Assembly: GCA_015233115.1 (NCBI GenBank)
Contig: JADFYJ010000011.1
Location: forward strand, 17,824-81,823
From: Candidatus Omnitrophota bacterium
Lineage (GTDB): Bacteria > Omnitrophota > Gorgyraeia > Zapsychrales > Zapsychraceae
Length of the DNA stretch: 64,000 nt
Direction of reading: 5' to 3'
In this document: piece by piece, positions 1 through 64,000 of the stretch
How positions within the stretch are numbered: the first letter of the stretch is position 1
How the letters are laid out: every line of letters begins with the position of its first letter
Program-made: the position numbers and the translations under genes
The notes under the pieces: generated by a model
Told to the model about the DNA's origin: nothing
The model's database searches: none
What the model saw: the letters and a program-made list of their open reading frames with translations, nothing else

Positions 1-468
1 AAGGTAATTTTACCGGCGTGGAAGGGATCATTCTCAGAATCATCCTGGTCTCAAGCCCTTTGCCGATTTTGGGACTTTGATTTCTTTCTTGAGAACGTAT
101 GAAAATTCAGGTATTCTTGTTTTGAAAACAAGGAGATTATCTGAGCATGTCCAGAGTAAAAATTAATTCTGAATTAAACCCGCGGGCTAAAAAATTTTCT
201 GCGATAGATTTGCCTAAGAAATTTGGGCATCTTACCTCTCACATTGCGAGCGGTGAACAGATTAATCAAGCTAAGCACGCGGCATATGGGCAAAGAATTC
301 TAAATAATCCGAGTTTTATTGTTTTAAAATAATCTTCAGCGGCCTATAGTCTATCGCCTTTGGCCTGCAAATCCTCGTTTTGCGTAAAAATCACTTGTTT
401 GTTTTTAACTTTGGCGCTAAAATGCCCTATTCTTTTAATTTCACTAATTATATAGAGAGGCGGTTTTT

Positions 469-2577
469 ATGTCTGATAGTTGCTGTGGGTGTTCCGGTGA
501 TTCGAAATCAAATAAAAATTCCAAAAATCTGGAAGGATTTTTTAATCCTAAAAGTGTCGCAGTTATTGGCGCGTCCGCTAATCCGGCCAAGATCGGATTT
601 CAGATTTTAAATAATATTGTCGTTGGAGGATATGCGGGTGAGGTGTATCCGATTAATCCAAATGACGCGGAAATTTTAGGAAAAAAAGCTTATAAAACGG
701 TTGGCGATGTGGCGGGCAAAATTGATCTGGCTATCATCACTATCCCGGCGAAATTTGTTATCGCGTCTTTGGAAGAATGCGCGAAAAAAGGCATTAAAAA
801 TGTGGCGATTATCACGTCTGGTTTTGGAGAGGTTGGCAATCATAAAGATGAAGACCGTTTGAAACAGATCGCGGATGAAAACGGCATAGCGTTTATCGGG
901 CCGAATATTCTTGGCTTATTGTATATGCCTTCAAAATTGAACGCGAGTTTCGGGCCAAGCGATGTGTTACCGGGCAAAATCGCATTTATTTCACAGAGCG
1001 GGGCTTTGGCCATAGCTTTGATGGGTTGGACCGCAAAAGAAAAAATCGGGTTGTCCGCGCTGGTAAGTCTTGGTAACAAAGCGGATATAGGCGAGAAAGA
1101 ATTGATTGAATATTTTAATAATGACAAAAATGTTGATGTGAATTTGATTTACATGGAAGGCTTGACTGATGGCCGAAAATTTTTGCAGACTAAAGTTGAG
1201 AAGCCAGTTATCGTTTTAAAAGTCGGACGTTCCGCGCGTGGAGCTAAGGCCGCAGCATCGCATACCGGTTCATTGGCAGGTTCAGATGGAGTATTTAATG
1301 CGGCATTTAAACAATTAGGCATGTTGCGCGCCAGTTCTTTTACGGAAGCATTTGGCTGGGCCAGGGCATTATCCCTTCCTATGCCTAAAGGTGATGAAAC
1401 GATAGTCATTACGAACGGCGGTGGTATTGGCGTGGCTACAACTGACGCGTGCGAAGATGCAGGTATTAAATTAATGGAAGATACGGCTTGGACAGAAGGT
1501 AAGTTCCGCTGTACTATGCCGGATTTTGGAAGTACCAAAAATCCGATTGATATTACCGGCGGAAGCGGAGTTCAAGGATACCGTGACGCGTCGAGAATCG
1601 CGTTTACAGAAGACAGAGTCAACAATGTGATCGTATTGTATTGCGAAACAGCTGTCACAGATCCGGTGGAAGTGGCTAAAGCGGTTTATGATGAATGGGA
1701 AAAATCCGGCAAGAAAAAACCGGTGACAGTCACGATGGTGGGCGGACAGCGCTCCAGCGACGGGATTGCGTATTTGAATGAACGCCACATTCCAGCTTAT
1801 GATAATGTGGAAGAGGCAGTTTCCGGTTTGAAAGTTTTATACACTTGGAAACGTATTAAAGAGCAGAAAAAAGATAATCCTTCCGTTGAAAAAGCTCCCC
1901 AGCAAGCGATTGATCTAATTAATAAAGTTAAAGCTGAAGGCCGTACAGTTATGTTAGAGCACGAAGCGCGTCAAGTTATGGAATTATGCGGCGTGCCTAC
2001 ACCTCCTTGGGGTTTTGCCGTGAGCGAAGATGACGCGGTCAAACAGGCCAACAGCAAGAATTTGTATCCCATCGCGATGAAGATCGCGTCTGTTGATATT
2101 ATTCATAAAACCGATATGGGTGGTGTGGTTTTAAATATCCGCGACGAACAGGATTTGCGAGCCAAATACCGCGCGATGATGGAACATTTGAAAAAAGTAG
2201 CGCCGACCGCTAAGCTGGACGGTGTCAATTTGATCAAAATGGTCAAAGGTATTGAATGTATTGTGGGCTTAAGCCAGGATCCGCAGTTTGGTCCGATCAT
2301 TATGTTCGGATTGGGCGGGGTTTTTGTGGAAGCGTTAAAAGATGTATCTTTCCGCGTGGTGCCGTTTGGCCCGGTGGAAGCGGAACGGATGATCGGCGAG
2401 ATCAAAGCGAAAAAAATTCTCGACGGTTTCCGCGGGATGAAAGCGCATAAGGAAAGTTTGATCGGCACCATGTGCGCGATTCAGAAATTAGCGCCTTATG
2501 TGAAAGAGATCGATGTTAACCCGATCATGACCAGCGCGGAGGGAAGTTACGCGGTGGATGCTAGAATAATTCTGTAA
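469..2577 (+). CDS. acetate--CoA ligase (ADP-forming), fused alpha/beta subunits (NDP-forming acyl-CoA synthetase)
   Basis: 702 aa. The N-terminal region has a CoA-binding Rossmann motif (KSVAVIGASANPAKIG) followed by a succinyl-CoA-synthetase-alpha-like domain. The C-terminal region is an ATP-grasp beta domain. An RBS lies upstream. Confidence 0.85.
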   Translation: MSDSCCGCSGDSKSNKNSKNLEGFFNPKSVAVIGASANPAKIGFQILNNIVVGGYAGEVYPINPNDAEILGKKAYKTVGDVAGKIDLAIITIPAKFVIASLEECAKKGIKNVAIITSGFGEVGNHKDEDRLKQIADENGIAFIGPNILGLLYMPSKLNASFGPSDVLPGKIAFISQSGALAIALMGWTAKEKIGLSALVSLGNKADIGEKELIEYFNNDKNVDVNLIYMEGLTDGRKFLQTKVEKPVIVLKVGRSARGAKAAASHTGSLAGSDGVFNAAFKQLGMLRASSFTEAFGWARALSLPMPKGDETIVITNGGGIGVATTDACEDAGIKLMEDTAWTEGKFRCTMPDFGSTKNPIDITGGSGVQGYRDASRIAFTEDRVNNVIVLYCETAVTDPVEVAKAVYDEWEKSGKKKPVTVTMVGGQRSSDGIAYLNERHIPAYDNVEEAVSGLKVLYTWKRIKEQKKDNPSVEKAPQQAIDLINKVKAEGRTVMLEHEARQVMELCGVPTPPWGFAVSEDDAVKQANSKNLYPIAMKIASVDIIHKTDMGGVVLNIRDEQDLRAKYRAMMEHLKKVAPTAKLDGVNLIKMVKGIECIVGLSQDPQFGPIIMFGLGGVFVEALKDVSFRVVPFGPVEAERMIGEIKAKKILDGFRGMKAHKESLIGTMCAIQKLAPYVKEIDVNPIMTSAEGSYAVDARIIL

Positions 2578-2608
2578 AAGTGGTAAAGGTGATAAAGGTG
2601 AGGTTGTA
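2578..2608. repeat. tandem heptamer array, GGTAAAG family
   Basis: The sequence ggtaaaggtgataaaggtgaggttgtag lies directly after the ACS stop codon. The same family recurs at 60375-60412. Confidence 0.7.
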
Positions 2609-2652
2609 GTAGGGGCGATCTCCTGATCGCCCGAATCAAAATTGGCGCTTTT
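2609..2652 (+). repeat. REP-like hairpin-terminator element (GTAGGGGCGATCTCCTGATCGCCCG + AACAAAATTATCGCTTTT tail), direct copy
   Basis: An 8-bp GC stem GGGCGATC/GATCGCCC with loop TCCT, followed by a conserved tail and a T-run. It belongs to a family of about 10 copies in this window. Confidence 0.8.
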
Positions 2653-2675
2653 GGGGTTGTTAAAATGATTTTAAA

Positions 2676-2709
2676 GCATTGATGCGGGCGATCAGGAGAT
2701 CGCCCCTAC
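2676..2709 (-). repeat. REP-like hairpin element, inverted copy
   Basis: The sequence gcattgatgcgggcgatcaggagatcgcccctac is the reverse complement of the family consensus. With the 2609-2652 copy it forms an inverted pair. Confidence 0.75.
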
Positions 2710-2755
2710 GAAAAAAACGTTGTTTTTTAAATAACGTATCATAGGAGAAAAAATC

Positions 2756-4372
2756 GTGGCAGAAATGAATAAAGAAAATATAAAACAAACTCAGCCTGTG
2801 CCTGGAACAACTGCGGTTAAAAGAAAGCTTATCAGGATGGTTGTTCCGGCATATGCCGCGTTTAACATTTATTCGGCTGTCGCGAATAAAACAACGGCTT
2901 TAGGTCCGGTGGCTTTGGCGACTGTGATCAACAAGATGGATGAATGGGACGTAGAGATCATTGATGAAAATAATCTGCGTCTTTACGGCCCTAAAGGATT
3001 TCCCCGGGGAGCTGACCACGAGTTTATTCAAAAAATCAGACCAGCGGATATGGTGGGCCTTTATGGCGGCTTAACCAGCACCATTCCTCGTTTATATGAA
3101 ATCGCGAAATTTTATAAAAGTCAGGGCGTATTTGTCATGGCCGGCGGCCAGCATTTTGCGGATGACAATATTGAAGAAGCGTTACGCTCCAATATTGACT
3201 TGGTTTGCACCGGCGAAGGCGAAGATACGGTGAGAGAATTTTTGACCGCGTATGCCCAGAATAAAGATTACAAAAATATTAAAGGTTTGGCTTTTCTTCA
3301 GAATAATAAATTAGTCATTAATCCGGAACGCGAACAGATTCAGGATCTGGACCGCTTACCTCTGCCAGATTTTTCTTTGGTGCGTTATGCCAAGATCACG
3401 CTGTATCCGATCGGACGTATCCGCGGTTGCGGTATGGATTGCGAATTTTGCACAGTTAAAGGAAAGCCGCGCTGCGCTTCACCGGAACATTTCATGGAAA
3501 ACATCCGTCATCTGGTCGAGACCCGTGACGCGAAACATTTCTTTATGGTGGATGACTTATTCGGTCAATACCGTAATGAGACGATCCGTTTTTGCAACAT
3601 GTTAAGGGATTATCAATTATCTATTGGCAAGCGTTTGGATTTTACAGCCCAGATTCGTTTGGATAAGGCGAAGGATACGGAATTATTAACGGCCATGCGT
3701 GAAGCCGCTATTAACGCGGTGGCTATTGGTTTTGAATCGCCGATTGAGGAAGAATTGATCGCGATGAAAAAACAAATCCGTCCGCAGGATATGGTGAATT
3801 TAGCGCGTATCTATCATAAATTCGGTTTTCTCGTCCACGGGATGTTTATTTTCGGTTATCCTCCGAAAGAAGGCGTGGAAAAGACGAATATGTCCATGGA
3901 GGAACGCGTTAAACGGTTTAAGAAATTTTTTAGAGATGCCAAGATCGATACTGTGCAAGTTTTACTGCCAGTGCCTTTACCTGGAACAGAGTTACGAGAC
4001 CGGTTAGTGAAACAGGGCCGGGTTTATCCTTTGGAACAGATTGGCTGGGAATATTATGACGGTAATTTTCCGATTTTTGAACCGGATCCGCCTATTACAG
4101 CAGAAGAATTACATTTGGCTGTGCGTAAAATCATGGGTCATTTTTATCAATATAAGTCAGTGCTCTGGGTGATTCTGCATACTTTCTCACTGCCGCATAT
4201 TGTATTTTTCTTCCACCATTTTAAAAAAGGCTGGGCGAGCTGGAAACGCCGCTGGAAGCATAGTTTATTGCGTATGGGCGGATGGGGTATTTTGTCCAAC
4301 TGGATCGCTGAATTCAACAAAAATCCGTTTTCGGAAAAATTGACTAAAGCCAAACAAGCACTAAAAAAGTAA
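2756..4372 (+). CDS. B12-binding domain radical SAM protein
   Basis: 538 aa. It has an N-terminal cobalamin-binding-like domain and a CxxxCxxC motif (GCGMDCEFC). GTG start is 8 nt after AGGAG. Confidence 0.75.
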   Translation: MAEMNKENIKQTQPVPGTTAVKRKLIRMVVPAYAAFNIYSAVANKTTALGPVALATVINKMDEWDVEIIDENNLRLYGPKGFPRGADHEFIQKIRPADMVGLYGGLTSTIPRLYEIAKFYKSQGVFVMAGGQHFADDNIEEALRSNIDLVCTGEGEDTVREFLTAYAQNKDYKNIKGLAFLQNNKLVINPEREQIQDLDRLPLPDFSLVRYAKITLYPIGRIRGCGMDCEFCTVKGKPRCASPEHFMENIRHLVETRDAKHFFMVDDLFGQYRNETIRFCNMLRDYQLSIGKRLDFTAQIRLDKAKDTELLTAMREAAINAVAIGFESPIEEELIAMKKQIRPQDMVNLARIYHKFGFLVHGMFIFGYPPKEGVEKTNMSMEERVKRFKKFFRDAKIDTVQVLLPVPLPGTELRDRLVKQGRVYPLEQIGWEYYDGNFPIFEPDPPITAEELHLAVRKIMGHFYQYKSVLWVILHTFSLPHIVFFFHHFKKGWASWKRRWKHSLLRMGGWGILSNWIAEFNKNPFSEKLTKAKQALKK

Positions 4373-4393
4373 CAGAGTAACCGAGTAACACAG
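4368..4393. repeat. tandem heptamer array, AGTAACA family
   Basis: The sequence agtaacagagtaaccgagtaacacag overlaps the stop codon of the radical SAM gene. Confidence 0.65.
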
Positions 4394-4396
4394 AAA

Positions 4397-4433
4397 AAGC
4401 GATTGATGCGGGCGATCGGGAGATCGCCCCTAC
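4397..4433 (-). repeat. REP-like hairpin element, inverted copy
   Basis: The sequence aagcgattgatgcgggcgatcgggagatcgcccctac. Confidence 0.75.
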
Positions 4434-4514
4434 AAAAGCGATAAAATATATTTGTTTTTTTCACCGCTTGCGGGTGTTCCTGGTGTTATGTTGGACATTG
4501 GTTTTTGTTTTTTT

Positions 4515-4560
4515 GTAGGGGCGATCTCCTGATCGCCCGTAAACAAAATTATCGGTTTTT
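4515..4560 (+). repeat. REP-like hairpin-terminator element, direct copy
   Basis: The sequence gtaggggcgatctcctgatcgcccgtaaacaaaattatcggttttt. Confidence 0.8.
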
Positions 4561-4627
4561 GTTTTATAAATTTTAAATTTTTTTTATCGGGAGGGTTTGT
4601 GCCCTCTCCAACAAGAAGGGATTTTGT

Positions 4628-7600
4628 ATGAGTGAGAATGTCAAAAAGATGGTAACTTTGGATGGGAACGAAGCGGTCGCAATGATCGCGCACAAATTGA
4701 GCGAAGTCATCGCGATTTATCCGATTACTCCGTCTTCCTCGATGGGGGAATGGGCGGACCAATGGACAGCGCAGAATCGCGTTAATCTTTGGGGGACTAT
4801 ACCTTTAGTGCAGGAAATGCAAAGCGAAGCTGGCGCTGCCGGGGCTGTTCACGGCGCGTTACAAACTGGTTCTTTGACGACCACGTTTACGGCTTCACAA
4901 GGTTTATTGCTCATGATTCCTAACATGTTTAAAATTGCCGGCGAGTTGACTCCGACGGTATTTCATGTTACTGCTCGTTCTTTAGCTACACAGGCTCTTT
5001 CGATTTTTGGCGACCATTCTGACGTTATGGCAACCCGTTCAACCGGTTTCGCGTTTTTAGTTTCTAATTCTGTTCAAGAAGCAATGGACATGGCTTTGAT
5101 CGCGCATGCCGCGACCTTAGAAGCCCGCGTTCCGATTATGCATTTTTTTGATGGTTTCCGTACTTCTCATGAAGTAGCTAAGATTGAGATTATTTCCGAC
5201 GATGTGATCCGTCAAATGATCAATGATGATTTTGTGACCCAACATCGTCAACGCGCTTTATCTCCGGATCATCCAGTATTACGTGGAACCGCGCAAAATC
5301 CTGACGTATATTTCCAGGGCCGCGAAACAGTAAATAAATATTACGACGCGTGCCCGGCGATTGTTCAGAAATACATGGATAAATTCGCGAAATTAACCGG
5401 ACGTCAATATTCCTTATATGAATATTACGGCGATCAAAACGCGGAAAATGTAGCTGTCATTATGGCTTCCGGCGCAGAAGCTTGCCAGGAAGCAATTGAT
5501 GTTTTGCGTCAAAAGGGTGAAAAGATTGGTGTGTTAAAAGTCAGATTATATCGTCCTTTCGCGATTGAGTCTTTCGTTAATGCGTTACCGAAAACGGTTA
5601 AGAAAATAGCGGTCATGGATCGCACGAAAGAACCGGGCGCTAATGGCGATCCGCTTTATTTAGATGTGATCAATGCTCTATATGAATTACGTAAAACCGG
5701 TAAAACCGCACTGGATCCTTTGGTTATTGGCGGTCGTTATGGTCTTTCGTCTAAAGAATTCACACCAGCTATGGTTAAGGCTATTTTTGATGAATTAAAG
5801 AAGGCTCAGCCGAAACATCATTTTACCGTCGGCATCAATGATGATGTCACGCATACCAGTTTAACGGTGGACGCTTCTTTTATTACTGAAGATCCTAAAG
5901 GTGTGCAGGCGATATTCTATGGTTTAGGTTCTGATGGTACTGTCGGAGCGAACAAGAATTCCATCAAAATTATCGGTGAAGAAACTCCGAATTTCGCGCA
6001 AGGTTATTTCGTGTATGATTCGAAAAAAGCCGGATCTGTCACAGTATCTCACTTGCGTTTCGGGCCGAATCCGATTCATTCCACTTATTTAGTATCAGCG
6101 GCGAATTTTGTGGCTTGCCATCAATTTTCGTTCCTGGAAAAATATGATTTGTTAAGTAAGACCAAAGAAGGCGGCGTGTTCCTTTTGAACAGCCCGTATC
6201 CAGCTGATAAGGTCTGGGATAAATTGCCGCTCGAAGTTCAACAACAAATCATCACCAAAAAATTGAAATTTTATGTCATTGATGGTTATGACGTCGCAGG
6301 CAAAACCGGCATGGGCGTGCGTATCAACACGATTATGCAAACCTGCTTCTTCGCGATTTCCGGCGTGCTTCCCAAAGATGAAGCGATTGCCGCCATTAAA
6401 TACGCGATCAAAAAAGAATATAGTAAAAAAGGGGAAGAGGTTGTTCAGAAGAATTATAACGCTGTTGATCAAACTCTTGAGAATTTACATGAAGTGAAAG
6501 TCCCGGCTACAGCGACCAGCACGATTGTGAAACCTCCGATCGTATCAGACAAAGCTCCGGCTTTTGTCAAAGATGTCTTGGCCGAAATTTTGCTTGGCCG
6601 CGGTGATGATATTCCAGTCAGTAAAATGCCGATTGACGGCACATTCCCTACGGGAACTGCGCAGTGGGAAAAACGTAATATCGCGCTGGAAATTCCGGTA
6701 TGGGATCCGCAAGTGTGTATTCAGTGCGGTAAATGTTCAGCCGTCTGTCCTCACGCGGTTATCCGTATGAAGGTGTATGATCCGAAATGTTTACAAGGCG
6801 CGCCTGTGACCTTCAAATCCATAGATTCCAAAGTGAAAGAATGGGAAGGCAAAAAATGCACGATCCAAGTTGCTGTCGAAGATTGTACCGGATGCGGGGC
6901 ATGCGTGTTTACTTGTCCGGCGAAAAACAAAGCGGATGAAACTAAAAAAGCGATTAACATGTCTCCCCAGATTCCGTTGCGCGAAACTGGAAAAGCGGAT
7001 TGGGAATTTTTCTTAGGGTTACCGGAATTAGATCGTAATTTAGTCAATAAATCTATGATCCGCACGATGGAAGTATTACAACCGTTATTCGAGTTCTCCG
7101 GCGCTTGCGCGGGTTGCGGGGAAACTCCGTATATCAAAATGGTTACCCAGTTATTCGGCGACCGTATGATTATCGGTAACGCAACCGGTTGTTCTTCCAT
7201 TTATGGCGGAAATTTACCGACGACACCATATACAAAAAATAACGAAGGCCGTGGTCCGGCATGGTCAAACTCCTTGTTCGAAGATTGCGCCGAATTTTCA
7301 CTCGGTTTCCGTTTATCCGTTGATAAACAATCGCAATATGCCGCGGAATTATTGAAAAAATTATCCGCCAAACTGGGCGATACTTTAACCACCGCGATTT
7401 TAACCGCGACTCAAAAAGATGAAGCGCAGATTTTTGAACAGCGTAAACGCGTGGCAGAAATGAAGCAAAAATTGCAGGGCGATTCTTCTGCGGAAGCCAA
7501 GCAGTTAATGGGTGTCGCGGATATGTTAGTCAAAAAGAGCGTATGGGCGTTCGGCGGCGACGGTTGGGCGTATGACATTGGTTACGGCGGTTTGGACCAT

Positions 7601-8179
7601 GTTATCGCTTCAGGTAAGAACGTCAACATTTTGGTTATGGATACTGAAGTCTATTCCAATACCGGCGGACAAGCTTCGAAATCAACTCCTCGCGGTGCTG
7701 TGGCAAAATTTGCTGCAGACGGAAAATGGACCGGGAAAAAAGATCTGGGCTTAATGGCGATTGCTTATGGCAACGTATATGTGGCGCAAGTTGCTATGGG
7801 AGCTAATGACGCGCAGACTGTTAAGGCGTTTACAGAGGCGGAAGCTTATGACGGTCCGTCCTTGATTTTAGCGTATTCTCATTGTATCGCGCATGGTATT
7901 AACATGACGACTGCCATGCAAGAACAAAAAAACGCGGTTTTATCCGGCCACTGGTTATTATACCGTTATAATCCTGAATTGGCAGCGCAAGGCAAGAATC
8001 CGTTAACAATTGATTCTCAAGCGCCGAAAATGTCATTCGCGGATTACGCCTACGGCGAAACCCGTTATAAGATGTTAATCAAACAGAATCCCGAACGCGC
8101 GAAACAATTAATCGAGTTAGCGCAAAAAGATACTGACCGTCAAATCAAGTTCTATCAGGGTTTGGCAGGGCAACAATAA
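4628..8179 (+). CDS. nifJ: pyruvate:ferredoxin (flavodoxin) oxidoreductase, single-chain homodimeric type
   Basis: 1183 aa with an N-terminus MSENVKKMVTLDGNEAVA. It has two ferredoxin-type CxxCxxCxxxCP motifs, a TPP-binding GDG motif and the typical NifJ/YdbK domain order. Confidence 0.92.
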   Translation: MSENVKKMVTLDGNEAVAMIAHKLSEVIAIYPITPSSSMGEWADQWTAQNRVNLWGTIPLVQEMQSEAGAAGAVHGALQTGSLTTTFTASQGLLLMIPNMFKIAGELTPTVFHVTARSLATQALSIFGDHSDVMATRSTGFAFLVSNSVQEAMDMALIAHAATLEARVPIMHFFDGFRTSHEVAKIEIISDDVIRQMINDDFVTQHRQRALSPDHPVLRGTAQNPDVYFQGRETVNKYYDACPAIVQKYMDKFAKLTGRQYSLYEYYGDQNAENVAVIMASGAEACQEAIDVLRQKGEKIGVLKVRLYRPFAIESFVNALPKTVKKIAVMDRTKEPGANGDPLYLDVINALYELRKTGKTALDPLVIGGRYGLSSKEFTPAMVKAIFDELKKAQPKHHFTVGINDDVTHTSLTVDASFITEDPKGVQAIFYGLGSDGTVGANKNSIKIIGEETPNFAQGYFVYDSKKAGSVTVSHLRFGPNPIHSTYLVSAANFVACHQFSFLEKYDLLSKTKEGGVFLLNSPYPADKVWDKLPLEVQQQIITKKLKFYVIDGYDVAGKTGMGVRINTIMQTCFFAISGVLPKDEAIAAIKYAIKKEYSKKGEEVVQKNYNAVDQTLENLHEVKVPATATSTIVKPPIVSDKAPAFVKDVLAEILLGRGDDIPVSKMPIDGTFPTGTAQWEKRNIALEIPVWDPQVCIQCGKCSAVCPHAVIRMKVYDPKCLQGAPVTFKSIDSKVKEWEGKKCTIQVAVEDCTGCGACVFTCPAKNKADETKKAINMSPQIPLRETGKADWEFFLGLPELDRNLVNKSMIRTMEVLQPLFEFSGACAGCGETPYIKMVTQLFGDRMIIGNATGCSSIYGGNLPTTPYTKNNEGRGPAWSNSLFEDCAEFSLGFRLSVDKQSQYAAELLKKLSAKLGDTLTTAILTATQKDEAQIFEQRKRVAEMKQKLQGDSSAEAKQLMGVADMLVKKSVWAFGGDGWAYDIGYGGLDHVIASGKNVNILVMDTEVYSNTGGQASKSTPRGAVAKFAADGKWTGKKDLGLMAIAYGNVYVAQVAMGANDAQTVKAFTEAEAYDGPSLILAYSHCIAHGINMTTAMQEQKNAVLSGHWLLYRYNPELAAQGKNPLTIDSQAPKMSFADYAYGETRYKMLIKQNPERAKQLIELAQKDTDRQIKFYQGLAGQQ

Positions 8180-8196
8180 TAAGGTCAAAAGCATTC

Positions 8197-8240
8197 GTAG
8201 GGGCGATCTCCTGATCGCCCGCAACAAAATTATCGCTTTT
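8197..8240 (+). repeat. REP-like hairpin-terminator element, direct copy
   Basis: The sequence gtaggggcgatctcctgatcgcccgcaacaaaattatcgctttt directly follows the PFOR gene. Confidence 0.8.
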
Positions 8241-8248
8241 AAATATAA

Positions 8249-8289
8249 CGGCAGGTGTTGGATGAAAATTCAACATCTGCCGTTTTTTT
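8249..8289 (+). terminator. rho-independent terminator
   Basis: The 12-bp hairpin cggcaggtgttg...caacatctgccg is followed by TTTTTTT. Confidence 0.75.
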
Positions 8290-8345
8290 GTGCATTTATA
8301 TGTTTCAATTTGTGCATAATTATTTGTTGTTTTGTGCATAATAAT
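8287..8345 (+). promoter_or_regulatory. three direct repeats TTTGTGCAT(A/T)(A/T) in the promoter region of the ATPase gene
   Basis: TTGTGCAT occurs at about 8288, 8309 and 8332 in an AT-rich region. This is a candidate operator or promoter array. Confidence 0.3.
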
Positions 8346-8374
8346 GTGCTATGCTTGTGTTCAAGGAGAAGGTC

Positions 8375-9595
8375 ATGAAATATATTACACGCTGGATGGA
8401 AGAAAAGATTGCCCGGACTCTGGAGGTGAATCCCGTTGTTGTTTTGACAGGTCCGAGACAAGTGGGTAAAAGTACCTTATTAGAGCATGCTGATTTTCTA
8501 AAAAGTTGGCGGTATTTGACCTTAGATGATTCGGACGTCTTAGAACAAGCCCAAGAGGATCCTAAAAGTTTACTTTGGGAAAATAGGCCCACTATTATTG
8601 ATGAGGTTCAAAGATGTCCGGAGCTTTTGTTAACGGTTAAGTATTTGGTAGACAAAACCAACAGAAAAAGAAACTTCATTTTATCCGGGTCAGGCAACAT
8701 TTCTTTACGCAAATCTCCCCGAGAAACTTTGGCGGGAAGAGTTAATTATCTGCATTTATCCGGTTTTGGTGCGAGAGAATTATGGGGGTTAGCCCCGCAT
8801 GGAATCTTAAGCCAAGTCTGGGAGGGCAAAGAAATTAAATTTGTGGAAATCCCTTTCCAGCCAGACATGACCCAAGTTGTTTGGCGGGGTAGTTTGCCTG
8901 GAGTCGTTTTGGCTTCTAGTGATAAAATAGCTTTGGAACGGGGAAAAAGTTATATTGATACGTATATTAGCCGGGATATTCAAGATCTGGTGAAGATACG
9001 GCATCCGCAAAATTTTCGTCGGTTAATGGAAGTTTTGGCACAAGCTACTGGATGGGAAAGTGTGCAGGAAGAATTATCTAAAGCCTGTGGAGAGACCAGA
9101 ACTAATGTCAGCCGGTATATAAGTCTTCTGCAAAATACGAATCTTTTATATGAATTAAGGGGGTACACATCTAAAGGGGAGAGAGCGTATAAACAGTCTA
9201 AATATTATTGGTTTGATTCCGGCGCGGCATGTTTATTAGCCGGCATTAATTCGCATGCAGAGTTTAACAAATTAAATATAAAGGGGCGTTATTTTGAAAA
9301 TTTTATTTTTCAACAAATTTATACCTGGGCGTCTTTAGAAACGGTTAGGCCTGAGATTTATTATTGGAAACCAAAGTCGGGAAGTGCGGAGGTTGATTTT
9401 GTAGTGCGCTCGACTGGTCAAGCAATAGGGGTGGAGGTAAAGTCATCGGATAAAATAGACTTTGGAAACACAAAATCAATGAGGGAGTTTCTGAAGACCC
9501 ATCCAGAAGTGAGTAAGGGTATTATCGTATATACAGGACGAAAAATTTTTCCTGTGGCCACAAATATATATGCAGTTCCTTGGGCCATGCTTTAG
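8375..9595 (+). CDS. AAA-family ATPase (DUF4143-type ATP-binding protein)
   Basis: It has a Walker A motif (LTGPRQVGKSTLL) and a C-terminal DUF4143-like region. AAGGAG lies 6 nt before ATG 8375, and an ORF extension to 8351 is also possible. Confidence 0.75.
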   Translation: MKYITRWMEEKIARTLEVNPVVVLTGPRQVGKSTLLEHADFLKSWRYLTLDDSDVLEQAQEDPKSLLWENRPTIIDEVQRCPELLLTVKYLVDKTNRKRNFILSGSGNISLRKSPRETLAGRVNYLHLSGFGARELWGLAPHGILSQVWEGKEIKFVEIPFQPDMTQVVWRGSLPGVVLASSDKIALERGKSYIDTYISRDIQDLVKIRHPQNFRRLMEVLAQATGWESVQEELSKACGETRTNVSRYISLLQNTNLLYELRGYTSKGERAYKQSKYYWFDSGAACLLAGINSHAEFNKLNIKGRYFENFIFQQIYTWASLETVRPEIYYWKPKSGSAEVDFVVRSTGQAIGVEVKSSDKIDFGNTKSMREFLKTHPEVSKGIIVYTGRKIFPVATNIYAVPWAML

Positions 9596-9744
9596 TCATC
9601 TTGAGGCCATTCCTCTCGCCCTTGGCCTGCCTCTTTTCAATCGGTGCCTATTTCTTAAAGTAACCGCTTTCTCAAAATCACCCTTCATATATTGCTTTCC
9701 TTTAATATATACCTAATACTTTATATAGGTGAGAAGGGGGCAAT

Positions 9745-12700
9745 ATGAGTAAATATAGGACTTCAAACAGTCTATTTGTGCGTAAATTAATAAGTATATT
9801 TCTTATATTTACCTTTATATTCTCTTCAATAAATATTCCGCAATATGCTTATGCTCAAACCGCGCCGCTCATGCCCGTTCCCGGAACTATGGTCGGGTTA
9901 ACTCCGCCGTTTAATCCGCCGGTTCTTAAAGGTATTAAAGTCTATCCAGACAACCCGCTTCGATTTGATTTCATTTTGGATAACGGCTTCGCCCTTATCC
10001 AAAATGACCCTGAGCGACCAGCGGGAGTCGAAGGGTTACAACAAGAAGCGAAAAAGCTTATCAAATATTTTCTAGCCTCACTGACTGTTCCCGAAAACGA
10101 TTTATGGGTCAACCTGTCACCGTACGAAAAAGGCCGCATTGTCCCCAAAGAGTTCGGCCAAACCGAAATGGGCCGGGATCTCTTGGCGCAAGATTATCTT
10201 TTGAAACAAATCACCGCGTCCCTAATGTATCCCGAAAATGAAATCGGCCGAGAATTTTGGGATAAGATATACAAAAAACTGTATTCCTCTCCCCTTCGGG
10301 GAGAGGGAAGGGTGAGGGGTTTAGATATTCCTATCGATACGTTCAATAAGGTTTGGATCGTCCCAGAAAAAGCCGTAGTCTTTGAAAATGGTTCGACTGG
10401 CTCACCATGGAACGCAGCTTATGTCGTTGAAAGTAAATTAAAAGTCATGCTCGAATCAGATTATCTTGCCGCGTCGAAAAATATTGCGTCCTCGTTCGTA
10501 GGGGAGGGTCCCCGCCCCTCCCGCATACAAGAATCCGCCAAACAAATCATCCGCGAAGTCATTATTCCCGCGATCGAAAAAGAAGTGAATACCGGTAAAA
10601 ACTTTGCCCAGCTCCGTCAAGTCTACAACTCTTTGATCCTTGCTGCCTGGTACAAAAAGAAAATCAAAGAAAGCTTATTAAGCAAAATTTATGTCGATAA
10701 AAACAAAATTACCGGCGTAAACATTGATGATCCTAAAGCTGCGGAAAAAATCTGGGCGCAGTACGTCGAGTCATTTAAAAAAGGCGTTTATAACTACATT
10801 AAAGAAGAATACGATCCAAATACACAGCAAATCATTCCGAAAAAATATTTTTCCGGCGGGTTTGATGCCGCTCAATTATTTGGCAACAAAATAAATTCTG
10901 CCCTAACAATAACGAAAGTATTGCCTTCCAATAAAGCAAATGAAGAGAAGCAGCGTAATAGTGTGGTTTCAGTCAATATGGATCCGGTTAATTTTTGGGG
11001 TAAGATTCAAAAACGACTAACTCCTTTCATATTTGCCGCTTCGTTGTTGACTACATCTTACAGCGCGCTTGGAGTTCAATTTTTTAATCATGAACTAGAA
11101 GGGCATGGTAAAGAGACATCAATTGCTTTAGTGCAAAAAGGTGACAGCTTCATTTCCATTGCCCAAGCCATATGTAAAAAAGCCAAAAAATCTTTTACTG
11201 AAGAGCAGATCAAAAGAGTAGCCGACGCCATTAAAGAGGATAATGCGAAAAATTTAAAAGGAGAAAATCTGTCTCCCGGAGAAAATTTAAACATCAATAA
11301 AGCTGAAGGATTGGTTTGGTCCATTGATCTCTTGAATAATTCCCAAATCGTGGCCACATCCAAGATTGCTATTGCAGGGAATCAGCCGATTGATGTTTAT
11401 TTCATTCGACCGGCAGATAAAAAGGAATTTAATAATTTTGTTGCGTTTGCGTCGATTGAAACCGGGCAGCTTTTTATGGATGTTGATCAGTTTGTTGAGC
11501 AATTGAATGTGTTTAAAAAAATTATAAAAAATCCCCGTTCTGTTTGGGCGAAGTTATATCAAGGGAAAAGTGATCAGTATATATTTGAACATTACATGGC
11601 GGAAATGATTTACCATGAATATGTTCACACCTTGACAACGCCTATCATCCGTTCAAAAAAATTTGATTCTCAAACAAAGGAGTTTAAGGAATACCTGCAA
11701 GATGATTCCCATGACATTTATCGGGTGGCAGAAGAAGTGTCTGCCTATTTAGCTCAAGCGTCTGTGAGCGAAGAACCGGCCATGGCATTGACGGGATTGG
11801 TAGATAAAATTGATTCGCAACAATTCGGAACAGATGATTATGCTGCGGCTGGTTTTGTTTTGATGCGCCAAATCATGACCCCATTAGGATATGAACAATA
11901 TTTATTAAACACCATGAAGCAGCAACAAGGACGGGAAATAACCGCAGACGAAAAAAAAGGTTTGCATGAAGCTTATGAATCGGGTTCGTATGCGATGAAC
12001 GAATATAGGGGTGTATTAGCAAAATTTTTGCTTCAAAATCCAAAAGATCAATTACGGCAATCAACACACGCTTCATTCAAAAATATATTCGGAATCGATT
12101 TGCCTGGCTTTACTCAATTTACAATTCCGAGACAAGTTATAGAGGATTATTCAACAAGAGGAGCAGAACATAAATTAATAGATGCTGGCGACGTTATTAA
12201 AGATCAGGCGATGATTGCGGGAAAATTAAAATCTAAAATTATTCGTGCCTTGGCGGTTTCGTTAATGGCATATTATTTTACGGGATCTGTTAAGGGTGCA
12301 GAGTTTACGGATATTTCTTTTCCTTATGGATATAAAACAACAGTGGCAAAAGCGCAGACAGGGGATACACCCGAATCAGTGGTGAGAAGATTTGTTGATT
12401 TGCAGGTTGTGGCACAGAAAAAGTATATGCCTTTAGGGGATACGGTTTGGGATGAATTTGTTAGTAAGTATGGTTTGATTGATAATTATGGAGTACTACA
12501 AGAAAAATTTATAGCGTTGAAAGATTTTAACGAGTTTAAGTCGGTTATTGGTGCAATGAATGAGGAATATGCAAAGAAAATATATGATTATTTAAAGTTA
12601 ATTCAGGAACATATCTATAAACTCAGCCCAGATGAAATTGCCCAGATAACCAGTAAAATTAGTAAAAATTTACAGAGAAAAATAGCAAACGGTAAATTTG

Positions 12701-15700
12701 TTCCAGGCGAAATTGTTGATTTGAAATCAGCAACCGAGGAGTTGCGTTTTATTTCAACGCTCAAAAGCGATGATATCGTGGGCAGCACAACTGTTACTAT
12801 CAATAAGAATCCAGTAGAAATTTATTTTGTGAATAAAGATACCGGGGTTAGGTTGGCGTATACGTCAGAAAACAGGGTGTTTATGAATTTAGGAAGTTTT
12901 CGGGCAATTCCTGGTGAAACAAAAGAGATTATAGCCGAAGCCACGAAGGAAAGTATTTCACAATTACAGGTACGAACTTTTCCGGCAGGTATTAAAGACA
13001 GTGAGATTTTCTTTTCTAAACTTAGAGAACTATTGGCTCATGAGTTTGCGCATACGTTGACTACAGCTTTAGTGGAAAGTGGCGCAGTTAAAATATACCC
13101 AGCGCCAGTTTCGGATAATGAATACATGGCAACCATGGAAGTGTCAGGGATTTTGGGTCAAATCGCGGGTAGCGACCATCCGGTTAAAACATTTGCAGAA
13201 TTCAAAGGTGCGGCACAAAGTCTTTTTTTCGAAGGCGGGCAACAATATATTATTGCTTCGCAAACGATTAGTGACCGTATGCTTGAGCTTTTGCATTTTG
13301 GTGATTATGTGCTTAAACGGGAAAATGAAAAACGCGATAAGTCAGAAAAGGAACCGTCTAAACCATTAACTGCGGATGATTTCTCGAATTTGAAGAAAGA
13401 GGCGGTTACTCAAATTATGACAGATCTTAAACAATCGGGTTATATTAATGCCGAAGGTAAAATTTTACAATGTCCTCTTTTGGGTGATGCCAGGGAATTT
13501 AAAATTAATGGTAAATATTCCGATAAAGAACGTGAAATGATTTATGACCGCTTACTGCGCTCATATGATCTTAATTCGTGGGGTGTGTCGGAGGATTTAA
13601 AAGATGGTGCTGTTTTTAAGGAGGATGCAATCGAATTTTTTCTAAAGTTAAATCCGGACGCCGTGCGTCAGGCGGCTCGCGATGTTCATAAAGCCATATT
13701 TGGCGTTGACCTGTCCACAGATCCTGTGACAATTCCTGATTTTGTGAAAGAGTATAGCATTAAGAAATATTTTCCTGCTGAAGAAACGACAAAAAGCCAT
13801 AAAGATCAAGCAATGATTGTAGGGCAATTAAAGTACAAAATTATTCGGGCCTTGGCGGTTTCGTTAATGGCATATTATTTTACGGGCGCTGTTAAGGGCG
13901 CAGAATACACAGATATTTCATTTCCTTATGGATATAAAACAACGGTAGCAAAGACTCAGCAAGGGGATACACCTGAATCAGTTGTTAAGAGGTTTATTGA
14001 TTTACAAGTGGTAGCACAAAAAAAGTTGATGCCCTTGGGAGATACGGTATGGGATGATTTCGTTAAGTATGGGTTTATTGATAATTTTGGCGTGCTTCAA
14101 GAAAAATTTTTGGCATTAAAAAATTTTGAAGATTTTAAAAAAGTTATCGGCCCAATGAAAGAGGAATATGCAAAGAAAATATATGATTACTTAAAGTTAG
14201 TTCAAGAGCATATCATTAAACTCAGCCCGGATGAAATTGCTCAATTAACAAGTAAAATTAGTAAAAATTCGGTGGTAAAAATAAAACATGGAAAATTTAG
14301 TCCTGACGAAATCGTTGATTTGAAATCCGCAACTGAGGAACTCAGTTTTATATTACAGCTTAAAAGCGACGATATTGTCGGGAGCACAACAGTTTCGATC
14401 AATAAGAAGCCGGTAGAAATTTATTTTGTGAACAAGGACACCGGTGTTCATTTGGCATATACTTCGGAAAACAGGGTCTTTATGAATTTAGGAGGTTTTC
14501 GGTCTGCGACAACTGACACAAAACAGATTATAGCTCAAGCCAAAAAAAATAGTATTAGTCAATTAGATGTACGCGCTTTTCCTGTAGGAACAACAGATAG
14601 CGACATTTTCTTTTCTAAGCTCAAAGAACTATTGGCTCATGAGTTTGCGCATACGTTGACTACAGCTTTAGTGGAAAGCGGCGCAGTTAAAATATACCCA
14701 GCGCCAGTTTCGGATAATGAATACATGGCAACCATGGAAGTGTCAGGGATTTTGGGTCAAATCGCGGGAAGCGACCATCCGGTTAAAACATTTGCAGAAT
14801 TCAAAGGTGCGGCACAAAGTCTTTTTTTCGAAGGCGGACAGCAATATATTATTGCGTCACGCACGATTAGTGAGAGGATGCTTGAATTGTTGCATTTTGA
14901 TGAGTATGTGCTAAAACGCGAACACGAAAAACAAGATAAGGTGAAAAAGGAGCCGTCGAAACCATTGAAAGCGGATGATTTTTTTGGTTTTGAAAAAGAG
15001 GCCGTCCCGAAAATTATGGCGGATCTTCAAGGTATGGGGTATATCGATAATAAAGGAAATATTTTACAATGTCCGCTTTTGGGTAATGCTAAAGATTTTA
15101 AAATCAAAGGTCATTATTCTGCTGAAGAACGTGAAATGATTTATCGATATTTATTAAGGGCATTTGATCATCATATGTTAGGTGTCTTGCTGCAGTTACA
15201 AGATGGAATCGCTTCAGACGAGGATGAAGTTGAATTTTTTCTGGGTTTAAATCCGGATGCCGTGCGTCAGGCGGCTCGCGATGTTCATAAAGCCATATTT
15301 GGCGTTGACTTGCCCACGAATCCTGTGACAATTCCGGATTTTGTAAAAGAGTATAGCATTAAGAAATATTTTCCTGCTGAAGAAAAGACAAACAGCCATA
15401 AAGATCAGGCGATGACAAATGAAGAAACAGCTGCAACTAACATGAATCAAAATATCGAGCAAGAGCCTATACCAGTCTTTGGCATGTCTCCATGGCGAAG
15501 GGATAACATAAGCTTCAAACAAATTACTGATGTTGGCCGGTTGAATGCTGCAGGTGTACGAAAATTAATCGGGTATATCGATTCACTCCCTGCTCCCGAA
15601 GTTGAGCAAATCATTAAATATTATATGGCTAAGGGTTTTGGTGTTAAGGCATATAAAAACGGAGAGATTTCTATCAATGGAGGGGCGGTATTTGTTTGGG

Positions 15701-16095
15701 ATCGTGTTAATCTGCAAAAGCTGATTAATCAGAATTTAGGCATTTTGAAAGCAGCCGGAATACCCAGTGATAAGGACGGCGGGATATCTGCGGATGATTT
15801 AGCTGACTATATTGCAAAACATAACGTATCTTCTGAAAAATATCCTGAAGCCTATGCCACCGTTGGAATAGCTTTTGCTGATTCTCGTTTTAATCAGCAG
15901 GCATTGGCTTTTAATAAAGGCGGTATTGACTTGAATCCTGTAGACAAAACCTTGCAAATTCAAAGCAACGGCGATGTCATTAAATTCAACATCGACCCTG
16001 CCATGCTGGAACAGTTAAAAAATGCTTCCGGTTTTTCGCCTATCATTATCAATATTACGCCGCTGAAGGATTTAAAAATGTTTTTGGGGATATGA
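9745..16095 (+). CDS. giant secreted modular protein (2116 aa), paralogue of 40775..45784, with three HExxH modules
   Basis: The signal peptide ends in PQYAYAQ. An N-terminal domain of about 330 aa and the C-terminal 50 aa are conserved with the second giant ORF. The central part is a tandem of modules of about 535 aa each, carrying HEYVH, HEFAH and HEFAH. Confidence 0.8.
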   Translation: MSKYRTSNSLFVRKLISIFLIFTFIFSSINIPQYAYAQTAPLMPVPGTMVGLTPPFNPPVLKGIKVYPDNPLRFDFILDNGFALIQNDPERPAGVEGLQQEAKKLIKYFLASLTVPENDLWVNLSPYEKGRIVPKEFGQTEMGRDLLAQDYLLKQITASLMYPENEIGREFWDKIYKKLYSSPLRGEGRVRGLDIPIDTFNKVWIVPEKAVVFENGSTGSPWNAAYVVESKLKVMLESDYLAASKNIASSFVGEGPRPSRIQESAKQIIREVIIPAIEKEVNTGKNFAQLRQVYNSLILAAWYKKKIKESLLSKIYVDKNKITGVNIDDPKAAEKIWAQYVESFKKGVYNYIKEEYDPNTQQIIPKKYFSGGFDAAQLFGNKINSALTITKVLPSNKANEEKQRNSVVSVNMDPVNFWGKIQKRLTPFIFAASLLTTSYSALGVQFFNHELEGHGKETSIALVQKGDSFISIAQAICKKAKKSFTEEQIKRVADAIKEDNAKNLKGENLSPGENLNINKAEGLVWSIDLLNNSQIVATSKIAIAGNQPIDVYFIRPADKKEFNNFVAFASIETGQLFMDVDQFVEQLNVFKKIIKNPRSVWAKLYQGKSDQYIFEHYMAEMIYHEYVHTLTTPIIRSKKFDSQTKEFKEYLQDDSHDIYRVAEEVSAYLAQASVSEEPAMALTGLVDKIDSQQFGTDDYAAAGFVLMRQIMTPLGYEQYLLNTMKQQQGREITADEKKGLHEAYESGSYAMNEYRGVLAKFLLQNPKDQLRQSTHASFKNIFGIDLPGFTQFTIPRQVIEDYSTRGAEHKLIDAGDVIKDQAMIAGKLKSKIIRALAVSLMAYYFTGSVKGAEFTDISFPYGYKTTVAKAQTGDTPESVVRRFVDLQVVAQKKYMPLGDTVWDEFVSKYGLIDNYGVLQEKFIALKDFNEFKSVIGAMNEEYAKKIYDYLKLIQEHIYKLSPDEIAQITSKISKNLQRKIANGKFVPGEIVDLKSATEELRFISTLKSDDIVGSTTVTINKNPVEIYFVNKDTGVRLAYTSENRVFMNLGSFRAIPGETKEIIAEATKESISQLQVRTFPAGIKDSEIFFSKLRELLAHEFAHTLTTALVESGAVKIYPAPVSDNEYMATMEVSGILGQIAGSDHPVKTFAEFKGAAQSLFFEGGQQYIIASQTISDRMLELLHFGDYVLKRENEKRDKSEKEPSKPLTADDFSNLKKEAVTQIMTDLKQSGYINAEGKILQCPLLGDAREFKINGKYSDKEREMIYDRLLRSYDLNSWGVSEDLKDGAVFKEDAIEFFLKLNPDAVRQAARDVHKAIFGVDLSTDPVTIPDFVKEYSIKKYFPAEETTKSHKDQAMIVGQLKYKIIRALAVSLMAYYFTGAVKGAEYTDISFPYGYKTTVAKTQQGDTPESVVKRFIDLQVVAQKKLMPLGDTVWDDFVKYGFIDNFGVLQEKFLALKNFEDFKKVIGPMKEEYAKKIYDYLKLVQEHIIKLSPDEIAQLTSKISKNSVVKIKHGKFSPDEIVDLKSATEELSFILQLKSDDIVGSTTVSINKKPVEIYFVNKDTGVHLAYTSENRVFMNLGGFRSATTDTKQIIAQAKKNSISQLDVRAFPVGTTDSDIFFSKLKELLAHEFAHTLTTALVESGAVKIYPAPVSDNEYMATMEVSGILGQIAGSDHPVKTFAEFKGAAQSLFFEGGQQYIIASRTISERMLELLHFDEYVLKREHEKQDKVKKEPSKPLKADDFFGFEKEAVPKIMADLQGMGYIDNKGNILQCPLLGNAKDFKIKGHYSAEEREMIYRYLLRAFDHHMLGVLLQLQDGIASDEDEVEFFLGLNPDAVRQAARDVHKAIFGVDLPTNPVTIPDFVKEYSIKKYFPAEEKTNSHKDQAMTNEETAATNMNQNIEQEPIPVFGMSPWRRDNISFKQITDVGRLNAAGVRKLIGYIDSLPAPEVEQIIKYYMAKGFGVKAYKNGEISINGGAVFVWDRVNLQKLINQNLGILKAAGIPSDKDGGISADDLADYIAKHNVSSEKYPEAYATVGIAFADSRFNQQALAFNKGGIDLNPVDKTLQIQSNGDVIKFNIDPAMLEQLKNASGFSPIIINITPLKDLKMFLGI
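12037..15420 (+). repeat. intragenic tandem duplication of about 1.6 kb (two full units plus a partial third) inside the giant gene
   Basis: Units at 12037-13650 and 13651-15249 with a partial third from 15250. The segment 13026-13262 against 14626-14862 is nearly identical at nucleotide level, while the flanks are only protein-level similar. Confidence 0.8.
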
Positions 16096-16227
16096 CCCAG
16101 GGAACACTGCGGCGGTGGACCAGCGGCCACTGATGTGATATTCTATTTGTACCATGAAAAACAATCTTGACATATTCAAATTTTATGGTGTATTTATGGC
16201 GGAGTAAACTCCAAAAAGGAAGCAAAA

Positions 16228-18375
16228 ATGGAGATTAGATGGCTTTCCCCGTTTTTTCTGGGTTTGATATCAACCCTCGCCCAAATTATGCTTTTGCGTG
16301 AATTGAATGGGGTGTTTGGCGGGAATGAGATTGGATACGCGTTTGTGCTCGGGAGTTGGTTATTATGGGTGGCTCTTGGCGCTGCGGCTATTAGGTTATT
16401 AGGCTACCGAGTAAAAAATGTAAAAGTTTTACTGTTTATTGGGTTTTTGCTGTTTATTGGGTTTTTGCTGTTTGCAATCCTGATTCCTTCCTTAATTTTT
16501 TTATCCCGTTATCTTAAATTGTTTTTTAATATTCATCCCGGAGAATTAGTGGGTTTGCCGTGGATGATGGGTGTTTCTATCCTTGTGACCGCGCCGCTTA
16601 GTTTTTTAACCGGAGCGATGTTCGCGGTATGCTGTCTACCTTATAGAAAACAAAACTCGCGGAATAATGACTATGTCACTAAAATTTATTACGCTGAATC
16701 TTTAGGGTCGGCTTCAGGAGGAGCTTTATTTTCTTTTGTCATGGTATATTTCTTATCCAATTTGTGGATAGGGTTGGGGCTGGGAGCTTTGGATGCCAAA
16801 TCTAAACAAGCACAATGGTCACCCTTGAAGGTTGCGGCATATACAGATTCTTTGTACGGGCAGTTGACTCTTACTGAATCCAAGGGAGAATACAGTTTAT
16901 ATGAAAACGGTGGGCACAGTTTTACGACCGGGGATTTTTTATCGTCGGAAGAGATGACGCACTATGCCATGCTTTGGCACCCTAATCCTAAAAGAGTTTT
17001 GTTGATAGGAGGGGGAATGGGTGGGGCGTTAGAAGAGATTTTAAAATACAGATCAGCCCAAATCGACTATGTTGAGCTTGATCCAAAAATAATGAGTTTA
17101 AGCGGAGCTAATTTACCGACGCGGTATACCAAAGTTTTGAATGACCCGCGGACCCGCGTGATTAATATGGACGGACGGCGTTTTGTCAAAACCGCGCAGA
17201 TGAATGTTATGACCAAGTCTCCTTATGATGTGATCATTATTGGTGTCGGCGATCCGCATACTTTATTGCAGAACCGTTATTACACTAAAGAATTTTTTGC
17301 TGAGGCGAAACGGGTGCTTAATCAAGACGGGGTGATTAGTTTTTCCGCTCAGTCTGCGGCAGATTATCTGAGTAAGGAAAACCGTCAATCTTTACAATCG
17401 TTTTATTCCACCTTAAAAACTTCATTTAAAAATATTAAATCTTTGCCTGGAGACAGGCATATTTTTGTCGCGTCCAACCGGAATGACTTTGGGTCATGGA
17501 CAGCCGCGTTTTTTGAACAGCAGATCAAACAACGGGGGATTAATACACAATTTGTTTCTAAGGCGTATTTGCCCGCGCGGTTTGATCCATACCGTATAGC
17601 TGAAGTGGAAAAAATCTTGTCTGTTCCCGGGTGGATTAATACCGATGAAAGACCAACCGCTTTTTTATTAGATACCTCTTTGTGGGCCAGTCATTTTAAT
17701 ACTGGATTCGGTGAGTGGTTTGGCCGTCTTGCCAATATTTCTTTTCTTTTCGTTATAGGTTTTATTGTCATCTTGTTTTTGTTTTTTGCTGTTTGGTCGC
17801 GCTTCAAAAAAAATGTTGCCATGGGTACGGCAATTTTTGTAACGGGATTTTGGGGTATGGTTTATCAGATTTTGATCATTCTGGCGTTTCAAAGTATTTT
17901 CGGCTATGTATATCAGAAAATAGGTTTGATCATTGCGTTATTTATGCTTGGATTAGCCGGAGGAAGTTGGATAGCACAAAAACAGTCCCATAATAATGAT
18001 CAAAAGAGGATTCAGAAAATATTCAACAGTTCACAAGTTTGGGGCATGTTTTATTGTTTGTTTTTACCATTTATTTTTTTAGTGTTTCGTGATACTGTGT
18101 TGAAAGGTTTTCAAGTGGATATTTTGTTCTTCGTATTTATGAGTTTGCCTTTTTTAGCCGGAGGGATGGTCGGGTGGCAGTATGGCCTGGCTGTTATGTT
18201 ATTGGGAAATGAAAGCAGGTCTGCCACAGGTTTATACGCGTTGGATGTGCTTGGCGCAGCCTTAGGCGCTTTTTTAGCGGGGATATTTTTAGTGCCGGTT
18301 TTCGGTATCAGTCAGGTGTCATTGTTGTGCGGATTTTTGAATTTTGCTGTATTTTTAATCTTTGTGCTTTTTTAG
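16228..18375 (+). CDS. polytopic membrane protein fused to a spermidine-synthase-like (SpeE-fold) domain
   Basis: 715 aa with many TM helices. A central domain has an aminopropyltransferase-like fold (LIGGGMGGALEEI...VELDP). An internal 18-nt tandem repeat encodes LLFIGFLLFIGF. Confidence 0.6.
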   Translation: MEIRWLSPFFLGLISTLAQIMLLRELNGVFGGNEIGYAFVLGSWLLWVALGAAAIRLLGYRVKNVKVLLFIGFLLFIGFLLFAILIPSLIFLSRYLKLFFNIHPGELVGLPWMMGVSILVTAPLSFLTGAMFAVCCLPYRKQNSRNNDYVTKIYYAESLGSASGGALFSFVMVYFLSNLWIGLGLGALDAKSKQAQWSPLKVAAYTDSLYGQLTLTESKGEYSLYENGGHSFTTGDFLSSEEMTHYAMLWHPNPKRVLLIGGGMGGALEEILKYRSAQIDYVELDPKIMSLSGANLPTRYTKVLNDPRTRVINMDGRRFVKTAQMNVMTKSPYDVIIIGVGDPHTLLQNRYYTKEFFAEAKRVLNQDGVISFSAQSAADYLSKENRQSLQSFYSTLKTSFKNIKSLPGDRHIFVASNRNDFGSWTAAFFEQQIKQRGINTQFVSKAYLPARFDPYRIAEVEKILSVPGWINTDERPTAFLLDTSLWASHFNTGFGEWFGRLANISFLFVIGFIVILFLFFAVWSRFKKNVAMGTAIFVTGFWGMVYQILIILAFQSIFGYVYQKIGLIIALFMLGLAGGSWIAQKQSHNNDQKRIQKIFNSSQVWGMFYCLFLPFIFLVFRDTVLKGFQVDILFFVFMSLPFLAGGMVGWQYGLAVMLLGNESRSATGLYALDVLGAALGAFLAGIFLVPVFGISQVSLLCGFLNFAVFLIFVLF

Positions 18376-18386
18376 TTTTTTTGTTT

Positions 18387-18432
18387 TACTCTGTTACTTT
18401 GTTACTTTGTTACTCGGTTACTCTGTCACTTT
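18387..18432. repeat. tandem heptamer array, AGTAACA family (reverse orientation)
   Basis: The sequence tactctgttactttgttactttgttactcggttactctgtcac. Confidence 0.7.
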
Positions 18433-18448
18433 TACAAAAGGAGTTTGC

Positions 18449-18868
18449 ATGCCCACGAAAGTTAATCGCAATAAATTTTTCCGTTTAAACCAATACCAGT
18501 TATCAATTATTTTAGTTACATTTGTTCCTATGTTAGTGATGGCGGTGACTGTGACTTTTTTAGTGCGTAATATGCATATGCAGGCGATTGTGAATTTGAT
18601 TTATGGATCATCAACGGATATGGTGCATTTTATTGAACAGGCGGCTTTTGTTTTGTTAGCAACGGTTTGGACGTTATTTGTTATTAGTATGGTTATTGCG
18701 TTTTCAGTATCCAATAGGCTGGTAGGAGGGTTTGAGCGGATTTTACGTGAATTAGACAGCGTGATTGAACATAAATATCCCAACAAAATTGTAGCGCGTA
18801 AAAAAGATAAATTAGCCAGCGAATTGGTCAGCCGAATTAATATGTTGATTGAAAAAATCCCGAATTAA
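18449..18868 (+). CDS. small membrane protein (hypothetical)
   Basis: AAAGGAG lies 6 nt before ATG 18449 (MPTKVNRNK...). It has two TM helices. The ORF-track start at 18362 reads through the heptamer array. Confidence 0.55.
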   Translation: MPTKVNRNKFFRLNQYQLSIILVTFVPMLVMAVTVTFLVRNMHMQAIVNLIYGSSTDMVHFIEQAAFVLLATVWTLFVISMVIAFSVSNRLVGGFERILRELDSVIEHKYPNKIVARKKDKLASELVSRINMLIEKIPN

Positions 18869-18990
18869 GCGCGCGGTTGGGACGGTTTCGCATTTAAATC
18901 GAATCCCTTCGCTCAAACAACCTTGGCGCGGCGCCAAGGAAACTCGCTCTGGGGATTCAATTTAAATGCAGACCTATTTATTGGCACGCG
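18869..18990 (+). repeat. structured element of about 122 nt, copy 1 (family of 4)
   Basis: It starts at the stop codon of the preceding gene and has long inverted arms (ggtttcgcatttaaatcgaatccc / ggggattcaatttaaatgcagacc). A central 8-bp hairpin is ccttggcg-cgg-cgccaagg. The element is bounded by the GCGCGCGGTT / GCACGCG direct motif. Confidence 0.8.
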
Positions 18991-18998
18991 TTTTTATT

Positions 18999-19075
18999 GT
19001 AGCGGCGATCTTCTGCTTGCCTTGCCGTAGTTTTAAAGCAGGCAGGATCGCCTGTAACAAAATAATCGTTTTTGT
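18999..19075 (+). repeat. REP-like hairpin element, expanded or degenerate copy
   Basis: The sequence gtagcggcgatc..[33-nt insertion]..tcgcctgtaacaaaataatcgttttt. Confidence 0.5.
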
Positions 19076-19094
19076 TTTTTAAATTTCAGAAAGT

Positions 19095-19262
19095 TTATCC
19101 CGCCAGCGAATCGTTTTGGGAATAATAGCGCGCAGTTTGGAGCGGTTTGGTTTCTTCCGTTTTGCCGACTGAAAGACCTTTGAATATTTTATCAAACGGA
19201 ATCAAAATCGCGGCAAGAGCCAGCCCCATTAATTTCAAAAAATCTTTTCTGGAAAGCTTCAT
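19095..19262 (-). CDS. small ORF (55 aa) with a Tat-like (SRKDFLK) signal peptide, possibly a remnant
   Basis: MKLSRKDFLKLMGLALAAILIPF... lies immediately downstream of the radical SAM gene on the minus strand. It is below the 60-aa cutoff of the ORF track. Confidence 0.3.
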   Translation of the reverse strand: MKLSRKDFLKLMGLALAAILIPFDKIFKGLSVGKTEETKPLQTARYYSQNDSLAG

Positions 19263-19339
19263 TTTTATGTCTTGTTTTTAAATATTGATAAGAAAAATAC
19301 AAATAGTTGTCATCCCCGAGGTTTAAATCGGGGATCCAT

Positions 19340-20308
19340 TTACTTCCACACACCAGGAATCACTTCTCCACAAAAGCCACATATTCCACTTTTTAAATTA
19401 TAACGCAAAATCTGATATCCATCACGTTCAATAATTACGTTTTTGCATTGTGGACAATAGGTGTTATTCCCTGGATGGCCTGGGACATTACCGATATAAA
19501 CATAATGCAGGCCTTTATTTTTAGCTATGTCCCAAGCTCGAGTCATAGTTTCAACTGGAGTCGGGGGTAAATTGGCTAATTTGTGCATAGGCCAGAATTT
19601 TGAAAAATGCAGAGGCACATCCGGCCCTAATTCATTCATGACCCAGGAACACAATAAATCCAGGTCTTTTTCTGCATCATTCCACGTTGGCACGATGAGG
19701 TTGACCAGCTCCATCCAAACTTTGCTTTTGTGGATAGTTTTAATGCTATCCAGAACAGGCTGTAAAGTTGCCTCCGCCATTTTTTGGTAAAATTTATCGG
19801 TGATCCCTTTGAAGTCAACTTTGATGGCATCCACGTAAGGGAAGAGATCTAGGAGTGGCTGTTGTTCAATATATCCGGCAGTAATAAAAACACTGCGTAC
19901 CTTATTTTGTTTGGCGAGTTTGGAGGTGTCATACGCGTATTCATAAAATATGACTGGATCAGAATAAGTAAACGCGATGCTTTGGCATCCAGTGCGGATG
20001 GCTTCATCAACGACGGCTTGAGGGGGCAGATCAGAGCTCTCTACTTCTTCAGGTTTGCGTTGTGAAATTTCCCAGTTTTGGCAATATTGACAATGTAGAT
20101 TGCACCCGGCTGTGGCGAGAGAAAACGCTTTGCTTCCGGGCAGAAAATGGAAAAGGGGTTTCTTTTCAATGGGATCCACATGCACAGCGCAAGGATTGCC
20201 ATAGACCAGAGTTTTTAATTCTCCGTCCAGATTCATGCGGGCTAGGCAGTTGCCTCGTTCTCCAGGATTCATCCGGCAATGCCGGGGACAAAGATGACAT
20301 TCAATCAT
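19340..20308 (-). CDS. AmmeMemoRadiSam-system-type radical SAM enzyme (PflA-like activase family)
   Basis: It has an N-terminal CxxCxxxC zinc-ribbon-like cluster, the DPIEKKPLFHF motif and the radical SAM motif CNLHCQYCQN. No AmmeMemo or AMMECR1 partner genes are in the window. Confidence 0.75.
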   Translation of the reverse strand: MIECHLCPRHCRMNPGERGNCLARMNLDGELKTLVYGNPCAVHVDPIEKKPLFHFLPGSKAFSLATAGCNLHCQYCQNWEISQRKPEEVESSDLPPQAVVDEAIRTGCQSIAFTYSDPVIFYEYAYDTSKLAKQNKVRSVFITAGYIEQQPLLDLFPYVDAIKVDFKGITDKFYQKMAEATLQPVLDSIKTIHKSKVWMELVNLIVPTWNDAEKDLDLLCSWVMNELGPDVPLHFSKFWPMHKLANLPPTPVETMTRAWDIAKNKGLHYVYIGNVPGHPGNNTYCPQCKNVIIERDGYQILRYNLKSGICGFCGEVIPGVWK

Positions 20309-20315
20309 AATTTAT

Positions 20316-20518
20316 GGCATGTAGTATGTGGTATGTCGTATGTAGTGAAACGACTGATTTAAAAAATTTAAATATATATAACAAAAGCGAATAATCATAA
20401 AAAATAATATGGTTATCTTTTCACTTTAAAAATTTTAAATAACTAATCTGATTTTTGCTCTTTTTTATTTGGTTTTGTTTTTTTTACCACATACGACATA
20501 CTATATACTACATACTGC
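20316..20518. repeat. inverted pair of GTATGTR heptamer arrays (20316-20347 and 20486-20518) bracketing a 138-nt AT-rich spacer
   Basis: The left arm is ggcatgtagtatgtggtatgtcgtatgtagtg. The right arm is accacatacgacatactatatactacatactgc, the reverse complement. Confidence 0.8.
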
Positions 20519-21833
20519 TTTTCCAATATTTCGCTGTTTGCGGTTTTATGCCATGTTGTTTCAAATTATTTTCTATTTTATCACTATCCAGTTTTTGTAC
20601 CATAATCACTTGGTGCTGATTTTGCGAAATGATGCGGATATTCGCGTTTATGGTCAGAAGAATAAAGACTATTGTGACACTGTAGAATAACCAGAACAGC
20701 CACAACTTTTGTTTTTGTTGATTGTTTATATTCTTTTTCGCCGCAGATAAGCGTTTTGCAACAGTCCCTTGAATAAGATCTTGAAATGCTCCGAAGGGGC
20801 AGAAGATTCTGCACCAAAATCTATAAATAAAAAATGACGCGATCAATAAAATTCCCACGAAAAGCATGCTCCATAAGAATTTATGTCCCGCGAATAGAAG
20901 AATATAAGGTTCCACTGTGACGACATCAGTATTACGGTACAAAAATATGAGGATAATAATGCTTAATAAAATCAAATATTTTGTTAATGAGGATTTTGGG
21001 GCGATCGGGAAAGGCCGGATGCGTAATTTTAAGCGGGCGGCATTGGCCATATCCTGCACTGCCAGAAACGGGCATATACTGGCGCAATAAACATTTTTGT
21101 AAAAAAGCAAAGTCAGAATATTTAAACTGATCAACATCCACCAAAGGGGATTATCGGAAAAATTGGGCAAATGTCCAAGGCCGATGTTTCCTAAAGTGAT
21201 GATAGAAAGCATGGAGCCTTTTAATATTCCGAGATAAAAAAGCGCTATTATCATGGTTGTCCATCTGAGGAACTGACTGGCGCGTACAACAGCCGAAATA
21301 GCGAGTATATACAATAGCAGGGGAATGGCCAGTTCCACAGCAGAAGCCGTATGATGTGTTTTATGCACTGCTGCCGCGGGGTTCATGGTTTGTTGAATTT
21401 TTTGAATGCCTTGGTCTATGGAGGACGTAAAGGCTCGGCTTGAGATGGTGGCATGGGTCATGGCATCAATGTCGTGACCGATTTCAAAGTGATCTCCGTT
21501 TGATTTTCCGATAAACTGGGCAAAAAATTTATTAAGTTGGTATCCCACATAAGAATAGGTTTCTTTATGGTCCAGCATTTTGACTTCAAGAATTTTATAA
21601 TTTTTGTCTAGGGTGACGTGAATGCGGAAATGTCCTCCGTAGCCTTGAATATCTGGGTTCATTTCATCCGTATAAAAGGAAAATCCCGTAAGATTTTTTT
21701 GTGAATCGAAAAGTTTGGTAAAAGGTTGGAGTGAGGGGGAAAACGTGTGTATTTTTTTAAAGGGATACAATATGGAGAAGCCAGTTACAAAAATGAGAAG
21801 GATTATAATTGGCCGAATAAAAGTTTTATACAT
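20508..21833 (-). CDS. NosR/NirI/NapH-like membrane protein with FMN-binding domain and two CxxxCP iron-sulfur motifs
   Basis: It has an N-terminal TM helix and an FMN_bind-like region (GYGGHFRIHV). The TM domain carries CASICPF and CRIFCPF. Confidence 0.55.
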   Translation of the reverse strand: MYKTFIRPIIILLIFVTGFSILYPFKKIHTFSPSLQPFTKLFDSQKNLTGFSFYTDEMNPDIQGYGGHFRIHVTLDKNYKILEVKMLDHKETYSYVGYQLNKFFAQFIGKSNGDHFEIGHDIDAMTHATISSRAFTSSIDQGIQKIQQTMNPAAAVHKTHHTASAVELAIPLLLYILAISAVVRASQFLRWTTMIIALFYLGILKGSMLSIITLGNIGLGHLPNFSDNPLWWMLISLNILTLLFYKNVYCASICPFLAVQDMANAARLKLRIRPFPIAPKSSLTKYLILLSIIILIFLYRNTDVVTVEPYILLFAGHKFLWSMLFVGILLIASFFIYRFWCRIFCPFGAFQDLIQGTVAKRLSAAKKNINNQQKQKLWLFWLFYSVTIVFILLTINANIRIISQNQHQVIMVQKLDSDKIENNLKQHGIKPQTAKYWKSSM

Positions 21834-21909
21834 AATTGTCAGTTTTCGATAAAGGTTTATGTATAATGTAGAAGAAAAAAAATTATAGGTAAAGTAATAT
21901 TTTCAGACC

Positions 21910-23961
21910 ATGACAAATTTTCTCCATAAAATTAATTTCTCGCCGATAATCCAGCCCGTTATTTTTTTTCTGCTTTGTTTTTCGCTTTGGATTTTCTTAA
22001 TGAAGCCTTTTTGCTTTGAGACCCTAAAATGGGGAGAAGAGGCATCGGTTTACCGTGACCATACGCAGGAATTCGTACAGTCATTAAGTCAGGGAGTATA
22101 TCCATTATGGACCAGGACTTACGCGTCCGGCGTTCCTAATGAGTTTTTTTTAAGAAGGATCGGCGATTTTAATCCGGTCTATGTTGCCATGGCAATTTTA
22201 GTTAAAGCAGGTATGCCGTTTAAAATGATTTATACCGGATTTTTATGTTTGTATTATTTTCTGGGTGTTATTGGTTTTTATATGTTCGCCCGATTGATTT
22301 TTCATGATCGATCATGGGCCATGATCGCGGCTGCGGGATTATTATTTTCTTCCTGGAGTTTTACGCTGGCGTATACCTATATGCTGCTTATTTTTACTCC
22401 GGGCGTATGGTTTTTTTATTTCTTTTTTTTATTTTGGAAAAGTCCGGCTAAAAATTCTTTGCTGGGGTGTGTTTTTTGCGCGATGATTCTTTTGACGACT
22501 TATATTCCGATTTATTTTTTATTAATTGCTTTGGCTGTTTGTGTTTTTACTGTGCTTTTTTATGGGAAAGAATACGGACTGTACATAGCTAATGGATTTC
22601 ATTATTTGAAACACCATTTTGTTTTGACGATTGTTTGCGCGGCAGCTTTAGTTTTTTCCGTGATCCCTTTGTTTAATTTATTTGAATCCGGCAAGCGGGG
22701 AGAGATTGTCATGCCTTATCGGAGTGAAAAATTGGCGGGGGATAATGGGTTTAAAGTTGGAACAAAAATATATAAAGAGGACGGGGTATTTACTTATTTA
22801 CGCCCATATCAAGTCATTCATAAAAAACAAGATTTAAAATTGGACTTATTTTATATTTCTCCTTTTTTTTATTTAGTTTTTATTTTAGGTTCATTCGTCC
22901 GTCTTAATAAGCGGATGTTGATTCTTTTTCTGATAGGGTTGATTTTTTTTATTTTCGGATCCACCGAAGCTTTTTCTTTGCGGCAATTTTTAACTCAGTA
23001 TATTCCGGTTTTAAGTTATTTTCGTAATCTCCGGTTTTTTGTCTGGCTGATTATTTTACCTATCATGATTTTACTGGCTGTTGAACAATTAAAAGTTTTG
23101 TGGCAGGAGATTCAGGACAGCGATCTCATACAGGCTAAGAAGTGGCTGTGGAAAATTTCTTTGGTGCATGTTTTGTTTGTGATTTTGCTGGTTGCGGTGC
23201 GGATTGATTTATGGTCAGTATATCTACTGGTCATTCTAAACTGGTTTTTTTGGTATGGGACCGTTGCAAAACGCCGATTGGATTATTATCAATTTTTTTT
23301 ATCGACTATTATAATCGCGGCGATTTTTTTGCATGCGGGGGAGTTGTTTACTCGGGTTTGGGCCGTGGAAAAACGGGAACAAAAAGTATCACAAGAATTA
23401 GGAAAGGTGACTGCTTTGCTTGCTCCGGCAGAGCTTTCCCAAAAAGCTTCGCCGATATTATATATTTCAACAGCTTATTTTAGCGCGTTTTATGTTTTGA
23501 CGGAGCCGCAAGTCAGGGATAAATATTTAAATGATCTTATTGCTGTGTATGACCGAACCTCCAGCTCAGGAAAATCCGCCAATGTTTTCGGCGATACAAA
23601 ATTGGAGAACGCCATTTTATCTTCAGATGTAAAGGGTGGTTTTCAACTATTCAAAACGGATGCGAATAGTTTTGATATTAAAACTCAATTCCAGGGCCCA
23701 CGGCTGTTAGTCATCAATGACGCTTATTTTCCGGGGTGGAAAGTATTTGTTAAAGGAGTTGAACAGCCGTTGCTGCGGGCGAATTACGCGTTTAAAGGGG
23801 TGTTTTTACCTGCCGGTGAAAACGAGGTCATTTTTAAATATCTTCCTGGGAAAGATATTGTGGTAAAAATTGTGAATTTTATATTTTTTTATGGAATCTT
23901 TTTCGTGTTATGCGCCAGAATAATTTTTTTCAGAGAGGACCGGGAAGATGTTAGGCTCTGA
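21910..23961 (+). CDS. large polytopic membrane protein, YfhO-like (putative glycosyltransferase)
   Basis: 683 aa with at least 12 TM helices and a C-terminal soluble beta-rich domain. It is transcribed divergently from the NosR-like gene. Confidence 0.4.
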   Translation: MTNFLHKINFSPIIQPVIFFLLCFSLWIFLMKPFCFETLKWGEEASVYRDHTQEFVQSLSQGVYPLWTRTYASGVPNEFFLRRIGDFNPVYVAMAILVKAGMPFKMIYTGFLCLYYFLGVIGFYMFARLIFHDRSWAMIAAAGLLFSSWSFTLAYTYMLLIFTPGVWFFYFFFLFWKSPAKNSLLGCVFCAMILLTTYIPIYFLLIALAVCVFTVLFYGKEYGLYIANGFHYLKHHFVLTIVCAAALVFSVIPLFNLFESGKRGEIVMPYRSEKLAGDNGFKVGTKIYKEDGVFTYLRPYQVIHKKQDLKLDLFYISPFFYLVFILGSFVRLNKRMLILFLIGLIFFIFGSTEAFSLRQFLTQYIPVLSYFRNLRFFVWLIILPIMILLAVEQLKVLWQEIQDSDLIQAKKWLWKISLVHVLFVILLVAVRIDLWSVYLLVILNWFFWYGTVAKRRLDYYQFFLSTIIIAAIFLHAGELFTRVWAVEKREQKVSQELGKVTALLAPAELSQKASPILYISTAYFSAFYVLTEPQVRDKYLNDLIAVYDRTSSSGKSANVFGDTKLENAILSSDVKGGFQLFKTDANSFDIKTQFQGPRLLVINDAYFPGWKVFVKGVEQPLLRANYAFKGVFLPAGENEVIFKYLPGKDIVVKIVNFIFFYGIFFVLCARIIFFREDREDVRL

Positions 23962-24886
23962 GGTAAAGTCTCCCAAATTGATGGGTAGCGTTTTGGCGCG
24001 GAAACCGCGGGGTTGGACGCTTTATTTAGCCTTGGCTATTTTTTTATTTTTATTCATGGACTGGAAAGGCGCCATGAACCAAGTTGATATCAAAATAATG
24101 AATGATTTAATACCGAGTTTTTATTATTTGAGAAATTATAAAGTTAGTGACGGAGAATTTGATCCGAATTATTTGTGGGTGTACATCCGGTATTACAATC
24201 AATTGAATAATATTATCAACTCCACGGATATTTCCAATATTTTGGGATATTTATATTTTTGGGATAAAGATTATAAAAAAGCGGAACAGTTTTATCAAAA
24301 AGCGATTAAGCAGGATCCAAAATTTTTTCTCCCGCAATTTAATTTGGCGGAATTGTATTACGATCGGGGAGATTATGTTAAGGCTTTGCCTTTGTTTAAA
24401 AAATGTTTATCTTTAGACCAGCGGCATGTTTTGATGAGATTAGGAAATTCCAAAGTTTATCAACAAATTTTTTATGGAACGGAAGCATGGGAAAAATTTT
24501 TAGTCCGGCGCGTTGATGAGGGATATGTATTAACTTATGAGCGGATCATTCAATGCTTCATTCAGCAGAAAGATTTTAATTCCGCGTTGAGATTTATTGA
24601 TAAAGCTGTATCAAAGGGTATGGAAAAATCGTTATTTTTTATTTATTATAAGGGAGTGGTTTTATTCAATTTGAATCGTTATAATGAAGCACTGGAGTGT
24701 TTTAAACATGTCTTGCAGCAAGATCCAAAGCATAAAGAATCGATGTTGGCGATTGCCCGGATTGCCGCGTTAATGGGTCAAAAAGAAGTAGAAACTGTAT
24801 ATGTACATCAAGCTTGGATGCTTCATCAATTGAAACAAGAGGATGATACAATCAGCAAATTGGGAAATGAACAAAGGATTTTTTAG
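23948..24886 (+). CDS. TPR repeat protein
   Basis: It has an N-terminal TM helix and TPR-like repeats (AEQFYQKAIKQDPKFFLPQFNLAELYYDRGDYVKALPLFKKCL). Confidence 0.6.
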   Translation: MLGSEVKSPKLMGSVLARKPRGWTLYLALAIFLFLFMDWKGAMNQVDIKIMNDLIPSFYYLRNYKVSDGEFDPNYLWVYIRYYNQLNNIINSTDISNILGYLYFWDKDYKKAEQFYQKAIKQDPKFFLPQFNLAELYYDRGDYVKALPLFKKCLSLDQRHVLMRLGNSKVYQQIFYGTEAWEKFLVRRVDEGYVLTYERIIQCFIQQKDFNSALRFIDKAVSKGMEKSLFFIYYKGVVLFNLNRYNEALECFKHVLQQDPKHKESMLAIARIAALMGQKEVETVYVHQAWMLHQLKQEDDTISKLGNEQRIF

Positions 24887-24900
24887 CCTAAAGAAGGTAA

Positions 24901-24923
24901 TAGGCGATAGGCTATAGGCAATG
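24901..24923. repeat. tandem heptamer array, ATAGGCN family
   Basis: The sequence taggcgataggctataggcaatg. A reverse-complement relative lies at about 340-365. Confidence 0.5.
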
Positions 24924-24946
24924 GTGTTAATATGATTGACGCTGTC

Positions 24947-24990
24947 GTAGGGGCGATCTCCTGATCGCCCGAAACAAAATTATCGCTTTT
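24947..24990 (+). repeat. REP-like hairpin-terminator element, direct copy
   Basis: The sequence gtaggggcgatctcctgatcgcccgaaacaaaattatcgctttt. Confidence 0.8.
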
Positions 24991-25026
24991 TTATTTTTAA
25001 AAAATTTAAATTAATTAGGTCTATAT

Positions 25027-25698
25027 ATGAAAAATTTGCGTGTGGTTTTGGGGATAATTCTTTTGATTGGCATAGGTTTTTGGGGATACCATGTTTTTAA
25101 AAGTTTTGCGGGCCGGGAAGACCTGTTAAAAACCATTATTAGCCGGTTAGAGGCAGATTCGCGAATTGCGGAAGTATTAGTGACGAGTGTGAAATATGAT
25201 GAAGTTCAGAAGAAAAATTTTACGACGATAAAATTTTTAGAATACGGGACCAGCGGGCAGGCGCTTGAACCTAAATATTATACTTTTTCTGGAAATATTA
25301 TTCAGTTTCAATCTCTCGTGATCAGGTTTAAAAATATTCATATACAGGAAGCGCATAAATTTAAAGATAAGAGCGCGTATATTTTTTGGAAAGTATTTAT
25401 GCTGGATGGCAAGAATACTCAAGAATTTGAAATTAATCCTGCCCGGCAGATTCCGGCTGGGTATAAAGTCACCCGCGACGCTTCTCCGTATGAAGGCGCT
25501 TTATGGGAAAAATTTTGGGATTATGCGTTGGATTCAAAAAAGTCGGATGAGGCGGGGATTAAAAACGCACAGATTGAAGCTCCGGGCACCATGTTTGTTC
25601 CGGGAAATTTATATAGTATTAAGATTGAGCATAACGGCGGAATGAGGATTGACGCTAGTCCTTTGCCAGGCATATTACGCGGCGAAAAAATTCCTTAA
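25027..25698 (+). CDS. hypothetical protein with N-terminal TM anchor
   Basis: 223 aa with no recognisable motif. Confidence 0.5.
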   Translation: MKNLRVVLGIILLIGIGFWGYHVFKSFAGREDLLKTIISRLEADSRIAEVLVTSVKYDEVQKKNFTTIKFLEYGTSGQALEPKYYTFSGNIIQFQSLVIRFKNIHIQEAHKFKDKSAYIFWKVFMLDGKNTQEFEINPARQIPAGYKVTRDASPYEGALWEKFWDYALDSKKSDEAGIKNAQIEAPGTMFVPGNLYSIKIEHNGGMRIDASPLPGILRGEKIP

Positions 25699-25757
25699 CC
25701 ATTCAATAATTTAAGATTTTTCTTGTTTTTTGCATCAGGGGTAAATAGAATAACGCA

Positions 25758-26138
25758 ATGACTCCCAAAGACATACGTAAAAAAATATTAGTGGTGGATG
25801 ATGATCGGATCGTTCTAAGAATTTTAGAATCTCGTCTGGTTGAAAATGGTTACGCGGTGACAGTCAGCGAACAAGCGGCAGAATGTCTGCAAATAGCGTT
25901 TAAGAAAAGACCGGATTTAATTATTTTGGATGTCATGATGCCAATTATTAATGGCTATAATTTTTGTAAGTTAGTCAAATCTGAAATAAAAAATCCTTCT
26001 ATTCCTATCATTTTTTTAACCTCCCGAGTTGAAGCGGAAGATAAATTGATCGGGTATGAAATGGGCGCGGATGCGTATTTAACCAAACCAGTTGAAATGA
26101 CCGCGTTATTGGCGAAGATTAAGGAATTAATAGGTTAG
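25758..26138 (+). CDS. stand-alone response regulator receiver (CheY-like)
   Basis: The sequence ILVVDDD...DLIILDVMMP...LTSR...GADAYLTKP carries the acid pocket and the conserved D and K residues. Confidence 0.8.
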   Translation: MTPKDIRKKILVVDDDRIVLRILESRLVENGYAVTVSEQAAECLQIAFKKRPDLIILDVMMPIINGYNFCKLVKSEIKNPSIPIIFLTSRVEAEDKLIGYEMGADAYLTKPVEMTALLAKIKELIG

Positions 26139-26150
26139 CGGGATAGAAAA

Positions 26151-26172
26151 GTCAGAAGTCAGAAGTCAGAAG
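26151..26172. repeat. tandem heptamer array, GTCAGAA family
   Basis: The sequence gtcagaagtcagaagtcagaag. The same family occurs at 52562 and 52704. Confidence 0.65.
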
Positions 26173-26267
26173 AAAAAGATGATTGATGAGAAAAATTTAT
26201 AATTTTTTTTATAATTTGTTGCGTTTTTATACAAAGTTGTTTTTTTAATTTTAATTGTTTTGCCACA

Positions 26268-26284
26268 GGCTACATACTACATGC
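26268..26284. repeat. short heptamer array, GTATGTR family (reverse orientation)
   Basis: The sequence ggctacatactacatgc lies upstream of mlaE. Confidence 0.4.
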
Positions 26285-26309
26285 TTGAGGCATCATATCT
26301 GGTGAGCTT

Positions 26310-27107
26310 ATGATTAATTTTTTGGAAAATATTGGACAATCACTTAAAGATTGGATCACAGTTTTTGTTGATATAACCAAGCTGTTTTTTGAAACTGTTT
26401 ATTGGGCAGTATTTGGAATATTTCATCATAAACCGGTCAATTTTAAAACTGTTTTTGAGCAGATGGTTTATATGGGCGTGCAGTCGGTTATGATTGTATT
26501 TTTTGTGACCTTTTTTACCGGCGTAGTTATTGCGATGCAATTAGCTCCGCAATTTCAAAAAATGGGAGCGGTTTTTTATGTATCAAGTATGGTATCCATC
26601 GCGATTTGTCGTGAATTGGGTCCGGTTTTGACGGCTTTAGTCATAGCCGGGCGTATAGGCGCGGCTATTACAGCTGAAGTCGGTTCCATGAAAGTTAATG
26701 AACAAATTGAAGCATTGGAAACAATGGGAATCAATCCAGTGCGGTATTTGGCGGTGCCAAAATTTTTAGCGCTTTTAGTTATGCTTCCGTGTTTAACGGT
26801 TTTGGGCGACGCTTCAGGTATGTTTGGCGGCTATGTGGTGGGAACCACCAGCTTGCATATTAATCCGGGCATGTATATACAAACCACGTTTAAGTTTTTA
26901 TCTCTGAAAGATATTTACACTGGCGTTTCCAAGCCTTTTGTGTTTGCTGCGATCATTTCTATGGTCGGGATATATCAGGGTTTTAAAACCAGAGGCGGAG
27001 CAGTCGGAGTGGGTAAAGCGACCACGACCAGCGTAGTGACCAGTTTTATTTTTATTATTATCGCGGATTGTGTTTTAACAGGGATTTATTTTTTTGTGAA
27101 GTTCTGA
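26310..27107 (+). CDS. mlaE: MlaE-family ABC transporter permease
   Basis: It carries the conserved block GPVLTALVIAGRIGAAITAEVGSMKVNEQIEALETMGINP. Confidence 0.85.
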   Translation: MINFLENIGQSLKDWITVFVDITKLFFETVYWAVFGIFHHKPVNFKTVFEQMVYMGVQSVMIVFFVTFFTGVVIAMQLAPQFQKMGAVFYVSSMVSIAICRELGPVLTALVIAGRIGAAITAEVGSMKVNEQIEALETMGINPVRYLAVPKFLALLVMLPCLTVLGDASGMFGGYVVGTTSLHINPGMYIQTTFKFLSLKDIYTGVSKPFVFAAIISMVGIYQGFKTRGGAVGVGKATTTSVVTSFIFIIIADCVLTGIYFFVKF

Positions 27108-27137
27108 TTTTGAGAATCCGTAGGATTCTCAAAATCA
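27108..27137 (+). promoter_or_regulatory. perfect 11-bp inverted repeat between mlaE and mlaF
   Basis: The sequence ttttgagaatcc-gtag-ggattctcaaaa is followed by a second GC hairpin (accccgaaggcttcagctctgaggggt). Confidence 0.5.
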
Positions 27138-27178
27138 CCCCGAAGGCTTCAGCTCTGAGGGGTTACCTTATAAGGCTA

Positions 27179-27976
27179 ATGCTTATGCAAGAAACAAATC
27201 AAAAATTTATATCGGTTCGGAATTTGATCAAAAAATTCGAAGGCCGAATTGTTTTGGATAATATCAATTTTGATATCCGTCAAGGCGAAATATTTGTCAT
27301 CGTCGGAGGCTCAGGCAGCGGGAAAAGTACGCTTTTGAGAACCATGACGGGAGCTATCAAGCCGGATCAGGGGGAAGTTTATTATAATGGAAAAGATATT
27401 CATTCTTTAAATGAAGAAGAAATGGATAAATTTAGAAAACGTTTTGGGATGAGTTTTCAGAATTCCGCTTTGTTAGATTTTTTAACAGTGGAAGAAAATG
27501 TCAGTTTGCCTATTTACGAACATACCCGCTTGGATGCCAAATTGATTGGTATCATCGCTCAGATGAAGTTAAAACTTGTAGGATTGCATGGATTTGAAAA
27601 TTTTCAAGTTAGTCAGCTTTCTGGGGGGATGAGAAAAAGGGTCGGCCTGGCGCGCGCTATTGCTATGGATCCGGAAATTGTGTTTTATGATGAGCCGACC
27701 GCGGGACTGGATCCGGTGGTTTGCGCGGTGGTTGATCAGCTGATTCTGGATTTAACTAAAAAATTAAATTTAACTTCCGTGGTCGTAACGCATAATATGG
27801 AAAGTGTGTTTCGCATAGCGGATCGTATTGCCATGCTCTATAAGGGTAAAATGCTGCAAGTCGGAACAAAGGATGAGATTAAAAATTCTAAAGATCCGAT
27901 TATTCAACAGTTTATTAAAGGTGAGATTGAAGGCCCGATTCATTTGAATGAAGATGTTATAAAAGACAGTATGTAG
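27179..27976 (+). CDS. mlaF: MlaF-family ABC transporter ATP-binding protein
   Basis: It has Walker A (GGSGSGKST), the signature LSGGMRKR and Walker B. I take the start at ATG 27179 (MLMQETNQ), because the ORF-track start 27068 would overlap mlaE. Confidence 0.85.
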   Translation: MLMQETNQKFISVRNLIKKFEGRIVLDNINFDIRQGEIFVIVGGSGSGKSTLLRTMTGAIKPDQGEVYYNGKDIHSLNEEEMDKFRKRFGMSFQNSALLDFLTVEENVSLPIYEHTRLDAKLIGIIAQMKLKLVGLHGFENFQVSQLSGGMRKRVGLARAIAMDPEIVFYDEPTAGLDPVVCAVVDQLILDLTKKLNLTSVVVTHNMESVFRIADRIAMLYKGKMLQVGTKDEIKNSKDPIIQQFIKGEIEGPIHLNEDVIKDSM

Positions 27977-27982
27977 CATGTG
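27957..27982. repeat. heptamer array, GTATGTR family, overlapping the mlaF stop codon
   Basis: In the sequence agtatgtagcatgtggtatgtgg, the TAG stop lies inside a repeat unit. Confidence 0.6.
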
Positions 27983-28039
27983 GTATGTGGTAAAAGCGAA
28001 TGGTTTGAAAAACGTACAATATATTCAGGAGAATGGGAT

Positions 28040-28744
28040 ATGAAATTGAATAACGAAATAAAAATTGGTGTCATGGTGACGGTTGTGGTGTTGATCCTTT
28101 TTGGATTGACCATAAAGTCAGGAAAATTCAATTTCTCGAGTAAAGGGTATAATGTGCTGGTTGATTTTAATAATGTTGACGGGGTGAATCTTAATTCTCC
28201 GGTTATGCTGAATGGATTTGAAGTGGGCTTGGTGCAGGATATTAAGATTAAAGAAGAGGGTGGAAAAACTAAAATCGAATTAATTTTATGGCTTAAGGAC
28301 GCGGTCAAAATTCATAGAAATACCAAGGCTATTGTTAAGTTGATGGGTTTTATGGGCGAAAAATATGTCGGGTTGATCGCGGGTAACGAAGGACCGTATC
28401 TGCAGAATGGCGATATGCTCGTTGGCCAGGATCCGACGAATTTCGAAGATTTAGTTAAAAATGGAACAGAAATTTCTTTGCAGGTTAAAGAAATTACGCA
28501 AAGGATCAATCAGCTCTTGGCGGATAATGGCACTAAAATAAATAGCATAATGACCAACGCGAATGACACGGTCAAAAATGTATCATCCATTTCCGCGAAT
28601 TTGGATCAGCGGCTGAAAGTTAATGAACAGAATGTGGATGTCATTTTAGGCAGTATGCGGGGTGTTGCTGTTAATTTGGAAGAAATGAGCTCGGATTTGA
28701 AGAAAAATCCGTGGAAGATTCTTTATAAGGGCAAAGAAAAATAA
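28040..28744 (+). CDS. mlaD: MlaD-family (MCE domain) periplasmic substrate-binding protein
   Basis: It has an N-terminal TM anchor (MKLNNEIKIGVMVTVVVLILF) followed by an MCE domain. The start is at 28040, in frame with ORF 27980. Confidence 0.8.
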   Translation: MKLNNEIKIGVMVTVVVLILFGLTIKSGKFNFSSKGYNVLVDFNNVDGVNLNSPVMLNGFEVGLVQDIKIKEEGGKTKIELILWLKDAVKIHRNTKAIVKLMGFMGEKYVGLIAGNEGPYLQNGDMLVGQDPTNFEDLVKNGTEISLQVKEITQRINQLLADNGTKINSIMTNANDTVKNVSSISANLDQRLKVNEQNVDVILGSMRGVAVNLEEMSSDLKKNPWKILYKGKEK

Positions 28745-28752
28745 AGCGTACA

Positions 28753-28875
28753 GCGCGCGGGTTGGGCGGTTTGCATTTAAACCAAATCCTTCGCTCAAAC
28801 AACCTTGGCGAAGCGCCAAGGAAACTCGCTCGGGGATTCGGTTTTAACGCCAACCTTTTGTATTGGCACGCGGTT
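28753..28875 (+). repeat. structured element of about 122 nt, copy 2
   Basis: It lies immediately after the mlaD stop codon. The central hairpin is ccttggcg-aag-cgccaagg. Confidence 0.8.
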
Positions 28876-28899
28876 ATTAACAATAACTTACTCTACCCC

Positions 28900-28928
28900 T
28901 TGATTTTTACAAATGTTTTAGTTAGAAT
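28900..28928 (+). promoter_or_regulatory. sigma70-like promoter for glyQS
   Basis: TTGATT, a 17-nt spacer and TAGAAT, ending 9 nt before the ATG. Confidence 0.45.
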
Positions 28929-28937
28929 ACCTCACCT

Positions 28938-30242
28938 ATGGCAAATAATGATTTAATGGATAAAATTGTTTCCCTGTGCAAACGGCGGGGATTTATATTT
29001 CAGTCTTCAGAAATTTACGGCGGTTTAGCCAATTCATGGGACTATGGTCCACTTGGCGCGGAACTCAAACGTAATGTCAAAGACGCGTGGTGGAAAGCTG
29101 TGGTCCATAACCGGGAGGACGTGGTTGGCTTGGACTCTGGCATTATCATGCACCCTAAGATTTGGGATGCGTCTGGTCATACTCAGAACTTTAATGATGT
29201 CCTGGTTGACTGTCGCAAATGTAAAGGTCGTTTCCGGGTTGATCATATTAAGGGAAAGTGTCCTAATTGTGGGTCGCATGATTTTACAGAAGGACGCGCT
29301 TTTAATTTGATGTTCAAAACTCAATTGGGTCCGGTCGACGATGGGTCTAATACTGCTTATCTCCGTCCTGAAACTGCGCAAGGGATCTTTGTTAATTTTA
29401 TTAACGTTGTAGATGCCACTCACCGAAAATTACCTTTTGGAATTGCCCAGATCGGAAAATCTTTCCGCAATGAAGTCACTGCCGGTAATTTTACTTTCCG
29501 GATGCGTGAATTTGAACAAATGGAAATTGAATATTTTACCGATCCCGAAAAAGCTGATGAATGTTTTGCGAATTGGATTAAGGAACGATTTCAGTGGTAT
29601 GTAGATTTAGGAATGAAAAAAGAAAATTTGCGTTTAAGGCCGCATGGTGCTGATGAATTAGCGCATTATGCGAAAGGCTGTCAGGATGTGGAATACTTAT
29701 TTCCTTTTGGCTGGTCTGAGATTGAAGGCATTGCGCATCGCGGAGATTTTGATTTGAAACAACACACTCAATTTTCCGGGCAAGATTTGCAATTTCATGA
29801 TCAGGTAAATAACCGTAGATTTTTCCCATATGTCATCGAACCCTCCGGCGGTGTAGATCGAGGGTTATTGGCCTTTTTGGTCGACGCGTATCATGAAGAA
29901 CAGGTGAAAGAGGATACCCGGGTCGTTTTAAAATTAAGCCGGGCTCTGGCGCCTATTAAAGTCGCGTTTTTACCATTGTTAAAGAAAAACGGCGATATTG
30001 TGGCTTTAGCTAAAAAACTGAAAAAAGATCTTCAAAATCATTTTATGTGCGTGTACGATGATTCTGCGGCCATTGGAAAATTATATAGAAGACAGGATGA
30101 AGTCGGGACATTATACTGCGTAACTGTCGACGTGCAGTCATTGGAAGATCATCAGGTCACTGTGCGTGACCGCGATACCATGCAACAGGAGCGGATCAGC
30201 TTGGATTCGCTGAAAGATTATTTATTAAAAAAAATTTTGTAA
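28938..30242 (+). CDS. glyQS: glycine--tRNA ligase, homodimeric class II type
   Basis: The N-terminus is IVSLCKRRGFIFQSSEIYGG. Class II motifs and a C-terminal anticodon-binding domain are present. Confidence 0.88.
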   Translation: MANNDLMDKIVSLCKRRGFIFQSSEIYGGLANSWDYGPLGAELKRNVKDAWWKAVVHNREDVVGLDSGIIMHPKIWDASGHTQNFNDVLVDCRKCKGRFRVDHIKGKCPNCGSHDFTEGRAFNLMFKTQLGPVDDGSNTAYLRPETAQGIFVNFINVVDATHRKLPFGIAQIGKSFRNEVTAGNFTFRMREFEQMEIEYFTDPEKADECFANWIKERFQWYVDLGMKKENLRLRPHGADELAHYAKGCQDVEYLFPFGWSEIEGIAHRGDFDLKQHTQFSGQDLQFHDQVNNRRFFPYVIEPSGGVDRGLLAFLVDAYHEEQVKEDTRVVLKLSRALAPIKVAFLPLLKKNGDIVALAKKLKKDLQNHFMCVYDDSAAIGKLYRRQDEVGTLYCVTVDVQSLEDHQVTVRDRDTMQQERISLDSLKDYLLKKIL

Positions 30243-30281
30243 ATGAACGTCTAAAAGCAAAATCGTTTTTTATAAAAATCA

Positions 30282-30322
30282 ATAACCATGAACCAAAAAC
30301 CAAAAACCATCAACCAACAAAA
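30282..30322. repeat. tandem heptamer array, TGGTTTT/TGGTTGA family (reverse orientation)
   Basis: The sequence ataaccatgaaccaaaaaccaaaaaccatcaaccaacaaaa lies upstream of ppdK. Confidence 0.7.
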
Positions 30323-30349
30323 ATTATTTTATAACAGAAAGAGGGTTTT

Positions 30350-33028
30350 ATGAAGTACGTGTATTATTTTGGGGGCGGCACTGCTGAAGGCCGCGGAGAC
30401 ATGAAAGAACTTCTCGGCGGAAAAGGCGCTAATCTGGCGGATATGTCCTCGATTGGTATTCCGGTTCCTCCTGGTTTTACCATTTCCACAGAAGTTTGCG
30501 GTTATTATTATACTCACGGCAATGTTAAGCCGCCAGAGTTGGCTCAGCAGATTGAAGAGAACATCACCAAGCTGGAACATGAGCTTGGTAAAAAATTCGG
30601 CGATAAAGAAAATCCGCTTTTAGTTTCCGTCCGCAGCGGCGCTGCTGTTTCCATGCCGGGTATGATGGATACAGTTTTAAATTTAGGGATTAATGATGAT
30701 GTCGTTATCGGTTTGATTGCTAAAACCGGAAATGAACGTATGGCGTGGGATTCATACCGCCGTTTCATTAATATGTTCGGTGATGTGTGTATGGGCGTTC
30801 ATCATGATCATTTCGAAGAAGCGATGACTAAGATTAAAAATAAGTATAAGAGGAAGGTTGATACAGATTTAACCGTGGCTGAATTAAAAGAAGTGGTGGC
30901 CGCTTATAAGCAAGTTTATAAAAAGAACGTAGGGAGTGAGTTCCCAACTGACGCCCGCGTCCAATTGGAACATTCTATTAATGCTGTCATCAATTCCTGG
31001 AATTCTGACCGCGCGATTGCTTACCGTCAAATTAATAAAGTCCAAGAATTAAAAGGGACAGCCGTCAACGTTCAAGCGATGGTATTCGGAAACATGGGTG
31101 AAACATCCGGGACTGGTGTAGCCTTTACCCGCAACCCTGCCGATGGTACCAATGAATTTTACGGTGAATATTTAATCAATGCGCAAGGCGAAGACGTGGT
31201 CGCAGGTATCCGTACTCCGCTACCAATCTCTGCGTTGAAAAAAGAAATGCCGGCTATTTATGACCAATTAAATGAGATCCGCCTCAAGTTAGAACGTCAT
31301 TACAAAGATATGCAGGATGTAGAGTTTACTATTCAAGAAGGTAAATTGTACATGTTGCAAACCCGTAATGGTAAACGTACTGGTTTAGCTGCGGTAAAAG
31401 TGGCTGTAGATTTAGTTAACGAAGGTATGATCGACGAGAAAACTGCCATCAAACGTATCGACGGCAATCATTTGAACCAATTACTTTTCCCGATTTTCGA
31501 TTTGAAAGCGAAAGCCGCCGCGGTAGCCGCTAAGAAGACTTTAGCTAAAGGTCTTCCTGCTGGTCCGGGAGCTGCTTCAGGCCATGTGGTTTTCTCAGCT
31601 GAAGATGCTGTGAAATGGGCGAAAAAAGGTAAAAAAGTCATTTTAGTCCGCCGCGAAACTTCTCCGGAAGACGTAAGCGGTATGTGGGCAGCAGTCGCGA
31701 TTTTAACATCTACCGGAGGTATGACTTCTCACGCGGCTGTCGTGGCTCGCGGTTGGGGAAAATGCTGCGTAGTAGGCTGTAGTGCTTTGGATATTGATTA
31801 CAAAAAAAGGTTAATGAAAGTCGGAAACAAGACCGTCAAAGAAGGCGATTATATTTCTATTGAGGGCGCTACCGGCGAAATTATTTTGGGAGATATTAAA
31901 ACTGCCGAATCCCCGGTTATTTCCGGCGTGGTCAAAGGAAATAAAGCCGCTTTAAAACATCCGATTTGTCAGATGTTCATGGCTGTGATGGCTTGGTCAG
32001 ATAAATTCCGTCAAATTGGTGTTCGTACGAACGCGGATACTCCGAATGATGCGATTATCGCCCGTGCTTTAGGCGCGCAAGGTATTGGACTTTGTCGTAC
32101 AGAACATATGTTCTTTGAAGGCGACCGTATTTGGGCTAAACGCGAAATGATTCTCGCGGATAACGTGGCTGATCGTGAAAAAGCTTTGAAGAAGTTATTA
32201 CCTTTACAGCGTAAGGATTTCGAAGGTATATTCAAGGCCATGGACGGATATGCAGTAACTATTCGTTTATTAGATCCGCCATTACATGAGTTCTTACCTC
32301 ACGATGCTAAAGGCCAGGCGGAAATGGCAAAACGTTTAAAGACGACTGTCGCTAATGTTAAAGCTAAAGTTGACAGCTTACATGAGATGAACCCGATGTT
32401 AGGTCATCGCGGCTGCCGTTTATCGATTACTTATCCGGAAATTTGCACCATGCAAACTACGGCTATTATCGAAGCAGCTTGTAATATGTCCGCTAAAGGC
32501 GTGAAAGTTTATCCGGAAATTATGGTTCCTTTGATTGGAACTAAAGAAGAGTTTGATATTCTCGATGTTTTGATCCGTAAAACCGCCGAAGAAATTATGG
32601 CTAAAAAAGGTCAAAAAATCGCTTATAAAGTTGGAACCATGATTGAAATTCCTCGCGCAGCTTTGATTGCTGATAAAGTGGCTCAAACCGCGGAATTTTT
32701 CTCATTTGGAACCAATGATTTAACTCAAATGACTTTCGGTTACAGCCGTGACGATATCGCGACTTTCTTACCGGATTATTTGAATAAGAAAATTCTGAGA
32801 GACGATCCTTTCGCGACGATTGACCAGGTCGGTGTTGGTCAATTAGTTAAGATGGGTGTTGAACGCGGCCGCTCTACAAAGCCAGATTTAAAATGCGGCG
32901 TATGCGGCGAGCATGGCGGCGATCAAGAATCAGTCAAATTTTTTGCCAAGGCTGGTTTGAACTACGTGAGCTGTTCACCGTTCCGTGTTCCGATTGCCCG
33001 TTTAGCTGGCGCGCAGGCAGCAATATAA
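30350..33028 (+). CDS. ppdK: pyruvate, phosphate dikinase
   Basis: 892 aa. The N-terminus is MKYVYYFGGG...LLGGKGANLADM. The central phosphohistidine domain (GGMTSHAAVVARGWGKCCVVGC) and a C-terminal PEP-utilising TIM barrel are present. Confidence 0.93.
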   Translation: MKYVYYFGGGTAEGRGDMKELLGGKGANLADMSSIGIPVPPGFTISTEVCGYYYTHGNVKPPELAQQIEENITKLEHELGKKFGDKENPLLVSVRSGAAVSMPGMMDTVLNLGINDDVVIGLIAKTGNERMAWDSYRRFINMFGDVCMGVHHDHFEEAMTKIKNKYKRKVDTDLTVAELKEVVAAYKQVYKKNVGSEFPTDARVQLEHSINAVINSWNSDRAIAYRQINKVQELKGTAVNVQAMVFGNMGETSGTGVAFTRNPADGTNEFYGEYLINAQGEDVVAGIRTPLPISALKKEMPAIYDQLNEIRLKLERHYKDMQDVEFTIQEGKLYMLQTRNGKRTGLAAVKVAVDLVNEGMIDEKTAIKRIDGNHLNQLLFPIFDLKAKAAAVAAKKTLAKGLPAGPGAASGHVVFSAEDAVKWAKKGKKVILVRRETSPEDVSGMWAAVAILTSTGGMTSHAAVVARGWGKCCVVGCSALDIDYKKRLMKVGNKTVKEGDYISIEGATGEIILGDIKTAESPVISGVVKGNKAALKHPICQMFMAVMAWSDKFRQIGVRTNADTPNDAIIARALGAQGIGLCRTEHMFFEGDRIWAKREMILADNVADREKALKKLLPLQRKDFEGIFKAMDGYAVTIRLLDPPLHEFLPHDAKGQAEMAKRLKTTVANVKAKVDSLHEMNPMLGHRGCRLSITYPEICTMQTTAIIEAACNMSAKGVKVYPEIMVPLIGTKEEFDILDVLIRKTAEEIMAKKGQKIAYKVGTMIEIPRAALIADKVAQTAEFFSFGTNDLTQMTFGYSRDDIATFLPDYLNKKILRDDPFATIDQVGVGQLVKMGVERGRSTKPDLKCGVCGEHGGDQESVKFFAKAGLNYVSCSPFRVPIARLAGAQAAI

Positions 33029-33034
33029 AAAAAC

Positions 33035-33350
33035 GTAACAGTATGACAGTGTAACAATGTGACAGTGAAAAAGCGGTTGATGGGAAAACGATTGATGTAA
33101 AGAAAAGCGAATGATAAAAAAGACTTTTGGTAAAAAATCTTTTAAACAATGACCAAAAGTTTAAATATTTGAATATTTACTGGTGATCATTTTTAATTCG
33201 AAATTTGTTTTTTGTCAGCCATTTTTTCACTGTTTCATTGTTGCCTGTTCATTTATTTTTTTGTTAACCAATGTTTGTCATTTGTGTTTTACCTGTTGTT
33301 TTTTTGTTTTTTGCATTGTCACATTGTTCCACTGTTACATTGTCACATTT
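33035..33350. repeat. inverted pair of GTAACAG/GTGACAG heptamer arrays (33035-33068 and a degenerate reverse-complement tract ending 33314-33350) spanning the ppdK-sigma intergenic region
   Basis: The left arm is gtaacagtatgacagtgtaacaatgtgacagtg. The right arm is attgtcacattgttccactgttacattgtcacatt. Confidence 0.7.
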
Positions 33351-33366
33351 ACTTTTAGGATAAATA

Positions 33367-34182
33367 ATGGATCCCGTAAAAGCTTACCTTAAAGATGTTC
33401 GTCCCATACAGCTCTTAACTGCAGAGCAGGAGATTGAACTATCTAATCGGGTGCATAAGGGTGATCAAGAAGCCCGGAATATTATGATCCGGGCTAATTT
33501 GCGTTTGGTCATCAGCATTGCCAAGCGTTATATTAATTTGGGTGTTCCGTTAAGTGATTTGATTGAGGAAGGCAACATCGGCCTCATGAAAAGCGTAGAG
33601 AAATTTGATCCTGCTAGAGGATATCGTTTTTCGACTTATGCGGCATGGTGGATTAAACAAGGCATATCCCGGGGCATCATTGATCAAGGAAAGATGATTC
33701 GCGTTCCGGTTTATATGAATGAAGAAATCCTCAAGTATAAAAAAGCTATCGAAAAATTAACTCATAAGTTGAAACGAGAGCCCTCTCAAGCGGAAATTGC
33801 CAAAAAATTAAAAATTTCAGTTGATCGGGTTCGTGAATTAGATATGTCTATTGCTAAAATGTCCAGTTTGGACGCGCCAATCGGAGAAGATGGTGAAGGG
33901 CAAGTTATTGATATTATTGAAGATGAGAATGTAGCTGCTCCAGATGAAGAATTAGAAACATTTTTGAATAAAGAGCGAACCGTTGAGTTTTTAGAGACTT
34001 TAACTGATCGGGAAAAGAAAATTTTAGATTTGCGGTTTGGTTTAACTGACGGTGAGCAGAGAACTTTGGCGGAAATCGCGAAAATTATGGGAGTTTCCCG
34101 TGAGCGGGTACGCCAGATTGAGGCCGCGACTCTGAAAAAAATTAAAGGAATTGTCGAAGATCAGCGGAAAGAAGAAGAATAG
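33367..34182 (+). CDS. RNA polymerase sigma factor, sigma-70 (RpoD/SigA) family, short form lacking region 1.1
   Basis: Region 2 (DLIEEGNIGLMKSVEKFDPARGYRFSTYAAWWIKQ) and a region 4 HTH (RTLAEIAKIMGVSRERVRQIEAATLKKIK) are present. Confidence 0.85.
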   Translation: MDPVKAYLKDVRPIQLLTAEQEIELSNRVHKGDQEARNIMIRANLRLVISIAKRYINLGVPLSDLIEEGNIGLMKSVEKFDPARGYRFSTYAAWWIKQGISRGIIDQGKMIRVPVYMNEEILKYKKAIEKLTHKLKREPSQAEIAKKLKISVDRVRELDMSIAKMSSLDAPIGEDGEGQVIDIIEDENVAAPDEELETFLNKERTVEFLETLTDREKKILDLRFGLTDGEQRTLAEIAKIMGVSRERVRQIEAATLKKIKGIVEDQRKEEE

Positions 34183-34193
34183 ACCCTGAACCA

Positions 34194-34262
34194 CATGGGG
34201 TTCAGGGCCATGAACCCACCGTGGTTCATGGAAAAGCGATGGTTCGACAAGTTCACCACAAG
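34194..34262 (+). promoter_or_regulatory. array of three consecutive stem-loops downstream of the sigma factor gene
   Basis: The first is CCCTGAACC-acatgg-GGTTCAGGG. The second is CCATGAACC-caccgt-GGTTCATGG, a compensatory variant of the first. The third is TCACCA-caagt-TGGTGA. Confidence 0.55.
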
Positions 34263-34276
34263 TTGGTGAGAAAAAC

Positions 34277-34307
34277 GTAGGGGCAATCATGAATTGCCCT
34301 TTTTTTG
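34277..34307 (+). terminator. rho-independent terminator (diverged REP-like hairpin)
   Basis: The sequence gtaGGGGCAATcatgaATTGCCCttttttt. Confidence 0.75.
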
Positions 34308-34331
34308 TAAATTAACACAAAGGAGTTGATT

Positions 34332-34865
34332 ATGCCAAAGAATGTGACGCAGAAGAATTTACCTTCTTATATTCGCGATATTCCGGATTTTCCTAAAAAG
34401 GGAATTATTTTTAAGGATATTACTACTCTTTTAAAGGATCAGGCTGCATTTAAAAAGGTCATTGACCTTTTAGCTAAAAAATATAAAAATACTAAAATTG
34501 ATTATGTGGTAGCGGTTGAATCGCGTGGTTTTATCTTTGGAGCGCCTTTGGCTTATAAATTGGGCGTTGGGTTTATTCCAGTCAGGAAAAAGGGCAAGCT
34601 TCCCTATAAGACTAAAAGCGTCACCTATGAGCTGGAGTACGGTTCTGATACCTTGGAAATACACGAAGATGCGGTAAAAGCCGGAGTTAGAGTGTTGTTG
34701 GTAGATGATCTTTTAGCCACAGGCGGAACGATCAAAGCCGTAGTGGACCTTCTTAAAGAACAAAAAGCCAAAGTAGTTGGACTGGCTTTCTTAGTAGAAT
34801 TAGGCTTCCTAAACGGCAGAAATAAGCTTAAAGGCCTGCCGATTGAAGCGCTGATTCGATATTAA
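34332..34865 (+). CDS. apt: adenine phosphoribosyltransferase
   Basis: It has a PRPP-binding motif (VLLVDDLLATGGT). AGGAG lies 7 nt before ATG 34332. Confidence 0.9.
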   Translation: MPKNVTQKNLPSYIRDIPDFPKKGIIFKDITTLLKDQAAFKKVIDLLAKKYKNTKIDYVVAVESRGFIFGAPLAYKLGVGFIPVRKKGKLPYKTKSVTYELEYGSDTLEIHEDAVKAGVRVLLVDDLLATGGTIKAVVDLLKEQKAKVVGLAFLVELGFLNGRNKLKGLPIEALIRY

Positions 34866-34873
34866 AAATAATA

Positions 34874-34999
34874 GAGTAACAGAGTAACAAAGTAACAATG
34901 TGACAGAGTGAAAAGCTTTAAAAACCAACCAAAAGCATTTTTTTGTTTTAGATTTTTGTTTTTTCTCTGTTACTTTGTTACTTTGTCACTCTGTCACTT
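34874..34999. repeat. inverted pair of AGTAACA heptamer arrays (34874-34910 and 34964-34999) between apt and tRNA-Arg
   Basis: The left arm is agagtaacagagtaacaaagtaacaatgtgacagagtg. The right arm is tctctgttactttgttactttgtcactctgtcac. Confidence 0.8.
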
Positions 35000-35007
35000 T
35001 TTTCGTT

Positions 35008-35080
35008 GCGCCTATAGCTCATATGGATAGAGCGCGGCCCTCCTAAGGCTGATAGGGTGGTTCGAGTCCACCTAGGCGCA
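35008..35080 (+). tRNA. tRNA-Arg (anticodon CCT)
   Basis: A 73-nt cloverleaf. The acceptor stem is GCGCCTA/TAGGCGC, the anticodon loop is CUCCUAA and the T arm is GGTGG-TTCGAGT-CCACC. No CCA is encoded. Confidence 0.9.
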
Positions 35081-35182
35081 TTTTTTATCCGAATTTCATG
35101 ATAATTTAGTAAAATTTTAATATTTAGCGATTGTTCGACGTGCGGATGGGCCTTTAGGCCAACAAATTTTTAAAAAAATCTT

Positions 35183-35211
35183 TGACATAAATGGGCTTGT
35201 ATGTAAAAATA
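35183..35211 (+). promoter_or_regulatory. candidate sigma70 promoter (TTGACA, 17-nt spacer, AAAAAT/ATATAC) with a leader of about 185 nt upstream of the OMP gene
   Basis: It was identified as a sequence motif only. Confidence 0.3.
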
Positions 35212-35396
35212 TACCCATCTAAGAATTTACTAAACCCAGTGGTGATTTCAATCTGACAAAGAAAGGGGGGATGTTAAACTTGAATGTCAGAAATCATCGA
35301 GAAAAACTGGTTGGGAAAGTAAGTGTCTAGGCCAGTTATATATCCTAGTTTCATATAGATACATAAATTATTCATACTTTTTGGGAGGAGATTAAA

Positions 35397-36767
35397 ATGA
35401 GAAAATTTTTATTAGCTTTGGCAGTGGTTGCGGTTGCAGCTATGCCGGCATTTGCTAGCGTTCAGAATTTGAAAGTTAGCGGAAACATCGATTCATCTTA
35501 TGTTTCAAGAACAAATTTTGATTTTGGTGTTGGAAGTAACCAAGGGAATTTAAAACAAAGCTTTTTCATGACCCAAGCTGATGTTAAGTTTGACGCAGAT
35601 CTTACTGACAATGTCAGCACGACTGTTGATTTAATCAATGAAAGAGTTTGGGGACAAGATCAAACAGCAGAAAACGGACAAGTAGATGTCAATTTAGCAT
35701 ATGTCACATTACGTGAAATGCTTTATTCTCCGTTAACTGTAGTGGTTGGTCGTCAACAATTTTCTTTTGGAAACAATTTGATCGTGTCTTCAGGTGGAAC
35801 AAATATTGCAAACGATAGCGGTATCAGAAATGTGGCTAATGATCTTTCTAAGCAACATGGTTTTGATGCCATCCGCGCGATTTTGGATTATAATCCTTTA
35901 ACAATCCAAGTTTTTGCGGCTAAAATTACCAAGAATAATGCTAGCGTTACCGCTTATTCTGAAAATAATGATTTAGATAGGGATCTCTTCGGCACGGATG
36001 CAACTTATGCCTTCGGAGATAAGATGAATTCACAAGTAGAAGGTTATTTCTTTGGGTTAAATGATAAAACGGGTAATGGAAATGCAGGTTCCAAGACTAA
36101 TGGAACTTATACACCTGGTATCCGCGTGAGTATGAATCCTATTGAAAGATTGAATGTGCAAGCAGAATATGCACACCAATTCGGCACATATTCAACTGGT
36201 ACAAATGATAACAGAACTCGTAATGCTAACGCAGCACAGTTCTTAGCCAGCTATAAAATTCCAGTTTTGGAAAAGTATGCGCCTGTAGCTAAATACGCCT
36301 TTACTTATGTTTCAGGAGACGTAAATGGTACTTCAGGTTCAACAGCTAATTATTATACTGGTTGGAATGCTATGTTTGAAGATCAAGGTTACCTCAATGG
36401 ATATTCTAAAATTTACAATGCCATGTTTGGTTTGTCTAATTTAGTTATTCATGAAGTTTCATTTGAAGCAAAACCGATGCAGGATATTACTACGTCTGTC
36501 GGTTGGTCAGGATTATGGTTATCTACACCGTATGATTCTTTGGCTGGATCATTTAGAACCATGTCAGGAACTTACGCAACGTATAACATGAATCCTAATA
36601 AGTCATTTTTAGGAAATGAATTCGATGGTACCATAACCTATGCTTACACAGAAGATGTTAAGATTGGTTCTACTATCGGCATGTTCGTTCCTGGAAAAGC
36701 ATTTGCTAATGCTAACAACGATGACAATGCTGTACAAGCAATGGTTAACATGAACGTTGCTTTCTAA
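35397..36767 (+). CDS. outer-membrane beta-barrel protein (porin-like)
   Basis: It has a signal peptide (MRKFLLALAVVAVAAMPAFA) and alternating amphipathic beta-strand composition that is aromatic-rich. The C-terminus ends in ...NVAF. GGGAGGAG RBS is present. Confidence 0.7.
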   Translation: MRKFLLALAVVAVAAMPAFASVQNLKVSGNIDSSYVSRTNFDFGVGSNQGNLKQSFFMTQADVKFDADLTDNVSTTVDLINERVWGQDQTAENGQVDVNLAYVTLREMLYSPLTVVVGRQQFSFGNNLIVSSGGTNIANDSGIRNVANDLSKQHGFDAIRAILDYNPLTIQVFAAKITKNNASVTAYSENNDLDRDLFGTDATYAFGDKMNSQVEGYFFGLNDKTGNGNAGSKTNGTYTPGIRVSMNPIERLNVQAEYAHQFGTYSTGTNDNRTRNANAAQFLASYKIPVLEKYAPVAKYAFTYVSGDVNGTSGSTANYYTGWNAMFEDQGYLNGYSKIYNAMFGLSNLVIHEVSFEAKPMQDITTSVGWSGLWLSTPYDSLAGSFRTMSGTYATYNMNPNKSFLGNEFDGTITYAYTEDVKIGSTIGMFVPGKAFANANNDDNAVQAMVNMNVAF

Positions 36768-36790
36768 TTCGTTGAATTAGAATAAGTTTT

Positions 36791-36823
36791 AACCCTGTAC
36801 CGCCCTGGTACAGGGTTTTTTAT
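36791..36823 (+). terminator. rho-independent terminator
   Basis: The sequence AACCCTGTACC-gcc-CTGGTACAGGGTT is followed by TTTTTAT. Confidence 0.85.
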
Positions 36824-37039
36824 TTATCGTATATTTTTCCTCGTCCCTGCCTGCTGGTAGTCCGGAATCTTCCAAATTTTTAAAAAAATAATTCAGATTT
36901 TTATTTTCAATATAAAAGAATTTGTTATTATACTTTTAACACTTCATAAGCTCTGAGACATAAATTCTAGTTCGTGTCGCTGTTTAAAAAAGTGGGGGCT
37001 CTTGCACATTTCTTTCATTCGTAATTTTAGGAGTTATGT

Positions 37040-37630
37040 ATGGATAAAGATGAGATTTATGATCATCTGGCGCAGGTGTATTTGGGGAAGCGAAAGAATT
37101 CTGCGCAGAACAATCGTCGACAAAAACGTGAATTTGGCGCGTGGCTTTTAATAAATATTCTCATTACGGTATTGATATTTTCCGGTGTGTTTTATGGCTT
37201 GACAGCGTTTTTGGCCAACCGGGATCTTAAAAGCAATGTGGTTTATTTTTTGCATAACGGCTCGATTCGTCTGGCCTATGATTTTACTAATCCCGTCGTG
37301 CCGAGTCAGATATTCACGCTTAATGTGCGGGGGGTCGACGCCAACAAATTTGGAAGTTTAAAATTTTCGGTTCGGGCGAAAGAAGGCCGTCCGGGGATTG
37401 TAAAAGTTGTAGTGCACAACGAGCGCGGTGAAGAGGCTTACTATTACGTCCAAAGTGTCGGTGCTAAATGGCAGGAAGAAACTATTCCGTTAAGTCAGTT
37501 CCGTACCATTTCTGATTGGTCGACGCTGAAAAATGTTTCCTTTGTGCTGGAATCATGGAATGTCGACGATAAAAGAGGGTCAGTATTAATTGATAATTTA
37601 TGTTTTTCTGATGCAAATAATAATTCGTAA
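37040..37630 (+). CDS. membrane-anchored protein with C-terminal beta-sandwich (carbohydrate-binding-module-like) domain
   Basis: It has a basic cytoplasmic N-terminus, one TM helix and then a CBM-like domain ending VLIDNLCFSD. Confidence 0.4.
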   Translation: MDKDEIYDHLAQVYLGKRKNSAQNNRRQKREFGAWLLINILITVLIFSGVFYGLTAFLANRDLKSNVVYFLHNGSIRLAYDFTNPVVPSQIFTLNVRGVDANKFGSLKFSVRAKEGRPGIVKVVVHNERGEEAYYYVQSVGAKWQEETIPLSQFRTISDWSTLKNVSFVLESWNVDDKRGSVLIDNLCFSDANNNS

Positions 37631-37661
37631 TTTATGATAATTCATTAATCAGGGGGGAATA

Positions 37662-38744
37662 ATGAAAATCATTTCGATAGCAAATCAAAAGGGTGGGTGT
37701 GGTAAAACGACCACAGCCATAAATCTCGCTTCAGCACTTAGTGATAACGGCAAAAAAGTTTTGCTGCTTGATCTGGATCCGCAGGCGCATGCTTCACTGG
37801 GTTTAAACATTCAAAGCCGCGACAGCATTTATAATGTCATTTCGAATTTGACGCCGCGAAAAATGGCGCTCCGCGATATTATTCAGAGTGTGGAGGGAAA
37901 GTTTGACATTGTTCCGTCAAATATTTTAGTGGGAACGCTTGAGCAAGAATTAGCGGATGAAATCGGCCGTGAGCTCAAACTCAAAGAAGTGTTGAATTCG
38001 ATCAAAGATGAATATGATTATATTTTAATTGACTGCGCACCGAGTTTAGGAATTCTGACGGTCAATTCGATCCGGGCGAGCGATGAACTCATTCTTCCTG
38101 TTGAGACCAGCCGTTTCGCGATGCAGGGTGTTGAGCATTTGACGGATATTGTCAATTTGATCAAGGAACGCCTTAATCATTCGGTGGATTGCAAAATTTT
38201 GATTACGATGTTTGATTCCCGCTTGCGTCATTCTTTCTCGATGTTGAAAATTTTCCGCGATAAATATCAGGAAATGTTGTTTGACACGATAGTTCACACG
38301 AATGTGAAATTAAAGGAATCCGCTGTGGTGGGGCAGACTGTTGTGACATTTGATAAATATTGCCGCGGGGCCAAAGATTATCAGGCACTGGCAAAAGAAA
38401 TGATTATGTTGTCAGGCCAGTCCAAAGGCCCGGAAGTGTTCTCCAGCCACATGCGCGAAGTGATCCGCCGTGAAATGCAGGATTGTTTGATGGCGAAATT
38501 TAGAGTTGAAGCGCCAGGGGCCAAGACCGTTTATTTAACCGGCAGTTTTAATGACTGGACGATTGACGAGAATTTTAGAATGCGCAAGGAAAACGGGGAA
38601 TGGGATATCCAAGTACCGTTAAAACCAGGCCGTTATAAATATCAATTCGTGGTTGATGGCGTATGGAAAGCAGATCCGATTAATGTTCAGCAGGAACGCA
38701 ATTCGTTCGGGGATGTCAATTCCGTCGTAGAAATAAATGGTTAG
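37662..38744 (+). CDS. ParA/MinD-family ATPase fused to a C-terminal AMPK-beta/CBM48-type glycogen-binding domain
   Basis: It has a deviant Walker A (ANQKGGCGKTTTAINLA) and a ParA fold. The C-terminal roughly 90 aa (TVYLTGSFNDWTIDENFRMRKENGEWDIQVPLKPGRYKYQFVVDGVW) match the CBM48 or E-set glycogen-binding domain. Confidence 0.75.
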   Translation: MKIISIANQKGGCGKTTTAINLASALSDNGKKVLLLDLDPQAHASLGLNIQSRDSIYNVISNLTPRKMALRDIIQSVEGKFDIVPSNILVGTLEQELADEIGRELKLKEVLNSIKDEYDYILIDCAPSLGILTVNSIRASDELILPVETSRFAMQGVEHLTDIVNLIKERLNHSVDCKILITMFDSRLRHSFSMLKIFRDKYQEMLFDTIVHTNVKLKESAVVGQTVVTFDKYCRGAKDYQALAKEMIMLSGQSKGPEVFSSHMREVIRREMQDCLMAKFRVEAPGAKTVYLTGSFNDWTIDENFRMRKENGEWDIQVPLKPGRYKYQFVVDGVWKADPINVQQERNSFGDVNSVVEING

Positions 38745-38754
38745 GGGATGATTT

Positions 38755-39072
38755 ATGAGCCAGTTTGATGAACAGCAGATTGTTGACGGAAAAGTAATGG
38801 CTGTGCTTGCTTATTTGACCGTCTTATGTATTATTCCGTTATTGTTTCAAAAAAATAATGAGTTTGTTTTATATCATGGAAAACAGGGATTAGTCATTTT
38901 TGTCGCAGAAGTGGGAATTTTTATTCTGCATATTTTGTTAGGAGTATTGATTTTAAAGATCGGAATGTTTTTGATGCTATTGTTCTCCTTTGTAGGCATC
39001 ATCGCCGTCCTACAAGGCCGCCAGATCAATTTGCCGGTCATTTCAGAGATAGCGGAGAAGATTGTATTATAA
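38755..39072 (+). CDS. DUF4870-family small membrane protein
   Basis: It carries the motif AYLTVLCIIPLLFQKNNEFVLYHGKQGLVIF. Confidence 0.55.
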   Translation: MSQFDEQQIVDGKVMAVLAYLTVLCIIPLLFQKNNEFVLYHGKQGLVIFVAEVGIFILHILLGVLILKIGMFLMLLFSFVGIIAVLQGRQINLPVISEIAEKIVL

Positions 39073-39075
39073 AAT

Positions 39076-39113
39076 TGGTTGATGGTTTTTGGTTGATGGT
39101 TTTTGGTTATTGA
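39076..39113. repeat. tandem heptamer array, TGGTTTT/TGGTTGA family
   Basis: The sequence ttggttgatggtttttggttgatggtttttggttattg. It is the left arm of an inverted pair around the 39133 gene. Confidence 0.8.
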
Positions 39114-39132
39114 ATGGTGAAGGAAATTTTAA

Positions 39133-39489
39133 ATGTTTAGTTTTGAAAAATTGGAAGTTTGGCAGGAATCTTTAAAGTTAGTTTTAGAGATAAATAAACT
39201 GACCAAGATTTTTCCTAAAGAAGAAATGTTTGCGTTAAGTAGTCAAATGAAACGTGCTGTATTGTCGATTTCTTTAAATATTGCAGAGGGTTCGGGTCGA
39301 TCTACAAAGTTAGATTTTAAAAGGTTTGTTCAAATAGCTATCGGTTCAACTAATGAAACAGTTACGTGTTTATTTGTAGCAAAGAATCAAAAATATATTG
39401 ATGAAATTATTTTTTCACAATTTTATTTAAAATTAGAGTCAATTTCGAAGATGTTGTATTCGATGGAAAAATATTTAAAAGTCAATTAA
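39133..39489 (+). CDS. four-helix-bundle protein (23S rRNA intervening-sequence protein family, TIGR02436-like)
   Basis: 118 aa with the family-typical LEVWQESLKLVLEINKLTKIFPKEEMFALSSQMKRAVLSISLNIAEGSGR. Confidence 0.75.
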   Translation: MFSFEKLEVWQESLKLVLEINKLTKIFPKEEMFALSSQMKRAVLSISLNIAEGSGRSTKLDFKRFVQIAIGSTNETVTCLFVAKNQKYIDEIIFSQFYLKLESISKMLYSMEKYLKVN

Positions 39490-39490
39490 A

Positions 39491-39523
39491 TCAACAAAAA
39501 CCAACAACCAAAAACCATCAACC
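39491..39523. repeat. tandem heptamer array (reverse complement of 39076-39113), right arm of the inverted pair
   Basis: The sequence tcaacaaaaaccaacaaccaaaaaccatcaacc. Confidence 0.8.
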
Positions 39524-39528
39524 GATAT

Positions 39529-39711
39529 ATGAAATCTTTTCGTCGTCATCAAGAATTAGGTCAAAATCTTATTGAATATACTATGGTTTTTATTTTGGCA
39601 GTTCTCGTATTGATTGTTTTTTTGCGGCCTAAAGGACTATTTGTCAATCAGGTCAATAAATCCTTGGATCAGGCCGTCTCGTTTATTGGTCAAGAATTAA
39701 AGAAAAAATAG
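39529..39711 (+). CDS. Flp-family type IVb pilin-like small protein
   Basis: 60 aa. The G-x4-IEYT motif is followed by a hydrophobic helix (GQNLIEYTMVFILAVLVLIV). Confidence 0.5.
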   Translation: MKSFRRHQELGQNLIEYTMVFILAVLVLIVFLRPKGLFVNQVNKSLDQAVSFIGQELKKK

Positions 39712-39713
39712 GC

Positions 39714-40139
39714 ATGAAAAGTCTCGACAGTAATCAAAAAAATTTGACCCGCCGTTATCTCAGCTGGTGTTACAAGACCACAAAAGAAGATCTGGACCGA
39801 ATTGACCGCTATTTTACTCAATTGACAGTCGATGATTTTATTTTAAATAAACTGCGCGGTTCCAAAGAATTCAAAGTATCTGCGAACAAAGATTTTGCAA
39901 AATTAGTTAATGATTTCGGAGATTACCGGAATAAGAAAGAAGAGCGGGTTTTAGCGCAAAAATTTGAAAATCAAGCCCGTAAAGTTTTACAGCCGCAGTA
40001 TTTATACCTCCAAAAACGCTTTCAAGCCATTGAAGCCGCGATCGTTCATTTTTTAGGCGATAAAGAATTGAAAAAGATAATTGATGCTTATGAACGAGAA
40101 ATGACGACACGGATACTTCAATCAAGGGAACACAAATAA
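39714..40139 (+). CDS. hypothetical protein
   Basis: 141 aa and helical. Its start overlaps the previous stop codon. Confidence 0.5.
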   Translation: MKSLDSNQKNLTRRYLSWCYKTTKEDLDRIDRYFTQLTVDDFILNKLRGSKEFKVSANKDFAKLVNDFGDYRNKKEERVLAQKFENQARKVLQPQYLYLQKRFQAIEAAIVHFLGDKELKKIIDAYEREMTTRILQSREHK

Positions 40140-40143
40140 AGCG

Positions 40144-40240
40144 GTTAATGGTTGTTGGTTTTTAGTTTTTGGAAAAAAATCATAAAAAATATTTTTGAAT
40201 TAACAACCAAAAACCATCAACCAAAAACTATCAACCAAAC
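40144..40240. repeat. inverted pair of TGGTTTT-family heptamer arrays (40144-40172 and 40202-40240)
   Basis: The left arm is gttaatggttgttggtttttagtttttgg. The right arm is aacaaccaaaaaccatcaaccaaaaactatcaaccaaac. Confidence 0.8.
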
Positions 40241-40245
40241 TAATT

Positions 40246-40488
40246 TTATTTCAAATGACTTCGATACGCGTCCATTTTGCGTTCCTGGGCAGCTCTGGCG
40301 CGCTCTTCTTGCCTGCGGGTTTGTTCAATAAAATCTGCTTGTTGTTTGTCTATGGTCTCGATCTTTTCGCTATTACTCTGCGGGATATCTTTAAACCCTT
40401 TACGAATTAGCTGTGACGCGCCTTGAAAAACTAAAAGCGCGACCACTACGCATATAATTGTCATGCTTAGCCATTCAAAATCTTCCAT
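40246..40488 (-). CDS. small membrane protein (hypothetical)
   Basis: 80 aa with one TM helix and a charged helical tail. Confidence 0.4.
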   Translation of the reverse strand: MEDFEWLSMTIICVVVALLVFQGASQLIRKGFKDIPQSNSEKIETIDKQQADFIEQTRRQEERARAAQERKMDAYRSHLK

Positions 40489-40662
40489 ACGTACCTCACC
40501 GGTTATTTATTATATTTAACCATTTTTTTTAACTTTAGGGAAAAATATTTTGTTTTTTGAGGATTTTTTTTCCACGCTGTATTCTCCGACGGAAATCGGG
40601 TGAGAGGTAAGGCGGTGCGGTTCATTGACAAAATGCTTTTATGTGGCACACTTTAGACACTA

Positions 40663-40720
40663 TTTTTTAAATAGTAAATAGCAAATAGCAAATAGCAAAT
40701 AGTAAATAACAAATAACAAA
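40663..40720. repeat. tandem heptamer array, AAATAGC/AAATAAC family, upstream of giant gene 2
   Basis: The sequence agtaaatagcaaatagcaaatagcaaatagtaaataacaaataacaaaacc. Confidence 0.75.
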
Positions 40721-40774
40721 ACCAAAAATCAAAAACCACATTCATATAATCATTTTTCAACGGAGATTCAACTC

Positions 40775-43700
40775 ATGTTTTCTGCAAAAAAAGTTATTTC
40801 ATCTGTTTTACTGGTCGTTATTTCTTTAACCTTTACAGTGCCGCCGCAATATGCGCAAGCACAATTTGTATTGACGCCAAGCATTCCTGCGCCAACAAGT
40901 TACGTTCCTGTTATAATCAAGGGCGTAAATCTTAATCCGCAGAATCCGCTCAAGTTCGATTTTATTATCGACCGAGGAACTTCCTCCGCTGATTTGCCTT
41001 TGGCAAATCAAAGCGCGGAGGCTGCGTTTCGTTCCGAATCGCAGAAACTAATCCGCTACTTTTTAGCTTCTTTAACTATCCCCCAAAAAGATATGTGGGT
41101 TAACCTTTCGCCGAATGAGCCAGACAGAATTGTGCCACAAACTTTTGGTAACACAGAAATGGGCCGCGATTTATTAGCGCAAGATTTTATGCTGAAACAA
41201 CTGACAGCCAGTCTCATGAGCCCGGATGGAGAAGTGGGACGAAAGTTTTGGGATAAAGTCTACGCCAAAATTTACGAAACTCCCTCTCCCCTTCGGGGAG
41301 AGGGTAGGGTGAGGGGTTTAGAAATCCCCACCGACATTTTTAACAAAGTCTGGATTGTCCCATCTAAAGCCAAAATTTATGAACATGAAAAAGGTGCGTT
41401 TATTACAGATACAGCGTTTAAAGTCATGACAGAGCGCGACTATGTCGCGCAGACACAAGACACAGGACACAAGTCACAAGAAGGACAAGATGCTGTGACC
41501 TTACAAATAGTCAAAGATGTTATCATCCCCGCTATTGAACAAGAAGTCAACCATGGCAAAACTTTTGCTAACTTGCGCCAGATCTATAATTCTCTTATCT
41601 TAGCCATGTGGTACAAAGAAAAAGTTAAGAAAAGCGTGCTCGGCCAGGCTTACTCTAATAAAGAGAAGACTTCTGGTCTAGAAGTCGCCTCAAATGAAAA
41701 ACAAAAGATCTACCAACAATATCTCGACGCTTTCCGTAAAGGCGCGAGTAATGCGATTAAAGAAGAATATGATCCCAATACCCAACAAATTGTAGCCCGG
41801 AAATATTTCTCTGGCGGTATTCAAGCAGATCAGGCACAAATTTCATTAGCTACAAAAGAGGAAATGGACGCGGCTATGAAAGCTGCCATTGCCACGGAGA
41901 ATGTTGCGACGGTAATTCAGTTTGCAGGAGCCAAAGCCCCTGACGCGGCGATGACCAGCGAAATTGTTAAAGAAATAGTTAAAAGTTTTGTTGAAGATTT
42001 TAAAAGAAAGCGTCTACCTGGTGGTTTTAATTTTTCTGTTGATGCCCAACAAAGCGGAGAAGATGTTATAGTTACAATTGAACAAACTACCAGGTCTCTG
42101 CCCCCGATACTAATTCAAGATTTTTATCACTATGTTAGCTGGTTGACAAATAAATTTACTTCTCCAATTAAATTGACACCGATGGATAGTCTGAGTGCGT
42201 ATATGCGTAAATTTAAAATTTCCGACGCGGCGATGATGTCTGTAGAGAAATACAATCGGGTGATAAAAGATGCTGAGCAAGCTTGGGGAGGAGAATTGGA
42301 GCGAGCGGATCAATTGGTTGAGTTTTTGAAAAATCGATTTAATCCTGAAAAAGCTTTGGAATCAGGAGCGATTTTTATTCCCAGGGCTGTGGTGCAGAAT
42401 GAAGCGCGGATGGGTTTAACGCCTATTGGGATTAAACTGTTAAAAAGTTTAGGCATTAAAAATGAAATTTATGTCGAAGCTGCAGCAGGAATAAATCGGC
42501 AGAGTGGCAAGGTTTATTTCACGGATGCGTATTACATAAATGCTGGAGCAAAAATTTTGTCCCATGATGAATTTTATAAACGGGCGGAACAAGCAGATAA
42601 AAAAGTTGTGGTGAGCATTAAGGAACCGCAAGAATCAGAATACAAATTATTAAAAAACGCGCTGTTATTTACTTATTTGCATTTGGCGGATAGCCCTAAG
42701 TTGACTCAGGATTTGTTAAATTTATTAGCAACTGGTGTGGCGTATGAAACTATTGCTTTTAAAACGCCAGAGGGGATAACCAGAACTCCGGTGTTAGCTC
42801 CTGCCAGTATTGCCGCTGGGTGGGTCAGCGCGGCCCGTACTGCCGCATTTTTTGGGGGGATAATTAATGACGAAAGACAGCGTATATTTGCAGAATCATT
42901 ACAGTATTATGCCACTTCTGAAAATTTCCCTCTTAACTTGCGGAAAAGTTTAGAAGGAATAACTGTAACTGTTCTGGGCGGCGGAGTTGCCGGAGAAAGC
43001 GCAGCCATAACTCTCGCGAAAATGGGAGCAAAGGTTTATATCACAGAAGTTAATCCTAAAAGGATCCTGGAGTTAGAAAAGATAATCACTTCACAAGGAT
43101 TAGGATTAGCGATTACAGTTTTAAAAAGAGATCTTTCTGTTCCACGGGTCTTTGACCAATTTCGAACAGAATTGTTAGAATCATCCGCGATAATTGGCGC
43201 CGTTCTTATCCCCGGAGCCAAGGCGCCGAAAGAGATAGATGAATCAACATATGAAGCGCTGGTCAAAGGAGGAAAATTTAAATTTTTTGCTGATATAGCG
43301 ATTGATCAAGGCGGAAATAACGTCAGAAGTGTCGCGCGTAAATATCAAGATGGCTGGCCTATGGATGAAAATCGAGTCGGACAATTTACTGTGACAAACA
43401 TGCCCAGCGTTGTTCCTTTGCAGGTTTCATTTGGTTTGGAACGAGCCAAATTAGCGTATTTAGTAGCGCTTTTGATGGGCACACCAGAAGCGGTCAAGGC
43501 GTTTCCCGAATTAGAGCAGGGTGTGAACATCCGTAATGGCCAGATCACGAATAAGCCGGTCGGGGAAGCGGTTAGAATGGATGCTGTTTCATTAAAAGAA
43601 GCAGATGAAGCAATCGCGACAGTTGATGCGGCGATGACCGTAGACCCGTTTAATCTTACTACAAAAAATGTGGCGGAATGGGATAATATTCAACGGGCGA

Positions 43701-45784
43701 TAACTGATGATGTTATTTCTAACCGGGTCATTCCTTTAATTAAAGGCAGTTATTTGAAGGGGGTAGAAAAAAATCAGTTAATAAACACAATTCAAAAACT
43801 ACGGGAAATATCTTCGGTTGATTTTGAAAAAAGCAAAAAAGATAACCCGCTTCATCACAGTTTTATAGTTCTGGATATTGTGTTACAGATTGCTTTTGGA
43901 AAAAAATTATTCTATCCGGAAATTAAAAAACTGGCAGCTTTAGCCATTCTGCATGATTTAGGTTATGGCGCGTTAGAAGAAAGCAAAGGTCGTATCAGTA
44001 GTGGTAAGATTAAACAAATGATTAAGGATTATGAGCTTCAAAAGGATAGTTTATCCAAGGAACTGAGGGAGGAAAAAGTAGCGGCAATAAAAAAAGCCAT
44101 TCAAGGTGCTATTGATGCTAGAAATGAGCATATGGAAAAAGGCGTTTTTATAGCTCAAATATTGTTAGAGAAATTTAATAAAGAAGATTCTGATCCGGAC
44201 GATAAGTTTAGTCCTGAAGATATTAAGGAGATATGTGCGTTAGTCGGGATGCATGATAATCCTGGTATTGCTAAGACGTATGAAACTGAAGAATATAAAC
44301 CATATATATCTGGATCAGCTGATAAATTACTTATTGGTAAAGATAAGCAACTAGCGCTTATTTTTCGTGAAGCAGACAGATTGTGGATGCTTTCCTATGA
44401 AGGATTAATAAAGGATTTAATGGATAGTTTGCTTAAAGGTGACAACCCTCTCTCTGTTGAGAAACAGCTCGTCAATAATATCGCTGTATTTAGTGATGAA
44501 CGAAAGTCATACGATGCGACAGGTAAAGATTATGGCAATTTTAAAGGCGATACTTTCATTAGAACTGACACAGGTTATAAAATATATAAAGATTTTATCC
44601 AGGCATGGCAAAAGATAATCAAAGATCATGCTGCTTTAGTGAAGGCTTTTAAAATCCAAAGGTTTGATTTTAATAGAGCGACCGATACTGCGATGACTGC
44701 ATTTGAAGAGAAGAGACAGACTTTTAGAGATAATTTATTAGCTATAGTGCAAAAGGGCTGTCAACCTAGTGGACTCTCCATATTGAGAAAGCAAATAACA
44801 GAGTTTATCATTTTAGAACAAGATTCGCCGTATCTCTCCAGATTTTTATATAATTTTTTAAATGATCTAGTTGAATTGCATCAGTCTTTAAATGCTGACA
44901 AAGCCGATGCTTTATATTCCTTATTTCACAATTTAAATGACTGGGTGGCAGGAATAAAAACTAGTAATGGAGCCATCTTAATAGATTATTGGGTTGAGAC
45001 AGAAAACGGAAAAATGAAATTAGAAAAAAATAAATCATGGATCTATTCTCGCGATATAGTGATTAGGGATACGATTTTCTTAATTTTGTTACGTAATTTA
45101 TTGATCAACATGCCAATGACTGCAGATTTTAAAGAAACAAGTGCCGGAAAAATTCCTGATATGAAATCGGTTCTGGAAGTCGATAAAAATTTTAAGATGC
45201 AGCTTAATTTGCTTAAAGGAATTAATCCTCAAAAATTAAGCAGTCTTAAGAAAAATTTTGCAGGAGCCATATCGTCAATAAAGGCATGGTCAGAGGTTTC
45301 TGAAGTATGGGATAACGTTGAAGGCGTTGTCTCAATCGTCTCGTCTCCTTGTCAAGAATCCGCGAAACAATTGAATGATTTTTATGCAAGCATTCCCGAC
45401 AAGGCGATGACAGTGGATGAGGAAAATAAAACAGACGGTGGTATCGACTTAAACGCCGCGCAGTTTTCCGTTGGAGTTGATAAACAGGGAAAAGGGTTTG
45501 AATATAATGTGGATCCGGCTATGTTACAGCAATTCATCAACGCGCCGGGGGTTAACGCGATTATTACCAATATTCAGCCGATTACCAATTTGCCGGTGTT
45601 TTTGGGGTTGGCAGTGGGGAAACCCCGTAAAATCGCTTATGCGATCACGGGGTCGGAAAAAACTGATCAAGTCGCGCTTCAGCTTTCTTTATTGGATGTC
45701 ATGGATAGCTTGACGATAAGGTTCGGGTATGATACATTTATTTTGAAAAATAAGGAGGTCGATTGCCAACAATTTTGGTCGTAG
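40775..45784 (+). CDS. giant secreted modular protein (1669 aa), paralogue of 9745..16095, with alanine-dehydrogenase/PNT-like and HD phosphohydrolase domains
   Basis: The signal peptide ends in PQYAQAQ. The N-terminal domain and the C-terminal 50 aa are shared with giant gene 1. The centre has AlaDH-like blocks (FTYLHLA, GVAYETIAF, LGGGVAGESAA) and HD motifs (LHDLGYG, GMHDNPG). Confidence 0.8.
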   Translation: MFSAKKVISSVLLVVISLTFTVPPQYAQAQFVLTPSIPAPTSYVPVIIKGVNLNPQNPLKFDFIIDRGTSSADLPLANQSAEAAFRSESQKLIRYFLASLTIPQKDMWVNLSPNEPDRIVPQTFGNTEMGRDLLAQDFMLKQLTASLMSPDGEVGRKFWDKVYAKIYETPSPLRGEGRVRGLEIPTDIFNKVWIVPSKAKIYEHEKGAFITDTAFKVMTERDYVAQTQDTGHKSQEGQDAVTLQIVKDVIIPAIEQEVNHGKTFANLRQIYNSLILAMWYKEKVKKSVLGQAYSNKEKTSGLEVASNEKQKIYQQYLDAFRKGASNAIKEEYDPNTQQIVARKYFSGGIQADQAQISLATKEEMDAAMKAAIATENVATVIQFAGAKAPDAAMTSEIVKEIVKSFVEDFKRKRLPGGFNFSVDAQQSGEDVIVTIEQTTRSLPPILIQDFYHYVSWLTNKFTSPIKLTPMDSLSAYMRKFKISDAAMMSVEKYNRVIKDAEQAWGGELERADQLVEFLKNRFNPEKALESGAIFIPRAVVQNEARMGLTPIGIKLLKSLGIKNEIYVEAAAGINRQSGKVYFTDAYYINAGAKILSHDEFYKRAEQADKKVVVSIKEPQESEYKLLKNALLFTYLHLADSPKLTQDLLNLLATGVAYETIAFKTPEGITRTPVLAPASIAAGWVSAARTAAFFGGIINDERQRIFAESLQYYATSENFPLNLRKSLEGITVTVLGGGVAGESAAITLAKMGAKVYITEVNPKRILELEKIITSQGLGLAITVLKRDLSVPRVFDQFRTELLESSAIIGAVLIPGAKAPKEIDESTYEALVKGGKFKFFADIAIDQGGNNVRSVARKYQDGWPMDENRVGQFTVTNMPSVVPLQVSFGLERAKLAYLVALLMGTPEAVKAFPELEQGVNIRNGQITNKPVGEAVRMDAVSLKEADEAIATVDAAMTVDPFNLTTKNVAEWDNIQRAITDDVISNRVIPLIKGSYLKGVEKNQLINTIQKLREISSVDFEKSKKDNPLHHSFIVLDIVLQIAFGKKLFYPEIKKLAALAILHDLGYGALEESKGRISSGKIKQMIKDYELQKDSLSKELREEKVAAIKKAIQGAIDARNEHMEKGVFIAQILLEKFNKEDSDPDDKFSPEDIKEICALVGMHDNPGIAKTYETEEYKPYISGSADKLLIGKDKQLALIFREADRLWMLSYEGLIKDLMDSLLKGDNPLSVEKQLVNNIAVFSDERKSYDATGKDYGNFKGDTFIRTDTGYKIYKDFIQAWQKIIKDHAALVKAFKIQRFDFNRATDTAMTAFEEKRQTFRDNLLAIVQKGCQPSGLSILRKQITEFIILEQDSPYLSRFLYNFLNDLVELHQSLNADKADALYSLFHNLNDWVAGIKTSNGAILIDYWVETENGKMKLEKNKSWIYSRDIVIRDTIFLILLRNLLINMPMTADFKETSAGKIPDMKSVLEVDKNFKMQLNLLKGINPQKLSSLKKNFAGAISSIKAWSEVSEVWDNVEGVVSIVSSPCQESAKQLNDFYASIPDKAMTVDEENKTDGGIDLNAAQFSVGVDKQGKGFEYNVDPAMLQQFINAPGVNAIITNIQPITNLPVFLGLAVGKPRKIAYAITGSEKTDQVALQLSLLDVMDSLTIRFGYDTFILKNKEVDCQQFWS
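41452..41490. repeat. in-frame heptamer array (ACACAAG family) inside giant gene 2
   Basis: The sequence cagacacaagacacaggacacaagtcacaagaaggacaag encodes TQDTGHKSQEGQD in a linker. Confidence 0.6.
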
Positions 45785-45999
45785 GGCCTTATAGATTCTT
45801 TTTTTATTCAAGTGATGCGAATGAACCGATTCACGTTCATGTTCAGTCTGAAGACTCATCGGCAAAAGTTTGGGTTAAACCTTTACGACTACAATCATCC
45901 AAAGGGTTTAATCAGCGGCAGATAAGTGAAATTTTGAAAATTGTTGAAAGGCATATCCCTCTTTTTGAAAGGAAATGGCATGAATATTTTAAGTTTTGA
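45763..45999 (+). CDS. DUF4160 family protein
   Basis: The sequence MPTILVVGPYRFFFYSSDANEPIHVHV... overlaps the giant gene by 22 nt. Confidence 0.6.
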   Translation: MPTILVVGPYRFFFYSSDANEPIHVHVQSEDSSAKVWVKPLRLQSSKGFNQRQISEILKIVERHIPLFERKWHEYFKF

Positions 46000-46276
46000 G
46001 CATGAATGTCTTGCTACAAAGCTGTCTTTTTCCGAGGATTCTTTCACGGTTTATCTAAATGATGGACGCCATCTCACCATCCCATTAGCTTGGTATCCGA
46101 GGCTCCTCGCAGGAACTAAACAGGAACGTGAAAATTATGCACTGATTGGAGGCGGTGAAGGCGTTCATTGGTCTAAATTGGATGAGGATATACTTATCGA
46201 AGGGCTCTTAGCTGGACATCATTCTAAAGAAAACCAGAGTTCGCTCAAAAAATGGCTTCAAAAACGAAAAAAATGA
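45980..46276 (+). CDS. DUF2442 family protein
   Basis: The sequence MNILSFEHECLATKLSF... has an AAAGGAAA RBS and overlaps DUF4160 by 20 nt. This is the usual DUF4160-DUF2442 pair. Confidence 0.6.
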   Translation: MNILSFEHECLATKLSFSEDSFTVYLNDGRHLTIPLAWYPRLLAGTKQERENYALIGGGEGVHWSKLDEDILIEGLLAGHHSKENQSSLKKWLQKRKK

Positions 46277-46452
46277 ATGTTCGTGTCAGTGATATCGTGA
46301 GGATGTCTTTGAGAAAGTTTTTTACTTTGCTTCGGTTTAAGCATCTGCATAAAAAGACTGTTCGTTTTTCTCGTCAAGCAGGTTATATTTCTGAAACTGA
46401 TATTTTTAAACTGCAATGAAAATCGTTTTTGATTTCGATCCGGAATTTACAA

Positions 46453-46481
46453 TTGACTATTATATATACGGATAGTATAAT
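46453..46481 (+). promoter_or_regulatory. sigma70 consensus promoter for rpsO-pnp
   Basis: TTGACT, a 17-nt spacer and TATAAT, followed by a leader of about 185 nt. Confidence 0.65.
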
Positions 46482-46666
46482 GCGAACCTAACTGAGGGTT
46501 TGTCGCTGCATTTTAGACACTTGAAAAACGCTTATCTATGGCCTTTTCTCGTTTCCAGCAGGACTGCGCTGTACTTACATTAATTATTTGTAATCAAGGG
46601 ATTACGAAAAGGCAGAGCGGTTAAGATAGCCCACTGATAAACAAATGGTTGAAACAGGAGGAAAAC

Positions 46667-46936
46667 GTGGTTTTACAAAAGGATCAAAAACAGCAGGTTA
46701 TTGACGCTTACAAAACGCACACCAATGACACAGGGTCAGCCGTCGTGCAAATCGCACTTCTTTCGAGCCGGATTGAATATTTGGCGGATCACTTCAAGGC
46801 TCACAAAAAAGATTTCAATTCGCGTCGGGGATTGTTAAAAATGATCAGTCAGAGACGGCGCCTTTTGAGTTATCTTAAGAAAACAGATGCTCAGAAGTAT
46901 CAAGAGACAATTGATAAGTTAAACTTACGGAAATAG
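46667..46936 (+). CDS. rpsO: 30S ribosomal protein S15
   Basis: It carries the motifs [50 protein letters not shown] start is 5 nt after AGGAGG, and the ORF track extends to a TTG at 46649. Confidence 0.88.
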
Positions 46937-46953
46937 GAAAAAGCGAGGTTTGG

Positions 46954-49059
46954 ATGAGTATATCACGTATGGAAATCCCGTTCGGCGGGAAAACCATTAT
47001 TGTTGAAACTGGCAAAGTGGCTAAACAGGCAACGAGTTCTGTTTTTCTGACTTGCGGCGGTACGACAATTTTGGTGGCGATTTGTATGGCGAAGAAACCG
47101 TCAGCGGGAAGTGATTTTTTTCCCATGGCTGTTGAATATCAGGAAAAAGCGTACGCGGCAGGAAAGATCCCGGGAGGATTTTTCAAACGCGAAGGCCGTC
47201 CAACCCAGAAAGAAATTCTTTCTGCCCGTTTAGTTGACCGTCCGATCCGTCCGTTATTTCCGGAAGGATTTTTAAATGAAGTTATTATTTCTTGCAACGT
47301 GCTTAGCAGCGACGGAGAAAATGATCCGGATGTGTTAGCTATTTTAGGAACATCAGTCGCTTTGCATATATCAGAAATTCCTTTTGAGGGCCCGGTTGGC
47401 GCGATCCGCGTTTGTAAAGTGGACGGACAATTAGTGGTTAATCCGGTTTATGCAGACCGAGACAAGAGTCCTTTCGAATTAGTGGTGGTCAGCACGGACA
47501 AAGGCATTGTCATGATTGAAGGCGAAGCTAAAGAAGTGCCGGAAGCTGAGATCCTGGAAGGATTACGTTTCGCGCATGAACAAGTGCAGGTTTTGGTTGA
47601 AGCACAGAATAAATTCCGCAAACAATGCGGTAAAGAAAAAGCTGACGTTGAATTGTTCCAGCCTCATCCTGATTTGAAAAAGAAGATTCATGATATGGCT
47701 TTAGGGCCGATTCAGGAAGCTTATAAGATCAATGACAAAATCGCGCGTGAACAGGCTGTCATCGCTGTAGCAGACGATGTTTTAAAGAATCTGGAAGCTT
47801 TCCAGGAATTCAAGATTAATGACCGCGAAGTGACGGAAGGTCAGATCAAGATGATCATGGAGGCTGTCGAATATGCCGCAGTCCGTGAAGCAGTTTTTGA
47901 AAAACAAAAACGTGCTGATGGCCGTGGGCTTAAAGAAATCCGGGATATTTCCGGGGAGATCGGTGTATTACCCCGCACTCATGGGTCAAGTATATTCACC
48001 CGTGGTCAAACCCAGAGCTTGGCTGTTGTGACGCTGGGCACCAAACGCGATGAGCAGATGGTTGAAGGCTTACAAGGCGTGGAATACAATGATTTTATGC
48101 TGCACTATAATTTTCCTCCCTTTAGCGTAGGTGAAGCTAAAATGAGCCGCGGCCCTGGCCGTCGGGAGATTGGACACGGCGCTTTAGCCGCTAAATCGAT
48201 TAAAGGTGTTTTACCAACTAAAGAAGTATTTCCTTATACAATCCGTATTGTTTCGGAAATTTTGGAATCCAATGGTTCATCATCTATGGCGAGCGTTTGC
48301 GCTGGTTGTTTAAGTTTGATGGATGCTGGTGTTCCGATTAAAAGTCCGGTCGCGGGTATTTCCATTGGTTTGATCATGGGAGAAAAAGGAAAATATTCTT
48401 TGTTGACCGACATCATGGGATTGGAAGATCATTTTGGGGATATGGATTTTAAAGTCGCGGGTTCAGCCGAAGGTGTGACCGCCATCCAATTAGACCTCAA
48501 GATCAAAGGTGTCAGCGTTGAGCTGTTAACAGCCGCGGTGGCTCAATCACGTGAAGCCCGGATGTTTATTCTGGAAAAAATGAGCAAGATTATTAAAGCT
48601 CCTAAAGGCGATATTAGTGAATTTGCTCCGCGTATTTTGATCACGTCAGTTCCGCAGGATAAAATCGGCGAAGTGATCGGACCCGGAGGAAAAACCATTA
48701 AACGTATCATCGAAGAAACAGGTATTGAAACCATTGATATCGATGATGACGGTAGTGTGCATATCGTAAGTATGACAAAAGAAAGCGGCGAGAAAGCTTT
48801 AGCTTTCATCCGCGGTATGTCAGAACTACCTGAAGTCGGCAAAATTTACGACGCGAGAGTCGTGAAAGTGGCTAATTTTGGCGCATTCTGCGAGTTTATG
48901 CCTGGCCGTCAAGGTTTAGTGCATGTGTCAGAATTCTCGAAAACGTTTGTTAAGGATATCGAATCTTTGGTTAAGGTGGGCGATACCTTTAAAGTGAAAC
49001 TAACCGAGATTGACAAAATGAATAGAATGAACTTAAGCAAAAAACAAGCTGAAGAATAA
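46954..49059 (+). CDS. pnp: polyribonucleotide nucleotidyltransferase (PNPase)
   Basis: 701 aa with two RNase PH domains followed by KH and S1 domains. Confidence 0.93.
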   Translation: MSISRMEIPFGGKTIIVETGKVAKQATSSVFLTCGGTTILVAICMAKKPSAGSDFFPMAVEYQEKAYAAGKIPGGFFKREGRPTQKEILSARLVDRPIRPLFPEGFLNEVIISCNVLSSDGENDPDVLAILGTSVALHISEIPFEGPVGAIRVCKVDGQLVVNPVYADRDKSPFELVVVSTDKGIVMIEGEAKEVPEAEILEGLRFAHEQVQVLVEAQNKFRKQCGKEKADVELFQPHPDLKKKIHDMALGPIQEAYKINDKIAREQAVIAVADDVLKNLEAFQEFKINDREVTEGQIKMIMEAVEYAAVREAVFEKQKRADGRGLKEIRDISGEIGVLPRTHGSSIFTRGQTQSLAVVTLGTKRDEQMVEGLQGVEYNDFMLHYNFPPFSVGEAKMSRGPGRREIGHGALAAKSIKGVLPTKEVFPYTIRIVSEILESNGSSSMASVCAGCLSLMDAGVPIKSPVAGISIGLIMGEKGKYSLLTDIMGLEDHFGDMDFKVAGSAEGVTAIQLDLKIKGVSVELLTAAVAQSREARMFILEKMSKIIKAPKGDISEFAPRILITSVPQDKIGEVIGPGGKTIKRIIEETGIETIDIDDDGSVHIVSMTKESGEKALAFIRGMSELPEVGKIYDARVVKVANFGAFCEFMPGRQGLVHVSEFSKTFVKDIESLVKVGDTFKVKLTEIDKMNRMNLSKKQAEE

Positions 49060-49088
49060 TTATAAGGTGTCTGATCTCGTAAAATAAA

Positions 49089-49168
49089 TTGGTGGTTGGT
49101 GGTTTTTAGTTGTTGGTTGTTGAATATTTCGTTTTATCCAAAAACCATAAACCAAAAACTATCAACCG
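49089..49168. repeat. inverted pair of TGGTTTT-family heptamer arrays (49089-49122 and 49138-49168) downstream of pnp
   Basis: The left arm is ttggtggttggtggtttttagttgttggttgttg. The right arm is ccaaaaaccataaaccaaaaactatcaaccgtc. Confidence 0.8.
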
Positions 49169-49209
49169 TCAATAATTTCACAGTCGAGATCTGACACCAT
49201 TTTTTTATT

Positions 49210-51480
49210 ATGAAAGAAGAACACCTCAACGAAATCAAGGCCGTTGCCATTTTGGCCGTCAGCGTAATTATTTTCGCCAGTCTTTTTTCATACACTCCTG
49301 ACGACTTGATTTGGTATACTTCAACGCCTAATATTCCAGCGCATAATCTGGTTAATATTACCGGCGCGTATTTGGCCGGAATTTTGTTTTTCGCTTTTGG
49401 GTATACTTCGTATTTTTTCGGATTTTATCTCCTCTACATCAGTTGGAATAAATTTTGTTCCCGCAAAATCAGATTTTCCCTGGCTAAAATCATCAGCTTG
49501 ATCGTCTTATGCTGCGTCATAAGCAGTTTTTTTGCCTTGAGCAAAGAGCGGATCGCGAGTGACGCTTTTCAACGCGGCGGCTTTATCGGCATGATGACGG
49601 CCAGATTTTTAATGAATTATTTCGGATTTGGTGCTTATGTGATTTTGTTGACCCTGGGCGTGCTATCTTTAATTTTGACGGGAGAATTTTTAGTCACGCC
49701 GTTTTTCCAAAAAGTGTCCGCTGAAATGGGGAACGTCTTTGCGTCGCTGAAAGAAAAAATGCAAAACACGGAGAAGCCCCAAAAGGCTGACAAAGCTGGC
49801 ATTCCCGAAAAACAAAGTGAAAAACCCAAAATTGATTTGGCGGCGCAGATTCAAAAGAAATTTGAAAATGAAGGCGCGGGAAATGTCCGTCCTTTGAAAG
49901 AGGATAAAACCAAAACACCAAATCCGCCGGCGGATGTGAAAACGAAGAACGAAAAATCTGAGCAGTTAAATATAAAAATTGTTGAAAACAAGCGTGACGC
50001 GGTTGCAGAAAAAGAAGCAAAGACGCCTAAAGTTTATGGGACATATCGTTTGCCTCCGTTGGATCTTCTCGAAAGCGCACCGCAAATTCCGAATAGTAAA
50101 ATTCAAAGTGACATTGTGGACGGCGCGAAAACTTTGGAAACATCTTTGGCGAATTTTGGGGTTAACGCGAAAGTGGTCGATGTGGAGAGAGGCCCCGCCA
50201 TAACGCGCTATGAATTAGAACCAGCGCCGGGCGTAAAAGTGCAGAAATTCACGGCTTTAGCGGACGATATCGCTTTGGTCATGAAAGTGGCAGCCGTGCG
50301 TGTGGTTGCGCCGATTCCCGGAAAAAACCGGGTCGGGATCGAAGTTCCGAATACGACCACCGCATCTGTTTTCCTTAAAGATGTTTTAATGACTAAAGAG
50401 TTTCAAAACGCGAAATCAAAATTGACGATTGCGTTAGGAAAGGATTTAGGCGGCCAGCCGATTGTTGCGGATTTAGCAACTATGCCGCATTTGTTGATCG
50501 CGGGTACGACTGGATCAGGTAAAAGCGTTTGCGTGAACGGAATTGTCATGTCGATTTTGTGTAATGCTACGCCGGATGAGGTAAAATTTGTCATGGTTGA
50601 TCCGAAGATGGTGGAAATGGCTATATATAACGAAGTGCCCCATATGTTGTGTCCGACGGTGACGGATACAAAAAAAGCGGGTAATGTTCTCAATTGGGTC
50701 GTGGGCGAAATGGAAAGCCGGTATAAAAAATTAGCCAAGGATAATGTAAAAAATATTCTGCAATATAATGAAAAACCCGGAAACCATATGCATTATATTG
50801 TGCTGATTGTCGATGAATTAGCGGATTTGATGATGGTGTCAGCCAAGACCGTGGAAAGTTCAATTACCCGTATAGCTCAGCTGGCGCGGGCGGTCGGCAT
50901 CCATGTCATTTTGGCCACTCAACGTCCATCCGTCGATGTTATTACCGGGGTCATTAAAGCGAATTTTCCAGCGAGAATTTCTTTTAAAGTCGCGTCGAAA
51001 GTCGATTCCCGCACAGTTTTAGACATGAACGGTGCTGAAGCCTTGTTAGGCCGGGGTGATATGTTATTTATTAAACCTGGGGACGCGAAACCGGTTCGCG
51101 GACAAGGCAACTATGTCAAAGATGAAGAGATCCGCAAGGTCATTGATTATATTAAACCCCAGCGAGCTCCGGAATTTGATGAGACGATTTTGACTCAGCA
51201 GAAAAGCGCGTCGGCCGGTGATGGCGAAGCTAAAGATGAATATTTTGATGAGGCGGTTAAACTGGTCATGGAAACCAATCAGGCGTCAGTTTCAATTTTA
51301 CAGCGCCGGATGAAATTGGGTTATACGAGAGCGGCACGCTTGATTGACATGATGGAACAGGAGGGAGTAGTTGGCCCTTATTGCGGCAGTAAACCGCGCG
51401 ACATTCTGGTGGACCGGGAACAGTGGCTTTTAGATCATATGAACCCTAATTCTGATTTAGAAATAAAAGAATTAGGGTAG
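49210..51480 (+). CDS. ftsK: DNA translocase FtsK
   Basis: It has N-terminal TM helices and a low-complexity linker. The C-terminal motor has Walker A (GTTGSGKS) and a gamma domain. Confidence 0.9.
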   Translation: MKEEHLNEIKAVAILAVSVIIFASLFSYTPDDLIWYTSTPNIPAHNLVNITGAYLAGILFFAFGYTSYFFGFYLLYISWNKFCSRKIRFSLAKIISLIVLCCVISSFFALSKERIASDAFQRGGFIGMMTARFLMNYFGFGAYVILLTLGVLSLILTGEFLVTPFFQKVSAEMGNVFASLKEKMQNTEKPQKADKAGIPEKQSEKPKIDLAAQIQKKFENEGAGNVRPLKEDKTKTPNPPADVKTKNEKSEQLNIKIVENKRDAVAEKEAKTPKVYGTYRLPPLDLLESAPQIPNSKIQSDIVDGAKTLETSLANFGVNAKVVDVERGPAITRYELEPAPGVKVQKFTALADDIALVMKVAAVRVVAPIPGKNRVGIEVPNTTTASVFLKDVLMTKEFQNAKSKLTIALGKDLGGQPIVADLATMPHLLIAGTTGSGKSVCVNGIVMSILCNATPDEVKFVMVDPKMVEMAIYNEVPHMLCPTVTDTKKAGNVLNWVVGEMESRYKKLAKDNVKNILQYNEKPGNHMHYIVLIVDELADLMMVSAKTVESSITRIAQLARAVGIHVILATQRPSVDVITGVIKANFPARISFKVASKVDSRTVLDMNGAEALLGRGDMLFIKPGDAKPVRGQGNYVKDEEIRKVIDYIKPQRAPEFDETILTQQKSASAGDGEAKDEYFDEAVKLVMETNQASVSILQRRMKLGYTRAARLIDMMEQEGVVGPYCGSKPRDILVDREQWLLDHMNPNSDLEIKELG

Positions 51481-51486
51481 TATTTC

Positions 51487-51618
51487 GTACATAGTATGTG
51501 GTATGTGGTATGTAGTATGTAGTGAATTTTTCACCTATTGGGTGGAATAATTATTACATTTTTAAGAAATGATTTTTTAAAAACATTGAGCTACATACGA
51601 CATGCGACATACGACGCA
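51487..51618. repeat. inverted pair of GTATGTR heptamer arrays (51487-51524 and 51590-51618)
   Basis: The left arm is gtacatagtatgtggtatgtggtatgtagtatgtagtg. The right arm is ctacatacgacatgcgacatacgacgcac. Confidence 0.8.
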
Positions 51619-51691
51619 CTCCCAATTACGAATATTAATTCGGAATTGGGTATGAATATTTCAACGGAAACAGACGGACAAGAGAACGATA

Positions 51692-52555
51692 ATGCCTGAC
51701 GAAGTAATAAAATCATCTGATGAAAATGACAAAGCTTTGGGACAATTCTTGAAGAAATCCCGCTTGACCAAAGGGGTGACTTTAGATACTGTCCAGGAAG
51801 CGACGAAAATTCCTTTGGATATTTTAAAGGCCATTGAAGAGGGATACAAAACCCGCGCTGTCTCGCCTTTTTATTTCCGTCAATTTTATAAAATGTACGC
51901 GAAATATTTAAATGAAGATATTTCCAGTTTTATGCCTACAGAAGAACGAAAACCGATTCCGAAAATGGATCATAAGGTTGATGATGAATTTAATTTAAAA
52001 TCATGGATGTCGGATGGAACCAAACGGGAACTGATCAAATTGGCTTTAATCGGCCTGGGCGCTATCATCGGCCTGGTTTTTATTTTTAAATTTTTAATGT
52101 ATGTGGGCCATATGATCACGCAGCATAAGCCGGCCGCGAAAGTTGAAATGGTCAGAGAGCCGCGCAGGGTTCCGGTTCAAGAGGAGACTTCGAAAGAAAA
52201 ACATTTGGCCGCCGCGGAAAAGCTGCGGTTAGCTGAAGAAGGTGAAGAAAAACATGTCAGTAAGAAAAAAGCCGCTCCTCAACAAAGCAATATTATGAAA
52301 AATATCACGCTGGTGGTACGGGCCAAACAAAAGGCCTGGCTCGAAGCTAAAGTTGATGGATCTGTGGTTTATCAAGGTAACCTGCGTTTGGGCGGAACAG
52401 CAGCTTGGGTGGCGGATGACAAAATTGAAATTTCCGGAAATATCAGTTCCCTGGATTTTGAATTTAATGGCAATAAAGTAGGCCCTCTCAGCCGTGAAGA
52501 ACGCAAAGCCAAAAAAGTCGTAGTGACCAGGGAAGGATTGTCAGTAACGAAATAA
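51692..52555 (+). CDS. RodZ-like protein (XRE-type HTH, TM helix, C-terminal DUF4115-like domain)
   Basis: It has an N-terminal HTH (LGQFLKKSRLTKGVTLDTVQEATKIPLDILKAIEEG), a single TM helix, a charged linker and a conserved C-terminal domain. Confidence 0.5.
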   Translation: MPDEVIKSSDENDKALGQFLKKSRLTKGVTLDTVQEATKIPLDILKAIEEGYKTRAVSPFYFRQFYKMYAKYLNEDISSFMPTEERKPIPKMDHKVDDEFNLKSWMSDGTKRELIKLALIGLGAIIGLVFIFKFLMYVGHMITQHKPAAKVEMVREPRRVPVQEETSKEKHLAAAEKLRLAEEGEEKHVSKKKAAPQQSNIMKNITLVVRAKQKAWLEAKVDGSVVYQGNLRLGGTAAWVADDKIEISGNISSLDFEFNGNKVGPLSREERKAKKVVVTREGLSVTK

Positions 52556-52561
52556 TATAAG

Positions 52562-52734
52562 GTCAGAAGTCAGAAGTCAGAAGTCAGAAGAAAAAATCAA
52601 AAAAATTAAAATATAATAATATTATTTTTATATGGAAATGAACTGCAATCTTTCGGCATAAAAAGCAAAAAACATCGCTTTTCCAACAATCGTTTTTTGT
52701 TTAACTTCTGACCTTCTGACGTCTGACTTCTGAC
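52562..52734. repeat. inverted pair of GTCAGAA heptamer arrays (52562-52590 and 52704-52734) bracketing the rimO upstream region
   Basis: The left arm is gtcagaagtcagaagtcagaagtcagaag. The right arm is acttctgaccttctgacgtctgacttctgac. Confidence 0.85.
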
Positions 52735-52743
52735 ATTTTAATT

Positions 52744-54039
52744 ATGATTTCCAAAATCTATCAAGACACAATTCAACGTACTGAAAAAGTCGGGTTGATC
52801 AACTTGGGCTGTGCCCGTAATTTGGTTGATGGCCAGACGATATTAGGCGGATTGAAAAAAGCCGGTTATCAGATCGTTGAACCGGATGCGGCTGATGTCG
52901 TTATCATTAATACCTGCGGTTTTATTCAAGACGCTAAGCAAGAATCGATTGATACGATTTTAGACGTTCTGGAATTAAAGAAACAGGGCAAAGTGAAAAA
53001 AGTAATTGTGGCCGGGTGTCTTACGGAACGGTATAAAAATGAATTGGCTGAAGAATTTAAGGGTGAAGTCGATGCTTTTGTTGGCGTACAACAGTTGAAT
53101 GAAACCGATTTTATGGATCAGATGTTATTAACGCCGGATTATTCCGCGTATGTAAAAATTTGTGAGAGCTGCTATAACCTTTGCCATTTTTGTATCATTC
53201 CTAAGATTAAGGGAAAATTTATGTCCCGTTCCATGGAGGATATTGTCCAAGAAGTGCGAAATCTGGATCAAAAGGGTGTTAAAGAGATCAATGTGATCGG
53301 CCAGGACATTACCGCGTACGGCATGGATCTTTACGGCCAAAAGAAATTGGCTGAATTGTTAATCCAAATTGACAAAGCCTGTCCAAATATCCGGTGGATT
53401 CGGCTGCTTTACACGTATCCTTCACACATTACCGACGAGCTTTTAAATGTCATGGCAGAACATAAGAGGGTTTGTAAATATATTGATCTTCCTTTACAGC
53501 ATGTCAGTGATAAAATACTAAAGAATATGAACCGTAAGATTACGCGTCAGGAAACGGAAGATTTGGTTAGAAAGATTCGGGCTAAGGTTCCACACGCGGT
53601 GATCCGTACCACATTTATTGTGGGTTTACCCGGCGAGACTGAACAGGAATTTAACGAGTTGTGCGCTTTTGTGAAAGAATTTAAATTCGAACGGATGGGC
53701 GTATTTGCATATTCTCCCGAAGAAGGAACGACTGCGTATGATATGCCGGAACAGGTTCCGGATGAGGTTAAAACCCAACGTTTGGATAAGCTGATGGCTT
53801 TGCAGCAGGATATTTCTAAAGAAGTAATGCGGCAATTTGTCGGCCAGACAGTGGAAGTGCTCATTGAAGAACCGCAAGACCAAGAGGGAAAATTTTATTT
53901 AGGCCGCAGCCCATATGATGCGCCTGAAGTGGATGGTAATGTTCACGTGTATTCGACAAAAGCTTTAAAACCCGGGGATTTTGTTACAGTGCGTATTACT
54001 GACGCGACGGAATATGATTTAGCGGGAGAAACGGCATGA
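52744..54039 (+). CDS. rimO: ribosomal protein S12 methylthiotransferase RimO (MiaB-family radical SAM)
   Basis: It has the N-terminal MTTase domain (GLINLGCARNLVDGQ), the radical SAM motif CYNLCHFC and a C-terminal TRAM domain. Confidence 0.75.
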   Translation: MISKIYQDTIQRTEKVGLINLGCARNLVDGQTILGGLKKAGYQIVEPDAADVVIINTCGFIQDAKQESIDTILDVLELKKQGKVKKVIVAGCLTERYKNELAEEFKGEVDAFVGVQQLNETDFMDQMLLTPDYSAYVKICESCYNLCHFCIIPKIKGKFMSRSMEDIVQEVRNLDQKGVKEINVIGQDITAYGMDLYGQKKLAELLIQIDKACPNIRWIRLLYTYPSHITDELLNVMAEHKRVCKYIDLPLQHVSDKILKNMNRKITRQETEDLVRKIRAKVPHAVIRTTFIVGLPGETEQEFNELCAFVKEFKFERMGVFAYSPEEGTTAYDMPEQVPDEVKTQRLDKLMALQQDISKEVMRQFVGQTVEVLIEEPQDQEGKFYLGRSPYDAPEVDGNVHVYSTKALKPGDFVTVRITDATEYDLAGETA

Positions 54040-54617
54040 ATTTACCAAATATTTTAACCCTTTTGCGTTTTTTTTTGACGGGCATATTTATTTTCTTTGC
54101 CTGTCAAAATAGTTTGTCGTCAGCTTTTTTTGCTTTATTAGCGTTTAGCGCGGCTGCGCTGACAGATTATTTTGACGGGTATTACGCGCGGAAACATAAT
54201 CTGATTACTGATTTTGGAAAATTAATGGACCCGATCGCGGATAAATTTTTAATGCTTTCGGCATTCGGCATTTTCGCGGTTCAACAAATTTTTCCAATGT
54301 GGATGTTTGTGGTCATTGCCATCCGGGAGATTGGGATTACGGTATGGCGCATTATCGCGGCACACCGGGGCATTACGTTAGCCGCGGAAAAAACCGGAAA
54401 AATTAAAACAGTCTGTCAGATTGCGGTCGCGATATTTATTTTATTTGTGCATATTCTTGTCAGGGCAGGGATGTTCCCTCAAAGAAACGCGGATTTAATG
54501 GCGGTCTTGATATGTTTGATTTGGGTTTGGATGGGTCTGGTGGTTGTTTTGACTGTATGGTCGGGGGCGGAAGTTTTGAGGAAGTCAAATGAAAAAGTCG
54601 TAGGGGCGATCACCTGA
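54036..54617 (+). CDS. pgsA: CDP-diacylglycerol--glycerol-3-phosphate 3-phosphatidyltransferase
   Basis: It carries the CDP-alcohol phosphatidyltransferase motif (DYFDGYYARK...GKLMDPIADK). ATGA overlap with rimO. Confidence 0.8.
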   Translation: MNLPNILTLLRFFLTGIFIFFACQNSLSSAFFALLAFSAAALTDYFDGYYARKHNLITDFGKLMDPIADKFLMLSAFGIFAVQQIFPMWMFVVIAIREIGITVWRIIAAHRGITLAAEKTGKIKTVCQIAVAIFILFVHILVRAGMFPQRNADLMAVLICLIWVWMGLVVVLTVWSGAEVLRKSNEKVVGAIT

Positions 54618-54644
54618 TCGCCCGTAACAAAATTATCGCTTTTA
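54600..54644 (+). repeat. REP-like hairpin-terminator element, direct copy (loop variant CACC)
   Basis: The sequence gtaggggcgatcacctgatcgcccgtaacaaaattatcgctttt. Confidence 0.8.
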
Positions 54645-54678
54645 AAGTGTTTACTTGGTTACTTGGTTACTTTAAATT

Positions 54679-54800
54679 GCGCGCGGTAGGGCGGTTTGCA
54701 TTTAAACCAAATCCTTCGCTCAAACAACCTTGGCGAAGCGCCAAGGAAACTCGCTCTGGGATTCGGTTTAAACACAAACCTTGTGTTTGGGCACGCGGTT
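54679..54800 (+). repeat. structured element of about 122 nt, copy 3
   Basis: The sequence gcgcgcggtagggcggtttgcatttaaaccaaatccttcgctcaaacaaccttggcgaagcgccaagg...gggcacgcggtt. Confidence 0.8.
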
Positions 54801-54847
54801 AGAGGTTTGATTAGTTTATAACATTCATGTTAGGATAAAATAAAGCT

Positions 54848-55303
54848 ATGCCAGATAAACTTATTCGATTAATTTCTACTTTTTTTTATACAGGATATTT
54901 TCCAGTCGGGTCCGGGACATTTGCCAGTTTTATCGCTATGCTGCTGGCTTTATCTTTGAGCAGTCATTTGATTGCATATGTCGCGGTTGGTACAATATTC
55001 ACCATTTTAGGATTCGTTTACAGCGGGCGCATGGAATTTCTCGAGGGAAAAAAAGATCCGGGGTGTGTGGTCATTGATGAAGTGGCTGGCATATTCTTGA
55101 CATTTTTTTTGTTACCGTTAAAATATCCAGTAATTATTACCGCGTTTTTCTTATTTCGGGCTATGGATATGTTTAAATTATATCCGGCCAATAAATTTGA
55201 GCAGTTAGGCGGAGGATTAGGCATCATGATGGATGACGTCTTCGCCGGGTTTTATGCTAATATAGTCATGCAGATTGCCATTCGTTTGGCGCATATAAAT
55301 TAA
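54848..55303 (+). CDS. pgpA: phosphatidylglycerophosphatase A
   Basis: The N-terminus LISTFFYTGYFPVGSGTFASF is typical of PgpA. Confidence 0.8.
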   Translation: MPDKLIRLISTFFYTGYFPVGSGTFASFIAMLLALSLSSHLIAYVAVGTIFTILGFVYSGRMEFLEGKKDPGCVVIDEVAGIFLTFFLLPLKYPVIITAFFLFRAMDMFKLYPANKFEQLGGGLGIMMDDVFAGFYANIVMQIAIRLAHIN

Positions 55304-55314
55304 AGGAGAATAAA

Positions 55315-56088
55315 ATGAAAACTTCAAATCCGGTTTTTTCAGAGAAAGCTTTAGAGCGCGCAGCGTCTTTTACAGACAGTCAACCCATGACGGTTCAAGG
55401 CACGGTGAACAAAACTTTTGTTCTTTTGGCCCTTTTGTCCGCGGCCGCGATTTTTGTTTGGCAAAAGGCTATGGCTTTGGTCGTGCCTGGACAGACATTG
55501 GCATATTCCACGGCTGTATCATCTGTAGGGCTTTATGTTATGGGTGGTGCTATTGCTGGATTTGTTCTGGGTTTGATCACAATGTTCAAGACCACCTGGG
55601 CTAAAGTAACGGTTCCGTTGTATGCTGTGGCTGAAGGTTTATTTCTCGGCGGACTTTCCGCGATTTTTGAACTGCAATATCCCGGAATTGTTTTAAATGC
55701 TGTGGGACTAACTTTCGCGACTTTATTATGTTTGCTGACTGCTTACCGGACTGGCATGGTCAAAGTGACGGACAAATTCCGCGCCGGAATTGTCGCGGCT
55801 ACTGGCGCGATCTGTGTGGTGTATTTGATTAGTTGGATTGCGAGTTTTTTTCATGCGCAGATTCCGGGAATTTTTGGCCATGGTGCAGTTGGTATTGGTT
55901 TTAGTTTAGTCGTCGTCGTGATCGCCGCTTTAAATTTAGTTTTGGACTTTGATTTTATTGAACGCGGAGCAGAACAAGGCATGCCGCAATACATGGAATG
56001 GTACGGTGCTTTTGGTTTAATGGTGACCTTGGTTTGGCTCTATCTGGAAATTTTAAGATTGTTAGCGAAATTAAGAAGTCGTGATTAA
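55315..56088 (+). CDS. Bax inhibitor-1/YccA family membrane protein
   Basis: It has 7 TM helices and a BI-1-like C-terminal region. Confidence 0.65.
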   Translation: MKTSNPVFSEKALERAASFTDSQPMTVQGTVNKTFVLLALLSAAAIFVWQKAMALVVPGQTLAYSTAVSSVGLYVMGGAIAGFVLGLITMFKTTWAKVTVPLYAVAEGLFLGGLSAIFELQYPGIVLNAVGLTFATLLCLLTAYRTGMVKVTDKFRAGIVAATGAICVVYLISWIASFFHAQIPGIFGHGAVGIGFSLVVVVIAALNLVLDFDFIERGAEQGMPQYMEWYGAFGLMVTLVWLYLEILRLLAKLRSRD

Positions 56089-56095
56089 GAGAAAA

Positions 56096-56137
56096 AGTAC
56101 AAAGTAGAGAGTACAAAGTAGAGAGTACAGAGTAGAG
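56096..56137. repeat. three tandem copies of a 14-mer (AGTACAAAGTAGAG)
   Basis: The sequence agtacaaagtagagagtacaaagtagagagtacagagtagag. Confidence 0.75.
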
Positions 56138-56207
56138 TTTAGATGATAGGGAAAAATTATAAGCTAGATAATAACGACCCGGCAGGAAAATTCCAGCCGG
56201 GTTTTTT

Positions 56208-56672
56208 CTATAAGAATTCTTTTAAAAGTACAAGTGCCTGTTTCGCTGCTTGTTTTTTGATTTCCAAGCGGCTTCCTTTAAACTTACATTTCAGGCAAAG
56301 TGTGCCATAATCCATGGATAGGGCGATAAAGGTGAGTCCAACAGGTTTGGTTTTTGTGCCTCCGGTTGGTCCAGCGATACCGGTTATGGCTAAACCAAAG
56401 TCTGTTTTAAATAGATTTCTGACGTTTTGGGCCATGATAGTCGCGGTTTCTTCGCTGACTGCGCCGTGTTTTTTAATGATTTTAACTGGCACTTTCAGGA
56501 TTTTGATTTTGGCTTCATTGCTGTAAGCAATAATAGAGCATTTTAAAAAAGCAGAACTGCCCGAAATATTGGTCAAAAGATTCGTGACCAATCCTCCGGT
56601 ACAGGACTCCGCCAGACTTAAGGTTTTTTTCGTATCTATAAGAATTTCAGCAACTTTTCGATCTAAGAACAT
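56208..56672 (-). CDS. CinA C-terminal domain protein (PncC-type nicotinamide-nucleotide amidohydrolase)
   Basis: It carries the motif LSLAESCTGGLVTNLLTNISGSS. Confidence 0.8.
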   Translation of the reverse strand: MFLDRKVAEILIDTKKTLSLAESCTGGLVTNLLTNISGSSAFLKCSIIAYSNEAKIKILKVPVKIIKKHGAVSEETATIMAQNVRNLFKTDFGLAITGIAGPTGGTKTKPVGLTFIALSMDYGTLCLKCKFKGSRLEIKKQAAKQALVLLKEFL

Positions 56673-56758
56673 GAAGCTATTATATGAAGGGACAAAAGCC
56701 TTGACAAGGGCTAATATTTAAAATATATTACAACATCATTTTAGAAATAAGCTTATAA

Positions 56759-56971
56759 GTGTATGTAGTATATGGCATGTAGTATGTAGTGAAAAAATTT
56801 AAAAATGCCAAATCAAAAATGATAGGATTAAGTCGCGATCCGTATTAAGGTAGAACAAATAAAAAAACTAAAACATTACAAGTGATTGCAAATCGCAATT
56901 ATATTGCTTTTGGTTTTTTATTATAAATTTTCGCTTTTACTACATACAACATACTACGGGCTACATACTAA
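56759..56971. repeat. inverted pair of GTATGTR heptamer arrays (56759-56791 and 56938-56971) enclosing the ribBA promoter region
   Basis: The left arm is gtgtatgtagtatatggcatgtagtatgtagtg. The right arm is tttactacatacaacatactacgggctacatacta. Confidence 0.8.
56876..56904 (+). promoter_or_regulatory. candidate ribBA promoter (TTACAA, 17-nt spacer, TTATAT) with the embedded palindrome ATTGCAAATCGCAAT
   Basis: The palindrome at 56885-56899 overlaps the promoter spacer. No FMN riboswitch is recognisable here. Confidence 0.4.
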
Positions 56972-56998
56972 CAAAATTTATTAATTAGTGAGGGAAAA

Positions 56999-58198
56999 AT
57001 GTTTAATACTATTGAAGATGTTTTGCAGGATCTCCGTGAAGGAAAAATGGTTGTGGTCATGGATGACGAAGGCCGCGAGAATGAAGGCGATGTTTTATGC
57101 GCGGCGCAGTTTATTACTCCGGAAAAGATCAATTTTATGGCGCGTTATGCCCGCGGGTTGGTTTGTATTCCTATGACTGAAGACCGTTTAAATGAATTAG
57201 ATCTTCATCCCATGAAAGTGAATTTACACAGCCGGCATCAACGATGTGATACTGGCTGGGCGATATCTGTGGATGCGGCTCATGGTATAACAACTGGGAT
57301 TTCAGCTGGCGATCGGGCTTATACTACTCAGGTGTTAATTGATCCTAAATCTAAATCCGGCGACTTGATTACTCCCGGCCATTTGTTTCCATTACGCGCG
57401 GTTAAAGGCGGGGTTATGGTTCGCGCTGGACATACTGAAGCATCAGTTGACTTGACCCGTTTGGCTGGACTATATCCTGCCGGGGTTATTTGCGAGATTA
57501 TGAATGATGACGGAACAATGGCCCGCACGGAACAATTAACCCAGTTTGCTAAAAAACATCATTTAAAGATCTGTACGATTGATAGTCTGATTGAATATTT
57601 ACAGCAAAAAGAAAAGTTGATTGAGCGTATTGCTGAAACCAATATGCCGACCAGACATGGCGATTTCAAATTGTATGCTTATGAAACCACAGTTGACGAT
57701 TTGGTGCATATGGCATTAGTGATGGGTAATATTAATGATCATAAACCTGTGTTAGTCCGCGTTCAATCTGAATGTTTGACTGGCGACGTATTTGGTTCAT
57801 TGCGTTGTGATTGCAACGGCCAGTTGGAACATGCTTTTGAAGCGATTGCCAAAGAGGGCCGGGGCATTTTGTTATACATGAGACAAGAAGGCCGCGGAAT
57901 TGGATTAGCCAATAAATTGCGCGCGTATCATTTGCAGGATAATGGGATGGATACTGTGGAAGCTAATGAAGCTTTAGGGTTTGGCCCGGATTTACGAAAA
58001 TATGGTATGGGCGCGCAGATTTTGGCGGATTTAGGCGTAAAAGATTTGCGTTTATTGACTAATAATCCTCGTAAGATTGTTGGGTTAGAAGGTTTTGGTC
58101 TCAAAGTGGTGGAACGCGTCAGTTTACAGGTTCCGACTCACAAAGCCAATGAAAAATACATGAAGACCAAAAAAGAAAAATTGGGGCATATTCTATAA
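56999..58198 (+). CDS. ribBA: bifunctional 3,4-dihydroxy-2-butanone-4-phosphate synthase / GTP cyclohydrolase II
   Basis: 399 aa. It has an N-terminal DHBP synthase region (RENEGDVLCAAQFITPEKINFMA) and a C-terminal GTP cyclohydrolase II region (CDCNGQLE). Confidence 0.92.
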   Translation: MFNTIEDVLQDLREGKMVVVMDDEGRENEGDVLCAAQFITPEKINFMARYARGLVCIPMTEDRLNELDLHPMKVNLHSRHQRCDTGWAISVDAAHGITTGISAGDRAYTTQVLIDPKSKSGDLITPGHLFPLRAVKGGVMVRAGHTEASVDLTRLAGLYPAGVICEIMNDDGTMARTEQLTQFAKKHHLKICTIDSLIEYLQQKEKLIERIAETNMPTRHGDFKLYAYETTVDDLVHMALVMGNINDHKPVLVRVQSECLTGDVFGSLRCDCNGQLEHAFEAIAKEGRGILLYMRQEGRGIGLANKLRAYHLQDNGMDTVEANEALGFGPDLRKYGMGAQILADLGVKDLRLLTNNPRKIVGLEGFGLKVVERVSLQVPTHKANEKYMKTKKEKLGHIL

Positions 58199-58207
58199 AC
58201 AGTTATA

Positions 58208-58330
58208 GCGCGCGGTTGGGACGGTTTGCATTAAAACCAAATCCCTCGCTCAAACAGCAGCTCCGAAGCGGAGCTGAACTCGCTCTAGGATTCGGTTTTA
58301 ACGCCAACCTTAGTTTTTTTACGCGCGGTT
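58208..58330 (+). repeat. structured element of about 122 nt, copy 4 (covariant central hairpin)
   Basis: It has the same arms as copies 1 to 3. The central hairpin is replaced by cagctccg-aag-cggagctg, a different stem sequence with the same geometry. Confidence 0.8.
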
Positions 58331-58336
58331 TTTCTC

Positions 58337-58380
58337 GTAGGGGCGATCACCTGATCGCCCGCAACAAAATTATCGCTTTT
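58337..58380 (+). repeat. REP-like hairpin-terminator element, direct copy
   Basis: The sequence gtaggggcgatcacctgatcgcccgcaacaaaattatcgctttt. Confidence 0.8.
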
Positions 58381-58407
58381 TTGTTAAGAGAAAATTAATT
58401 TTAAATT

Positions 58408-58890
58408 ATGCAAACAATACAGTCAAAAAATAGCGGTAAAGGTTTTAGGATTGGGATAGTCGTATCTCGATTTAATGAGCATATTACGAATCGATTGCTG
58501 GATGGTTGTTTGGATGAATTAACGAAGCTGGGTGTGAAGAAGAATGATGTGACTGTGGTATGGGTTCCGGGTGCGTTTGAGATTCCTTTGGTGAGTGTTG
58601 AGTTAGCTAAGAAAAAAAATATTGATGCGGTGATATGTTTAGGTGCTATTGTTAAAGGGGAAACTCTGCATTATGATTTAGTCGCGAATGAGAGCGCGAG
58701 AGGCATTGCGCAGGCATCACTGATGACTGGCAAGCCTGTGATCTTTGAAGTATTGGCGGCAGATACCATGTTATTGGTTGAGAAGCGCGCGCAAGTTAAA
58801 GGTGACAACAAGGGCCGCGATGCAGCCAAGGCGGCAGTTGAGATGATTGATGTTATGAAAAAGATAAAAAATGCCGTATGTAGTATGTAG
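58408..58890 (+). CDS. ribH: 6,7-dimethyl-8-ribityllumazine synthase
   Basis: It carries the motif GFRIGIVVSRFNEHITNRLLDG...VWVPGAFEIP. The last codons and the stop run into the heptamer array. Confidence 0.9.
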   Translation: MQTIQSKNSGKGFRIGIVVSRFNEHITNRLLDGCLDELTKLGVKKNDVTVVWVPGAFEIPLVSVELAKKKNIDAVICLGAIVKGETLHYDLVANESARGIAQASLMTGKPVIFEVLAADTMLLVEKRAQVKGDNKGRDAAKAAVEMIDVMKKIKNAVCSM

Positions 58891-59112
58891 CATGTGGTAT
58901 GTGGATGAAGCGATTGGTGAAAAAACGTAGTGGATTTATAAATATTCTTTTTTCGAAAAAAGCAATTAAATGGAACAAGACATCGATAAAAAAATTTAAA
59001 TTAAACATATTAACAATCAGTTTTTGATTTTATGGATTTTTTTTGTGTCTTTTGTTTTTTTTAGACCAAATTAATTTTTTTACTACATACGACATACCAC
59101 ATACTACATACT
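58876..59112. repeat. inverted pair of GTATGTR heptamer arrays (58876-58905 and 59082-59112) bracketing the ribH-nusB intergenic region
   Basis: The left arm is gtatgtagtatgtagcatgtggtatgtgg. The right arm is actacatacgacataccacatactacatact. Confidence 0.8.
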
Positions 59113-59129
59113 TTTAGGACAAAACAAAC

Positions 59130-59558
59130 ATGCGAAAACGAAGTTTAGCCCGGGAACATGCTTTAAAAATTATGTATCAGGCCGAAATTAACCGTCGTCC
59201 GATGAGTGTATCGACTGGTATTTATTGGGGAGAAAATTTAGAAGAAAAAGATCATACGATTATAGATTTTTGTGACCGCTTGATCAATGGCATTGAACAG
59301 AATGTCGATAAAATCGACGCGGAAATTTCCAAGTATACAGAAAACTGGCAATTGAAGCGTATGGCTGTGATTGACCGGAATGTTTTACGCTTGGGCGTGT
59401 ATGAAATTTTAATGACCTCGGATATCCCTCCTAAAGTGACGATAAACGAAGCCGTGGAATTAGCCAAAAAATATGGCGATATGGAATCCGGCAAATTCGT
59501 AAACGGGATCTTGGATAAGATCCACAAAACTGAAAACATGAGCCACAAGACCATATGA
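59130..59558 (+). CDS. nusB: transcription antitermination factor NusB
   Basis: It carries the motifs REHALKIMYQAEIN...AVIDRNVLRLGVYEIL. Confidence 0.85.
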   Translation: MRKRSLAREHALKIMYQAEINRRPMSVSTGIYWGENLEEKDHTIIDFCDRLINGIEQNVDKIDAEISKYTENWQLKRMAVIDRNVLRLGVYEILMTSDIPPKVTINEAVELAKKYGDMESGKFVNGILDKIHKTENMSHKTI

Positions 59559-60379
59559 GCCGGTTTGCAGATCTTCATCTCCATACAAATTATTCAGACA
59601 GTACCTTCTCTCCTGAAGAAGTCGTTAATCAAGCGAAAACCGCGGGTATAGAGTGCATTGCTATCACGGATCATGATACAGTTGAGGCGGTTGCTTTAGC
59701 ATCTGAAGCGGGACAAAAATGCGGTATTGAAATTTTGCCTGGAATTGAATTATCGTCGGAAATTAATGGCAGGGAAGTCCATATTTTAGGATATCTTTTT
59801 GACTACCAGTCAGATTATGTTTTGAATTTTTTTAATTTAATGCAAAAAGAACGTTTGTCGCGCATGAAAAAAATGATCCTTAAGTTAAAAGAATTAGGAA
59901 TCAATAATATAGAATTTGAGGAAGTGTGCGCATTGACGAAAACGAATGCTGTGGGCCGGGCGCATTTGGCGCGTTTATTGTTAAAGAAGGGCTGGGTGAA
60001 GTATATTGGTGAGGCGTTTGAGAAATATTTGGCTGAAGGCAAACCGGTTTACTATCCTAAATATAAAATGACACCGTATGAAGCCATTGACATGATCAGA
60101 AAAGCGGGCGGTGTTCCGGTATTGGCACATCCGGCTGTAACAAGAACGGATGAATTGATCCCCAGTTTTGTGGAAGCAGGCCTTAAAGGTATTGAAGTTT
60201 TTTATCCCATGGTTCCCAAAGCCGGCATTGATTATTATAATGGTTTAGCAACCAAGTACGGGCTGATCGCGACAGGCGGATCAGATACGCATGGCACTAT
60301 CAAGCCGGATATTTATATCGGCATTATTAAATTGCCATATGAAAAAGTGGAACAGATGAAAGCGATTGTAAAGGGGTAA
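59555..60379 (+). CDS. PHP-domain phosphoesterase (TrpH/YciV-like)
   Basis: The N-terminal motif FADLHLHTNYSD and downstream His/Asp PHP motifs are present. ATGA overlap with nusB. Confidence 0.75.
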   Translation: MSRFADLHLHTNYSDSTFSPEEVVNQAKTAGIECIAITDHDTVEAVALASEAGQKCGIEILPGIELSSEINGREVHILGYLFDYQSDYVLNFFNLMQKERLSRMKKMILKLKELGINNIEFEEVCALTKTNAVGRAHLARLLLKKGWVKYIGEAFEKYLAEGKPVYYPKYKMTPYEAIDMIRKAGGVPVLAHPAVTRTDELIPSFVEAGLKGIEVFYPMVPKAGIDYYNGLATKYGLIATGGSDTHGTIKPDIYIGIIKLPYEKVEQMKAIVKG

Positions 60380-60412
60380 AGGGGTAAAGGTGGTAAAGGT
60401 GATAAAGGAAAA
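60375..60412. repeat. tandem heptamer array, GGTAAAG family
   Basis: The sequence aaaggggtaaaggggtaaaggtggtaaaggtgataaagg overlaps the PHP stop codon and the annotated ribD start. Confidence 0.7.
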
Positions 60413-61535
60413 CACGATTGATGGAAAAGCGACGGGTTTAAACATGAACGATGAACTATTTATGCAACGAGCGCTGGAATTGGCATTACAGGGCAAAGGG
60501 TATACTTCGCCTAATCCGATGGTCGGGGCGGTGATTGTAAAGAATAATAAGGTCATAGCAGAAGGATTTCATGCCCGTTGCGGGGAAGATCACGCGGAAA
60601 CTGCGGCTTTGAAAAAATGTAAAGGGAACGTGGCTAAAGGCGCTACTTTGTATGTGAACTTAGAGCCATGTTTTCATGAAGGCCGGACTCCGCCTTGCGT
60701 GGACGCGGTCATAGCGGCAGGTATCAAAGAAGTTGTTATCGCTATGAAAGACCCTAACCCTTTGACTAATGGCAAATCAATCCGAAAACTCAATAACGCA
60801 GGCATTACGACTCGGGTGGGAATTTTGGGGGATCAAGCGGGCCGTTTGAATGAAGCGTTTGTGAAATTTATTAAAGAAGGCATGCCGTTTGTGGTCGCGA
60901 AAGTGGCGCAGACGATTGATGGGAAAATAGCGACCACAGCGCGGGATTCCATGTGGATCACTTCTGAAAAAACCCGCGAAATGAGCCGCACCGTGCGCGC
61001 TGAATTTGACGCGATTTTAGTCGGCGTCAATACCATGATGGTGGATGATCCGCGGCTTGAACCTCAGGACGCCAAAAAAGTTTTAAAGAAAATCATCGTG
61101 GATACCCGTCTCAGGGTGCCGCTTATTTCTAAGATTTTTAAAAAACCTGAGCAATGCATCGTGGCTACGACCAACAAGGCTGCCCTCAGCCAAATCTCTT
61201 TATTAAAGCACAAAGGGATTGAGGTGATAGTCTGTCCGGTGAGGAATAATAAAGTTGATTTGAAATGGCTTTTCAAAGAATTAGCGAAAGAAAACATCAC
61301 GAGCATTTTGATCGAGGGCGGTTCTGAAGTAATCGGCAGCGCGCTGAAAGAAGGGCTGGTCGATAAAATGCATATTTATATTGCTCCGAAAATTGTGGGC
61401 GATCAAAAAGCGCTCAGTTCTGTGACGGGCATGAATATTTCAAAAATAGAAGAGGCCTTGCAATTAAAAGATTTACAGGTATTATATTTTCATCCAGATA
61501 TAAGGATTGAAGGTTATGTTCTCAGGAATAGTTGA
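60390..61535 (+). CDS. ribD: bifunctional diaminohydroxyphosphoribosylaminopyrimidine deaminase / 5-amino-6-(5-phosphoribosylamino)uracil reductase
   Basis: It has the deaminase zinc motifs (HAE...PCxxC) and a C-terminal reductase domain. The true start may be ATG 60444 (MNDELFMQRALELA). The first 18 codons of the 60390 ORF are the heptamer array. Confidence 0.88.
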   Translation: MVKVIKENTIDGKATGLNMNDELFMQRALELALQGKGYTSPNPMVGAVIVKNNKVIAEGFHARCGEDHAETAALKKCKGNVAKGATLYVNLEPCFHEGRTPPCVDAVIAAGIKEVVIAMKDPNPLTNGKSIRKLNNAGITTRVGILGDQAGRLNEAFVKFIKEGMPFVVAKVAQTIDGKIATTARDSMWITSEKTREMSRTVRAEFDAILVGVNTMMVDDPRLEPQDAKKVLKKIIVDTRLRVPLISKIFKKPEQCIVATTNKAALSQISLLKHKGIEVIVCPVRNNKVDLKWLFKELAKENITSILIEGGSEVIGSALKEGLVDKMHIYIAPKIVGDQKALSSVTGMNISKIEEALQLKDLQVLYFHPDIRIEGYVLRNS

Positions 61536-62199
61536 AGAAACAGGGATTGTTCAGAAAATTGATCAAAAGCCGAATTTGCACACGCTTTTTATTAAAGGCC
61601 GCAAAGTGCTGGAAGATGCCAATGCCGGTGATAGTATTTGCGTGAGCGGCGTGTGTTTGACTGTGACCAAGCGGATTAGTGATGTGCTGGTTTTTGATAT
61701 CATGTTAGAGACAATCCGTAAGACCACCTTAGGCGTCTTGAAACCGGGCAGCCGGGTGAATTTGGAGCGCGCCTTGAAGATGGAAAGCCGGATCAGCGGT
61801 CATTTTGTAAGCGGTCACGTGGACCAGATGGAAACGATCAAGGATGTGGTTACTGGTGAGAATTACACCGAATTAAGAATTACAGTCAGTCCATCATTAA
61901 AAAAATATATCGTGCCAAAAGGGTCAGTTTGTTTAGACGGCGTGAGTTTAACCGTCGGTGATGTACGAAAAAATGATTTCTCCGTGTATTTAATCCCTTT
62001 CACGCTGGACGTGACCACTTTGGGGTTGAACAAAAAAGGGGATTCCATTAATATTGAGACTGATATTTTAGCCAAATATGTGCTGGCAGCCCAAGCAGGT
62101 AAAAATGTATCGCCGTATTCGGCAGTTAAAAAGGTCACAAAGTCACAAGGGCACAAGGTCACAAAGGGAAATAAAGATAAGAAAAAAAACAAATTTTAG
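61507..62199 (+). CDS. ribE: riboflavin synthase alpha chain
   Basis: The sequence MFSGIVEETG... is present, and the domain with the C-terminal half is duplicated. The C-terminal 25 aa (KKVTKSQGHKVTKGNKDKKKNKF) are encoded by a heptamer array. Confidence 0.88.
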   Translation: MKVMFSGIVEETGIVQKIDQKPNLHTLFIKGRKVLEDANAGDSICVSGVCLTVTKRISDVLVFDIMLETIRKTTLGVLKPGSRVNLERALKMESRISGHFVSGHVDQMETIKDVVTGENYTELRITVSPSLKKYIVPKGSVCLDGVSLTVGDVRKNDFSVYLIPFTLDVTTLGLNKKGDSINIETDILAKYVLAAQAGKNVSPYSAVKKVTKSQGHKVTKGNKDKKKNKF

Positions 62200-62288
62200 A
62201 AAGCTGGTTTATTTTAAATTTTTTATTTTATGTTAAGTTTTTAATTTTTGTCTTTTTGTGACCTTGTGACTTTGTGTCCTTGCGACCT
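62133..62288. repeat. inverted pair of GTCACAA heptamer arrays (62133-62167 inside the ribE 3' end and 62257-62288)
   Basis: The left arm is ggtcacaaagtcacaagggcacaaggtcacaaagg. The right arm is tgtgaccttgtgactttgtgtccttgcgacc. Confidence 0.8.
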
Positions 62289-62310
62289 AACAGACAGAAA
62301 GGGTAAATTA

Positions 62311-62751
62311 ATGCAATTAAATGTAATGGAAATACAAAAAGTGATTCCGCACCGGTTTCCTTTTTTAATGATTGACCGGGTTATTGAGCTGATACCCAAT
62401 GAAAAATTGGTGGCGATTAAAAATGTGACCGTCAATGAACATCAATTCGTGGGACATTTTCCAAACGAAAAAGTCATGCCTGGCGTATTGATGATTGAAG
62501 CTATGGCGCAAGCGGGTTGTGTATATTTTCATTACAGCAAAAATCCGGAACAAAAAGAATTGATTTATTATTTGGCTAAAACAGAAGCTAAATTTCATAG
62601 TGTGGTGGTTCCGGGCGATCAATTACGGATTGAAATTACTCCAGTTAAATTAATTGCCCGAGCCGGATTTATTCAAGCTAAAGCTTATGTAGGCGATAAA
62701 CTCGCTGTTGAAGCACAGATTGGATTTGGGATTAAAGAAGTTAGTAAGTAA
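62311..62751 (+). CDS. fabZ: 3-hydroxyacyl-ACP dehydratase FabZ
   Basis: It has the hot-dog fold motifs (IPHRFPFLMIDRV...GHFPNEKVMPGVL). The start is at ATG 62311 after AAAGGG, and the ORF-track start 62248 reads through the array. Confidence 0.88.
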   Translation: MQLNVMEIQKVIPHRFPFLMIDRVIELIPNEKLVAIKNVTVNEHQFVGHFPNEKVMPGVLMIEAMAQAGCVYFHYSKNPEQKELIYYLAKTEAKFHSVVVPGDQLRIEITPVKLIARAGFIQAKAYVGDKLAVEAQIGFGIKEVSK

Positions 62752-62836
62752 AGTATTATCTTGCCTAATTATTTGACGAAAAGTTTGTGTTCTGATAGAC
62801 TAGGTCGTCATTTATTGTTAACTTAAAAATATTTGT

Positions 62837-62913
62837 CGGGGAGTAGCGCAGCTGGCTAGCGCGCATCGTTCGGGACGATGAGGTCGAGGGTTCAAATCCC
62901 TCCTCCCCGACCA
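62837..62913 (+). tRNA. tRNA-Pro (anticodon CGG)
   Basis: A 77-nt cloverleaf with C1-G72, typical of bacterial tRNA-Pro. The anticodon loop is UUCGGGA, the T arm is GAGGG-TTCAAAT-CCCTC and CCA is encoded. Confidence 0.92.
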
Positions 62914-62931
62914 TTTTATAAAGAGCCCACT

Positions 62932-63309
62932 ATGGAAGATCAACCAATCCCATCTAAACATGTTATGGATCCCCGCCAAGAGAGAAATTGGGCGGTCGGT
63001 ATCCATTTGTCGCAATTGGCCTTATGCGCAGGCATCTTATTCGGCAATCTTATCATCCCTTTAGTCATTTGGCTCATCAAGAAAAATGAAAGCCCTTTAA
63101 TTGACCATGAGGGAAAAAAAGTTTTAAATTTTCAAATTTCCATGATGATTTATTTTATTGTGACTGGGCTGACATGTTTTATTTTGATCGGATTTATTTT
63201 AGTTCCGGTCCTTTTTATTTTAGATGTAATTTTTATTATTATTGGCTCCGTGAATACCAGTAATGGCATAGATCACAAATATCCGTTTACTATTGAATTT
63301 ATTCGATGA
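62932..63309 (+). CDS. DUF4870-family small membrane protein
   Basis: It carries the motif [51 protein letters not shown]. The start is at ATG 62932, and the longer ORF overlaps the tRNA. Confidence 0.6.
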
Positions 63310-63572
63310 TTGCCCATATTATTTATACCGGCCAGGTGCAGGGGGTGGGATTTCGCTACACGGCGCAGAATATCGCCAGGCAACACGGGATAAAAGGCTG
63401 GGTAAAGAACTTGCCTGGCGGGCCGGTGGAAGTTTATGCGGACGGGACACAGCGGAAATTAGACGAGTTTTGCGCTGAGCTGGAAGATTTTTTCCGGGAT
63501 AATATTTCAGATAAACAAATTTCATATATAGACGAGAAAAGCCAGTTCGGAGATTTTAGAATTGGTTATTGA
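63306..63572 (+). CDS. acyP: acylphosphatase
   Basis: It has the signature VQGVGFRYT, and the WVKNLPGG(P)VEV block is present. Confidence 0.85.
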   Translation: MIAHIIYTGQVQGVGFRYTAQNIARQHGIKGWVKNLPGGPVEVYADGTQRKLDEFCAELEDFFRDNISDKQISYIDEKSQFGDFRIGY

Positions 63573-63575
63573 GGT

Positions 63576-64000
63576 ATGGATAAATCAACGGCACAGAAAA
63601 AAATAGCTGAGCTCGCTCAAATTATTGAGGAGCACAATGACCGTTATTACGTTCTTTCTGAACCAACTATTTCTGATAAAGAATATGATGATCTGTTAAG
63701 AGAATTAGCCGAGCTGGAAAAGAAGTATCCGGAATTAAAAGATGCTAATTCACCAACGAGCCGAGTGGGTGTAAAGATTTCGTCTGATGTGCCGACGGTT
63801 AGGCATAGGGTGAAAATGTATTCGTTGGATAATACGTATTCGACGGATGATATTCTGCAATGGCATAAGAGGGTGGAATCGGGTTTAAAGGATCAAAAGT
63901 TTGAATATGTGGTTGAGCTGAAAATTGATGGGGTGAGCGCGTCTTTGCTTTATGAACACGGCCGTTTAGTTTTGGGCGCGACCCGCGGCGATGGGGTGAC
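63576..64000 (+). CDS. ligA: NAD-dependent DNA ligase, N-terminal fragment (continues beyond the window)
   Basis: It has the Ia domain and the adenylation motif (KIDGVSASLLYE with the KxDG lysine). Confidence 0.85.
   Translation, partial: MDKSTAQKKIAELAQIIEEHNDRYYVLSEPTISDKEYDDLLRELAELEKKYPELKDANSPTSRVGVKISSDVPTVRHRVKMYSLDNTYSTDDILQWHKRVESGLKDQKFEYVVELKIDGVSASLLYEHGRLVLGATRGDGV

Follow-up and report, generated by a model that had tools for sequence, protein, structure and literature searches.

Tandem duplication and probable gene conversion at the putative active site of a rare zincin-like module in an Omnitrophota protein

A giant open reading frame, ORF1, in the 64-kb stretch of Candidatus Omnitrophota DNA analysed here (the window) contains two tandem copies of a module that share a near-identical patch amid otherwise diverged sequence, and the patch spans the putative active site of the module. 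We conclude that a known process, tandem duplication and then conversion, has acted on a new, rare and unannotated zincin-like family. The account that we favour, with duplication at linker repeats, gene conversion of a short tract and an exported hydrolase with a gluzincin-type site as the product, is held with moderate confidence when its parts are taken jointly.

Results

The product of ORF1 is identical to NCBI MBF0479215.1, a 'hypothetical protein' from a Candidatus Omnitrophica MAG, and the gene has as neighbours PFOR, AAA_14/DUF4143, a spermidine-synthase-like gene, radical SAM genes and Mla transporter genes. ORF1 is a multi-module Omnitrophota protein made up of an N-domain of ~335 aa, three modules of one HExxH family (N, A and B), each terminating in a K-D-Q-A-M linker, and a GGIDLN end of ~58 aa, laid out as follows.

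9745..16095, + strand: giant ORF1 (2116 aa)
9745..9858, + strand: putative N-terminal Sec-type signal peptide (aa 1-38, ending in AYA before Q)
9859..10860, + strand: N-terminal 'carrier' domain, conserved in Omnitrophota (aa 39-372)
11017..12213, + strand: module N, third and anciently diverged HExxH...E module, with a LysM-like N-subdomain (HEYVH at 11614-11628; aligned Glu664 at 11734-11736)
12199..12213, + strand: KDQAM linker at the junction of N and A, AAAGATCAGGCGATG
12211..13815, + strand: tandem module A (aa 823-1357; HEFAH at 13039-13053; Glu1132 at 13138-13140)
13801..13815, + strand: KDQAM linker at the junction of A and B, AAAGATCAAGCAATG
13813..15414, + strand: tandem module B (aa 1357-1890; HEFAH at 14638-14652; Glu1665 at 14737-14739)
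15400..15414, + strand: KDQAM linker at the junction of B and C, AAAGATCAGGCGATG, identical to the copy at 12199-12213
15919..16092, + strand: C-terminal GGIDLN...FLG domain (aa 2059-2116)

Hydropathy along ORF1 reached its maximum (1.94) at aa 11-29, and the cleavage motif, AYA followed by Q, was read off the sequence. This N-terminal signal peptide suggests that the protein would be exported or secreted; stand-alone homologues of the HExxH module also start with signal peptides.

The N-terminal 'carrier' domain had no match in Pfam. ORF1 aligned with a second gene of the window, ORF2 (40775-45784), at 50% identity over 370 aa, corresponding to the N-domain, and at 45% over the C-terminal 58 aa. 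Related stretches of the N-domain, 50–65% identical, numbered 269 in GTDB genomes, nearly all of them labelled Omnitrophota or mislabelled 'Planctomycetales' MAGs, and the GGIDLN C-terminal domain was found downstream in most of these loci. With its signal peptide, an N-domain in the ~335–370-aa range, cargo delimited by D-x-A-M and a ~58-aa GGIDLN...FLG end, ORF1 is a member of this Omnitrophota family.

The HExxH module itself is rare, with only 22 relatives (cluster representatives), mostly from Omnitrophota, among 1.84 billion proteins. When 26 modules from these 22 relatives were aligned (mean column identity 21%), the only invariant columns were H1099, H1103 and E1132 (H277, H281 and E310 of module A), and the putative catalytic Glu, E1100 (E278 of module A), was kept in 24 of the 26 (>90%) and in all three modules of ORF1. 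The preliminary description had proposed a catalytic HExxH core, and this pattern lends sequence-level support to HEFAH and Glu1132 as the putative catalytic residues. HExxH occurs in 19 of the 22 proteins; in P0010 and P0021 the motif reads HAxxH and lacks the catalytic Glu, and in P0002 it reads HExxxH (HEFSGH), which means that not every member of the family would be catalytic.

An AlphaFold model of the module (pLDDT 83.2, pTM 0.81) predicted strands at 188-226, a helix at 263-289 that holds HEFAH (277-281) and a helix at 302-320 that holds E310, with block pLDDT values of 92–98 there. H281 stands 8 residues short of the point where its helix stops and E310 is 8 residues into the next, symmetric positions that would fit facing residues in an antiparallel helix pair. 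Metzincin or gluzincin geometry had been suggested as a structural check; HEFAH in a helix, with the conserved Glu on the next helix, is the gluzincin pattern and not the metzincin one. H1099, H1103 and E1132 would then bind zinc as the His-His-Glu ligands of a gluzincin-type site, in which Glu1100 would be the catalytic base and which would lie behind a beta-sheet and after a LysM-like beta-alpha-alpha-beta subdomain. Given such a site in its modules, the most likely role of the ORF1 protein is that of a zinc hydrolase or peptidase, exported and with three heads, the predicted substrates of which would probably be envelope- or cell-wall-associated, whether of the bacterium itself or of its host or prey.

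A possible, if rather unlikely, alternative is that the module is no hydrolase and, as a metal-binding domain or pseudo-enzyme, has a part in structure, in binding or in the handling of cargo, much as has been suggested for DUF4157 in eCIS toxins. Consistent with this, no Pfam or NCBIfam model reached its domain threshold for the HExxH modules, a Foldseek search against the PDB gave no significant fold match (best E-value 0.19), and neither profile nor fold comparison found significant similarity to characterised zincins or to any other characterised peptidase; the sole Pfam hint is to the functionally unexplained eCIS_core (PMC8213781), and the HAxxH and HEFSGH members point the same way. Against it stand the retention of the catalytic Glu in nearly all modules and the invariant His-His-Glu triad, predicted to follow a beta-sheet as the catalytic residues of zincins do. 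Loss of a catalytic residue in some members is, in addition, common among enzyme families.

Self-BLAST of ORF1 returned one repeat pair (gene nt 2454-4072 versus 4056-5671, 82.1% over 1620 nt), bearing out the two complete tandem modules of ~1.6 kb that had been described in ORF 9745-16095. Modules A and B are 82% identical in nucleotides and 80% in amino acids; local amino acid identity, in 20-codon windows, covers a wider range than the 70 to 85 percent given previously, from 35% to 100%. Past module B, nothing but the KDQAM linker recurs. What had been taken for a truncated third copy is instead the complete but anciently diverged module N (aa 425-823), ~22–23% identical to A and B (E = 1e-11 to 5e-13), of which 12037-12210 is the C-terminal tail (42% identical when taken alone, E = 3e-4); the third HExxH that had been noticed upstream is the HEYVH of this module. 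A and B are both under purifying selection (omega 0.13–0.28, with dS 0.88–0.98 in the old parts flanking the tract described below) and are a lineage-specific tandem duplication that later diverged to dS ~0.9 under such selection. No orthologue with the A/B pair was found in any sequence collection searched. The breakpoints of the duplication fall inside a 15-nt linker-coding repeat, AAAGATCA(G/A)GC(G/A)ATG, that flanks the unit, and unequal recombination between two such linker repeats would have produced the A/B pair.

Two pairs of segments depart from this general level of divergence.

13026..13238, + strand: homogenised tract, putatively by gene conversion, A copy (2 differences in 213 nt from the B copy)
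14625..14837, + strand: homogenised tract, putatively by gene conversion, B copy (partner of 13026-13238)
13624..13815, + strand: final stretch of module A, of intermediate divergence (pairs with 15223-15414)
15223..15414, + strand: final stretch of module B, of intermediate divergence (pairs with 13624-13815)

The near-identical core of the preliminary description is real and its A coordinates, 13026-13262, hold, but its B coordinates were one base too high; between 13026-13262 and the correct 14625-14861 there are 7 differences in 237 nt, all but one at third codon positions. Within it, the two copies of the tract differ only at 2 silent sites in 213 nt (99% identity), the amino-acid-identical run being aa 1095-1172, and the tract spans both HEFAH and Glu1132, the latter 29 residues beyond the second His. 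Diverged sequence bounds the tract on both sides, with flanking windows at 65–80% identity. In the tract dS is 0.065 and dN is 0, compared with dS of 0.88–0.98 in the old parts; of the degenerate codons, 3 of 69 carry silent changes there, and in the old parts 95 of 269 do (Fisher P = 3e-8), and a run of 68 degenerate codons with two or fewer silent differences was reached in 0 of 100,000 permutations (P<1e-5).

An assembly artefact, whether by collapse, repeat mis-threading or a strain chimera, is an improbable source of the tandem pair or of the tract identity. The source is a MAG contig, the sole database copy comes from the same assembly and a 213-nt near-repeat exceeds typical k-mers, but the copies differ at 18% of nucleotides, far above strain variation, the join of A and B keeps the reading frame and falls precisely on the linker, each copy has omega of ~0.2, other proteins (P0003 and P0015) likewise have HExxH-family modules in tandem, and De Bruijn assembly does not average sequences. 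Two silent differences persist in the tract, and therefore the copies were resolved as distinct sequences.

Purifying selection on the protein alone, keeping the core identical without any exchange of DNA, is a highly improbable explanation. The few residues that never vary in the family do all fall within the tract, and no replacement has occurred in it; silent sites, however, are not protected by selection on the protein, and stretches of the module outside the tract that are strongly conserved in protein nonetheless hold many silent changes. That the tract is conserved as an embedded DNA or RNA element (a structured RNA, an antisense gene or a regulatory site) is scarcely credible, as its GC content is raised (0.455 versus 0.37 in the rest of the module) but its folding energy was no better than that of shuffles (z = -0.06), an Rfam search of the tract gave no match, the ORFs overlapping it were of just 32–96 codons, none of them meaningful, and no third donor copy or other similarity to it was found elsewhere in the 64-kb window.

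Gene conversion and purifying selection had both been offered for the core, and the synonymous sites decide for conversion. Since protein-level selection alone fails to explain the low dS, gene conversion appears, from the sequence comparison, to be the best reading of the identity of the tract, and selection probably influenced which tract survived. In a recent short-tract conversion, one copy would have been overwritten by the other, leaving a near-identical patch that would encode the functional heart of the module, the HEFAH helix and the Glu1132 helix after it. The patch at the module end, with dS of 0.28 versus ~0.9 in the old parts (Fisher P = 0.0016), may go back to an older conversion or crossover; less clean than the tract, it would record an earlier exchange.

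Discussion

Tandem duplication and short-tract gene conversion are textbook processes, and the finding therefore alters no principle. What it adds is that conversion and family-wide invariance independently point to the same ~70 residues (HExxH...E), which would mark the functional centre of a domain family annotated in no database. Omnitrophota, a phylum in which unusual multi-enzyme surface proteins occur, are suspected of living as predators or episymbionts, and the module offers a clean, testable candidate for a novel family of zincin-like hydrolases, possibly targeted by a LysM-like head. The N-domain, the D-x-A-M linkers and the GGIDLN end may explain how long exported Omnitrophota proteins are assembled and diversified.

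A broader and more speculative reading, to which we give little credence at present, is that ORF1 and ORF2 belong to a hitherto undescribed system by which Omnitrophota build exported proteins from cassettes, with constant ends that frame interchangeable cargo (zincin-like heads, alanine dehydrogenase, methyltransferases) and a D-x-A-M linker that serves both as DNA microhomology and as a protein processing site. Some modules retain a signal-peptide-like start of their own. Linker microhomology would let whole modules be duplicated, swapped and converted, and modules would be released at the linker by processing of the protein, perhaps by the HExxH modules themselves.

Gluzincins combine HExxH with a downstream Glu ligand, examples being thermolysin (M4), M1, M3 and M78 ImmA/IrrE (H82/H86/E113). 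Like them, the module in its predicted structure has HExxH on a long helix after a beta-sheet and an invariant Glu on the next helix, and the spacing of this Glu past the second His is within the range of known gluzincins. Unlike them, it is without the ExxxD / NExxSD signature at the third ligand, having E-[VI]-[SA]-[GA] instead, a LysM-like head is part of every module, and a helical insert of ~100 aa is present in the A/B subfamily only.

Faint Pfam matches were to the HExxH families eCIS_core, DUF2268 and Tox-MPTase5. The module shares an LLAHExxH-type motif with the first of these (PF13699; DUF4157, 'PVC-metallopeptidase'), for which the whole ORF1 protein scored 22.5 bits against a cut-off of 22 with no single stretch above threshold; isolated modules scored 13.9–16.3 bits, the match covers ~12–40 residues around the motif and 1 of the 26 family modules scores. 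eCIS_core, the function of which is unexplained, is N-terminal in eCIS toxins (PMC8213781), whereas the ORF1 modules are internal and not N-terminal to a toxin, and no eCIS genes were found near ORF1.

In a possible parallel to LysM-containing cell-wall hydrolases, the module opens with a predicted beta-alpha-alpha-beta unit, with the pattern GD[TS]...I...L.PG..L; the AlphaFold model begins with strand, helix, (insert), helix and strand. Module N scored 19.6 bits against the LysM profile (PF01476; cut-off 20.9, E = 9e-4, profile positions 3-42 of 43) and another family member gave E = 0.012, while 8 of 10 members had no match. Unlike LysM, the unit is split in A and B by a helical insert of ~70 aa.

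'Archaeovorin'-type giant multi-enzyme proteins have been reported from Omnitrophota, with growth by domain duplication suggested (bioRxiv 10.1101/2023.11.21.568195; 10.64898/2026.06.07.730766), and in these two papers we found no description of the N-domain/GGIDLN family. ORF1 resembles these giants in belonging to the same phylum and in being a long exported or membrane-associated type of protein that strings together unrelated enzyme-like domains, peptidases included. It differs from them in being 10–70 times shorter and in belonging to a distinct multi-copy N-domain/D-x-A-M/GGIDLN family.

Gene conversion between paralogues or within genes is known in bacteria, for example in tufA/tufB and in genes for repeat-containing surface proteins. 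ORF1 is like these cases in having a short near-identical patch, silent sites included, amid diverged tandem paralogous sequence, and unlike them in that the patch coincides precisely with a putative active site, within one ORF.

A tandem module duplication bounded by linker repeats

ORF1 had been described preliminarily as holding two complete tandem HExxH modules and a truncated third. The tandem pair was borne out when a comparison of the gene with itself revealed only one strong direct repeat (gene nt 2454-4072 versus 4056-5671; 82.1% identity over 1,620 nt) with a period of 1,599-1,602 nt. The supposed truncated copy (12037-12210) proved to be the C-terminal end of module N, a third module that is complete and whose HEYVH motif lies where it had been placed. 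The features are as follows.

9745-16095, + strand: ORF1, 2,116 aa
11614-11628: HEYVH motif of module N, a complete third module (aa 425-823)
12211-13815, + strand: module A (aa 823-1357)
13813-15414, + strand: module B (aa 1357-1890)
12199-12213, 13801-13815 and 15400-15414, + strand: KDQAM linkers in ORF1

Modules A and B were 80% identical at the protein level and, compared codon by codon, formed a mosaic in which 20-codon windows ranged from 62% to 100% nucleotide identity and from 35% to 100% amino acid identity. Module N was only 22-23% identical to either (E = 1e-11 to 5e-13) and represents another subfamily of this domain.

K-D-Q-A-M was found at all three junctions (N to A, A to B and B to C), and the linker marks the exact start and stop of high A/B similarity. 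At the outer two junctions (12199-12213 and 15400-15414) the linker is encoded by the same 15 nt, AAAGATCAGGCGATG, and the copy at the middle junction (13801-13815) departs from this at two silent positions. The simplest reading is that unequal recombination between two linker repeats, flanking a single ancestral module, would have produced the A/B duplication. A separate 18-nt tandem repeat (TTTTGCTGTTTATTGGGT; 2.6 copies, 96% match; 16427-16473) sits in the N-terminal, probably membrane, part of a spermidine-synthase-like ORF (16228-18375).

Probable gene conversion at the HEFAH core

The near-identical core reported for A and B, attributed at the time to gene conversion or strong purifying selection, is real, although its coordinates in B were one base too high and the full 237 nt hold seven differences. 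A tract of 213 nt covering HEFAH and the downstream Glu (13026-13238 in A, 14625-14837 in B) differs between the copies at only two sites (T/C at 13080/14679 and T/A at 13170/14769), each of them the third base of a codon.

Protein-level selection alone was insufficient to account for this tract. Nei-Gojobori estimates gave dS = 0.065 and dN = 0 for aa 1095-1165, against dS of 0.98 and 0.88 (omega 0.13 and 0.28) in two large old segments. At degenerate codons encoding the same amino acid, silent differences numbered 3/69 in the tract and 95/269 across the old parts of the modules (Fisher P = 3e-8). When the silent differences were permuted 100,000 times, no run of 68 such codons with two or fewer of them ever arose (maximum 67). 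Many silent changes were present in other well-conserved stretches of the modules. On the silent-site evidence, the identity of the tract exceeds what protein-level selection gives.

Non-crossover gene conversion classically leaves such a footprint: a short patch identical at silent sites, with old divergence on both sides. Of the two processes first put forward, the sequence points to ordinary gene conversion between these tandem paralogous modules. No further copy of the tract that could have served as donor was found within the window. An earlier exchange is suggested by another, less pronounced patch where the modules end (13624-13815 versus 15223-15414; dS 0.28, P = 0.0016 against the old parts). 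The tract runs from the residue preceding LLAHEFAH to a point about 30 residues past the Glu helix, so that conversion, or its selective retention, and the family-wide invariance described below mark the same functional core. Both A and B are under purifying selection, and are therefore presumably both functional.

An assembly effect behind the A/B pair or the tract is argued against by the 18% nucleotide difference between the modules, their in-frame joining at the linker, the purifying selection acting on both, the two silent differences that persist within the tract and the occurrence of tandem modules elsewhere in the family (P0003 and P0015). The idea that the tract contains an RNA structure or embedded element was rejected: it folded no better than shuffled sequence (z = -0.06), 9-17 kb gave no Rfam match, and only trivial ORFs overlapped the tract.

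No orthologue with the A/B pair was found in the collections searched, including 1.84 billion cluster representatives and metagenome scans; the latter, run with back-translated peptides and with a custom 131-nt degenerate pattern that matches both copies in the window, were empty. Word-index searches with module A, with the family alignment and with the 106-aa core as query gave no matches in an index that is evidently incomplete for this protein, and an exact-protein contig look-up for ORF1 returned none, its own entry included; both are weak evidence. That entry was recovered by the exhaustive representative search and by cluster look-up.

A rare domain family with three invariant residues

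Sequence and profile searches of the module against Pfam, NCBIfam, PHROGs and PDB gave no match above threshold. The one hint came from PF13699 (eCIS_core/DUF4157), which scored 22.5 bits for the whole ORF1 protein (cut-off 22), the sum of two weak matches restricted to the LLAHEFAH region. An exhaustive phmmer scan of the 1.84 billion representatives found only 22 related proteins: the top match was the query itself (100%; MBF0479215.1, 'hypothetical protein', from a Candidatus Omnitrophica MAG) and the next best was 32% identical.

From these 22 proteins we excised 26 modules for a family alignment, in which mean column identity was 21% and exactly three columns were invariant: H277, H281 and E310 of module A (H1099, H1103 and E1132 of ORF1). 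The Glu of HExxH (E278) was retained in 24 of the 26, the exceptions reading HAYAH and HAIIH; one member has HEFSGH. The modules represent an unannotated, very rare, zincin-like domain family. P0010, P0021 and P0002 have HAYAH or HAIIH (catalytic Glu lost) or HEFSGH yet keep the two His residues as well as the Glu further downstream; these members may still bind metal as pseudo-enzymes.

A modular frame in Omnitrophota

ORF1 begins with a Sec-type signal peptide, followed by an N-domain of about 335 aa that shares 50% identity with the beginning of a second long gene in the window, ORF2 (40775-45784, + strand; 1669 aa; NCBI 'FAD-dependent oxidoreductase'). At its other end, the last 58 residues of ORF1 (GGIDLN...FLG) match a segment close to the ORF2 C-terminus at 45% identity. 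GTDB species genomes contain 269 stretches with the N-domain, almost all of them in Omnitrophota and often several in one genome, and most of these genes end in the GGIDLN domain. The cargo between the two varies by gene: ORF2 has alanine dehydrogenase/PNT domains and unannotated regions, and P0003 has a CheR-type methyltransferase; the HExxH module was present in 0/79 fetched GTDB N-domain loci. This modular architecture of Omnitrophota, with N-domain, D-x-A-M linkers and GGIDLN end, is undescribed. The NAD-dependent dehydrogenase cargo of ORF2 is odd for an exported protein.

The N-domains of ORF1 and ORF2 each carry a 45-nt GC-rich in-frame insert (about 10284-10328 and 41281-41325), encoding SPLRGEGRVRGL, that is identical at 44/45 positions where the surrounding N-domains are about 69% identical. 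It holds an 8-bp palindrome (CTCTCCCC-TTC-GGGGAGAG), and 'LRGEGKGEG'-like inserts also occur in two of the fetched loci, L001 and L005. The 45-nt insert may represent an in-frame REP/RPE-like element or reflect inter-paralog conversion.

The linker, as D-x-[AS]-M, was observed 184 times across 99 N-domain family proteins against 27.9 expected. In counts for individual proteins, there were 4-9 copies per protein versus about 0.3 in shuffles; ORF2 has 7 and P0003 has 9. Linker sites delimit cargo modules throughout the Omnitrophota N-domain family (loci L001-L079). Use of the linker Met as an internal translation start was rejected: Shine-Dalgarno-like sequences were found ahead of 68% of real starts, compared with 15% for linker Mets and 23% for internal Mets outside the linkers, which argues for a signal at the protein or recombination level. 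Signal-like or TAT-like segments after linkers were likewise rejected as a general rule (19/171 and 2/156). A role in cassette shuffling and processing is possible, if unsupported.

The frame, whole or partial, was present in 11 of the 21 non-self relatives with the HExxH module; others are stand-alone proteins with N-terminal signal peptides. Immediately downstream of the linker Met, each internal HExxH module of ORF1 opens with a stretch resembling a signal peptide (12211-12290, 13813-13890 and 11017-11080), which combines a basic n-region with a hydrophobic core and small residues (KLKSKIIRALAVSLMAYYFTGSVKG/AEF in A; also, for example, MIAGKLKSKIIRALAVSLMAYYFTGSVKG/AEF), at the place where the stand-alone homologues P0004, P0009 and P0013 have real N-terminal signal peptides. 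We infer that whole secreted-protein genes may have been captured as modules; alternatively, the segments may be internal membrane anchors. Contigs carrying stand-alone homologues were short or uninformative as to genomic context. In L080, L082 and L083, contigs unlike the Omnitrophota N-domain context, the stand-alone homologue P0009/P0024 is the last gene of a conserved trio, after those for a DUF2846 protein and an unknown protein of 158 aa; stop and start codons overlap between the genes.

Predicted function and structure

Our best functional reading is that the ORF1 product may be an exported, three-headed zinc hydrolase or peptidase, possibly targeted to peptidoglycan. This would be in keeping with the part in degrading cell surfaces that has been suggested for long proteins of Omnitrophota (bioRxiv 10.1101/2023.11.21.568195).

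AlphaFold2, run on module A with the 26-sequence alignment, gave a confident model with pLDDT 83.2 and pTM 0.81 (single-sequence AlphaFold, pLDDT 36.6). The model opens with a poorly predicted hydrophobic helix, followed by a strand-helix...helix-strand unit with a LysM-like pattern, GD[TS]..[SI].....L.PG..L; module N scored 19.6 bits against the LysM profile (cut-off 20.9; profile positions 3-42 of 43). Next come a four-stranded sheet (188-226), a long helix (263-289) bearing HEFAH, a 12-residue loop, a helix (302-320) bearing E310, and a helical C-terminal part. H281 lies 8 residues before the end of its helix and E310 8 residues after the start of the next, a symmetric spacing that would be expected of residues facing one another in a pair of antiparallel helices.

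Of the metzincin and gluzincin geometries that the preliminary description proposed to look for in a predicted module, the model favours the second: module A resembles gluzincins, and not metzincins, in placing HExxH on a helix behind a sheet and a Glu on the next helix.

Follow-up and report, generated by a model that had tools for sequence, protein, structure and literature searches.

Four copies of a ~122-nt foldback repeat in an Omnitrophota genome carry a core that recurs in hairpin repeats of other phyla

We identified four copies of a ~122-nt element on the + strand of the window, the 64-kb stretch of Candidatus Omnitrophota DNA analysed here. All four lie where the first-pass annotation had placed them and have the layout that it described. 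Each copy opens with a head (GCGCGCGG), closes with a tail ((G/T)(C/A)CGCG(GTT)) and consists of a GC clamp, a loop, a ~22-bp arm, the 5' core TCGCTCAAACA, an 8-bp hairpin, the 3' core AACTCGCTC and the opposite arm, which together make a long imperfect palindrome. The copies, their parts and their surroundings are as follows.

18869-18990, +: copy 1, whole element (77.3 bits)
28753-28875, +: copy 2, whole element (76.9 bits)
54679-54800, +: copy 3, whole element (78 bits)
58208-58330, +: copy 4, whole element with the central hairpin swapped (67.5 bits)
18909-18919, +: 5' core TCGCTCAAACA of copy 1 (copy 2, 28791-28801; copy 3, 54716-54726; copy 4, 58246-58256)
18921-18939, +: central 8-bp hairpin of copy 1, CCTTGGCG-CGG-CGCCAAGG
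28803-28821 and 54728-54746: central hairpin of copies 2 and 3, CCTTGGCG-AAG-CGCCAAGG
58258-58276: central hairpin of copy 4, CAGCTCCG-AAG-CGGAGCTG
18941-18949, +: 3' core AACTCGCTC of copy 1 (copy 2, 28823-28831; copy 3, 54748-54756; copy 4, 58277-58285)
28768-28789, +: left arm of copy 2, GGTTTGCATTTAAACCAAATCC, pairing with the right arm at 28834-28855
~18884-18907 with 18952-18974: arms of copy 1
54693-54714 with 54758-54779: arms of copy 3
58223-58244 with 58288-58309: arms of copy 4
18362-18868: 168-aa ORF, with copy 1 directly after its stop codon and TTTTTATT after the copy
27980-28744 and 28938-30242: MlaD gene (8 nt upstream of copy 2) and class II aminoacyl-tRNA synthetase gene (downstream)
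54036-54617 and 54848-55303: CDP-alcohol phosphatidyltransferase gene and PgpA, on either side of copy 3
56999-58198 and 58408-58890: ribBA (stop codon 9 nt before copy 4) and ribH (after copy 4 and the REP at 58337)
58337-58364, +: REP, GTAG plus GGGCGATC-ACCT-GATCGCCC, adjoining copy 4
54600-54627, +: REP of the same family, upstream of copy 3

The genes that flank the copies are housekeeping genes. The upstream stop codon lies 0, 8, 61 and 9 nt before copies 1 to 4, which corrects the earlier description; three of the four copies begin 0-9 nt after a stop. The gene downstream of mlaD, previously taken for murA, encodes a class II aminoacyl-tRNA synthetase. A T-run follows copies 1 and 4, and the rib operon tolerates copy 4 within it. 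We found no transposase, reverse transcriptase or common neighbouring gene near the loci, and no protein is common between loci. The REP family in the window is a separate one of eight copies and is not part of the ~122-nt element. Two copies had been described as followed by a REP-like terminator; a canonical REP follows copy 4 only, the sequence after copy 1 is a REP variant that carries a nested hairpin, and the canonical REP at 54600 precedes copy 3.

An unfiltered covariance model search of the 64 kb returned exactly four copies, at 67-78 bits. The next match reaches 17 bits and is a REP doublet unrelated to the element. Rfam 15 contains no match to the element. Pairwise identity among the four copies is 77-93%: copies 2 and 3 are 93% identical and the other pairs 77-87%. 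Their 60-nt flanks match at random level (12-21 of 60 positions).

The head and tail (GCGCGCGGTT/CGCGGTT) had been proposed as a duplicated target site. All four copies carry this sequence, the empty ribBA-ribH site of a relative does not show it, and in the fold it serves as the closing GC clamp of 4-6 bp, so that it seems to belong to the element itself. That relative (L072, ribBA 92% identical) is the closest one and is syntenic, and it has no copy in 20 kb, nor at the two comparable sites. Its ribBA-ribH gap is 46 nt long and holds only a REP. Copies have thus been gained or lost, and the presence/absence polymorphism that the first-pass annotation proposed to look for is seen at two sites, between relatives that have diverged. 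Relatives at 75-77% identity also lack copies. We found neither fixed-sequence terminal inverted repeats nor a target-site duplication or an autonomous element.

The left and right arms pair over ~22 positions with two to four mismatches. Across the alignment, 84% of cells in the arm helix are paired, compared with 48% after shuffling, and none of 500 shuffles reaches 84%. Double-sided changes occur at all 19 arm pairs, and the arm covariation score of 0.83 falls to 0.27 or less when the pairs are slid. The central hairpin of copy 4, described earlier as entirely different from that of copies 1-3, keeps 3 of 8 pairs unchanged; the other five differ and all are compensated. The fold is genuine and its helices show covariation, chiefly on the strength of 33 distinct sequences sampled from at least 12 lineages rather than of copy 4 alone. 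Most of the 28 distinct central sequences fold into a 5-9-bp Watson-Crick hairpin, and five give only 3-4 predicted Watson-Crick pairs.

On folding, the two conserved core stretches face each other at the foot of the hairpin, and RNAalifold pairs their central GC/CG. Judged from sequence, those of the complementary strand would make a non-Watson-Crick helix with two-fold symmetry: G.A/A.G, GC/CG, G.A/A.G, then G.U and U.U. Paired substitutions occur in diverged copies: where position 2 of the 5' core changes, position 5 of the 3'-core hexamer TCGCTC changes with it, giving A-T or T-A, and position 8 of TCGCTCAAACA likewise shifts with position 2 of AACTCGCTC (as written), from A.A to G.G or C-G. 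The swapped hairpin of copy 4 had been read as textbook evidence of selection on the fold. As proof of selection on an RNA this is not supported: foldback DNA repeats also show arm covariation, and G.T and A.C mismatches are equally frequent (64 vs 64), so an RNA strand is not marked by any wobble signature.

The recurrence of the core across phyla is a new result of this analysis. Placed on both sides of a variable hairpin and enclosed by variable complementary arms, the 20-nt core occurs in at least 12 lineages, including four other Omnitrophota, Clostridia, Lachnospiraceae, Tumebacillus, Eggerthellaceae and Acidimicrobiia. We identified the exact core at 35 genome loci, against a chance expectation of ~12 (596 Gb x 2 strands x 11 spacings / 4^20, our own arithmetic). 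At 21 of these loci, in 11 genomes of Omnitrophota, Bacillota and Actinomycetota, it is accompanied by a central hairpin and by complementary arms whose sequences are unrelated; at the remaining 14 both are absent. Metagenomes add ~10 structured loci. Matches with the structure reach 45-79 bits, those without it no more than 30 bits. UBA2337 copies (L027, twice, and L032) keep the core and the pairing while their arms and hairpin have diverged, a retention that could also mean purifying selection in place on a host function.

The upstream gene is in sense orientation for 17 of 23 copies overall and for all eight in Omnitrophota. Few copies lie between divergent genes, and some are antisense to the upstream gene. 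A sense-downstream bias with few copies between divergent genes is the known distribution of REP-like repeats. UBA2337 copies start 3-5 nt after tRNA-Met and tRNA-Pro. By orientation, the pyrimidine strand (UCGCUC) is the transcribed one and here also the lagging-strand template. Mismatch chemistry points the opposite way, to the purine strand (GAGCGA): outside the core, T.C and C.T mismatches number 76 against 23 for G.A and A.G, and TC/TC is the commonest tandem mismatch. The minus strand folds best (-53 to -57 kcal/mol, z -5.9 to -7.5), the transcribed strand more weakly (z -2 to -5.4), and the better-folding strand is the leading-strand template.

Since their core is common to hairpin repeats of unrelated phyla, the window copies appear to belong to an undescribed REP/MITE-like family. 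We tentatively favour, with a probability of roughly 45%, a non-autonomous ~120-nt foldback repeat, transcribed together with the upstream gene, whose conserved module is recognised when a single strand folds. Such repeats would be non-coding and would come and go in the intergenic spacers that directly follow genes. Their conserved, functional part would be the central module, TCGCTCAAACA-variable hairpin-AACTCGCTC, rather than the arms. Once folded, this module may be the recognition site of a hypothetical trans-acting enzyme encoded elsewhere, most likely a transposase or nuclease acting on hairpin single strands, which would propagate or maintain the family. In the transcript of the upstream gene, an inserted copy would form a long stem-loop, either 3' or intercistronic, and might then affect termination or 3'-end stability. 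Three explanations had been offered previously – a 3'-UTR small RNA, a protein-binding insulator and a structured MITE – of which the MITE-like one fits best, without terminal inverted repeats, target-site duplication or cognate IS.

The same co-orientation, together with the tRNA-adjacent UBA2337 copies, the 0-9-nt spacing after the stop in three of the four window copies, the T-runs and the structure and core kept in diverged copies of one genome, would also fit a host-beneficial cis-acting RNA in the sense of the upstream gene. This long 3'-UTR or intercistronic stem-loop might terminate transcription, act as an insulator, mark a processing site or stabilise the 3' end, with a conserved RNA-binding protein or nuclease bound to its pyrimidine-rich internal loop (UCGCUCAAACA / AACUCGCUC). 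We consider it unlikely, though the strongest of the alternatives: relatives lack the element at the same sites, some copies are antisense to the upstream gene or between divergent genes, G.U is not in excess over A.C, and the core of the more weakly folding transcribed strand gives only U.C, C.U, A.C and A.A oppositions. A U-tract follows only two of four copies, and a strong terminator would be harmful at copy 4, within the rib operon. The stronger minus-strand fold would suit a structured RNA made from the opposite strand, GAGCGAGUU-hairpin-UGUUUGAGCGA. It might be a small antisense RNA, a terminator (antisense or acting in both directions), or a ribozyme or protein-binding RNA of a new kind, with the double tandem-G.A helix described above as its core. 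The core reads as ideal contexts for sheared tandem G.A pairs (CGAG/CGAA, UGAG/CGAG) plus G.U and U.U, and on this strand purine-purine mismatches are in 3.3-fold excess outside the core (12 of 18 lineages vs 3). Some hairpins pair well only there (for example GCGAAGC in L030 and CGAG/CGAG in L058), and the GC hairpin followed by UUGUUUG was flagged as terminator-like on the minus strand. We nevertheless rate this reading as improbable, as it would be antisense to the upstream gene at most loci, no consistent promoter was found on the minus strand, and in the Clostridia family the conserved hairpin has a G.U on the other strand. Neither a known ribozyme nor an Rfam family matches this RNA, and a patchy, multi-copy distribution is atypical for a small-RNA gene.

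Slightly more doubtful still is a site for recombination or transposition of single-stranded DNA, with a fold like that of an integron attC or an IS200/IS605/RAYT hairpin and a recombinase using the strand complementary to the upstream gene. Length, imperfect palindrome, post-ORF position and uniform orientation are common to attC/VCR arrays, and in chromosomal integrons the better-folding strand is likewise the leading-strand template. The REP family in the window, a Y1_Tnp gene in L072 and inverted copies around a MUG113 (GIY-YIG-like) gene in L027 also favour it. Against it, the element lacks R''/R' boxes (RYYYAAC/GTTRRRY) and GTAG, its neighbours are syntenic housekeeping genes rather than cassettes, and its centre rather than its ends is conserved. 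Apart from an ordinary XerC/D-type gene, which in L072 lies far downstream, there is no integrase in the neighbourhood, and the RAYT-type partner of the genome already has its own REP. The 93% identity of copies 2 and 3 might suggest recent segmental duplicates, or a chance resemblance whose fold is under no constraint. The divergence of the other pairs, the unrelated flanks, the compensated changes in arms and hairpin and the structured core within different arms and hairpins in other phyla refute both.

Several known systems resemble the element in part. Tandem sheared G.A motifs, as in k-turn-like modules and d(GCGAAGC) mini-hairpins, typically have a 5'-YGAR-3' context, in which the core and many arm mismatches of the complementary strand would also lie; the element has no 3-nt bulge, and the resemblance is read from letters only. 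Integron attC sites (such as VCR, 123-126 nt) are imperfect palindromes of the same size placed directly after ORFs in one orientation, and they work as folded single strands in which some positions are mismatched or unpaired and the terminal hairpin varies; the differences are those given above. Correia/NEMIS, RUP, BOX and other bacterial MITEs are likewise non-autonomous, ~100-150 nt long, inserted near genes, transcribed as mRNA hairpins and present or absent between relatives. Unlike the element, they keep fixed terminal inverted repeats that match an IS and make target-site duplications, whereas its arms vary freely between lineages around a fixed centre, no duplication is evident and a related IS was not found. 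ERIC/IRU (127 bp) shares the length, the imperfect palindrome and the location in transcribed intergenic regions. An E. coli ERIC carries GCGAG...GAGCGAA around its central stem, with a motif order that differs from the element's, and this copy scores at most 4.5 bits in our covariance model; ERIC is conserved over its whole length and restricted to Enterobacterales and Vibrionaceae, unlike the element. REP/BIME and REPIN sequences have no single ~120-nt foldback (a REP is a 20-40-nt palindrome or inverted doublet), and the element differs from them in lacking GTAG and in conserving an asymmetric central module rather than an end; any cognate RAYT is hypothetical. Like the element, they are short non-coding hairpin formers with multiple copies in intergenic DNA, mainly at 3' ends or between cistrons; they are co-transcribed, show an orientation bias, are not phage-borne and can form tandem clusters. 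The Tumebacillus copies of the element form a tandem array.

We recovered four copies of the foldback element (about 122 nt) in the window, all on the + strand and all present where the first-pass annotation had placed them.

Copies of the element in the window (start and strand; distance past the upstream stop codon; neighbouring genes)
18869 (+), copy 1; 0 nt; spermidine-synthase-like protein and a 168-aa ORF
28753 (+), copy 2; 8 nt; MlaE/F/D upstream and a class II aminoacyl-tRNA synthetase downstream
54679 (+), copy 3; 61 nt; CDP-alcohol phosphatidyltransferase and PgpA
58208 (+), copy 4; 9 nt; ribBA and ribH

The surrounding genes are housekeeping genes, and three of the four copies start within 9 nt of the upstream stop codon. 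The ribBA product is most similar to proteins from Candidatus Omnitrophota MAGs. Alignment of the four copies reveals a common layout throughout.

Parts of the element, in order (alignment of the four copies)
Head, GCGCGCGG, the first part of the element
Seven nucleotides, followed by the left arm (about 22 nt)
5' core, TCGCTCAAACA
Central hairpin, 8-bp stem and 3-nt loop
3' core, AACTCGCTC
Right arm, followed by 12-13 T-rich nt and the tail, CGCG(GTT)

The element ends read GCGCGCGG... on one side and ...CACGCGGTT(A/T) on the other. Pairwise identity is 77-93% across the element, and the 60-nt flanks on each side are unrelated. A covariance model of the element (R1), run with filters off, retrieved precisely these four copies within the 64 kb (67-78 bits); the next-best match in the window, an unrelated REP doublet, scores 17 bits. 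The whole window is leading strand (GC skew +0.08 to +0.24), with nearly all genes on the + strand. T-runs, such as an intrinsic (Rho-independent) terminator would need behind its hairpin, follow copies 1 and 4 and are absent after copies 2 and 3. The sole flag in a terminator scan was the central hairpin with TTGTTTG on the minus strand.

The hairpin stem of copy 4 had been described as entirely different from the others; it differs from copies 1-3 at five of eight pairs, and all five differences are compensated. Compensated differences also occur in the arms (at one pair, copies 3 and 4 have T-A and A-T, respectively, and copy 2 has T.T). Across 33 distinct sequences (an ungapped alignment was also made), 84% of cells form a standard pair, compared with 48% in shuffles, none of 500 of which reached 84%. 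Double-sided changes are found at 19 of 19 arm pairs, and the covariation score is 0.83, against at most 0.27 with partners slid. The central segment is represented by 28 distinct sequences, most of which fold to a 5-9-bp hairpin; five have just 3-4 predicted Watson-Crick pairs. The early description of the fold as a textbook case of selection thus stands as regards covariation, which is strong, but not as a mark of RNA: G.T and A.C oppositions, first counted at 33 and 51, later came to 64 each, so the wobble signature of a single RNA strand is missing. Covariation by itself does not tell RNA from foldback DNA.

RNAalifold pairs GC/CG at the middle of the two TCGCTC stretches of the core. With the core strands set antiparallel, the oppositions on the pattern strand (the TCGCTC strand, mostly in the sense of the upstream gene) are T.C, C.T, G-C, C-G, T.C, C.T, A.C, A.A and A.A. 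On the complementary (GAGCGA) strand they become G.A, A.G, G-C, C-G, G.A, A.G, G.U, U.U and U.U, which is predicted to place two tandem G.A blocks (5'-YGAR-3' context) on either side of a GC step, giving two-fold symmetry. This facing-strand register is supported by three diverged copies. In loci L066 and L027, joint changes to A-T or T-A affect 5'-core position 2 and position 5 of the 3'-core TCGCTC; in loci L011 and L066, a joint change from A.A to G.G or C-G is seen at position 8 of TCGCTCAAACA and position 2 of AACTCGCTC. A second module type in Tumebacillus keeps two facing GAGCG strands and has different linkers. Judged from these sequences, the two parts of the core covary in the manner of strands stacked in a symmetric, non-canonical helix.

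We identified 35 loci by scanning 596 Gb of sequence, one genome per species, with the pattern TCGCTCAAACA-N16-26-AACTCGCTC; about 12 are expected by chance by our own arithmetic, which assumes equal base frequencies. Fourteen of the 35 are chance-like, lying within coding sequence or simple repeats without pairing. In the other 21, from 11 genomes, the motifs flank a hairpin inside long complementary arms. The carriers are four other Omnitrophota MAGs, three Clostridia MAGs (one with ten copies), a Lachnospiraceae MAG, Tumebacillus lipolyticus, an Eggerthellaceae MAG and an Acidimicrobiia MAG. A 20-nt asymmetric centre is identical in Omnitrophota, Clostridia and Actinomycetota, with variable arms and hairpin. 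Arm sequences of the 21 structured loci are unrelated between lineages, and arms can differ wholly even within one genome. R1 scores structured pattern matches at 45-79 bits and unstructured ones at 30 bits or less; the exceptions are diverged structured copies, namely the second copies of L027 (37.3 bits) and L066 (25.9 bits). A metagenome scan added approximately 10 structured loci. The family does not appear to be phage-borne, because viral contigs gave no match to the exact core and 16 matches, every one unstructured, to a relaxed core.

Neighbours at these other loci are housekeeping genes, among them plsY, der, prs, fumarase, pyruvate kinase and tilS. No protein common to the neighbourhoods of different loci was found, within or across genomes, and no transposase lies near any copy. 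Arrangements vary between solitary copies, inverted pairs (L058, L027), a composite repeat (a Clostridia MAG) and a tandem array (Tumebacillus). The inverted pair of L027 (Omnitrophica UBA2337; 3899-3982 (+) and 4833-4917 (-)) has core and hairpin in common and unrelated arms; between its two copies lies one gene, of 215 aa, with a MUG113 (GIY-YIG-like) domain, and its first copy begins 3 nt past tRNA-Met. In the Clostridia MAG CAKSFP01 (L003, L015, L021, L029, L033, L034), the element is part of a composite repeat that extends over about 300 bp and has further conserved blocks, e.g. TATATTTGCAAAATCCATAGCCGTAGGGCGTGTTTTGCAAATAT, and a second module at the arm base, with CTCG opposite CTCG (GGCTCGGTG / CCCCCTCGCC). 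Tumebacillus lipolyticus KCTC 32289, a cultivable carrier of the family, has at least three tandem units of approximately 270-279 bp each (L012, 5600-6523). Each unit comprises one canonical-core module and one variant module (CTCGAC-TCGCGC...GCGCGA-ACTCGCTC), and the array adjoins a (ACACTCAC)n microsatellite at the contig end.

Comparison with relatives indicates rapid turnover. The closest relative (L072, GCA_015233195.1; ribBA 92% identical) is syntenic with window 52-64 kb and contains no element copy in 20 kb. Its ribBA-ribH gap is 46 nt with a REP as its only content, whereas in the window the element is placed between the ribBA stop codon and the REP; its pgsA-pgpA gap holds a 107-aa ORF in place of the element. 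Relatives at 75-77% identity carry no copies. The anticipated presence/absence polymorphism is therefore borne out, since two sites filled in the window are empty in L072 and the ribBA-ribH site is also empty in L073-L076, and elements have been gained or lost on short time scales. The suggestion that the CGCGGTT direct repeat is a target duplication is not supported: the repeat is identical in all copies and absent from the empty L072 site. We read the head and tail CGCGGTT as part of the element, a GC clamp. In L073 (77% identity), the ribBA-ribH gap (1608-1742) is an AT-rich tract with short tandem repeats (AAATTTCAAATTTCAAATTTCAAAT) and no element or REP; this spacer is thus a hot spot for different insertions.

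Searches against known families returned little. At the gathering threshold, Rfam 15 finds two tRNAs and nothing else in the whole window. With copy 4 at E<=10, the matches are no more than noise (mir-578, 15 bits; PreQ1, 12 bits), and ten homologous loci at E<=1 give no element match beyond the generic-hairpin mir-H1 (29 versus 97 bits). These Rfam searches gave no match to any known class of self-cleaving ribozyme (hammerhead, twister, twister-sister, pistol, hatchet, HDV-like, hairpin). Full-text literature searches with the core sequences in both senses yielded primers and unrelated matches, and searches on tandem-GA or GAGCGA repeats and on Omnitrophota structured RNAs yielded nothing relevant. 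Several short resemblances, each over just 5-8 nt, we take to be leads only: to the GAGC repeats bound by AAV Rep, to boxA of lambda/rrn (CGCUC...), to GAACUCAAUAG, which NusA binds in M. tuberculosis, to UCGCU, the MazF-mt7 site, and to L3 of the HDV ribozyme.

The element is REP-like in behaviour, yet it lies outside the REP/REPIN, ERIC, classical MITE and attC families, because at least one tested defining feature fails for each. It has no GTAG beside the hairpin foot, in contrast to the distinct REP family that the window also carries. No RAYT was found in a Pfam scan of 30 of the 49 window ORFs or in separate checks of ribBA and the syntenic 52-64 kb, and the scanned window ORFs include no transposase or reverse transcriptase. 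A classical MITE would have fixed terminal inverted repeats, a copy-specific TSD and an IS, none of which applies, although the element resembles MITEs in its presence/absence polymorphism between relatives. R1 gives an E. coli ERIC copy (L093) at most 4.5 bits. An attC-like single-stranded DNA site is an improbable reading of the folded palindrome: integron R''/R' boxes (RYYYAAC...GTTRRRY) and inverted AAC/GTT at the palindrome ends are absent, and the neighbours (mlaFED, aaRS, pgsA/pgpA, ribBA/ribH) are syntenic with relatives and are not cassettes.

Evidence on the active strand conflicts. Folding energy (complementary strand, -53 to -57 kcal/mol, z -5.9 to -7.5; pattern strand, -43 to -52 kcal/mol, z -2.0 to -5.4), mismatch bias and hairpins that pair well on the complementary strand only (L030, L058) favour the GAGCGA strand. 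Outside the core, pattern-strand mismatches are pyrimidine-pyrimidine in 76 cases versus purine-purine in 23 (lineage-weighted, 36.6 versus 11.2; 12 lineages versus 3), the commonest tandem mismatch being TC/TC. These features would suit an RNA or ribozyme made from the antisense strand, which we nonetheless consider improbable. Gene orientation, lagging-strand template and a G.U retained on the pattern strand in the Clostridia-family hairpin favour the TCGCTC strand. The gene ending just upstream is co-oriented with this strand in 17 of 23 cases (8 of 8 in Omnitrophota), two Omnitrophota copies begin 3-5 nt past tRNA genes, and the pattern strand is the lagging-strand template in the window. 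Local GC skew was dropped as a strand test since it is confounded with gene orientation, and the counts of G.T and A.C do not discriminate between the strands. A cis-acting RNA of benefit to the host would be transcribed in this sense; we regard it as rather unlikely.

The distribution of the element is that of a REP/ERIC/MITE-like repeat: copies are intergenic, mostly after a gene, seldom between divergent genes, tolerated within operons and patchy among relatives. REP, ERIC, Correia and other dispersed hairpin repeats are normally lineage-specific with conserved ends, because a lineage-specific transposase reads those ends. This element departs from that class in having a conserved centre and free arms. 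We therefore favour, at a probability of roughly 45%, a foldback repeat of the non-autonomous kind, in which a trans-acting enzyme would read the central module in its folded, single-stranded form; an inserted copy would be co-transcribed as a 3' stem-loop. The mobilisation, partner and mRNA-effect steps of this reading are ones that we infer.

A further, tentative proposal is that the centre is a previously undescribed, cross-phylum structured motif at which recognition or catalysis by a new system would take place, and of which the Omnitrophota, Clostridia and Tumebacillus repeats would be dispersed copies; we hold it to be possible but on the unlikely side. The motif would consist of two facing GAGCGA strands in a two-fold symmetric double tandem-G.A helix, with a free hairpin cap and a free closing stem. 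Candidate systems would be hairpin-specific single-stranded DNA transposition or recombination with a putative enzyme, or an RNA class (ribozyme or protein-binding). A fixed centre with free arms implies a conserved partner that reads the folded single strand, and the discovery of this partner would establish either a new RNA class or a new way in which bacterial repeats are mobilised. The element is unannotated, not in Rfam and located within operons of uncultured phyla, where it may shape 3' ends and operon polarity.

The 'REP-like terminator' first noted beside the element belongs to a genuine, separate REP family (GTAG, then GGGCGATC-N4-GATCGCCC), with eight copies in the window where zero are expected by chance; two of the eight adjoin the element.

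REP copies in the window
2609-2632 (+), inverted, REPIN-like doublet with 2686
2686-2709 (-), doublet with 2609
4410-4433 (-), inverted, REPIN-like doublet with 4515
4515-4538 (+), doublet with 4410
8197-8220 (+), REP
24947-24970 (+), REP
54600-54623 (+), REP
58337-58360 (+), REP

GTAG lies on the + strand (the lagging-strand template) in six of the eight. In L072, the BaxI-CinA gap contains a Y1_Tnp gene (Pfam accession PF01797, RAYT/IS200-like; 7872-8528) and two small ORFs (one ORF6N); the gap is only 119 nt in the window. This Y1_Tnp is likely the cognate of the GTAG REP family. A REP variant (GTAGCGGCGATC...GATCGCCTGTAAC) lies 3' of copy 1 at 18997-19060, its loop enlarged by a nested hairpin (CTGCTTGCC...GCAGGCAG). 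A promoter-like site at 58398-58426 (-) (TTGACT-17-TAAAAT, 10/12 matches) is directed leftwards, towards the REP and copy 4, and could drive antisense transcription of the element; such sites are no commoner than chance in the region. The window also encodes two very long + strand ORFs of 2116 and 1669 aa (9745-16095 and 40775-45784) and, not close to any rRNA gene of the window, a 23S rRNA-intervening-sequence protein (Pfam accession PF05635; 39133-39489).

Follow-up and report, generated by a model that had tools for sequence, protein, structure and literature searches.

A ParA-type ATPase fused to a CBM48 module in Omnitrophota: a candidate two-component positioning system with a possible link to glycogen

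The objects that ParA/MinD ATPases put in place include chromosomes, plasmids, carboxysomes, chemoreceptor arrays, flagella and the divisome; classically it is the partner of a ParA, and not the ATPase, that binds the cargo. Orphan ParA proteins encoded beside a small unrelated partner with a conserved N-terminal peptide are found in McdA/McdB of carboxysomes, in PpfA/TlpT and ParC of chemoreceptor arrays and in PomZ/PomXY, and in these systems too it is the adaptor that binds the cargo. In the case of MinD, membrane affinity rises once two C-terminal helices pair. For the placement or partitioning of glycogen granules in bacteria we know of no machinery, and literature searches were likewise empty. 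Searches for ParA linked to glycogen, glycogen granules, CBM48 or Omnitrophota gave nothing relevant, with the limit that the printed form 'ParA/MinD' may escape such a search; the view of the first-pass annotation that a glycogen-related function is undescribed for ParA proteins thus stands. It has been reported that ParA is activated at the dimer interface by N-terminal peptides of ParB, which contain aliphatic plus basic residues; the interface has a bipartite pocket that was mapped for M. xanthus ParB (PMC12462528).

Here we describe a locus from an Omnitrophota genome, located in a stretch of 64,000 nucleotides of contig JADFYJ010000011.1 that was analysed as a whole and is referred to below as the window. 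The first-pass annotation, made from the letters alone, had assigned one open reading frame to a ParA ATPase carrying a CBM48 domain and the one upstream to a membrane protein. Both reading frames were confirmed on the forward strand, with 196 and 360 codons for amino acids, and so was the domain assignment of the fusion. The features of the locus are collected in Table 1.

Table 1. Features of the ParA-CBM48 locus, numbered from the first letter of the window
Feature	Position	Strand	Basis or remark
Signal-peptide-bearing protein, about 456 aa (barrel gene)	35397..36767	+	Orthologues: Pfam Alginate_exp, AlgE-like outer-membrane beta-barrel
Terminator-like hairpin, 12-bp stem and T-run, 3' of barrel gene	36791-36817	+	Consensus match
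Sigma-70-like promoter match	36904-36931	+	Consensus match
Partner gene, bitopic membrane protein, 196 aa	37040..37630	+	Directly 5' of ParA-CBM48
Near-invariant, predicted cytoplasmic N-terminal peptide of partner, M-RDEIYDHLAQVYLGKR	37040-37093	+	Most conserved segment
Single predicted TM helix of partner	about 37136-37213	+	Structure model
Predicted extracytoplasmic jelly-roll beta-sandwich of partner	37241-37609	+	Structure model, Foldseek
Fusion ORF, ParA/Soj-type ATPase and CBM48	37662-38744	+	360 aa
ParA/Soj-type ATPase domain, residues 1-250	37662..38411	+	Pfam AAA_31, PDB, Foldseek
Flexible linker, residues 251-275	38412..38486	+	pLDDT <50 at residues 254-259
CBM48/AMPK-beta-type module, residues 276-359, and stop codon	38487..38744	+	PF16561, PF02922
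Small polytopic membrane protein, 105 aa	38755..39072	+	10 bp past ParA-CBM48 stop; hydrophobic segments
Conserved downstream neighbour, 141 aa	39714..40139	+	Homologues at +1 to +3 in 40/49 core loci

Judged by its sequence, the fusion is a catalytically complete, Soj-like ParA of the deviant-Walker-A type. Residues 1-175 match Pfam AAA_31 (1.4e-55), with additional CbiA, MipZ and ParA matches, and the top PDB sequence match is Myxococcus xanthus ParA (8RAY, 1.3e-49), followed by the Helicobacter pylori and Thermus Soj proteins. The Walker A motif reads KGGCGKT (within NQKGGCGKTT) and contains the signature lysine K10 as well as K15; D37 and D39 form Walker A' and D124 belongs to Walker B. 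All five residues are invariant across 84 GTDB loci, and the three aspartates also in 120 homologues. R187, located in the motif MFDSR and kept in 82 of the 84 loci, is the equivalent of Bacillus subtilis Soj R189, a surface arginine for non-specific DNA binding. The AlphaFold2 model of the full fusion (pLDDT 84.6) has a confident ParA fold with the three-layer alpha/beta arrangement of Soj and MinD, and Foldseek aligned it to Soj/ParA structures with E-values down to 8e-24 and target-normalised TM-scores of 0.83-0.90. Compared with the chromosomal ParA/Soj proteins (8RAY, Thermus thermophilus Soj 1WCV/2BEK, H. pylori Soj 6IUB and B. subtilis Soj), the fusion has the same fold (target-normalised TM-score ~0.9), 32-36% identity in Foldseek alignments, the same catalytic signature and the R189-equivalent arginine, but it has a cysteine in Walker A and adds the C-terminal linker and CBM48.

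The structural relatives found by Foldseek include BcsQ and FlhG/FleN, while McdA is a more distant match. The fusion scores below the cutoff of the NCBIfam model NF041546, ParA_partition (116.7 against 180 bits), and far below those of TIGR01968 for MinD (53.7 against 212.9 bits) and TIGR03371 for BcsQ (78.1 against 157.85 bits). Like MinD, it has a C-terminal appendage, the effective affinity of which would double upon ATP-driven dimerisation; unlike MinD, this appendage is a CBM48 and not an amphipathic membrane-targeting helix, and no min genes, minC and minE included, are present nearby in the window. BcsQ, which serves cellulose secretion, resembles it as a ParA/MinD protein linked to polysaccharide biology and to membrane partners, but bcs genes are absent both from the window and from the related loci.

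The E/K-rich linker, which is 32 to 128 aa long among the 120 homologues, leads to a true AMPK-beta/CBM48 module, with sequence matches far beyond chance. AMPK1_CBM (PF16561) matches residues 286-359 with an E-value of 7.3e-16 and scores 58.6 bits, the gathering cutoff being 26.8, and CBM_48 (PF02922) reaches 30.5 bits where 22.4 are required. When the C-terminal 111 aa were searched alone, they matched the sequences of the rat and human AMPK beta1/beta2 CBM crystal structures at 3e-8 to 5e-7 (3.3e-8 for AMPK beta1 CBM 1Z0N) and also the CBM48 modules of pullulanase and GlgB. In the AlphaFold2 model, residues 276-358 form a separate eight-stranded beta-sandwich (pLDDT ~91) beyond the low-confidence linker; the Foldseek list for the model was filled by ParA matches. 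The sandwich, which agrees with the fold expected in the first-pass annotation, is equal in size to those of the AMPK beta CBM (1Z0M/1Z0N), SEX4, GlgB and the pullulanases, but whereas those modules go with a kinase scaffold or a glycoside hydrolase, this one is attached to a P-loop ATPase. The domain type itself is very common: a CBM-only search of 1.84 billion representatives returned 9,459 representatives, of which the best-ranked are mostly secreted proteins with 3-18 tandem copies (signal-like N-termini in 126 of the 150 listed). Matches in this search that looked like stand-alone CBMs turned out to be fragments of ParA-CBM48 genes. There is also a weak match of the CBM48-like domain to the T9SS plug protein, an example of the non-glycan jobs that folds like CBM48 have as well, which counts against the glycogen reading.

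The residues equivalent to the sugar contacts of AMPK are W299, Q328, W335, F349 and N353, and they are invariant in 120 close homologues. W299, W335 and N353 are identical to W100, W133 and N150 of AMPK (rat beta1 numbering), and L146 is conservatively replaced by F349 here and by F or Y in the family; both tryptophans are also invariant in the 84 species-level loci. Sugar-contact tryptophan and lysine residues had been singled out in the first-pass annotation as the feature to look for; the two stacking tryptophans and the asparagine are indeed kept, whereas the position of AMPK K126 is occupied by Q328 in the window protein and throughout its subclade. In most members outside this subclade the equivalent residue is K or R. 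A K126Q change eliminates glycogen binding of the isolated AMPK beta1 CBM (PMC6274970), and the substitution in the window copy may therefore weaken sugar binding. K326, a lysine two residues before Q328, might compensate for the glutamine.

The strongest support for a link to alpha-glucan comes from the adjacency of a GH57 gene. In 27 of 30 loci of subclade B, a sister subclade within the Omnitrophota, a gene for an amylopullulanase-like GH57 protein lies directly 5' of the partner gene, with a median gap of ~55 bp, and it is placed likewise at one distant locus (L049). The subclade-B proteins match the Aquifex amylopullulanase at E=8e-86 (PMC12106739), retain the catalytic WPsE and DGEN motifs and have no signal peptide, and they are probably cytoplasmic. 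This neighbour cluster (c4, about 520 aa) is not a second porin, its Pfam tally being that of GH57. For the most part the linkage goes back to a single ancestral arrangement passed down within the clade and does not represent 27 independent events. Near more distant fusions, other alpha-glucan genes were found: a divergent GH57 gene together with a stand-alone CBM48 (L060), a GH13 enzyme with a CBM48 (L083) and phosphoglucomutase-family genes (L085/L086). The glycogen connection made in the first-pass annotation finds support in this sister-subclade operon and in the glycogen synthesis inferred for most Omnitrophota metagenome-assembled genomes (MAGs) (PMC8542988), but not in the window itself: no glycogen gene is present in the 64 kb, tblastn revealed no GH57 remnant in the window, and GH57 is beside the operon in none of the 19 loci of the window's subclade. 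Because of the glutamine at the Lys126 equivalent and the GH57 gene not being adjacent, the affinity or specificity for glucan may differ in this subclade.

The first-pass annotation had set the direct fusion of a cargo module to the ATPase against the adaptors of other ParA-like ATPases. That no adaptor is needed is wrong, however: the ATPase is in every case joined by a partner gene whose N-terminal peptide is conserved, either the upstream membrane protein or a downstream pseudo-ParA. The membrane protein is encoded directly 5' of the fusion in all 49 core Omnitrophota loci, and remote homologues (hhalign probability 90%) lie upstream of more distant fusions. In its model (pLDDT 85) an N-terminal helix and a single TM helix precede a beta-sandwich formed by residues 68-190, and a basic stretch is located between the N-terminal peptide and the TM helix. 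Pfam and NCBIfam profile searches of the 196-aa protein gave no match, but the top Foldseek PDB matches are CBM11 (2e-7), CBM28, CBM4-2, CBM30 and CBM29, with 8-22% identity. The earlier suggestion that this sandwich resembles a carbohydrate-binding module therefore holds at the level of the fold only, as a predicted CBM11/CBM4/CBM30-like jelly-roll. The prediction places the domain on the outer side of the membrane, where it cannot bind the cytoplasmic glucan proposed for the CBM48 of the ATPase. What a membrane protein of this build would contribute to the positioning of granules is not obvious, and this speaks against a granule-positioning model.

In other phyla the pseudo-ParA partner begins with the ParB-like peptide LGRGLxDISxLFLS, and LGRGLEDISHLFLS is a partner-type peptide. 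An LGRGL-type motif near the N-terminus occurs in 16 of 5,227 ORFs, 14 of which start between -78 and +46 bp from the ParA-CBM48 stop, so that the motif is highly specific to the +1 position. This peptide, present in the partner of many fusion lineages, is a point of likeness to ParB. The window contains no LGRGL-type peptide, its system having the TM-type partner. At one locus (L052) a second protein with the same N-peptide is encoded 2.6 kb away.

Orthologues of the 105-aa membrane protein downstream of the fusion occupy position +1 in no fewer than 29 core loci, and at L001-L004 they overlap the ParA stop. They match MamF_MmsF (PF09685), while the window copy has no Pfam match at E<0.01. 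A link to magnetosomes, which the family name might suggest, was set aside because the Pfam matches are weak and the gene is conserved beside ParA-CBM48 in at least 29 Omnitrophota species-level loci. The terminator- and promoter-like signals upstream of the partner gene (36791..36931) are consensus matches, and such sites are no more numerous than in shuffled sequences; they probably mark the start of a transcription unit comprising the partner, ParA-CBM48 and membrane-protein genes. The barrel gene occupies position -2 or -3 in no fewer than 35 core loci, with the terminator-like site between it and the operon, and the 141-aa downstream neighbour has no Pfam match; whether either belongs to the ParA-CBM48 system is uncertain.

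Taken together, the fusion and its partner are a real, undescribed variant of the ParA positioning systems, for which a role in organising glycogen granules is plausible. We propose, with a probability of roughly 0.4, that they form a two-component positioning system in which the ATPase itself bears the alpha-glucan (glycogen) binding module; the positioning of granules is what we infer from sequences and models. ATP-bound dimers would sit on the nucleoid and display two CBM48 modules, which, by analogy with MinD, would hold cytoplasmic glycogen granules in a bivalent, avidity-dependent manner. The N-terminal peptide that is conserved in the co-encoded partner, the 196-aa membrane protein here and the pseudo-ParA elsewhere, would dock on the ParA dimer and trigger ATP hydrolysis and release. 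As binding and release alternate, the granules would be distributed, tethered or partitioned, and in the sister lineages also kept within reach of the co-encoded GH57 enzyme. Such a system would presumably share with the McdAB-like systems the nucleoid matrix and a cytoplasmic non-DNA cargo, but its recognisable cargo-binding module is on the ATPase, and for a polysaccharide granule as cargo no precedent was found in the literature.

The CBM48 may instead be regulatory, as in AMPK, so that the protein senses glycogen without moving it. In this case ParA would dimerise or hydrolyse ATP to an extent set by whether glucan occupies the module, and the cargo would be a membrane partner complex (the bitopic protein, the MamF/MmsF-like protein and perhaps the outer-membrane barrel) or the pseudo-ParA partner. 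The partner is what normally carries the cargo in ParA systems, and a partner is always co-encoded here; in addition, both flanking operon genes in the window's clade encode membrane proteins, and the second protein with the same N-peptide at L052 suggests several clients. AMPK does use its CBM for glycogen-dependent inhibition (PMC6274970). A long, variable and unstructured linker, however, is what one would expect of a tether more than of an allosteric module that packs against the ATPase, and the GH57 co-operon points to glucan as substrate or cargo. Pure sensing is improbable in our view. A reading that dispenses with glycogen in the window's clade altogether, and which we likewise think unlikely, is that the CBM48-like domain now binds a protein or another ligand, and that the ATPase places or assembles a trans-envelope complex to which the barrel, the small membrane protein and the bitopic CBM-like protein all belong, much as ParA/MinD proteins of the BcsQ or TadZ type localise secretion machines. 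The glutamine at the Lys126 equivalent, invariant in the window's subclade, the missing GH57 neighbour, the conserved synteny with the AlgE-like barrel and two membrane proteins, and BcsQ and FlhG/FleN as structural relatives are all in line with this, as is a nearby Flp-pilin-like ORF, identified by its motif. On the other hand, the stacking tryptophans are both invariant, and so are Asn353 and the aromatic character of position 349, which would not be expected if sugar binding had been lost; a terminator-like hairpin separates the barrel gene from the operon, the BcsQ and MinD model scores are far under their cutoffs, neither polysaccharide synthase nor Tad genes are conserved near the related loci, and the sister-clade orthologues are tied to GH57.

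Very unlikely, we believe, is a plain chromosome-partitioning Soj with an accessory C-terminal domain and a ParB encoded elsewhere. The nearest solved relatives are chromosomal ParA/Soj proteins, the DNA-binding arginine equivalent is kept, automated annotations name the fusion 'chromosome partitioning protein', and mnmG/gidA lies two to three genes downstream in three distant loci. Against this, parB is adjacent to the fusion in no locus, the ParB-box motif GERRxRA is absent from all ORFs of the window and of the 84 GTDB-derived loci (flanks up to 10 kb), and no ParBc Pfam match was found among the neighbours scanned; unlike in ParABS systems, the role of partner falls to a membrane protein or a pseudo-ParA and not to a CTPase DNA clamp. 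The ParA_partition score below cutoff and the conservation of the KGGCGKT signature together with a dedicated non-ParB partner gene also speak against such a role. Finally, the fusion occurs in Myxococcota MAGs, though the characterised chromosomal ParA of that phylum (8RAY, 255 aa) lacks a CBM, and there the fusion would most simply be an extra paralogue.

The positioning system that we favour would extend well beyond the window. The fusions are an orthologous family of single ORFs with an invariant KGGCGKT motif, near-universal in Omnitrophota and present in MAGs labelled Myxococcota, Desulfobacterota, Planctomycetota, Spirochaetales, Fibrobacteraceae, Margulisiibacteriota and others, about ten lineages in all. 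More tentatively, we suggest that they could constitute a new class of ParA positioning system in these lineages, with a CBM48 cargo receptor on the ATPase and a membrane-anchored or pseudo-ParA partner with a ParB-like activating peptide, by which glycogen granules would be organised and partitioned. In a search seeded with a Myxococcota member, all named matches were MAGs and none came from a cultured host; as all named members found here are from uncultured organisms, heterologous or in vitro systems would be needed.

The ParA-CBM48 family, often co-encoded with a debranching-type GH57 enzyme, provides a concrete and testable handle on the placement of glycogen granules, and the natural variation between K/R and Q at a key sugar-contact residue offers a built-in comparison. 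If the proposal is correct, glycogen would be the first storage body made of polysaccharide for which active positioning in bacteria is known, and this would be achieved through a different design, with the ATPase bearing the cargo receptor and a separate partner, either a membrane protein or a pseudo-ATPase, bearing the activator peptide.

Both open reading frames picked out by the first-pass annotation are real, and its reading of the downstream one as a ParA-type ATPase joined to a CBM48 glycogen-binding domain was borne out. The N-terminal domain matched Pfam AAA_31 at 1.4e-55, with the chromosomal ParA of M. xanthus (8RAY, 1.3e-49) as its closest solved relative, and the C-terminal module scored above the cutoffs of both PF16561 (58.6 bits; cutoff 26.8) and PF02922 (30.5 bits; cutoff 22.4); used alone, the C-terminal 111 residues matched the AMPK beta1 CBM 1Z0N at 3.3e-8. 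In an AlphaFold2 model (120-sequence alignment, mean pLDDT 84.6) a low-confidence linker joins a ParA fold to an eight-stranded beta-sandwich (residues 276-358, pLDDT about 91). The ATPase half superposed in Foldseek, at target-normalised TM scores of 0.83-0.90, on M. xanthus ParA and on the Soj proteins of B. subtilis, Thermus and H. pylori. The linker is Glu/Lys-rich and varies from 32 to 128 residues, which fits a flexible tether.

Conservation of the fusion is extremely high: 7,994 of 8,000 scored candidates matched it at E<=1e-5, and the best 120 homologues (56-100% identity) all contain both domains. With one genome scanned for each GTDB species, at least 592 relatives emerged, and one ORF spans both domains in the 80 loci kept. 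Fusions outside Omnitrophota are 35-45% identical and come from MAGs labelled delta proteobacterium, Thermodesulfobacteriota, Desulfobacterales, Myxococcota, Phycisphaerae, Sedimentisphaerales, Pirellulales, Spirochaetales, Fibrobacteraceae, Margulisiibacteriota, Eisenbacteria and Gammaproteobacteria, labels that can be imprecise; a Myxococcota-seeded search gave 2,851 further proteins, every one of uncultured origin. Across 84 GTDB-derived loci K10, K15, D37, D39 and D124 are invariant, Walker A always has the unusual form KGGCGKT, R187, the equivalent of B. subtilis Soj R189, is present in 82, and both CBM tryptophans are invariant wherever the region is present.

Features of the operon region and other genes of the window
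Feature	Position	Strand	Remarks
ORF, 2116 aa	9745-16095	+	no Pfam match at E<=1e-4
Terminator-like hairpin, strong	36791-36817		between barrel and partner gene; consensus match only
Promoter-like site	36904-36931		between barrel and partner gene; consensus match only
Membrane partner, 196 aa	37040-37630	+	adjoins fusion upstream
ParA-CBM48 fusion, 360 aa	37662-38744	+	N-terminal ParA/Soj domain, C-terminal AMPK-beta/CBM48 module
23S rRNA intervening-sequence family protein	39133-39489	+	PF05635, 3e-36; between MamF-like gene and Flp-like ORF
ORF, 60 aa	39529-39711	+	no Pfam match
141-aa protein	39714-40139	+	no family match; homologues at +1 to +3 of fusion in 40/49 core Omnitrophota loci
1669-aa protein	40775-45784	+	hydrophobic N-terminus; alanine dehydrogenase/PNT N+C domains paired internally at residues 535-927; remainder unassigned; unusual architecture

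Alignment with rat AMPK beta1 places its sugar contacts W100, K126, W133, L146 and N150 at W299, Q328, W335, F349 and N353 of the fusion, and in the 120 closest homologues these five positions show little or no variation. Position 328 is Lys in 23 and Arg in 12 of 35 distant members, mostly Arg in the sister Omnitrophota subclade and Gln in the window's own. In the isolated AMPK beta1 CBM, W100G or K126Q each abolished glycogen binding (review PMC6274970). The sugar-contact residues are therefore conserved in the family as a whole, but in the window protein, which retains W299, W335 and N353, Q328 may weaken sugar binding. In most of the window's subclade Q328 goes together with K326, two residues upstream on the same strand face, which could, speculatively, compensate.

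The membrane partner directly precedes the fusion in each of the 49 core Omnitrophota loci (median gap about 22 bp). The gene that follows the fusion, often overlapping the ParA stop codon, encodes a small polytopic membrane protein that matches MamF_MmsF weakly, and an AlgE-like outer-membrane barrel is found at -2 or -3. Since the hairpin and the promoter-like site lie past the barrel, the operon predicted for the window likely comprises the partner, ParA-CBM48 and the small membrane protein; the 141-aa protein may also belong to the system. A ParB-box protein was found neither in the window nor in the 84 GTDB-derived loci. The intervening-sequence gene is absent at that position in loci L001-L004. 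The 60-aa ORF ('MKSFRRHQELGQNLIEYTMVFILAVLVLIV...') has a hydrophobic helix after a G-xxxxEY motif, which we take to be a Flp-pilin-like prepilin motif, and a 64-aa ORF fills its place in L003 and L004, just ahead of a conserved 140-aa gene.

The window has a low GC content of about 40% and nearly all its genes lie on the + strand (33 of the 37 ORFs that reach 150 aa); 31 of 32 2-kb bins have a positive GC skew. It lies on one replichore, with genes strongly biased towards the leading strand and neither an origin nor a terminus signal visible within positions 1-64000. As for the 2116-aa ORF, giant proteins are on record from Omnitrophota (bioRxiv 10.1101/2023.11.21.568195).

The partner has no Pfam or NCBIfam match, and those of its 391 homologues that are named are exclusively from Omnitrophota. 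Its N-terminus, 'M-RDEIYDHLAQVYLGKR', is nearly invariant and its best-conserved stretch, and is followed by a Lys/Arg cluster, a single hydrophobic helix at about residues 33-58 and, from residue 68 to residue 190, a beta-sandwich modelled with confidence. The closest structures to the latter are the jelly-roll CBMs CBM11 (2e-7), CBM28, CBM4-2, CBM30 and CBM29, at 8-22% identity, so that the earlier impression of a second carbohydrate-binding module stands at the level of the fold. By the positive-inside rule, however, the N-peptide would be cytoplasmic and the CBM-like domain outside the cytoplasm, a placement from which it could not contact cytoplasmic glucan.

Distant lineages without the membrane partner have, next downstream, a gene that starts with '(K)LGRGL[E/S]D[I/V]S-x-[L/I/F]FLS'. 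Among the 5,227 ORFs of all loci together, only 16 have an LGRGL-type motif near the N-terminus, and 14 of these start -78 to +46 bp from the ParA-CBM48 stop codon; partners in Myxococcota-type loci start in the same pattern ('KRGLDEVFHYFIPE' and 'RRGLGDVLHHFISE'), and some LGRGL-type partners are P-loop proteins of a divergent ParA/MinD-like type. In a third group, a gene upstream of the fusion encodes a single-pass membrane protein with '..QLAD(I/V)YFS..' ahead of the TM helix; this protein is remotely homologous to the partner in the window (hhalign probability 90%, E=1.5e-6). ParB-type N-terminal motifs of aliphatic and basic residues fold into a helix, which docks at the interface of the ParA dimer and so activates the ATPase (PMC12462528). 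We infer that 'HLAQVYLGKR' of the window's partner is an equivalent ATPase-engaging peptide. In locus L052 a second protein (627 aa; 13725-15608, + strand) bears the same 'KKLGKGLEDISTLFLS' peptide as the +1 partner; its gene follows ParA-CBM48 and that partner at a distance of 2.6 kb downstream, and several clients may thus share one ATPase.

A Pfam tally of neighbours identified one of the recurrent clusters as GH57. This protein of about 520 aa lacks a signal peptide, retains the catalytic blocks WPsE and DGEN and matched structures of the Aquifex aeolicus GH57 amylopullulanase at 8e-86; the Aquifex enzyme cleaves alpha-1,4 and alpha-1,6 bonds and acts on branched glucans (PMC12106739). It lies directly upstream of the partner gene in 27 of 30 sister-subclade loci (median gap about 55 bp) and two genes upstream in one distant locus (L049); in the window's subclade none of 19 loci has it beside the operon. 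The linkage is phylogenetically clustered and represents a few independent events, not 27. In a Thermodesulfobacteriota MAG (L060, 6337-8256, - strand) a stand-alone 101-aa CBM48 ORF adjoins a divergent GH57 gene, 2-3 kb downstream of ParA-CBM48 and an LGRGL-type partner; a GH13 maltodextrin-glucosidase-like enzyme with CBM48 lies near the fusion in L083, and a phosphoglucomutase-family gene <2 kb from it in two Myxococcota-type loci. Glycogen synthesis has been inferred for most, not all, Omnitrophota MAGs, among them Ca. Zapsychrus exili (Williams et al., PMC8542988), which carries the fusion (P0053). Neither a glycogen gene nor a GH57 remnant was found within the 64-kb window.

Two Myxococcota-type loci (L085, 8626-18683; L086, 8827-19221) show a storage-polymer neighbourhood, with Ppx-GppA divergent upstream and, downstream, a phosphoglucomutase-family gene followed by an ArsA/ParA-like ATPase pair beside a PHB_acc_N/phasin-like gene; this may represent a further granule-linked ATPase system. 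The fusion's CBM48 subtype also occurs in 3-18 tandem copies in a large protein family (P0241-P0362) whose members mostly bear a signal peptide. Many of them are about 480 aa long with four copies, and one member of the family, from Hydrogenedentota, is named 'glycogen-binding domain-containing protein'.

The best-supported model, to which we give a probability of about 0.4, is that a ParA-CBM48 cycle distributes or partitions glycogen granules. ATP-bound ParA dimers on the nucleoid would present two tethered CBM48 modules, which would hold cytoplasmic glycogen by avidity; the partner's N-peptide would set off hydrolysis and release, and repetition of the cycle would spread or partition the granules. 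It is unlikely that the CBM is instead a glycogen sensor and the partner complex the cargo, and about as doubtful that in the window's subclade the CBM has lost glucan binding and the system acts for an envelope complex. Still less probable is a chromosomal ParA with an accessory domain.

In the literature searched, nothing was found that ties a ParA or ParA-like ATPase to glycogen, CBM48 or glycogen granules. The only database labels for the fusion are 'AAA family ATPase' and 'chromosome partitioning protein'. The weight of the finding is tempered by Gln328, by the window's lack of glycogen genes and by the fact that no cultured host was seen among the members. What we rate as new is a predicted ParA/MinD positioning system in which the receptor for the cargo or ligand would be fused to the ATPase itself.
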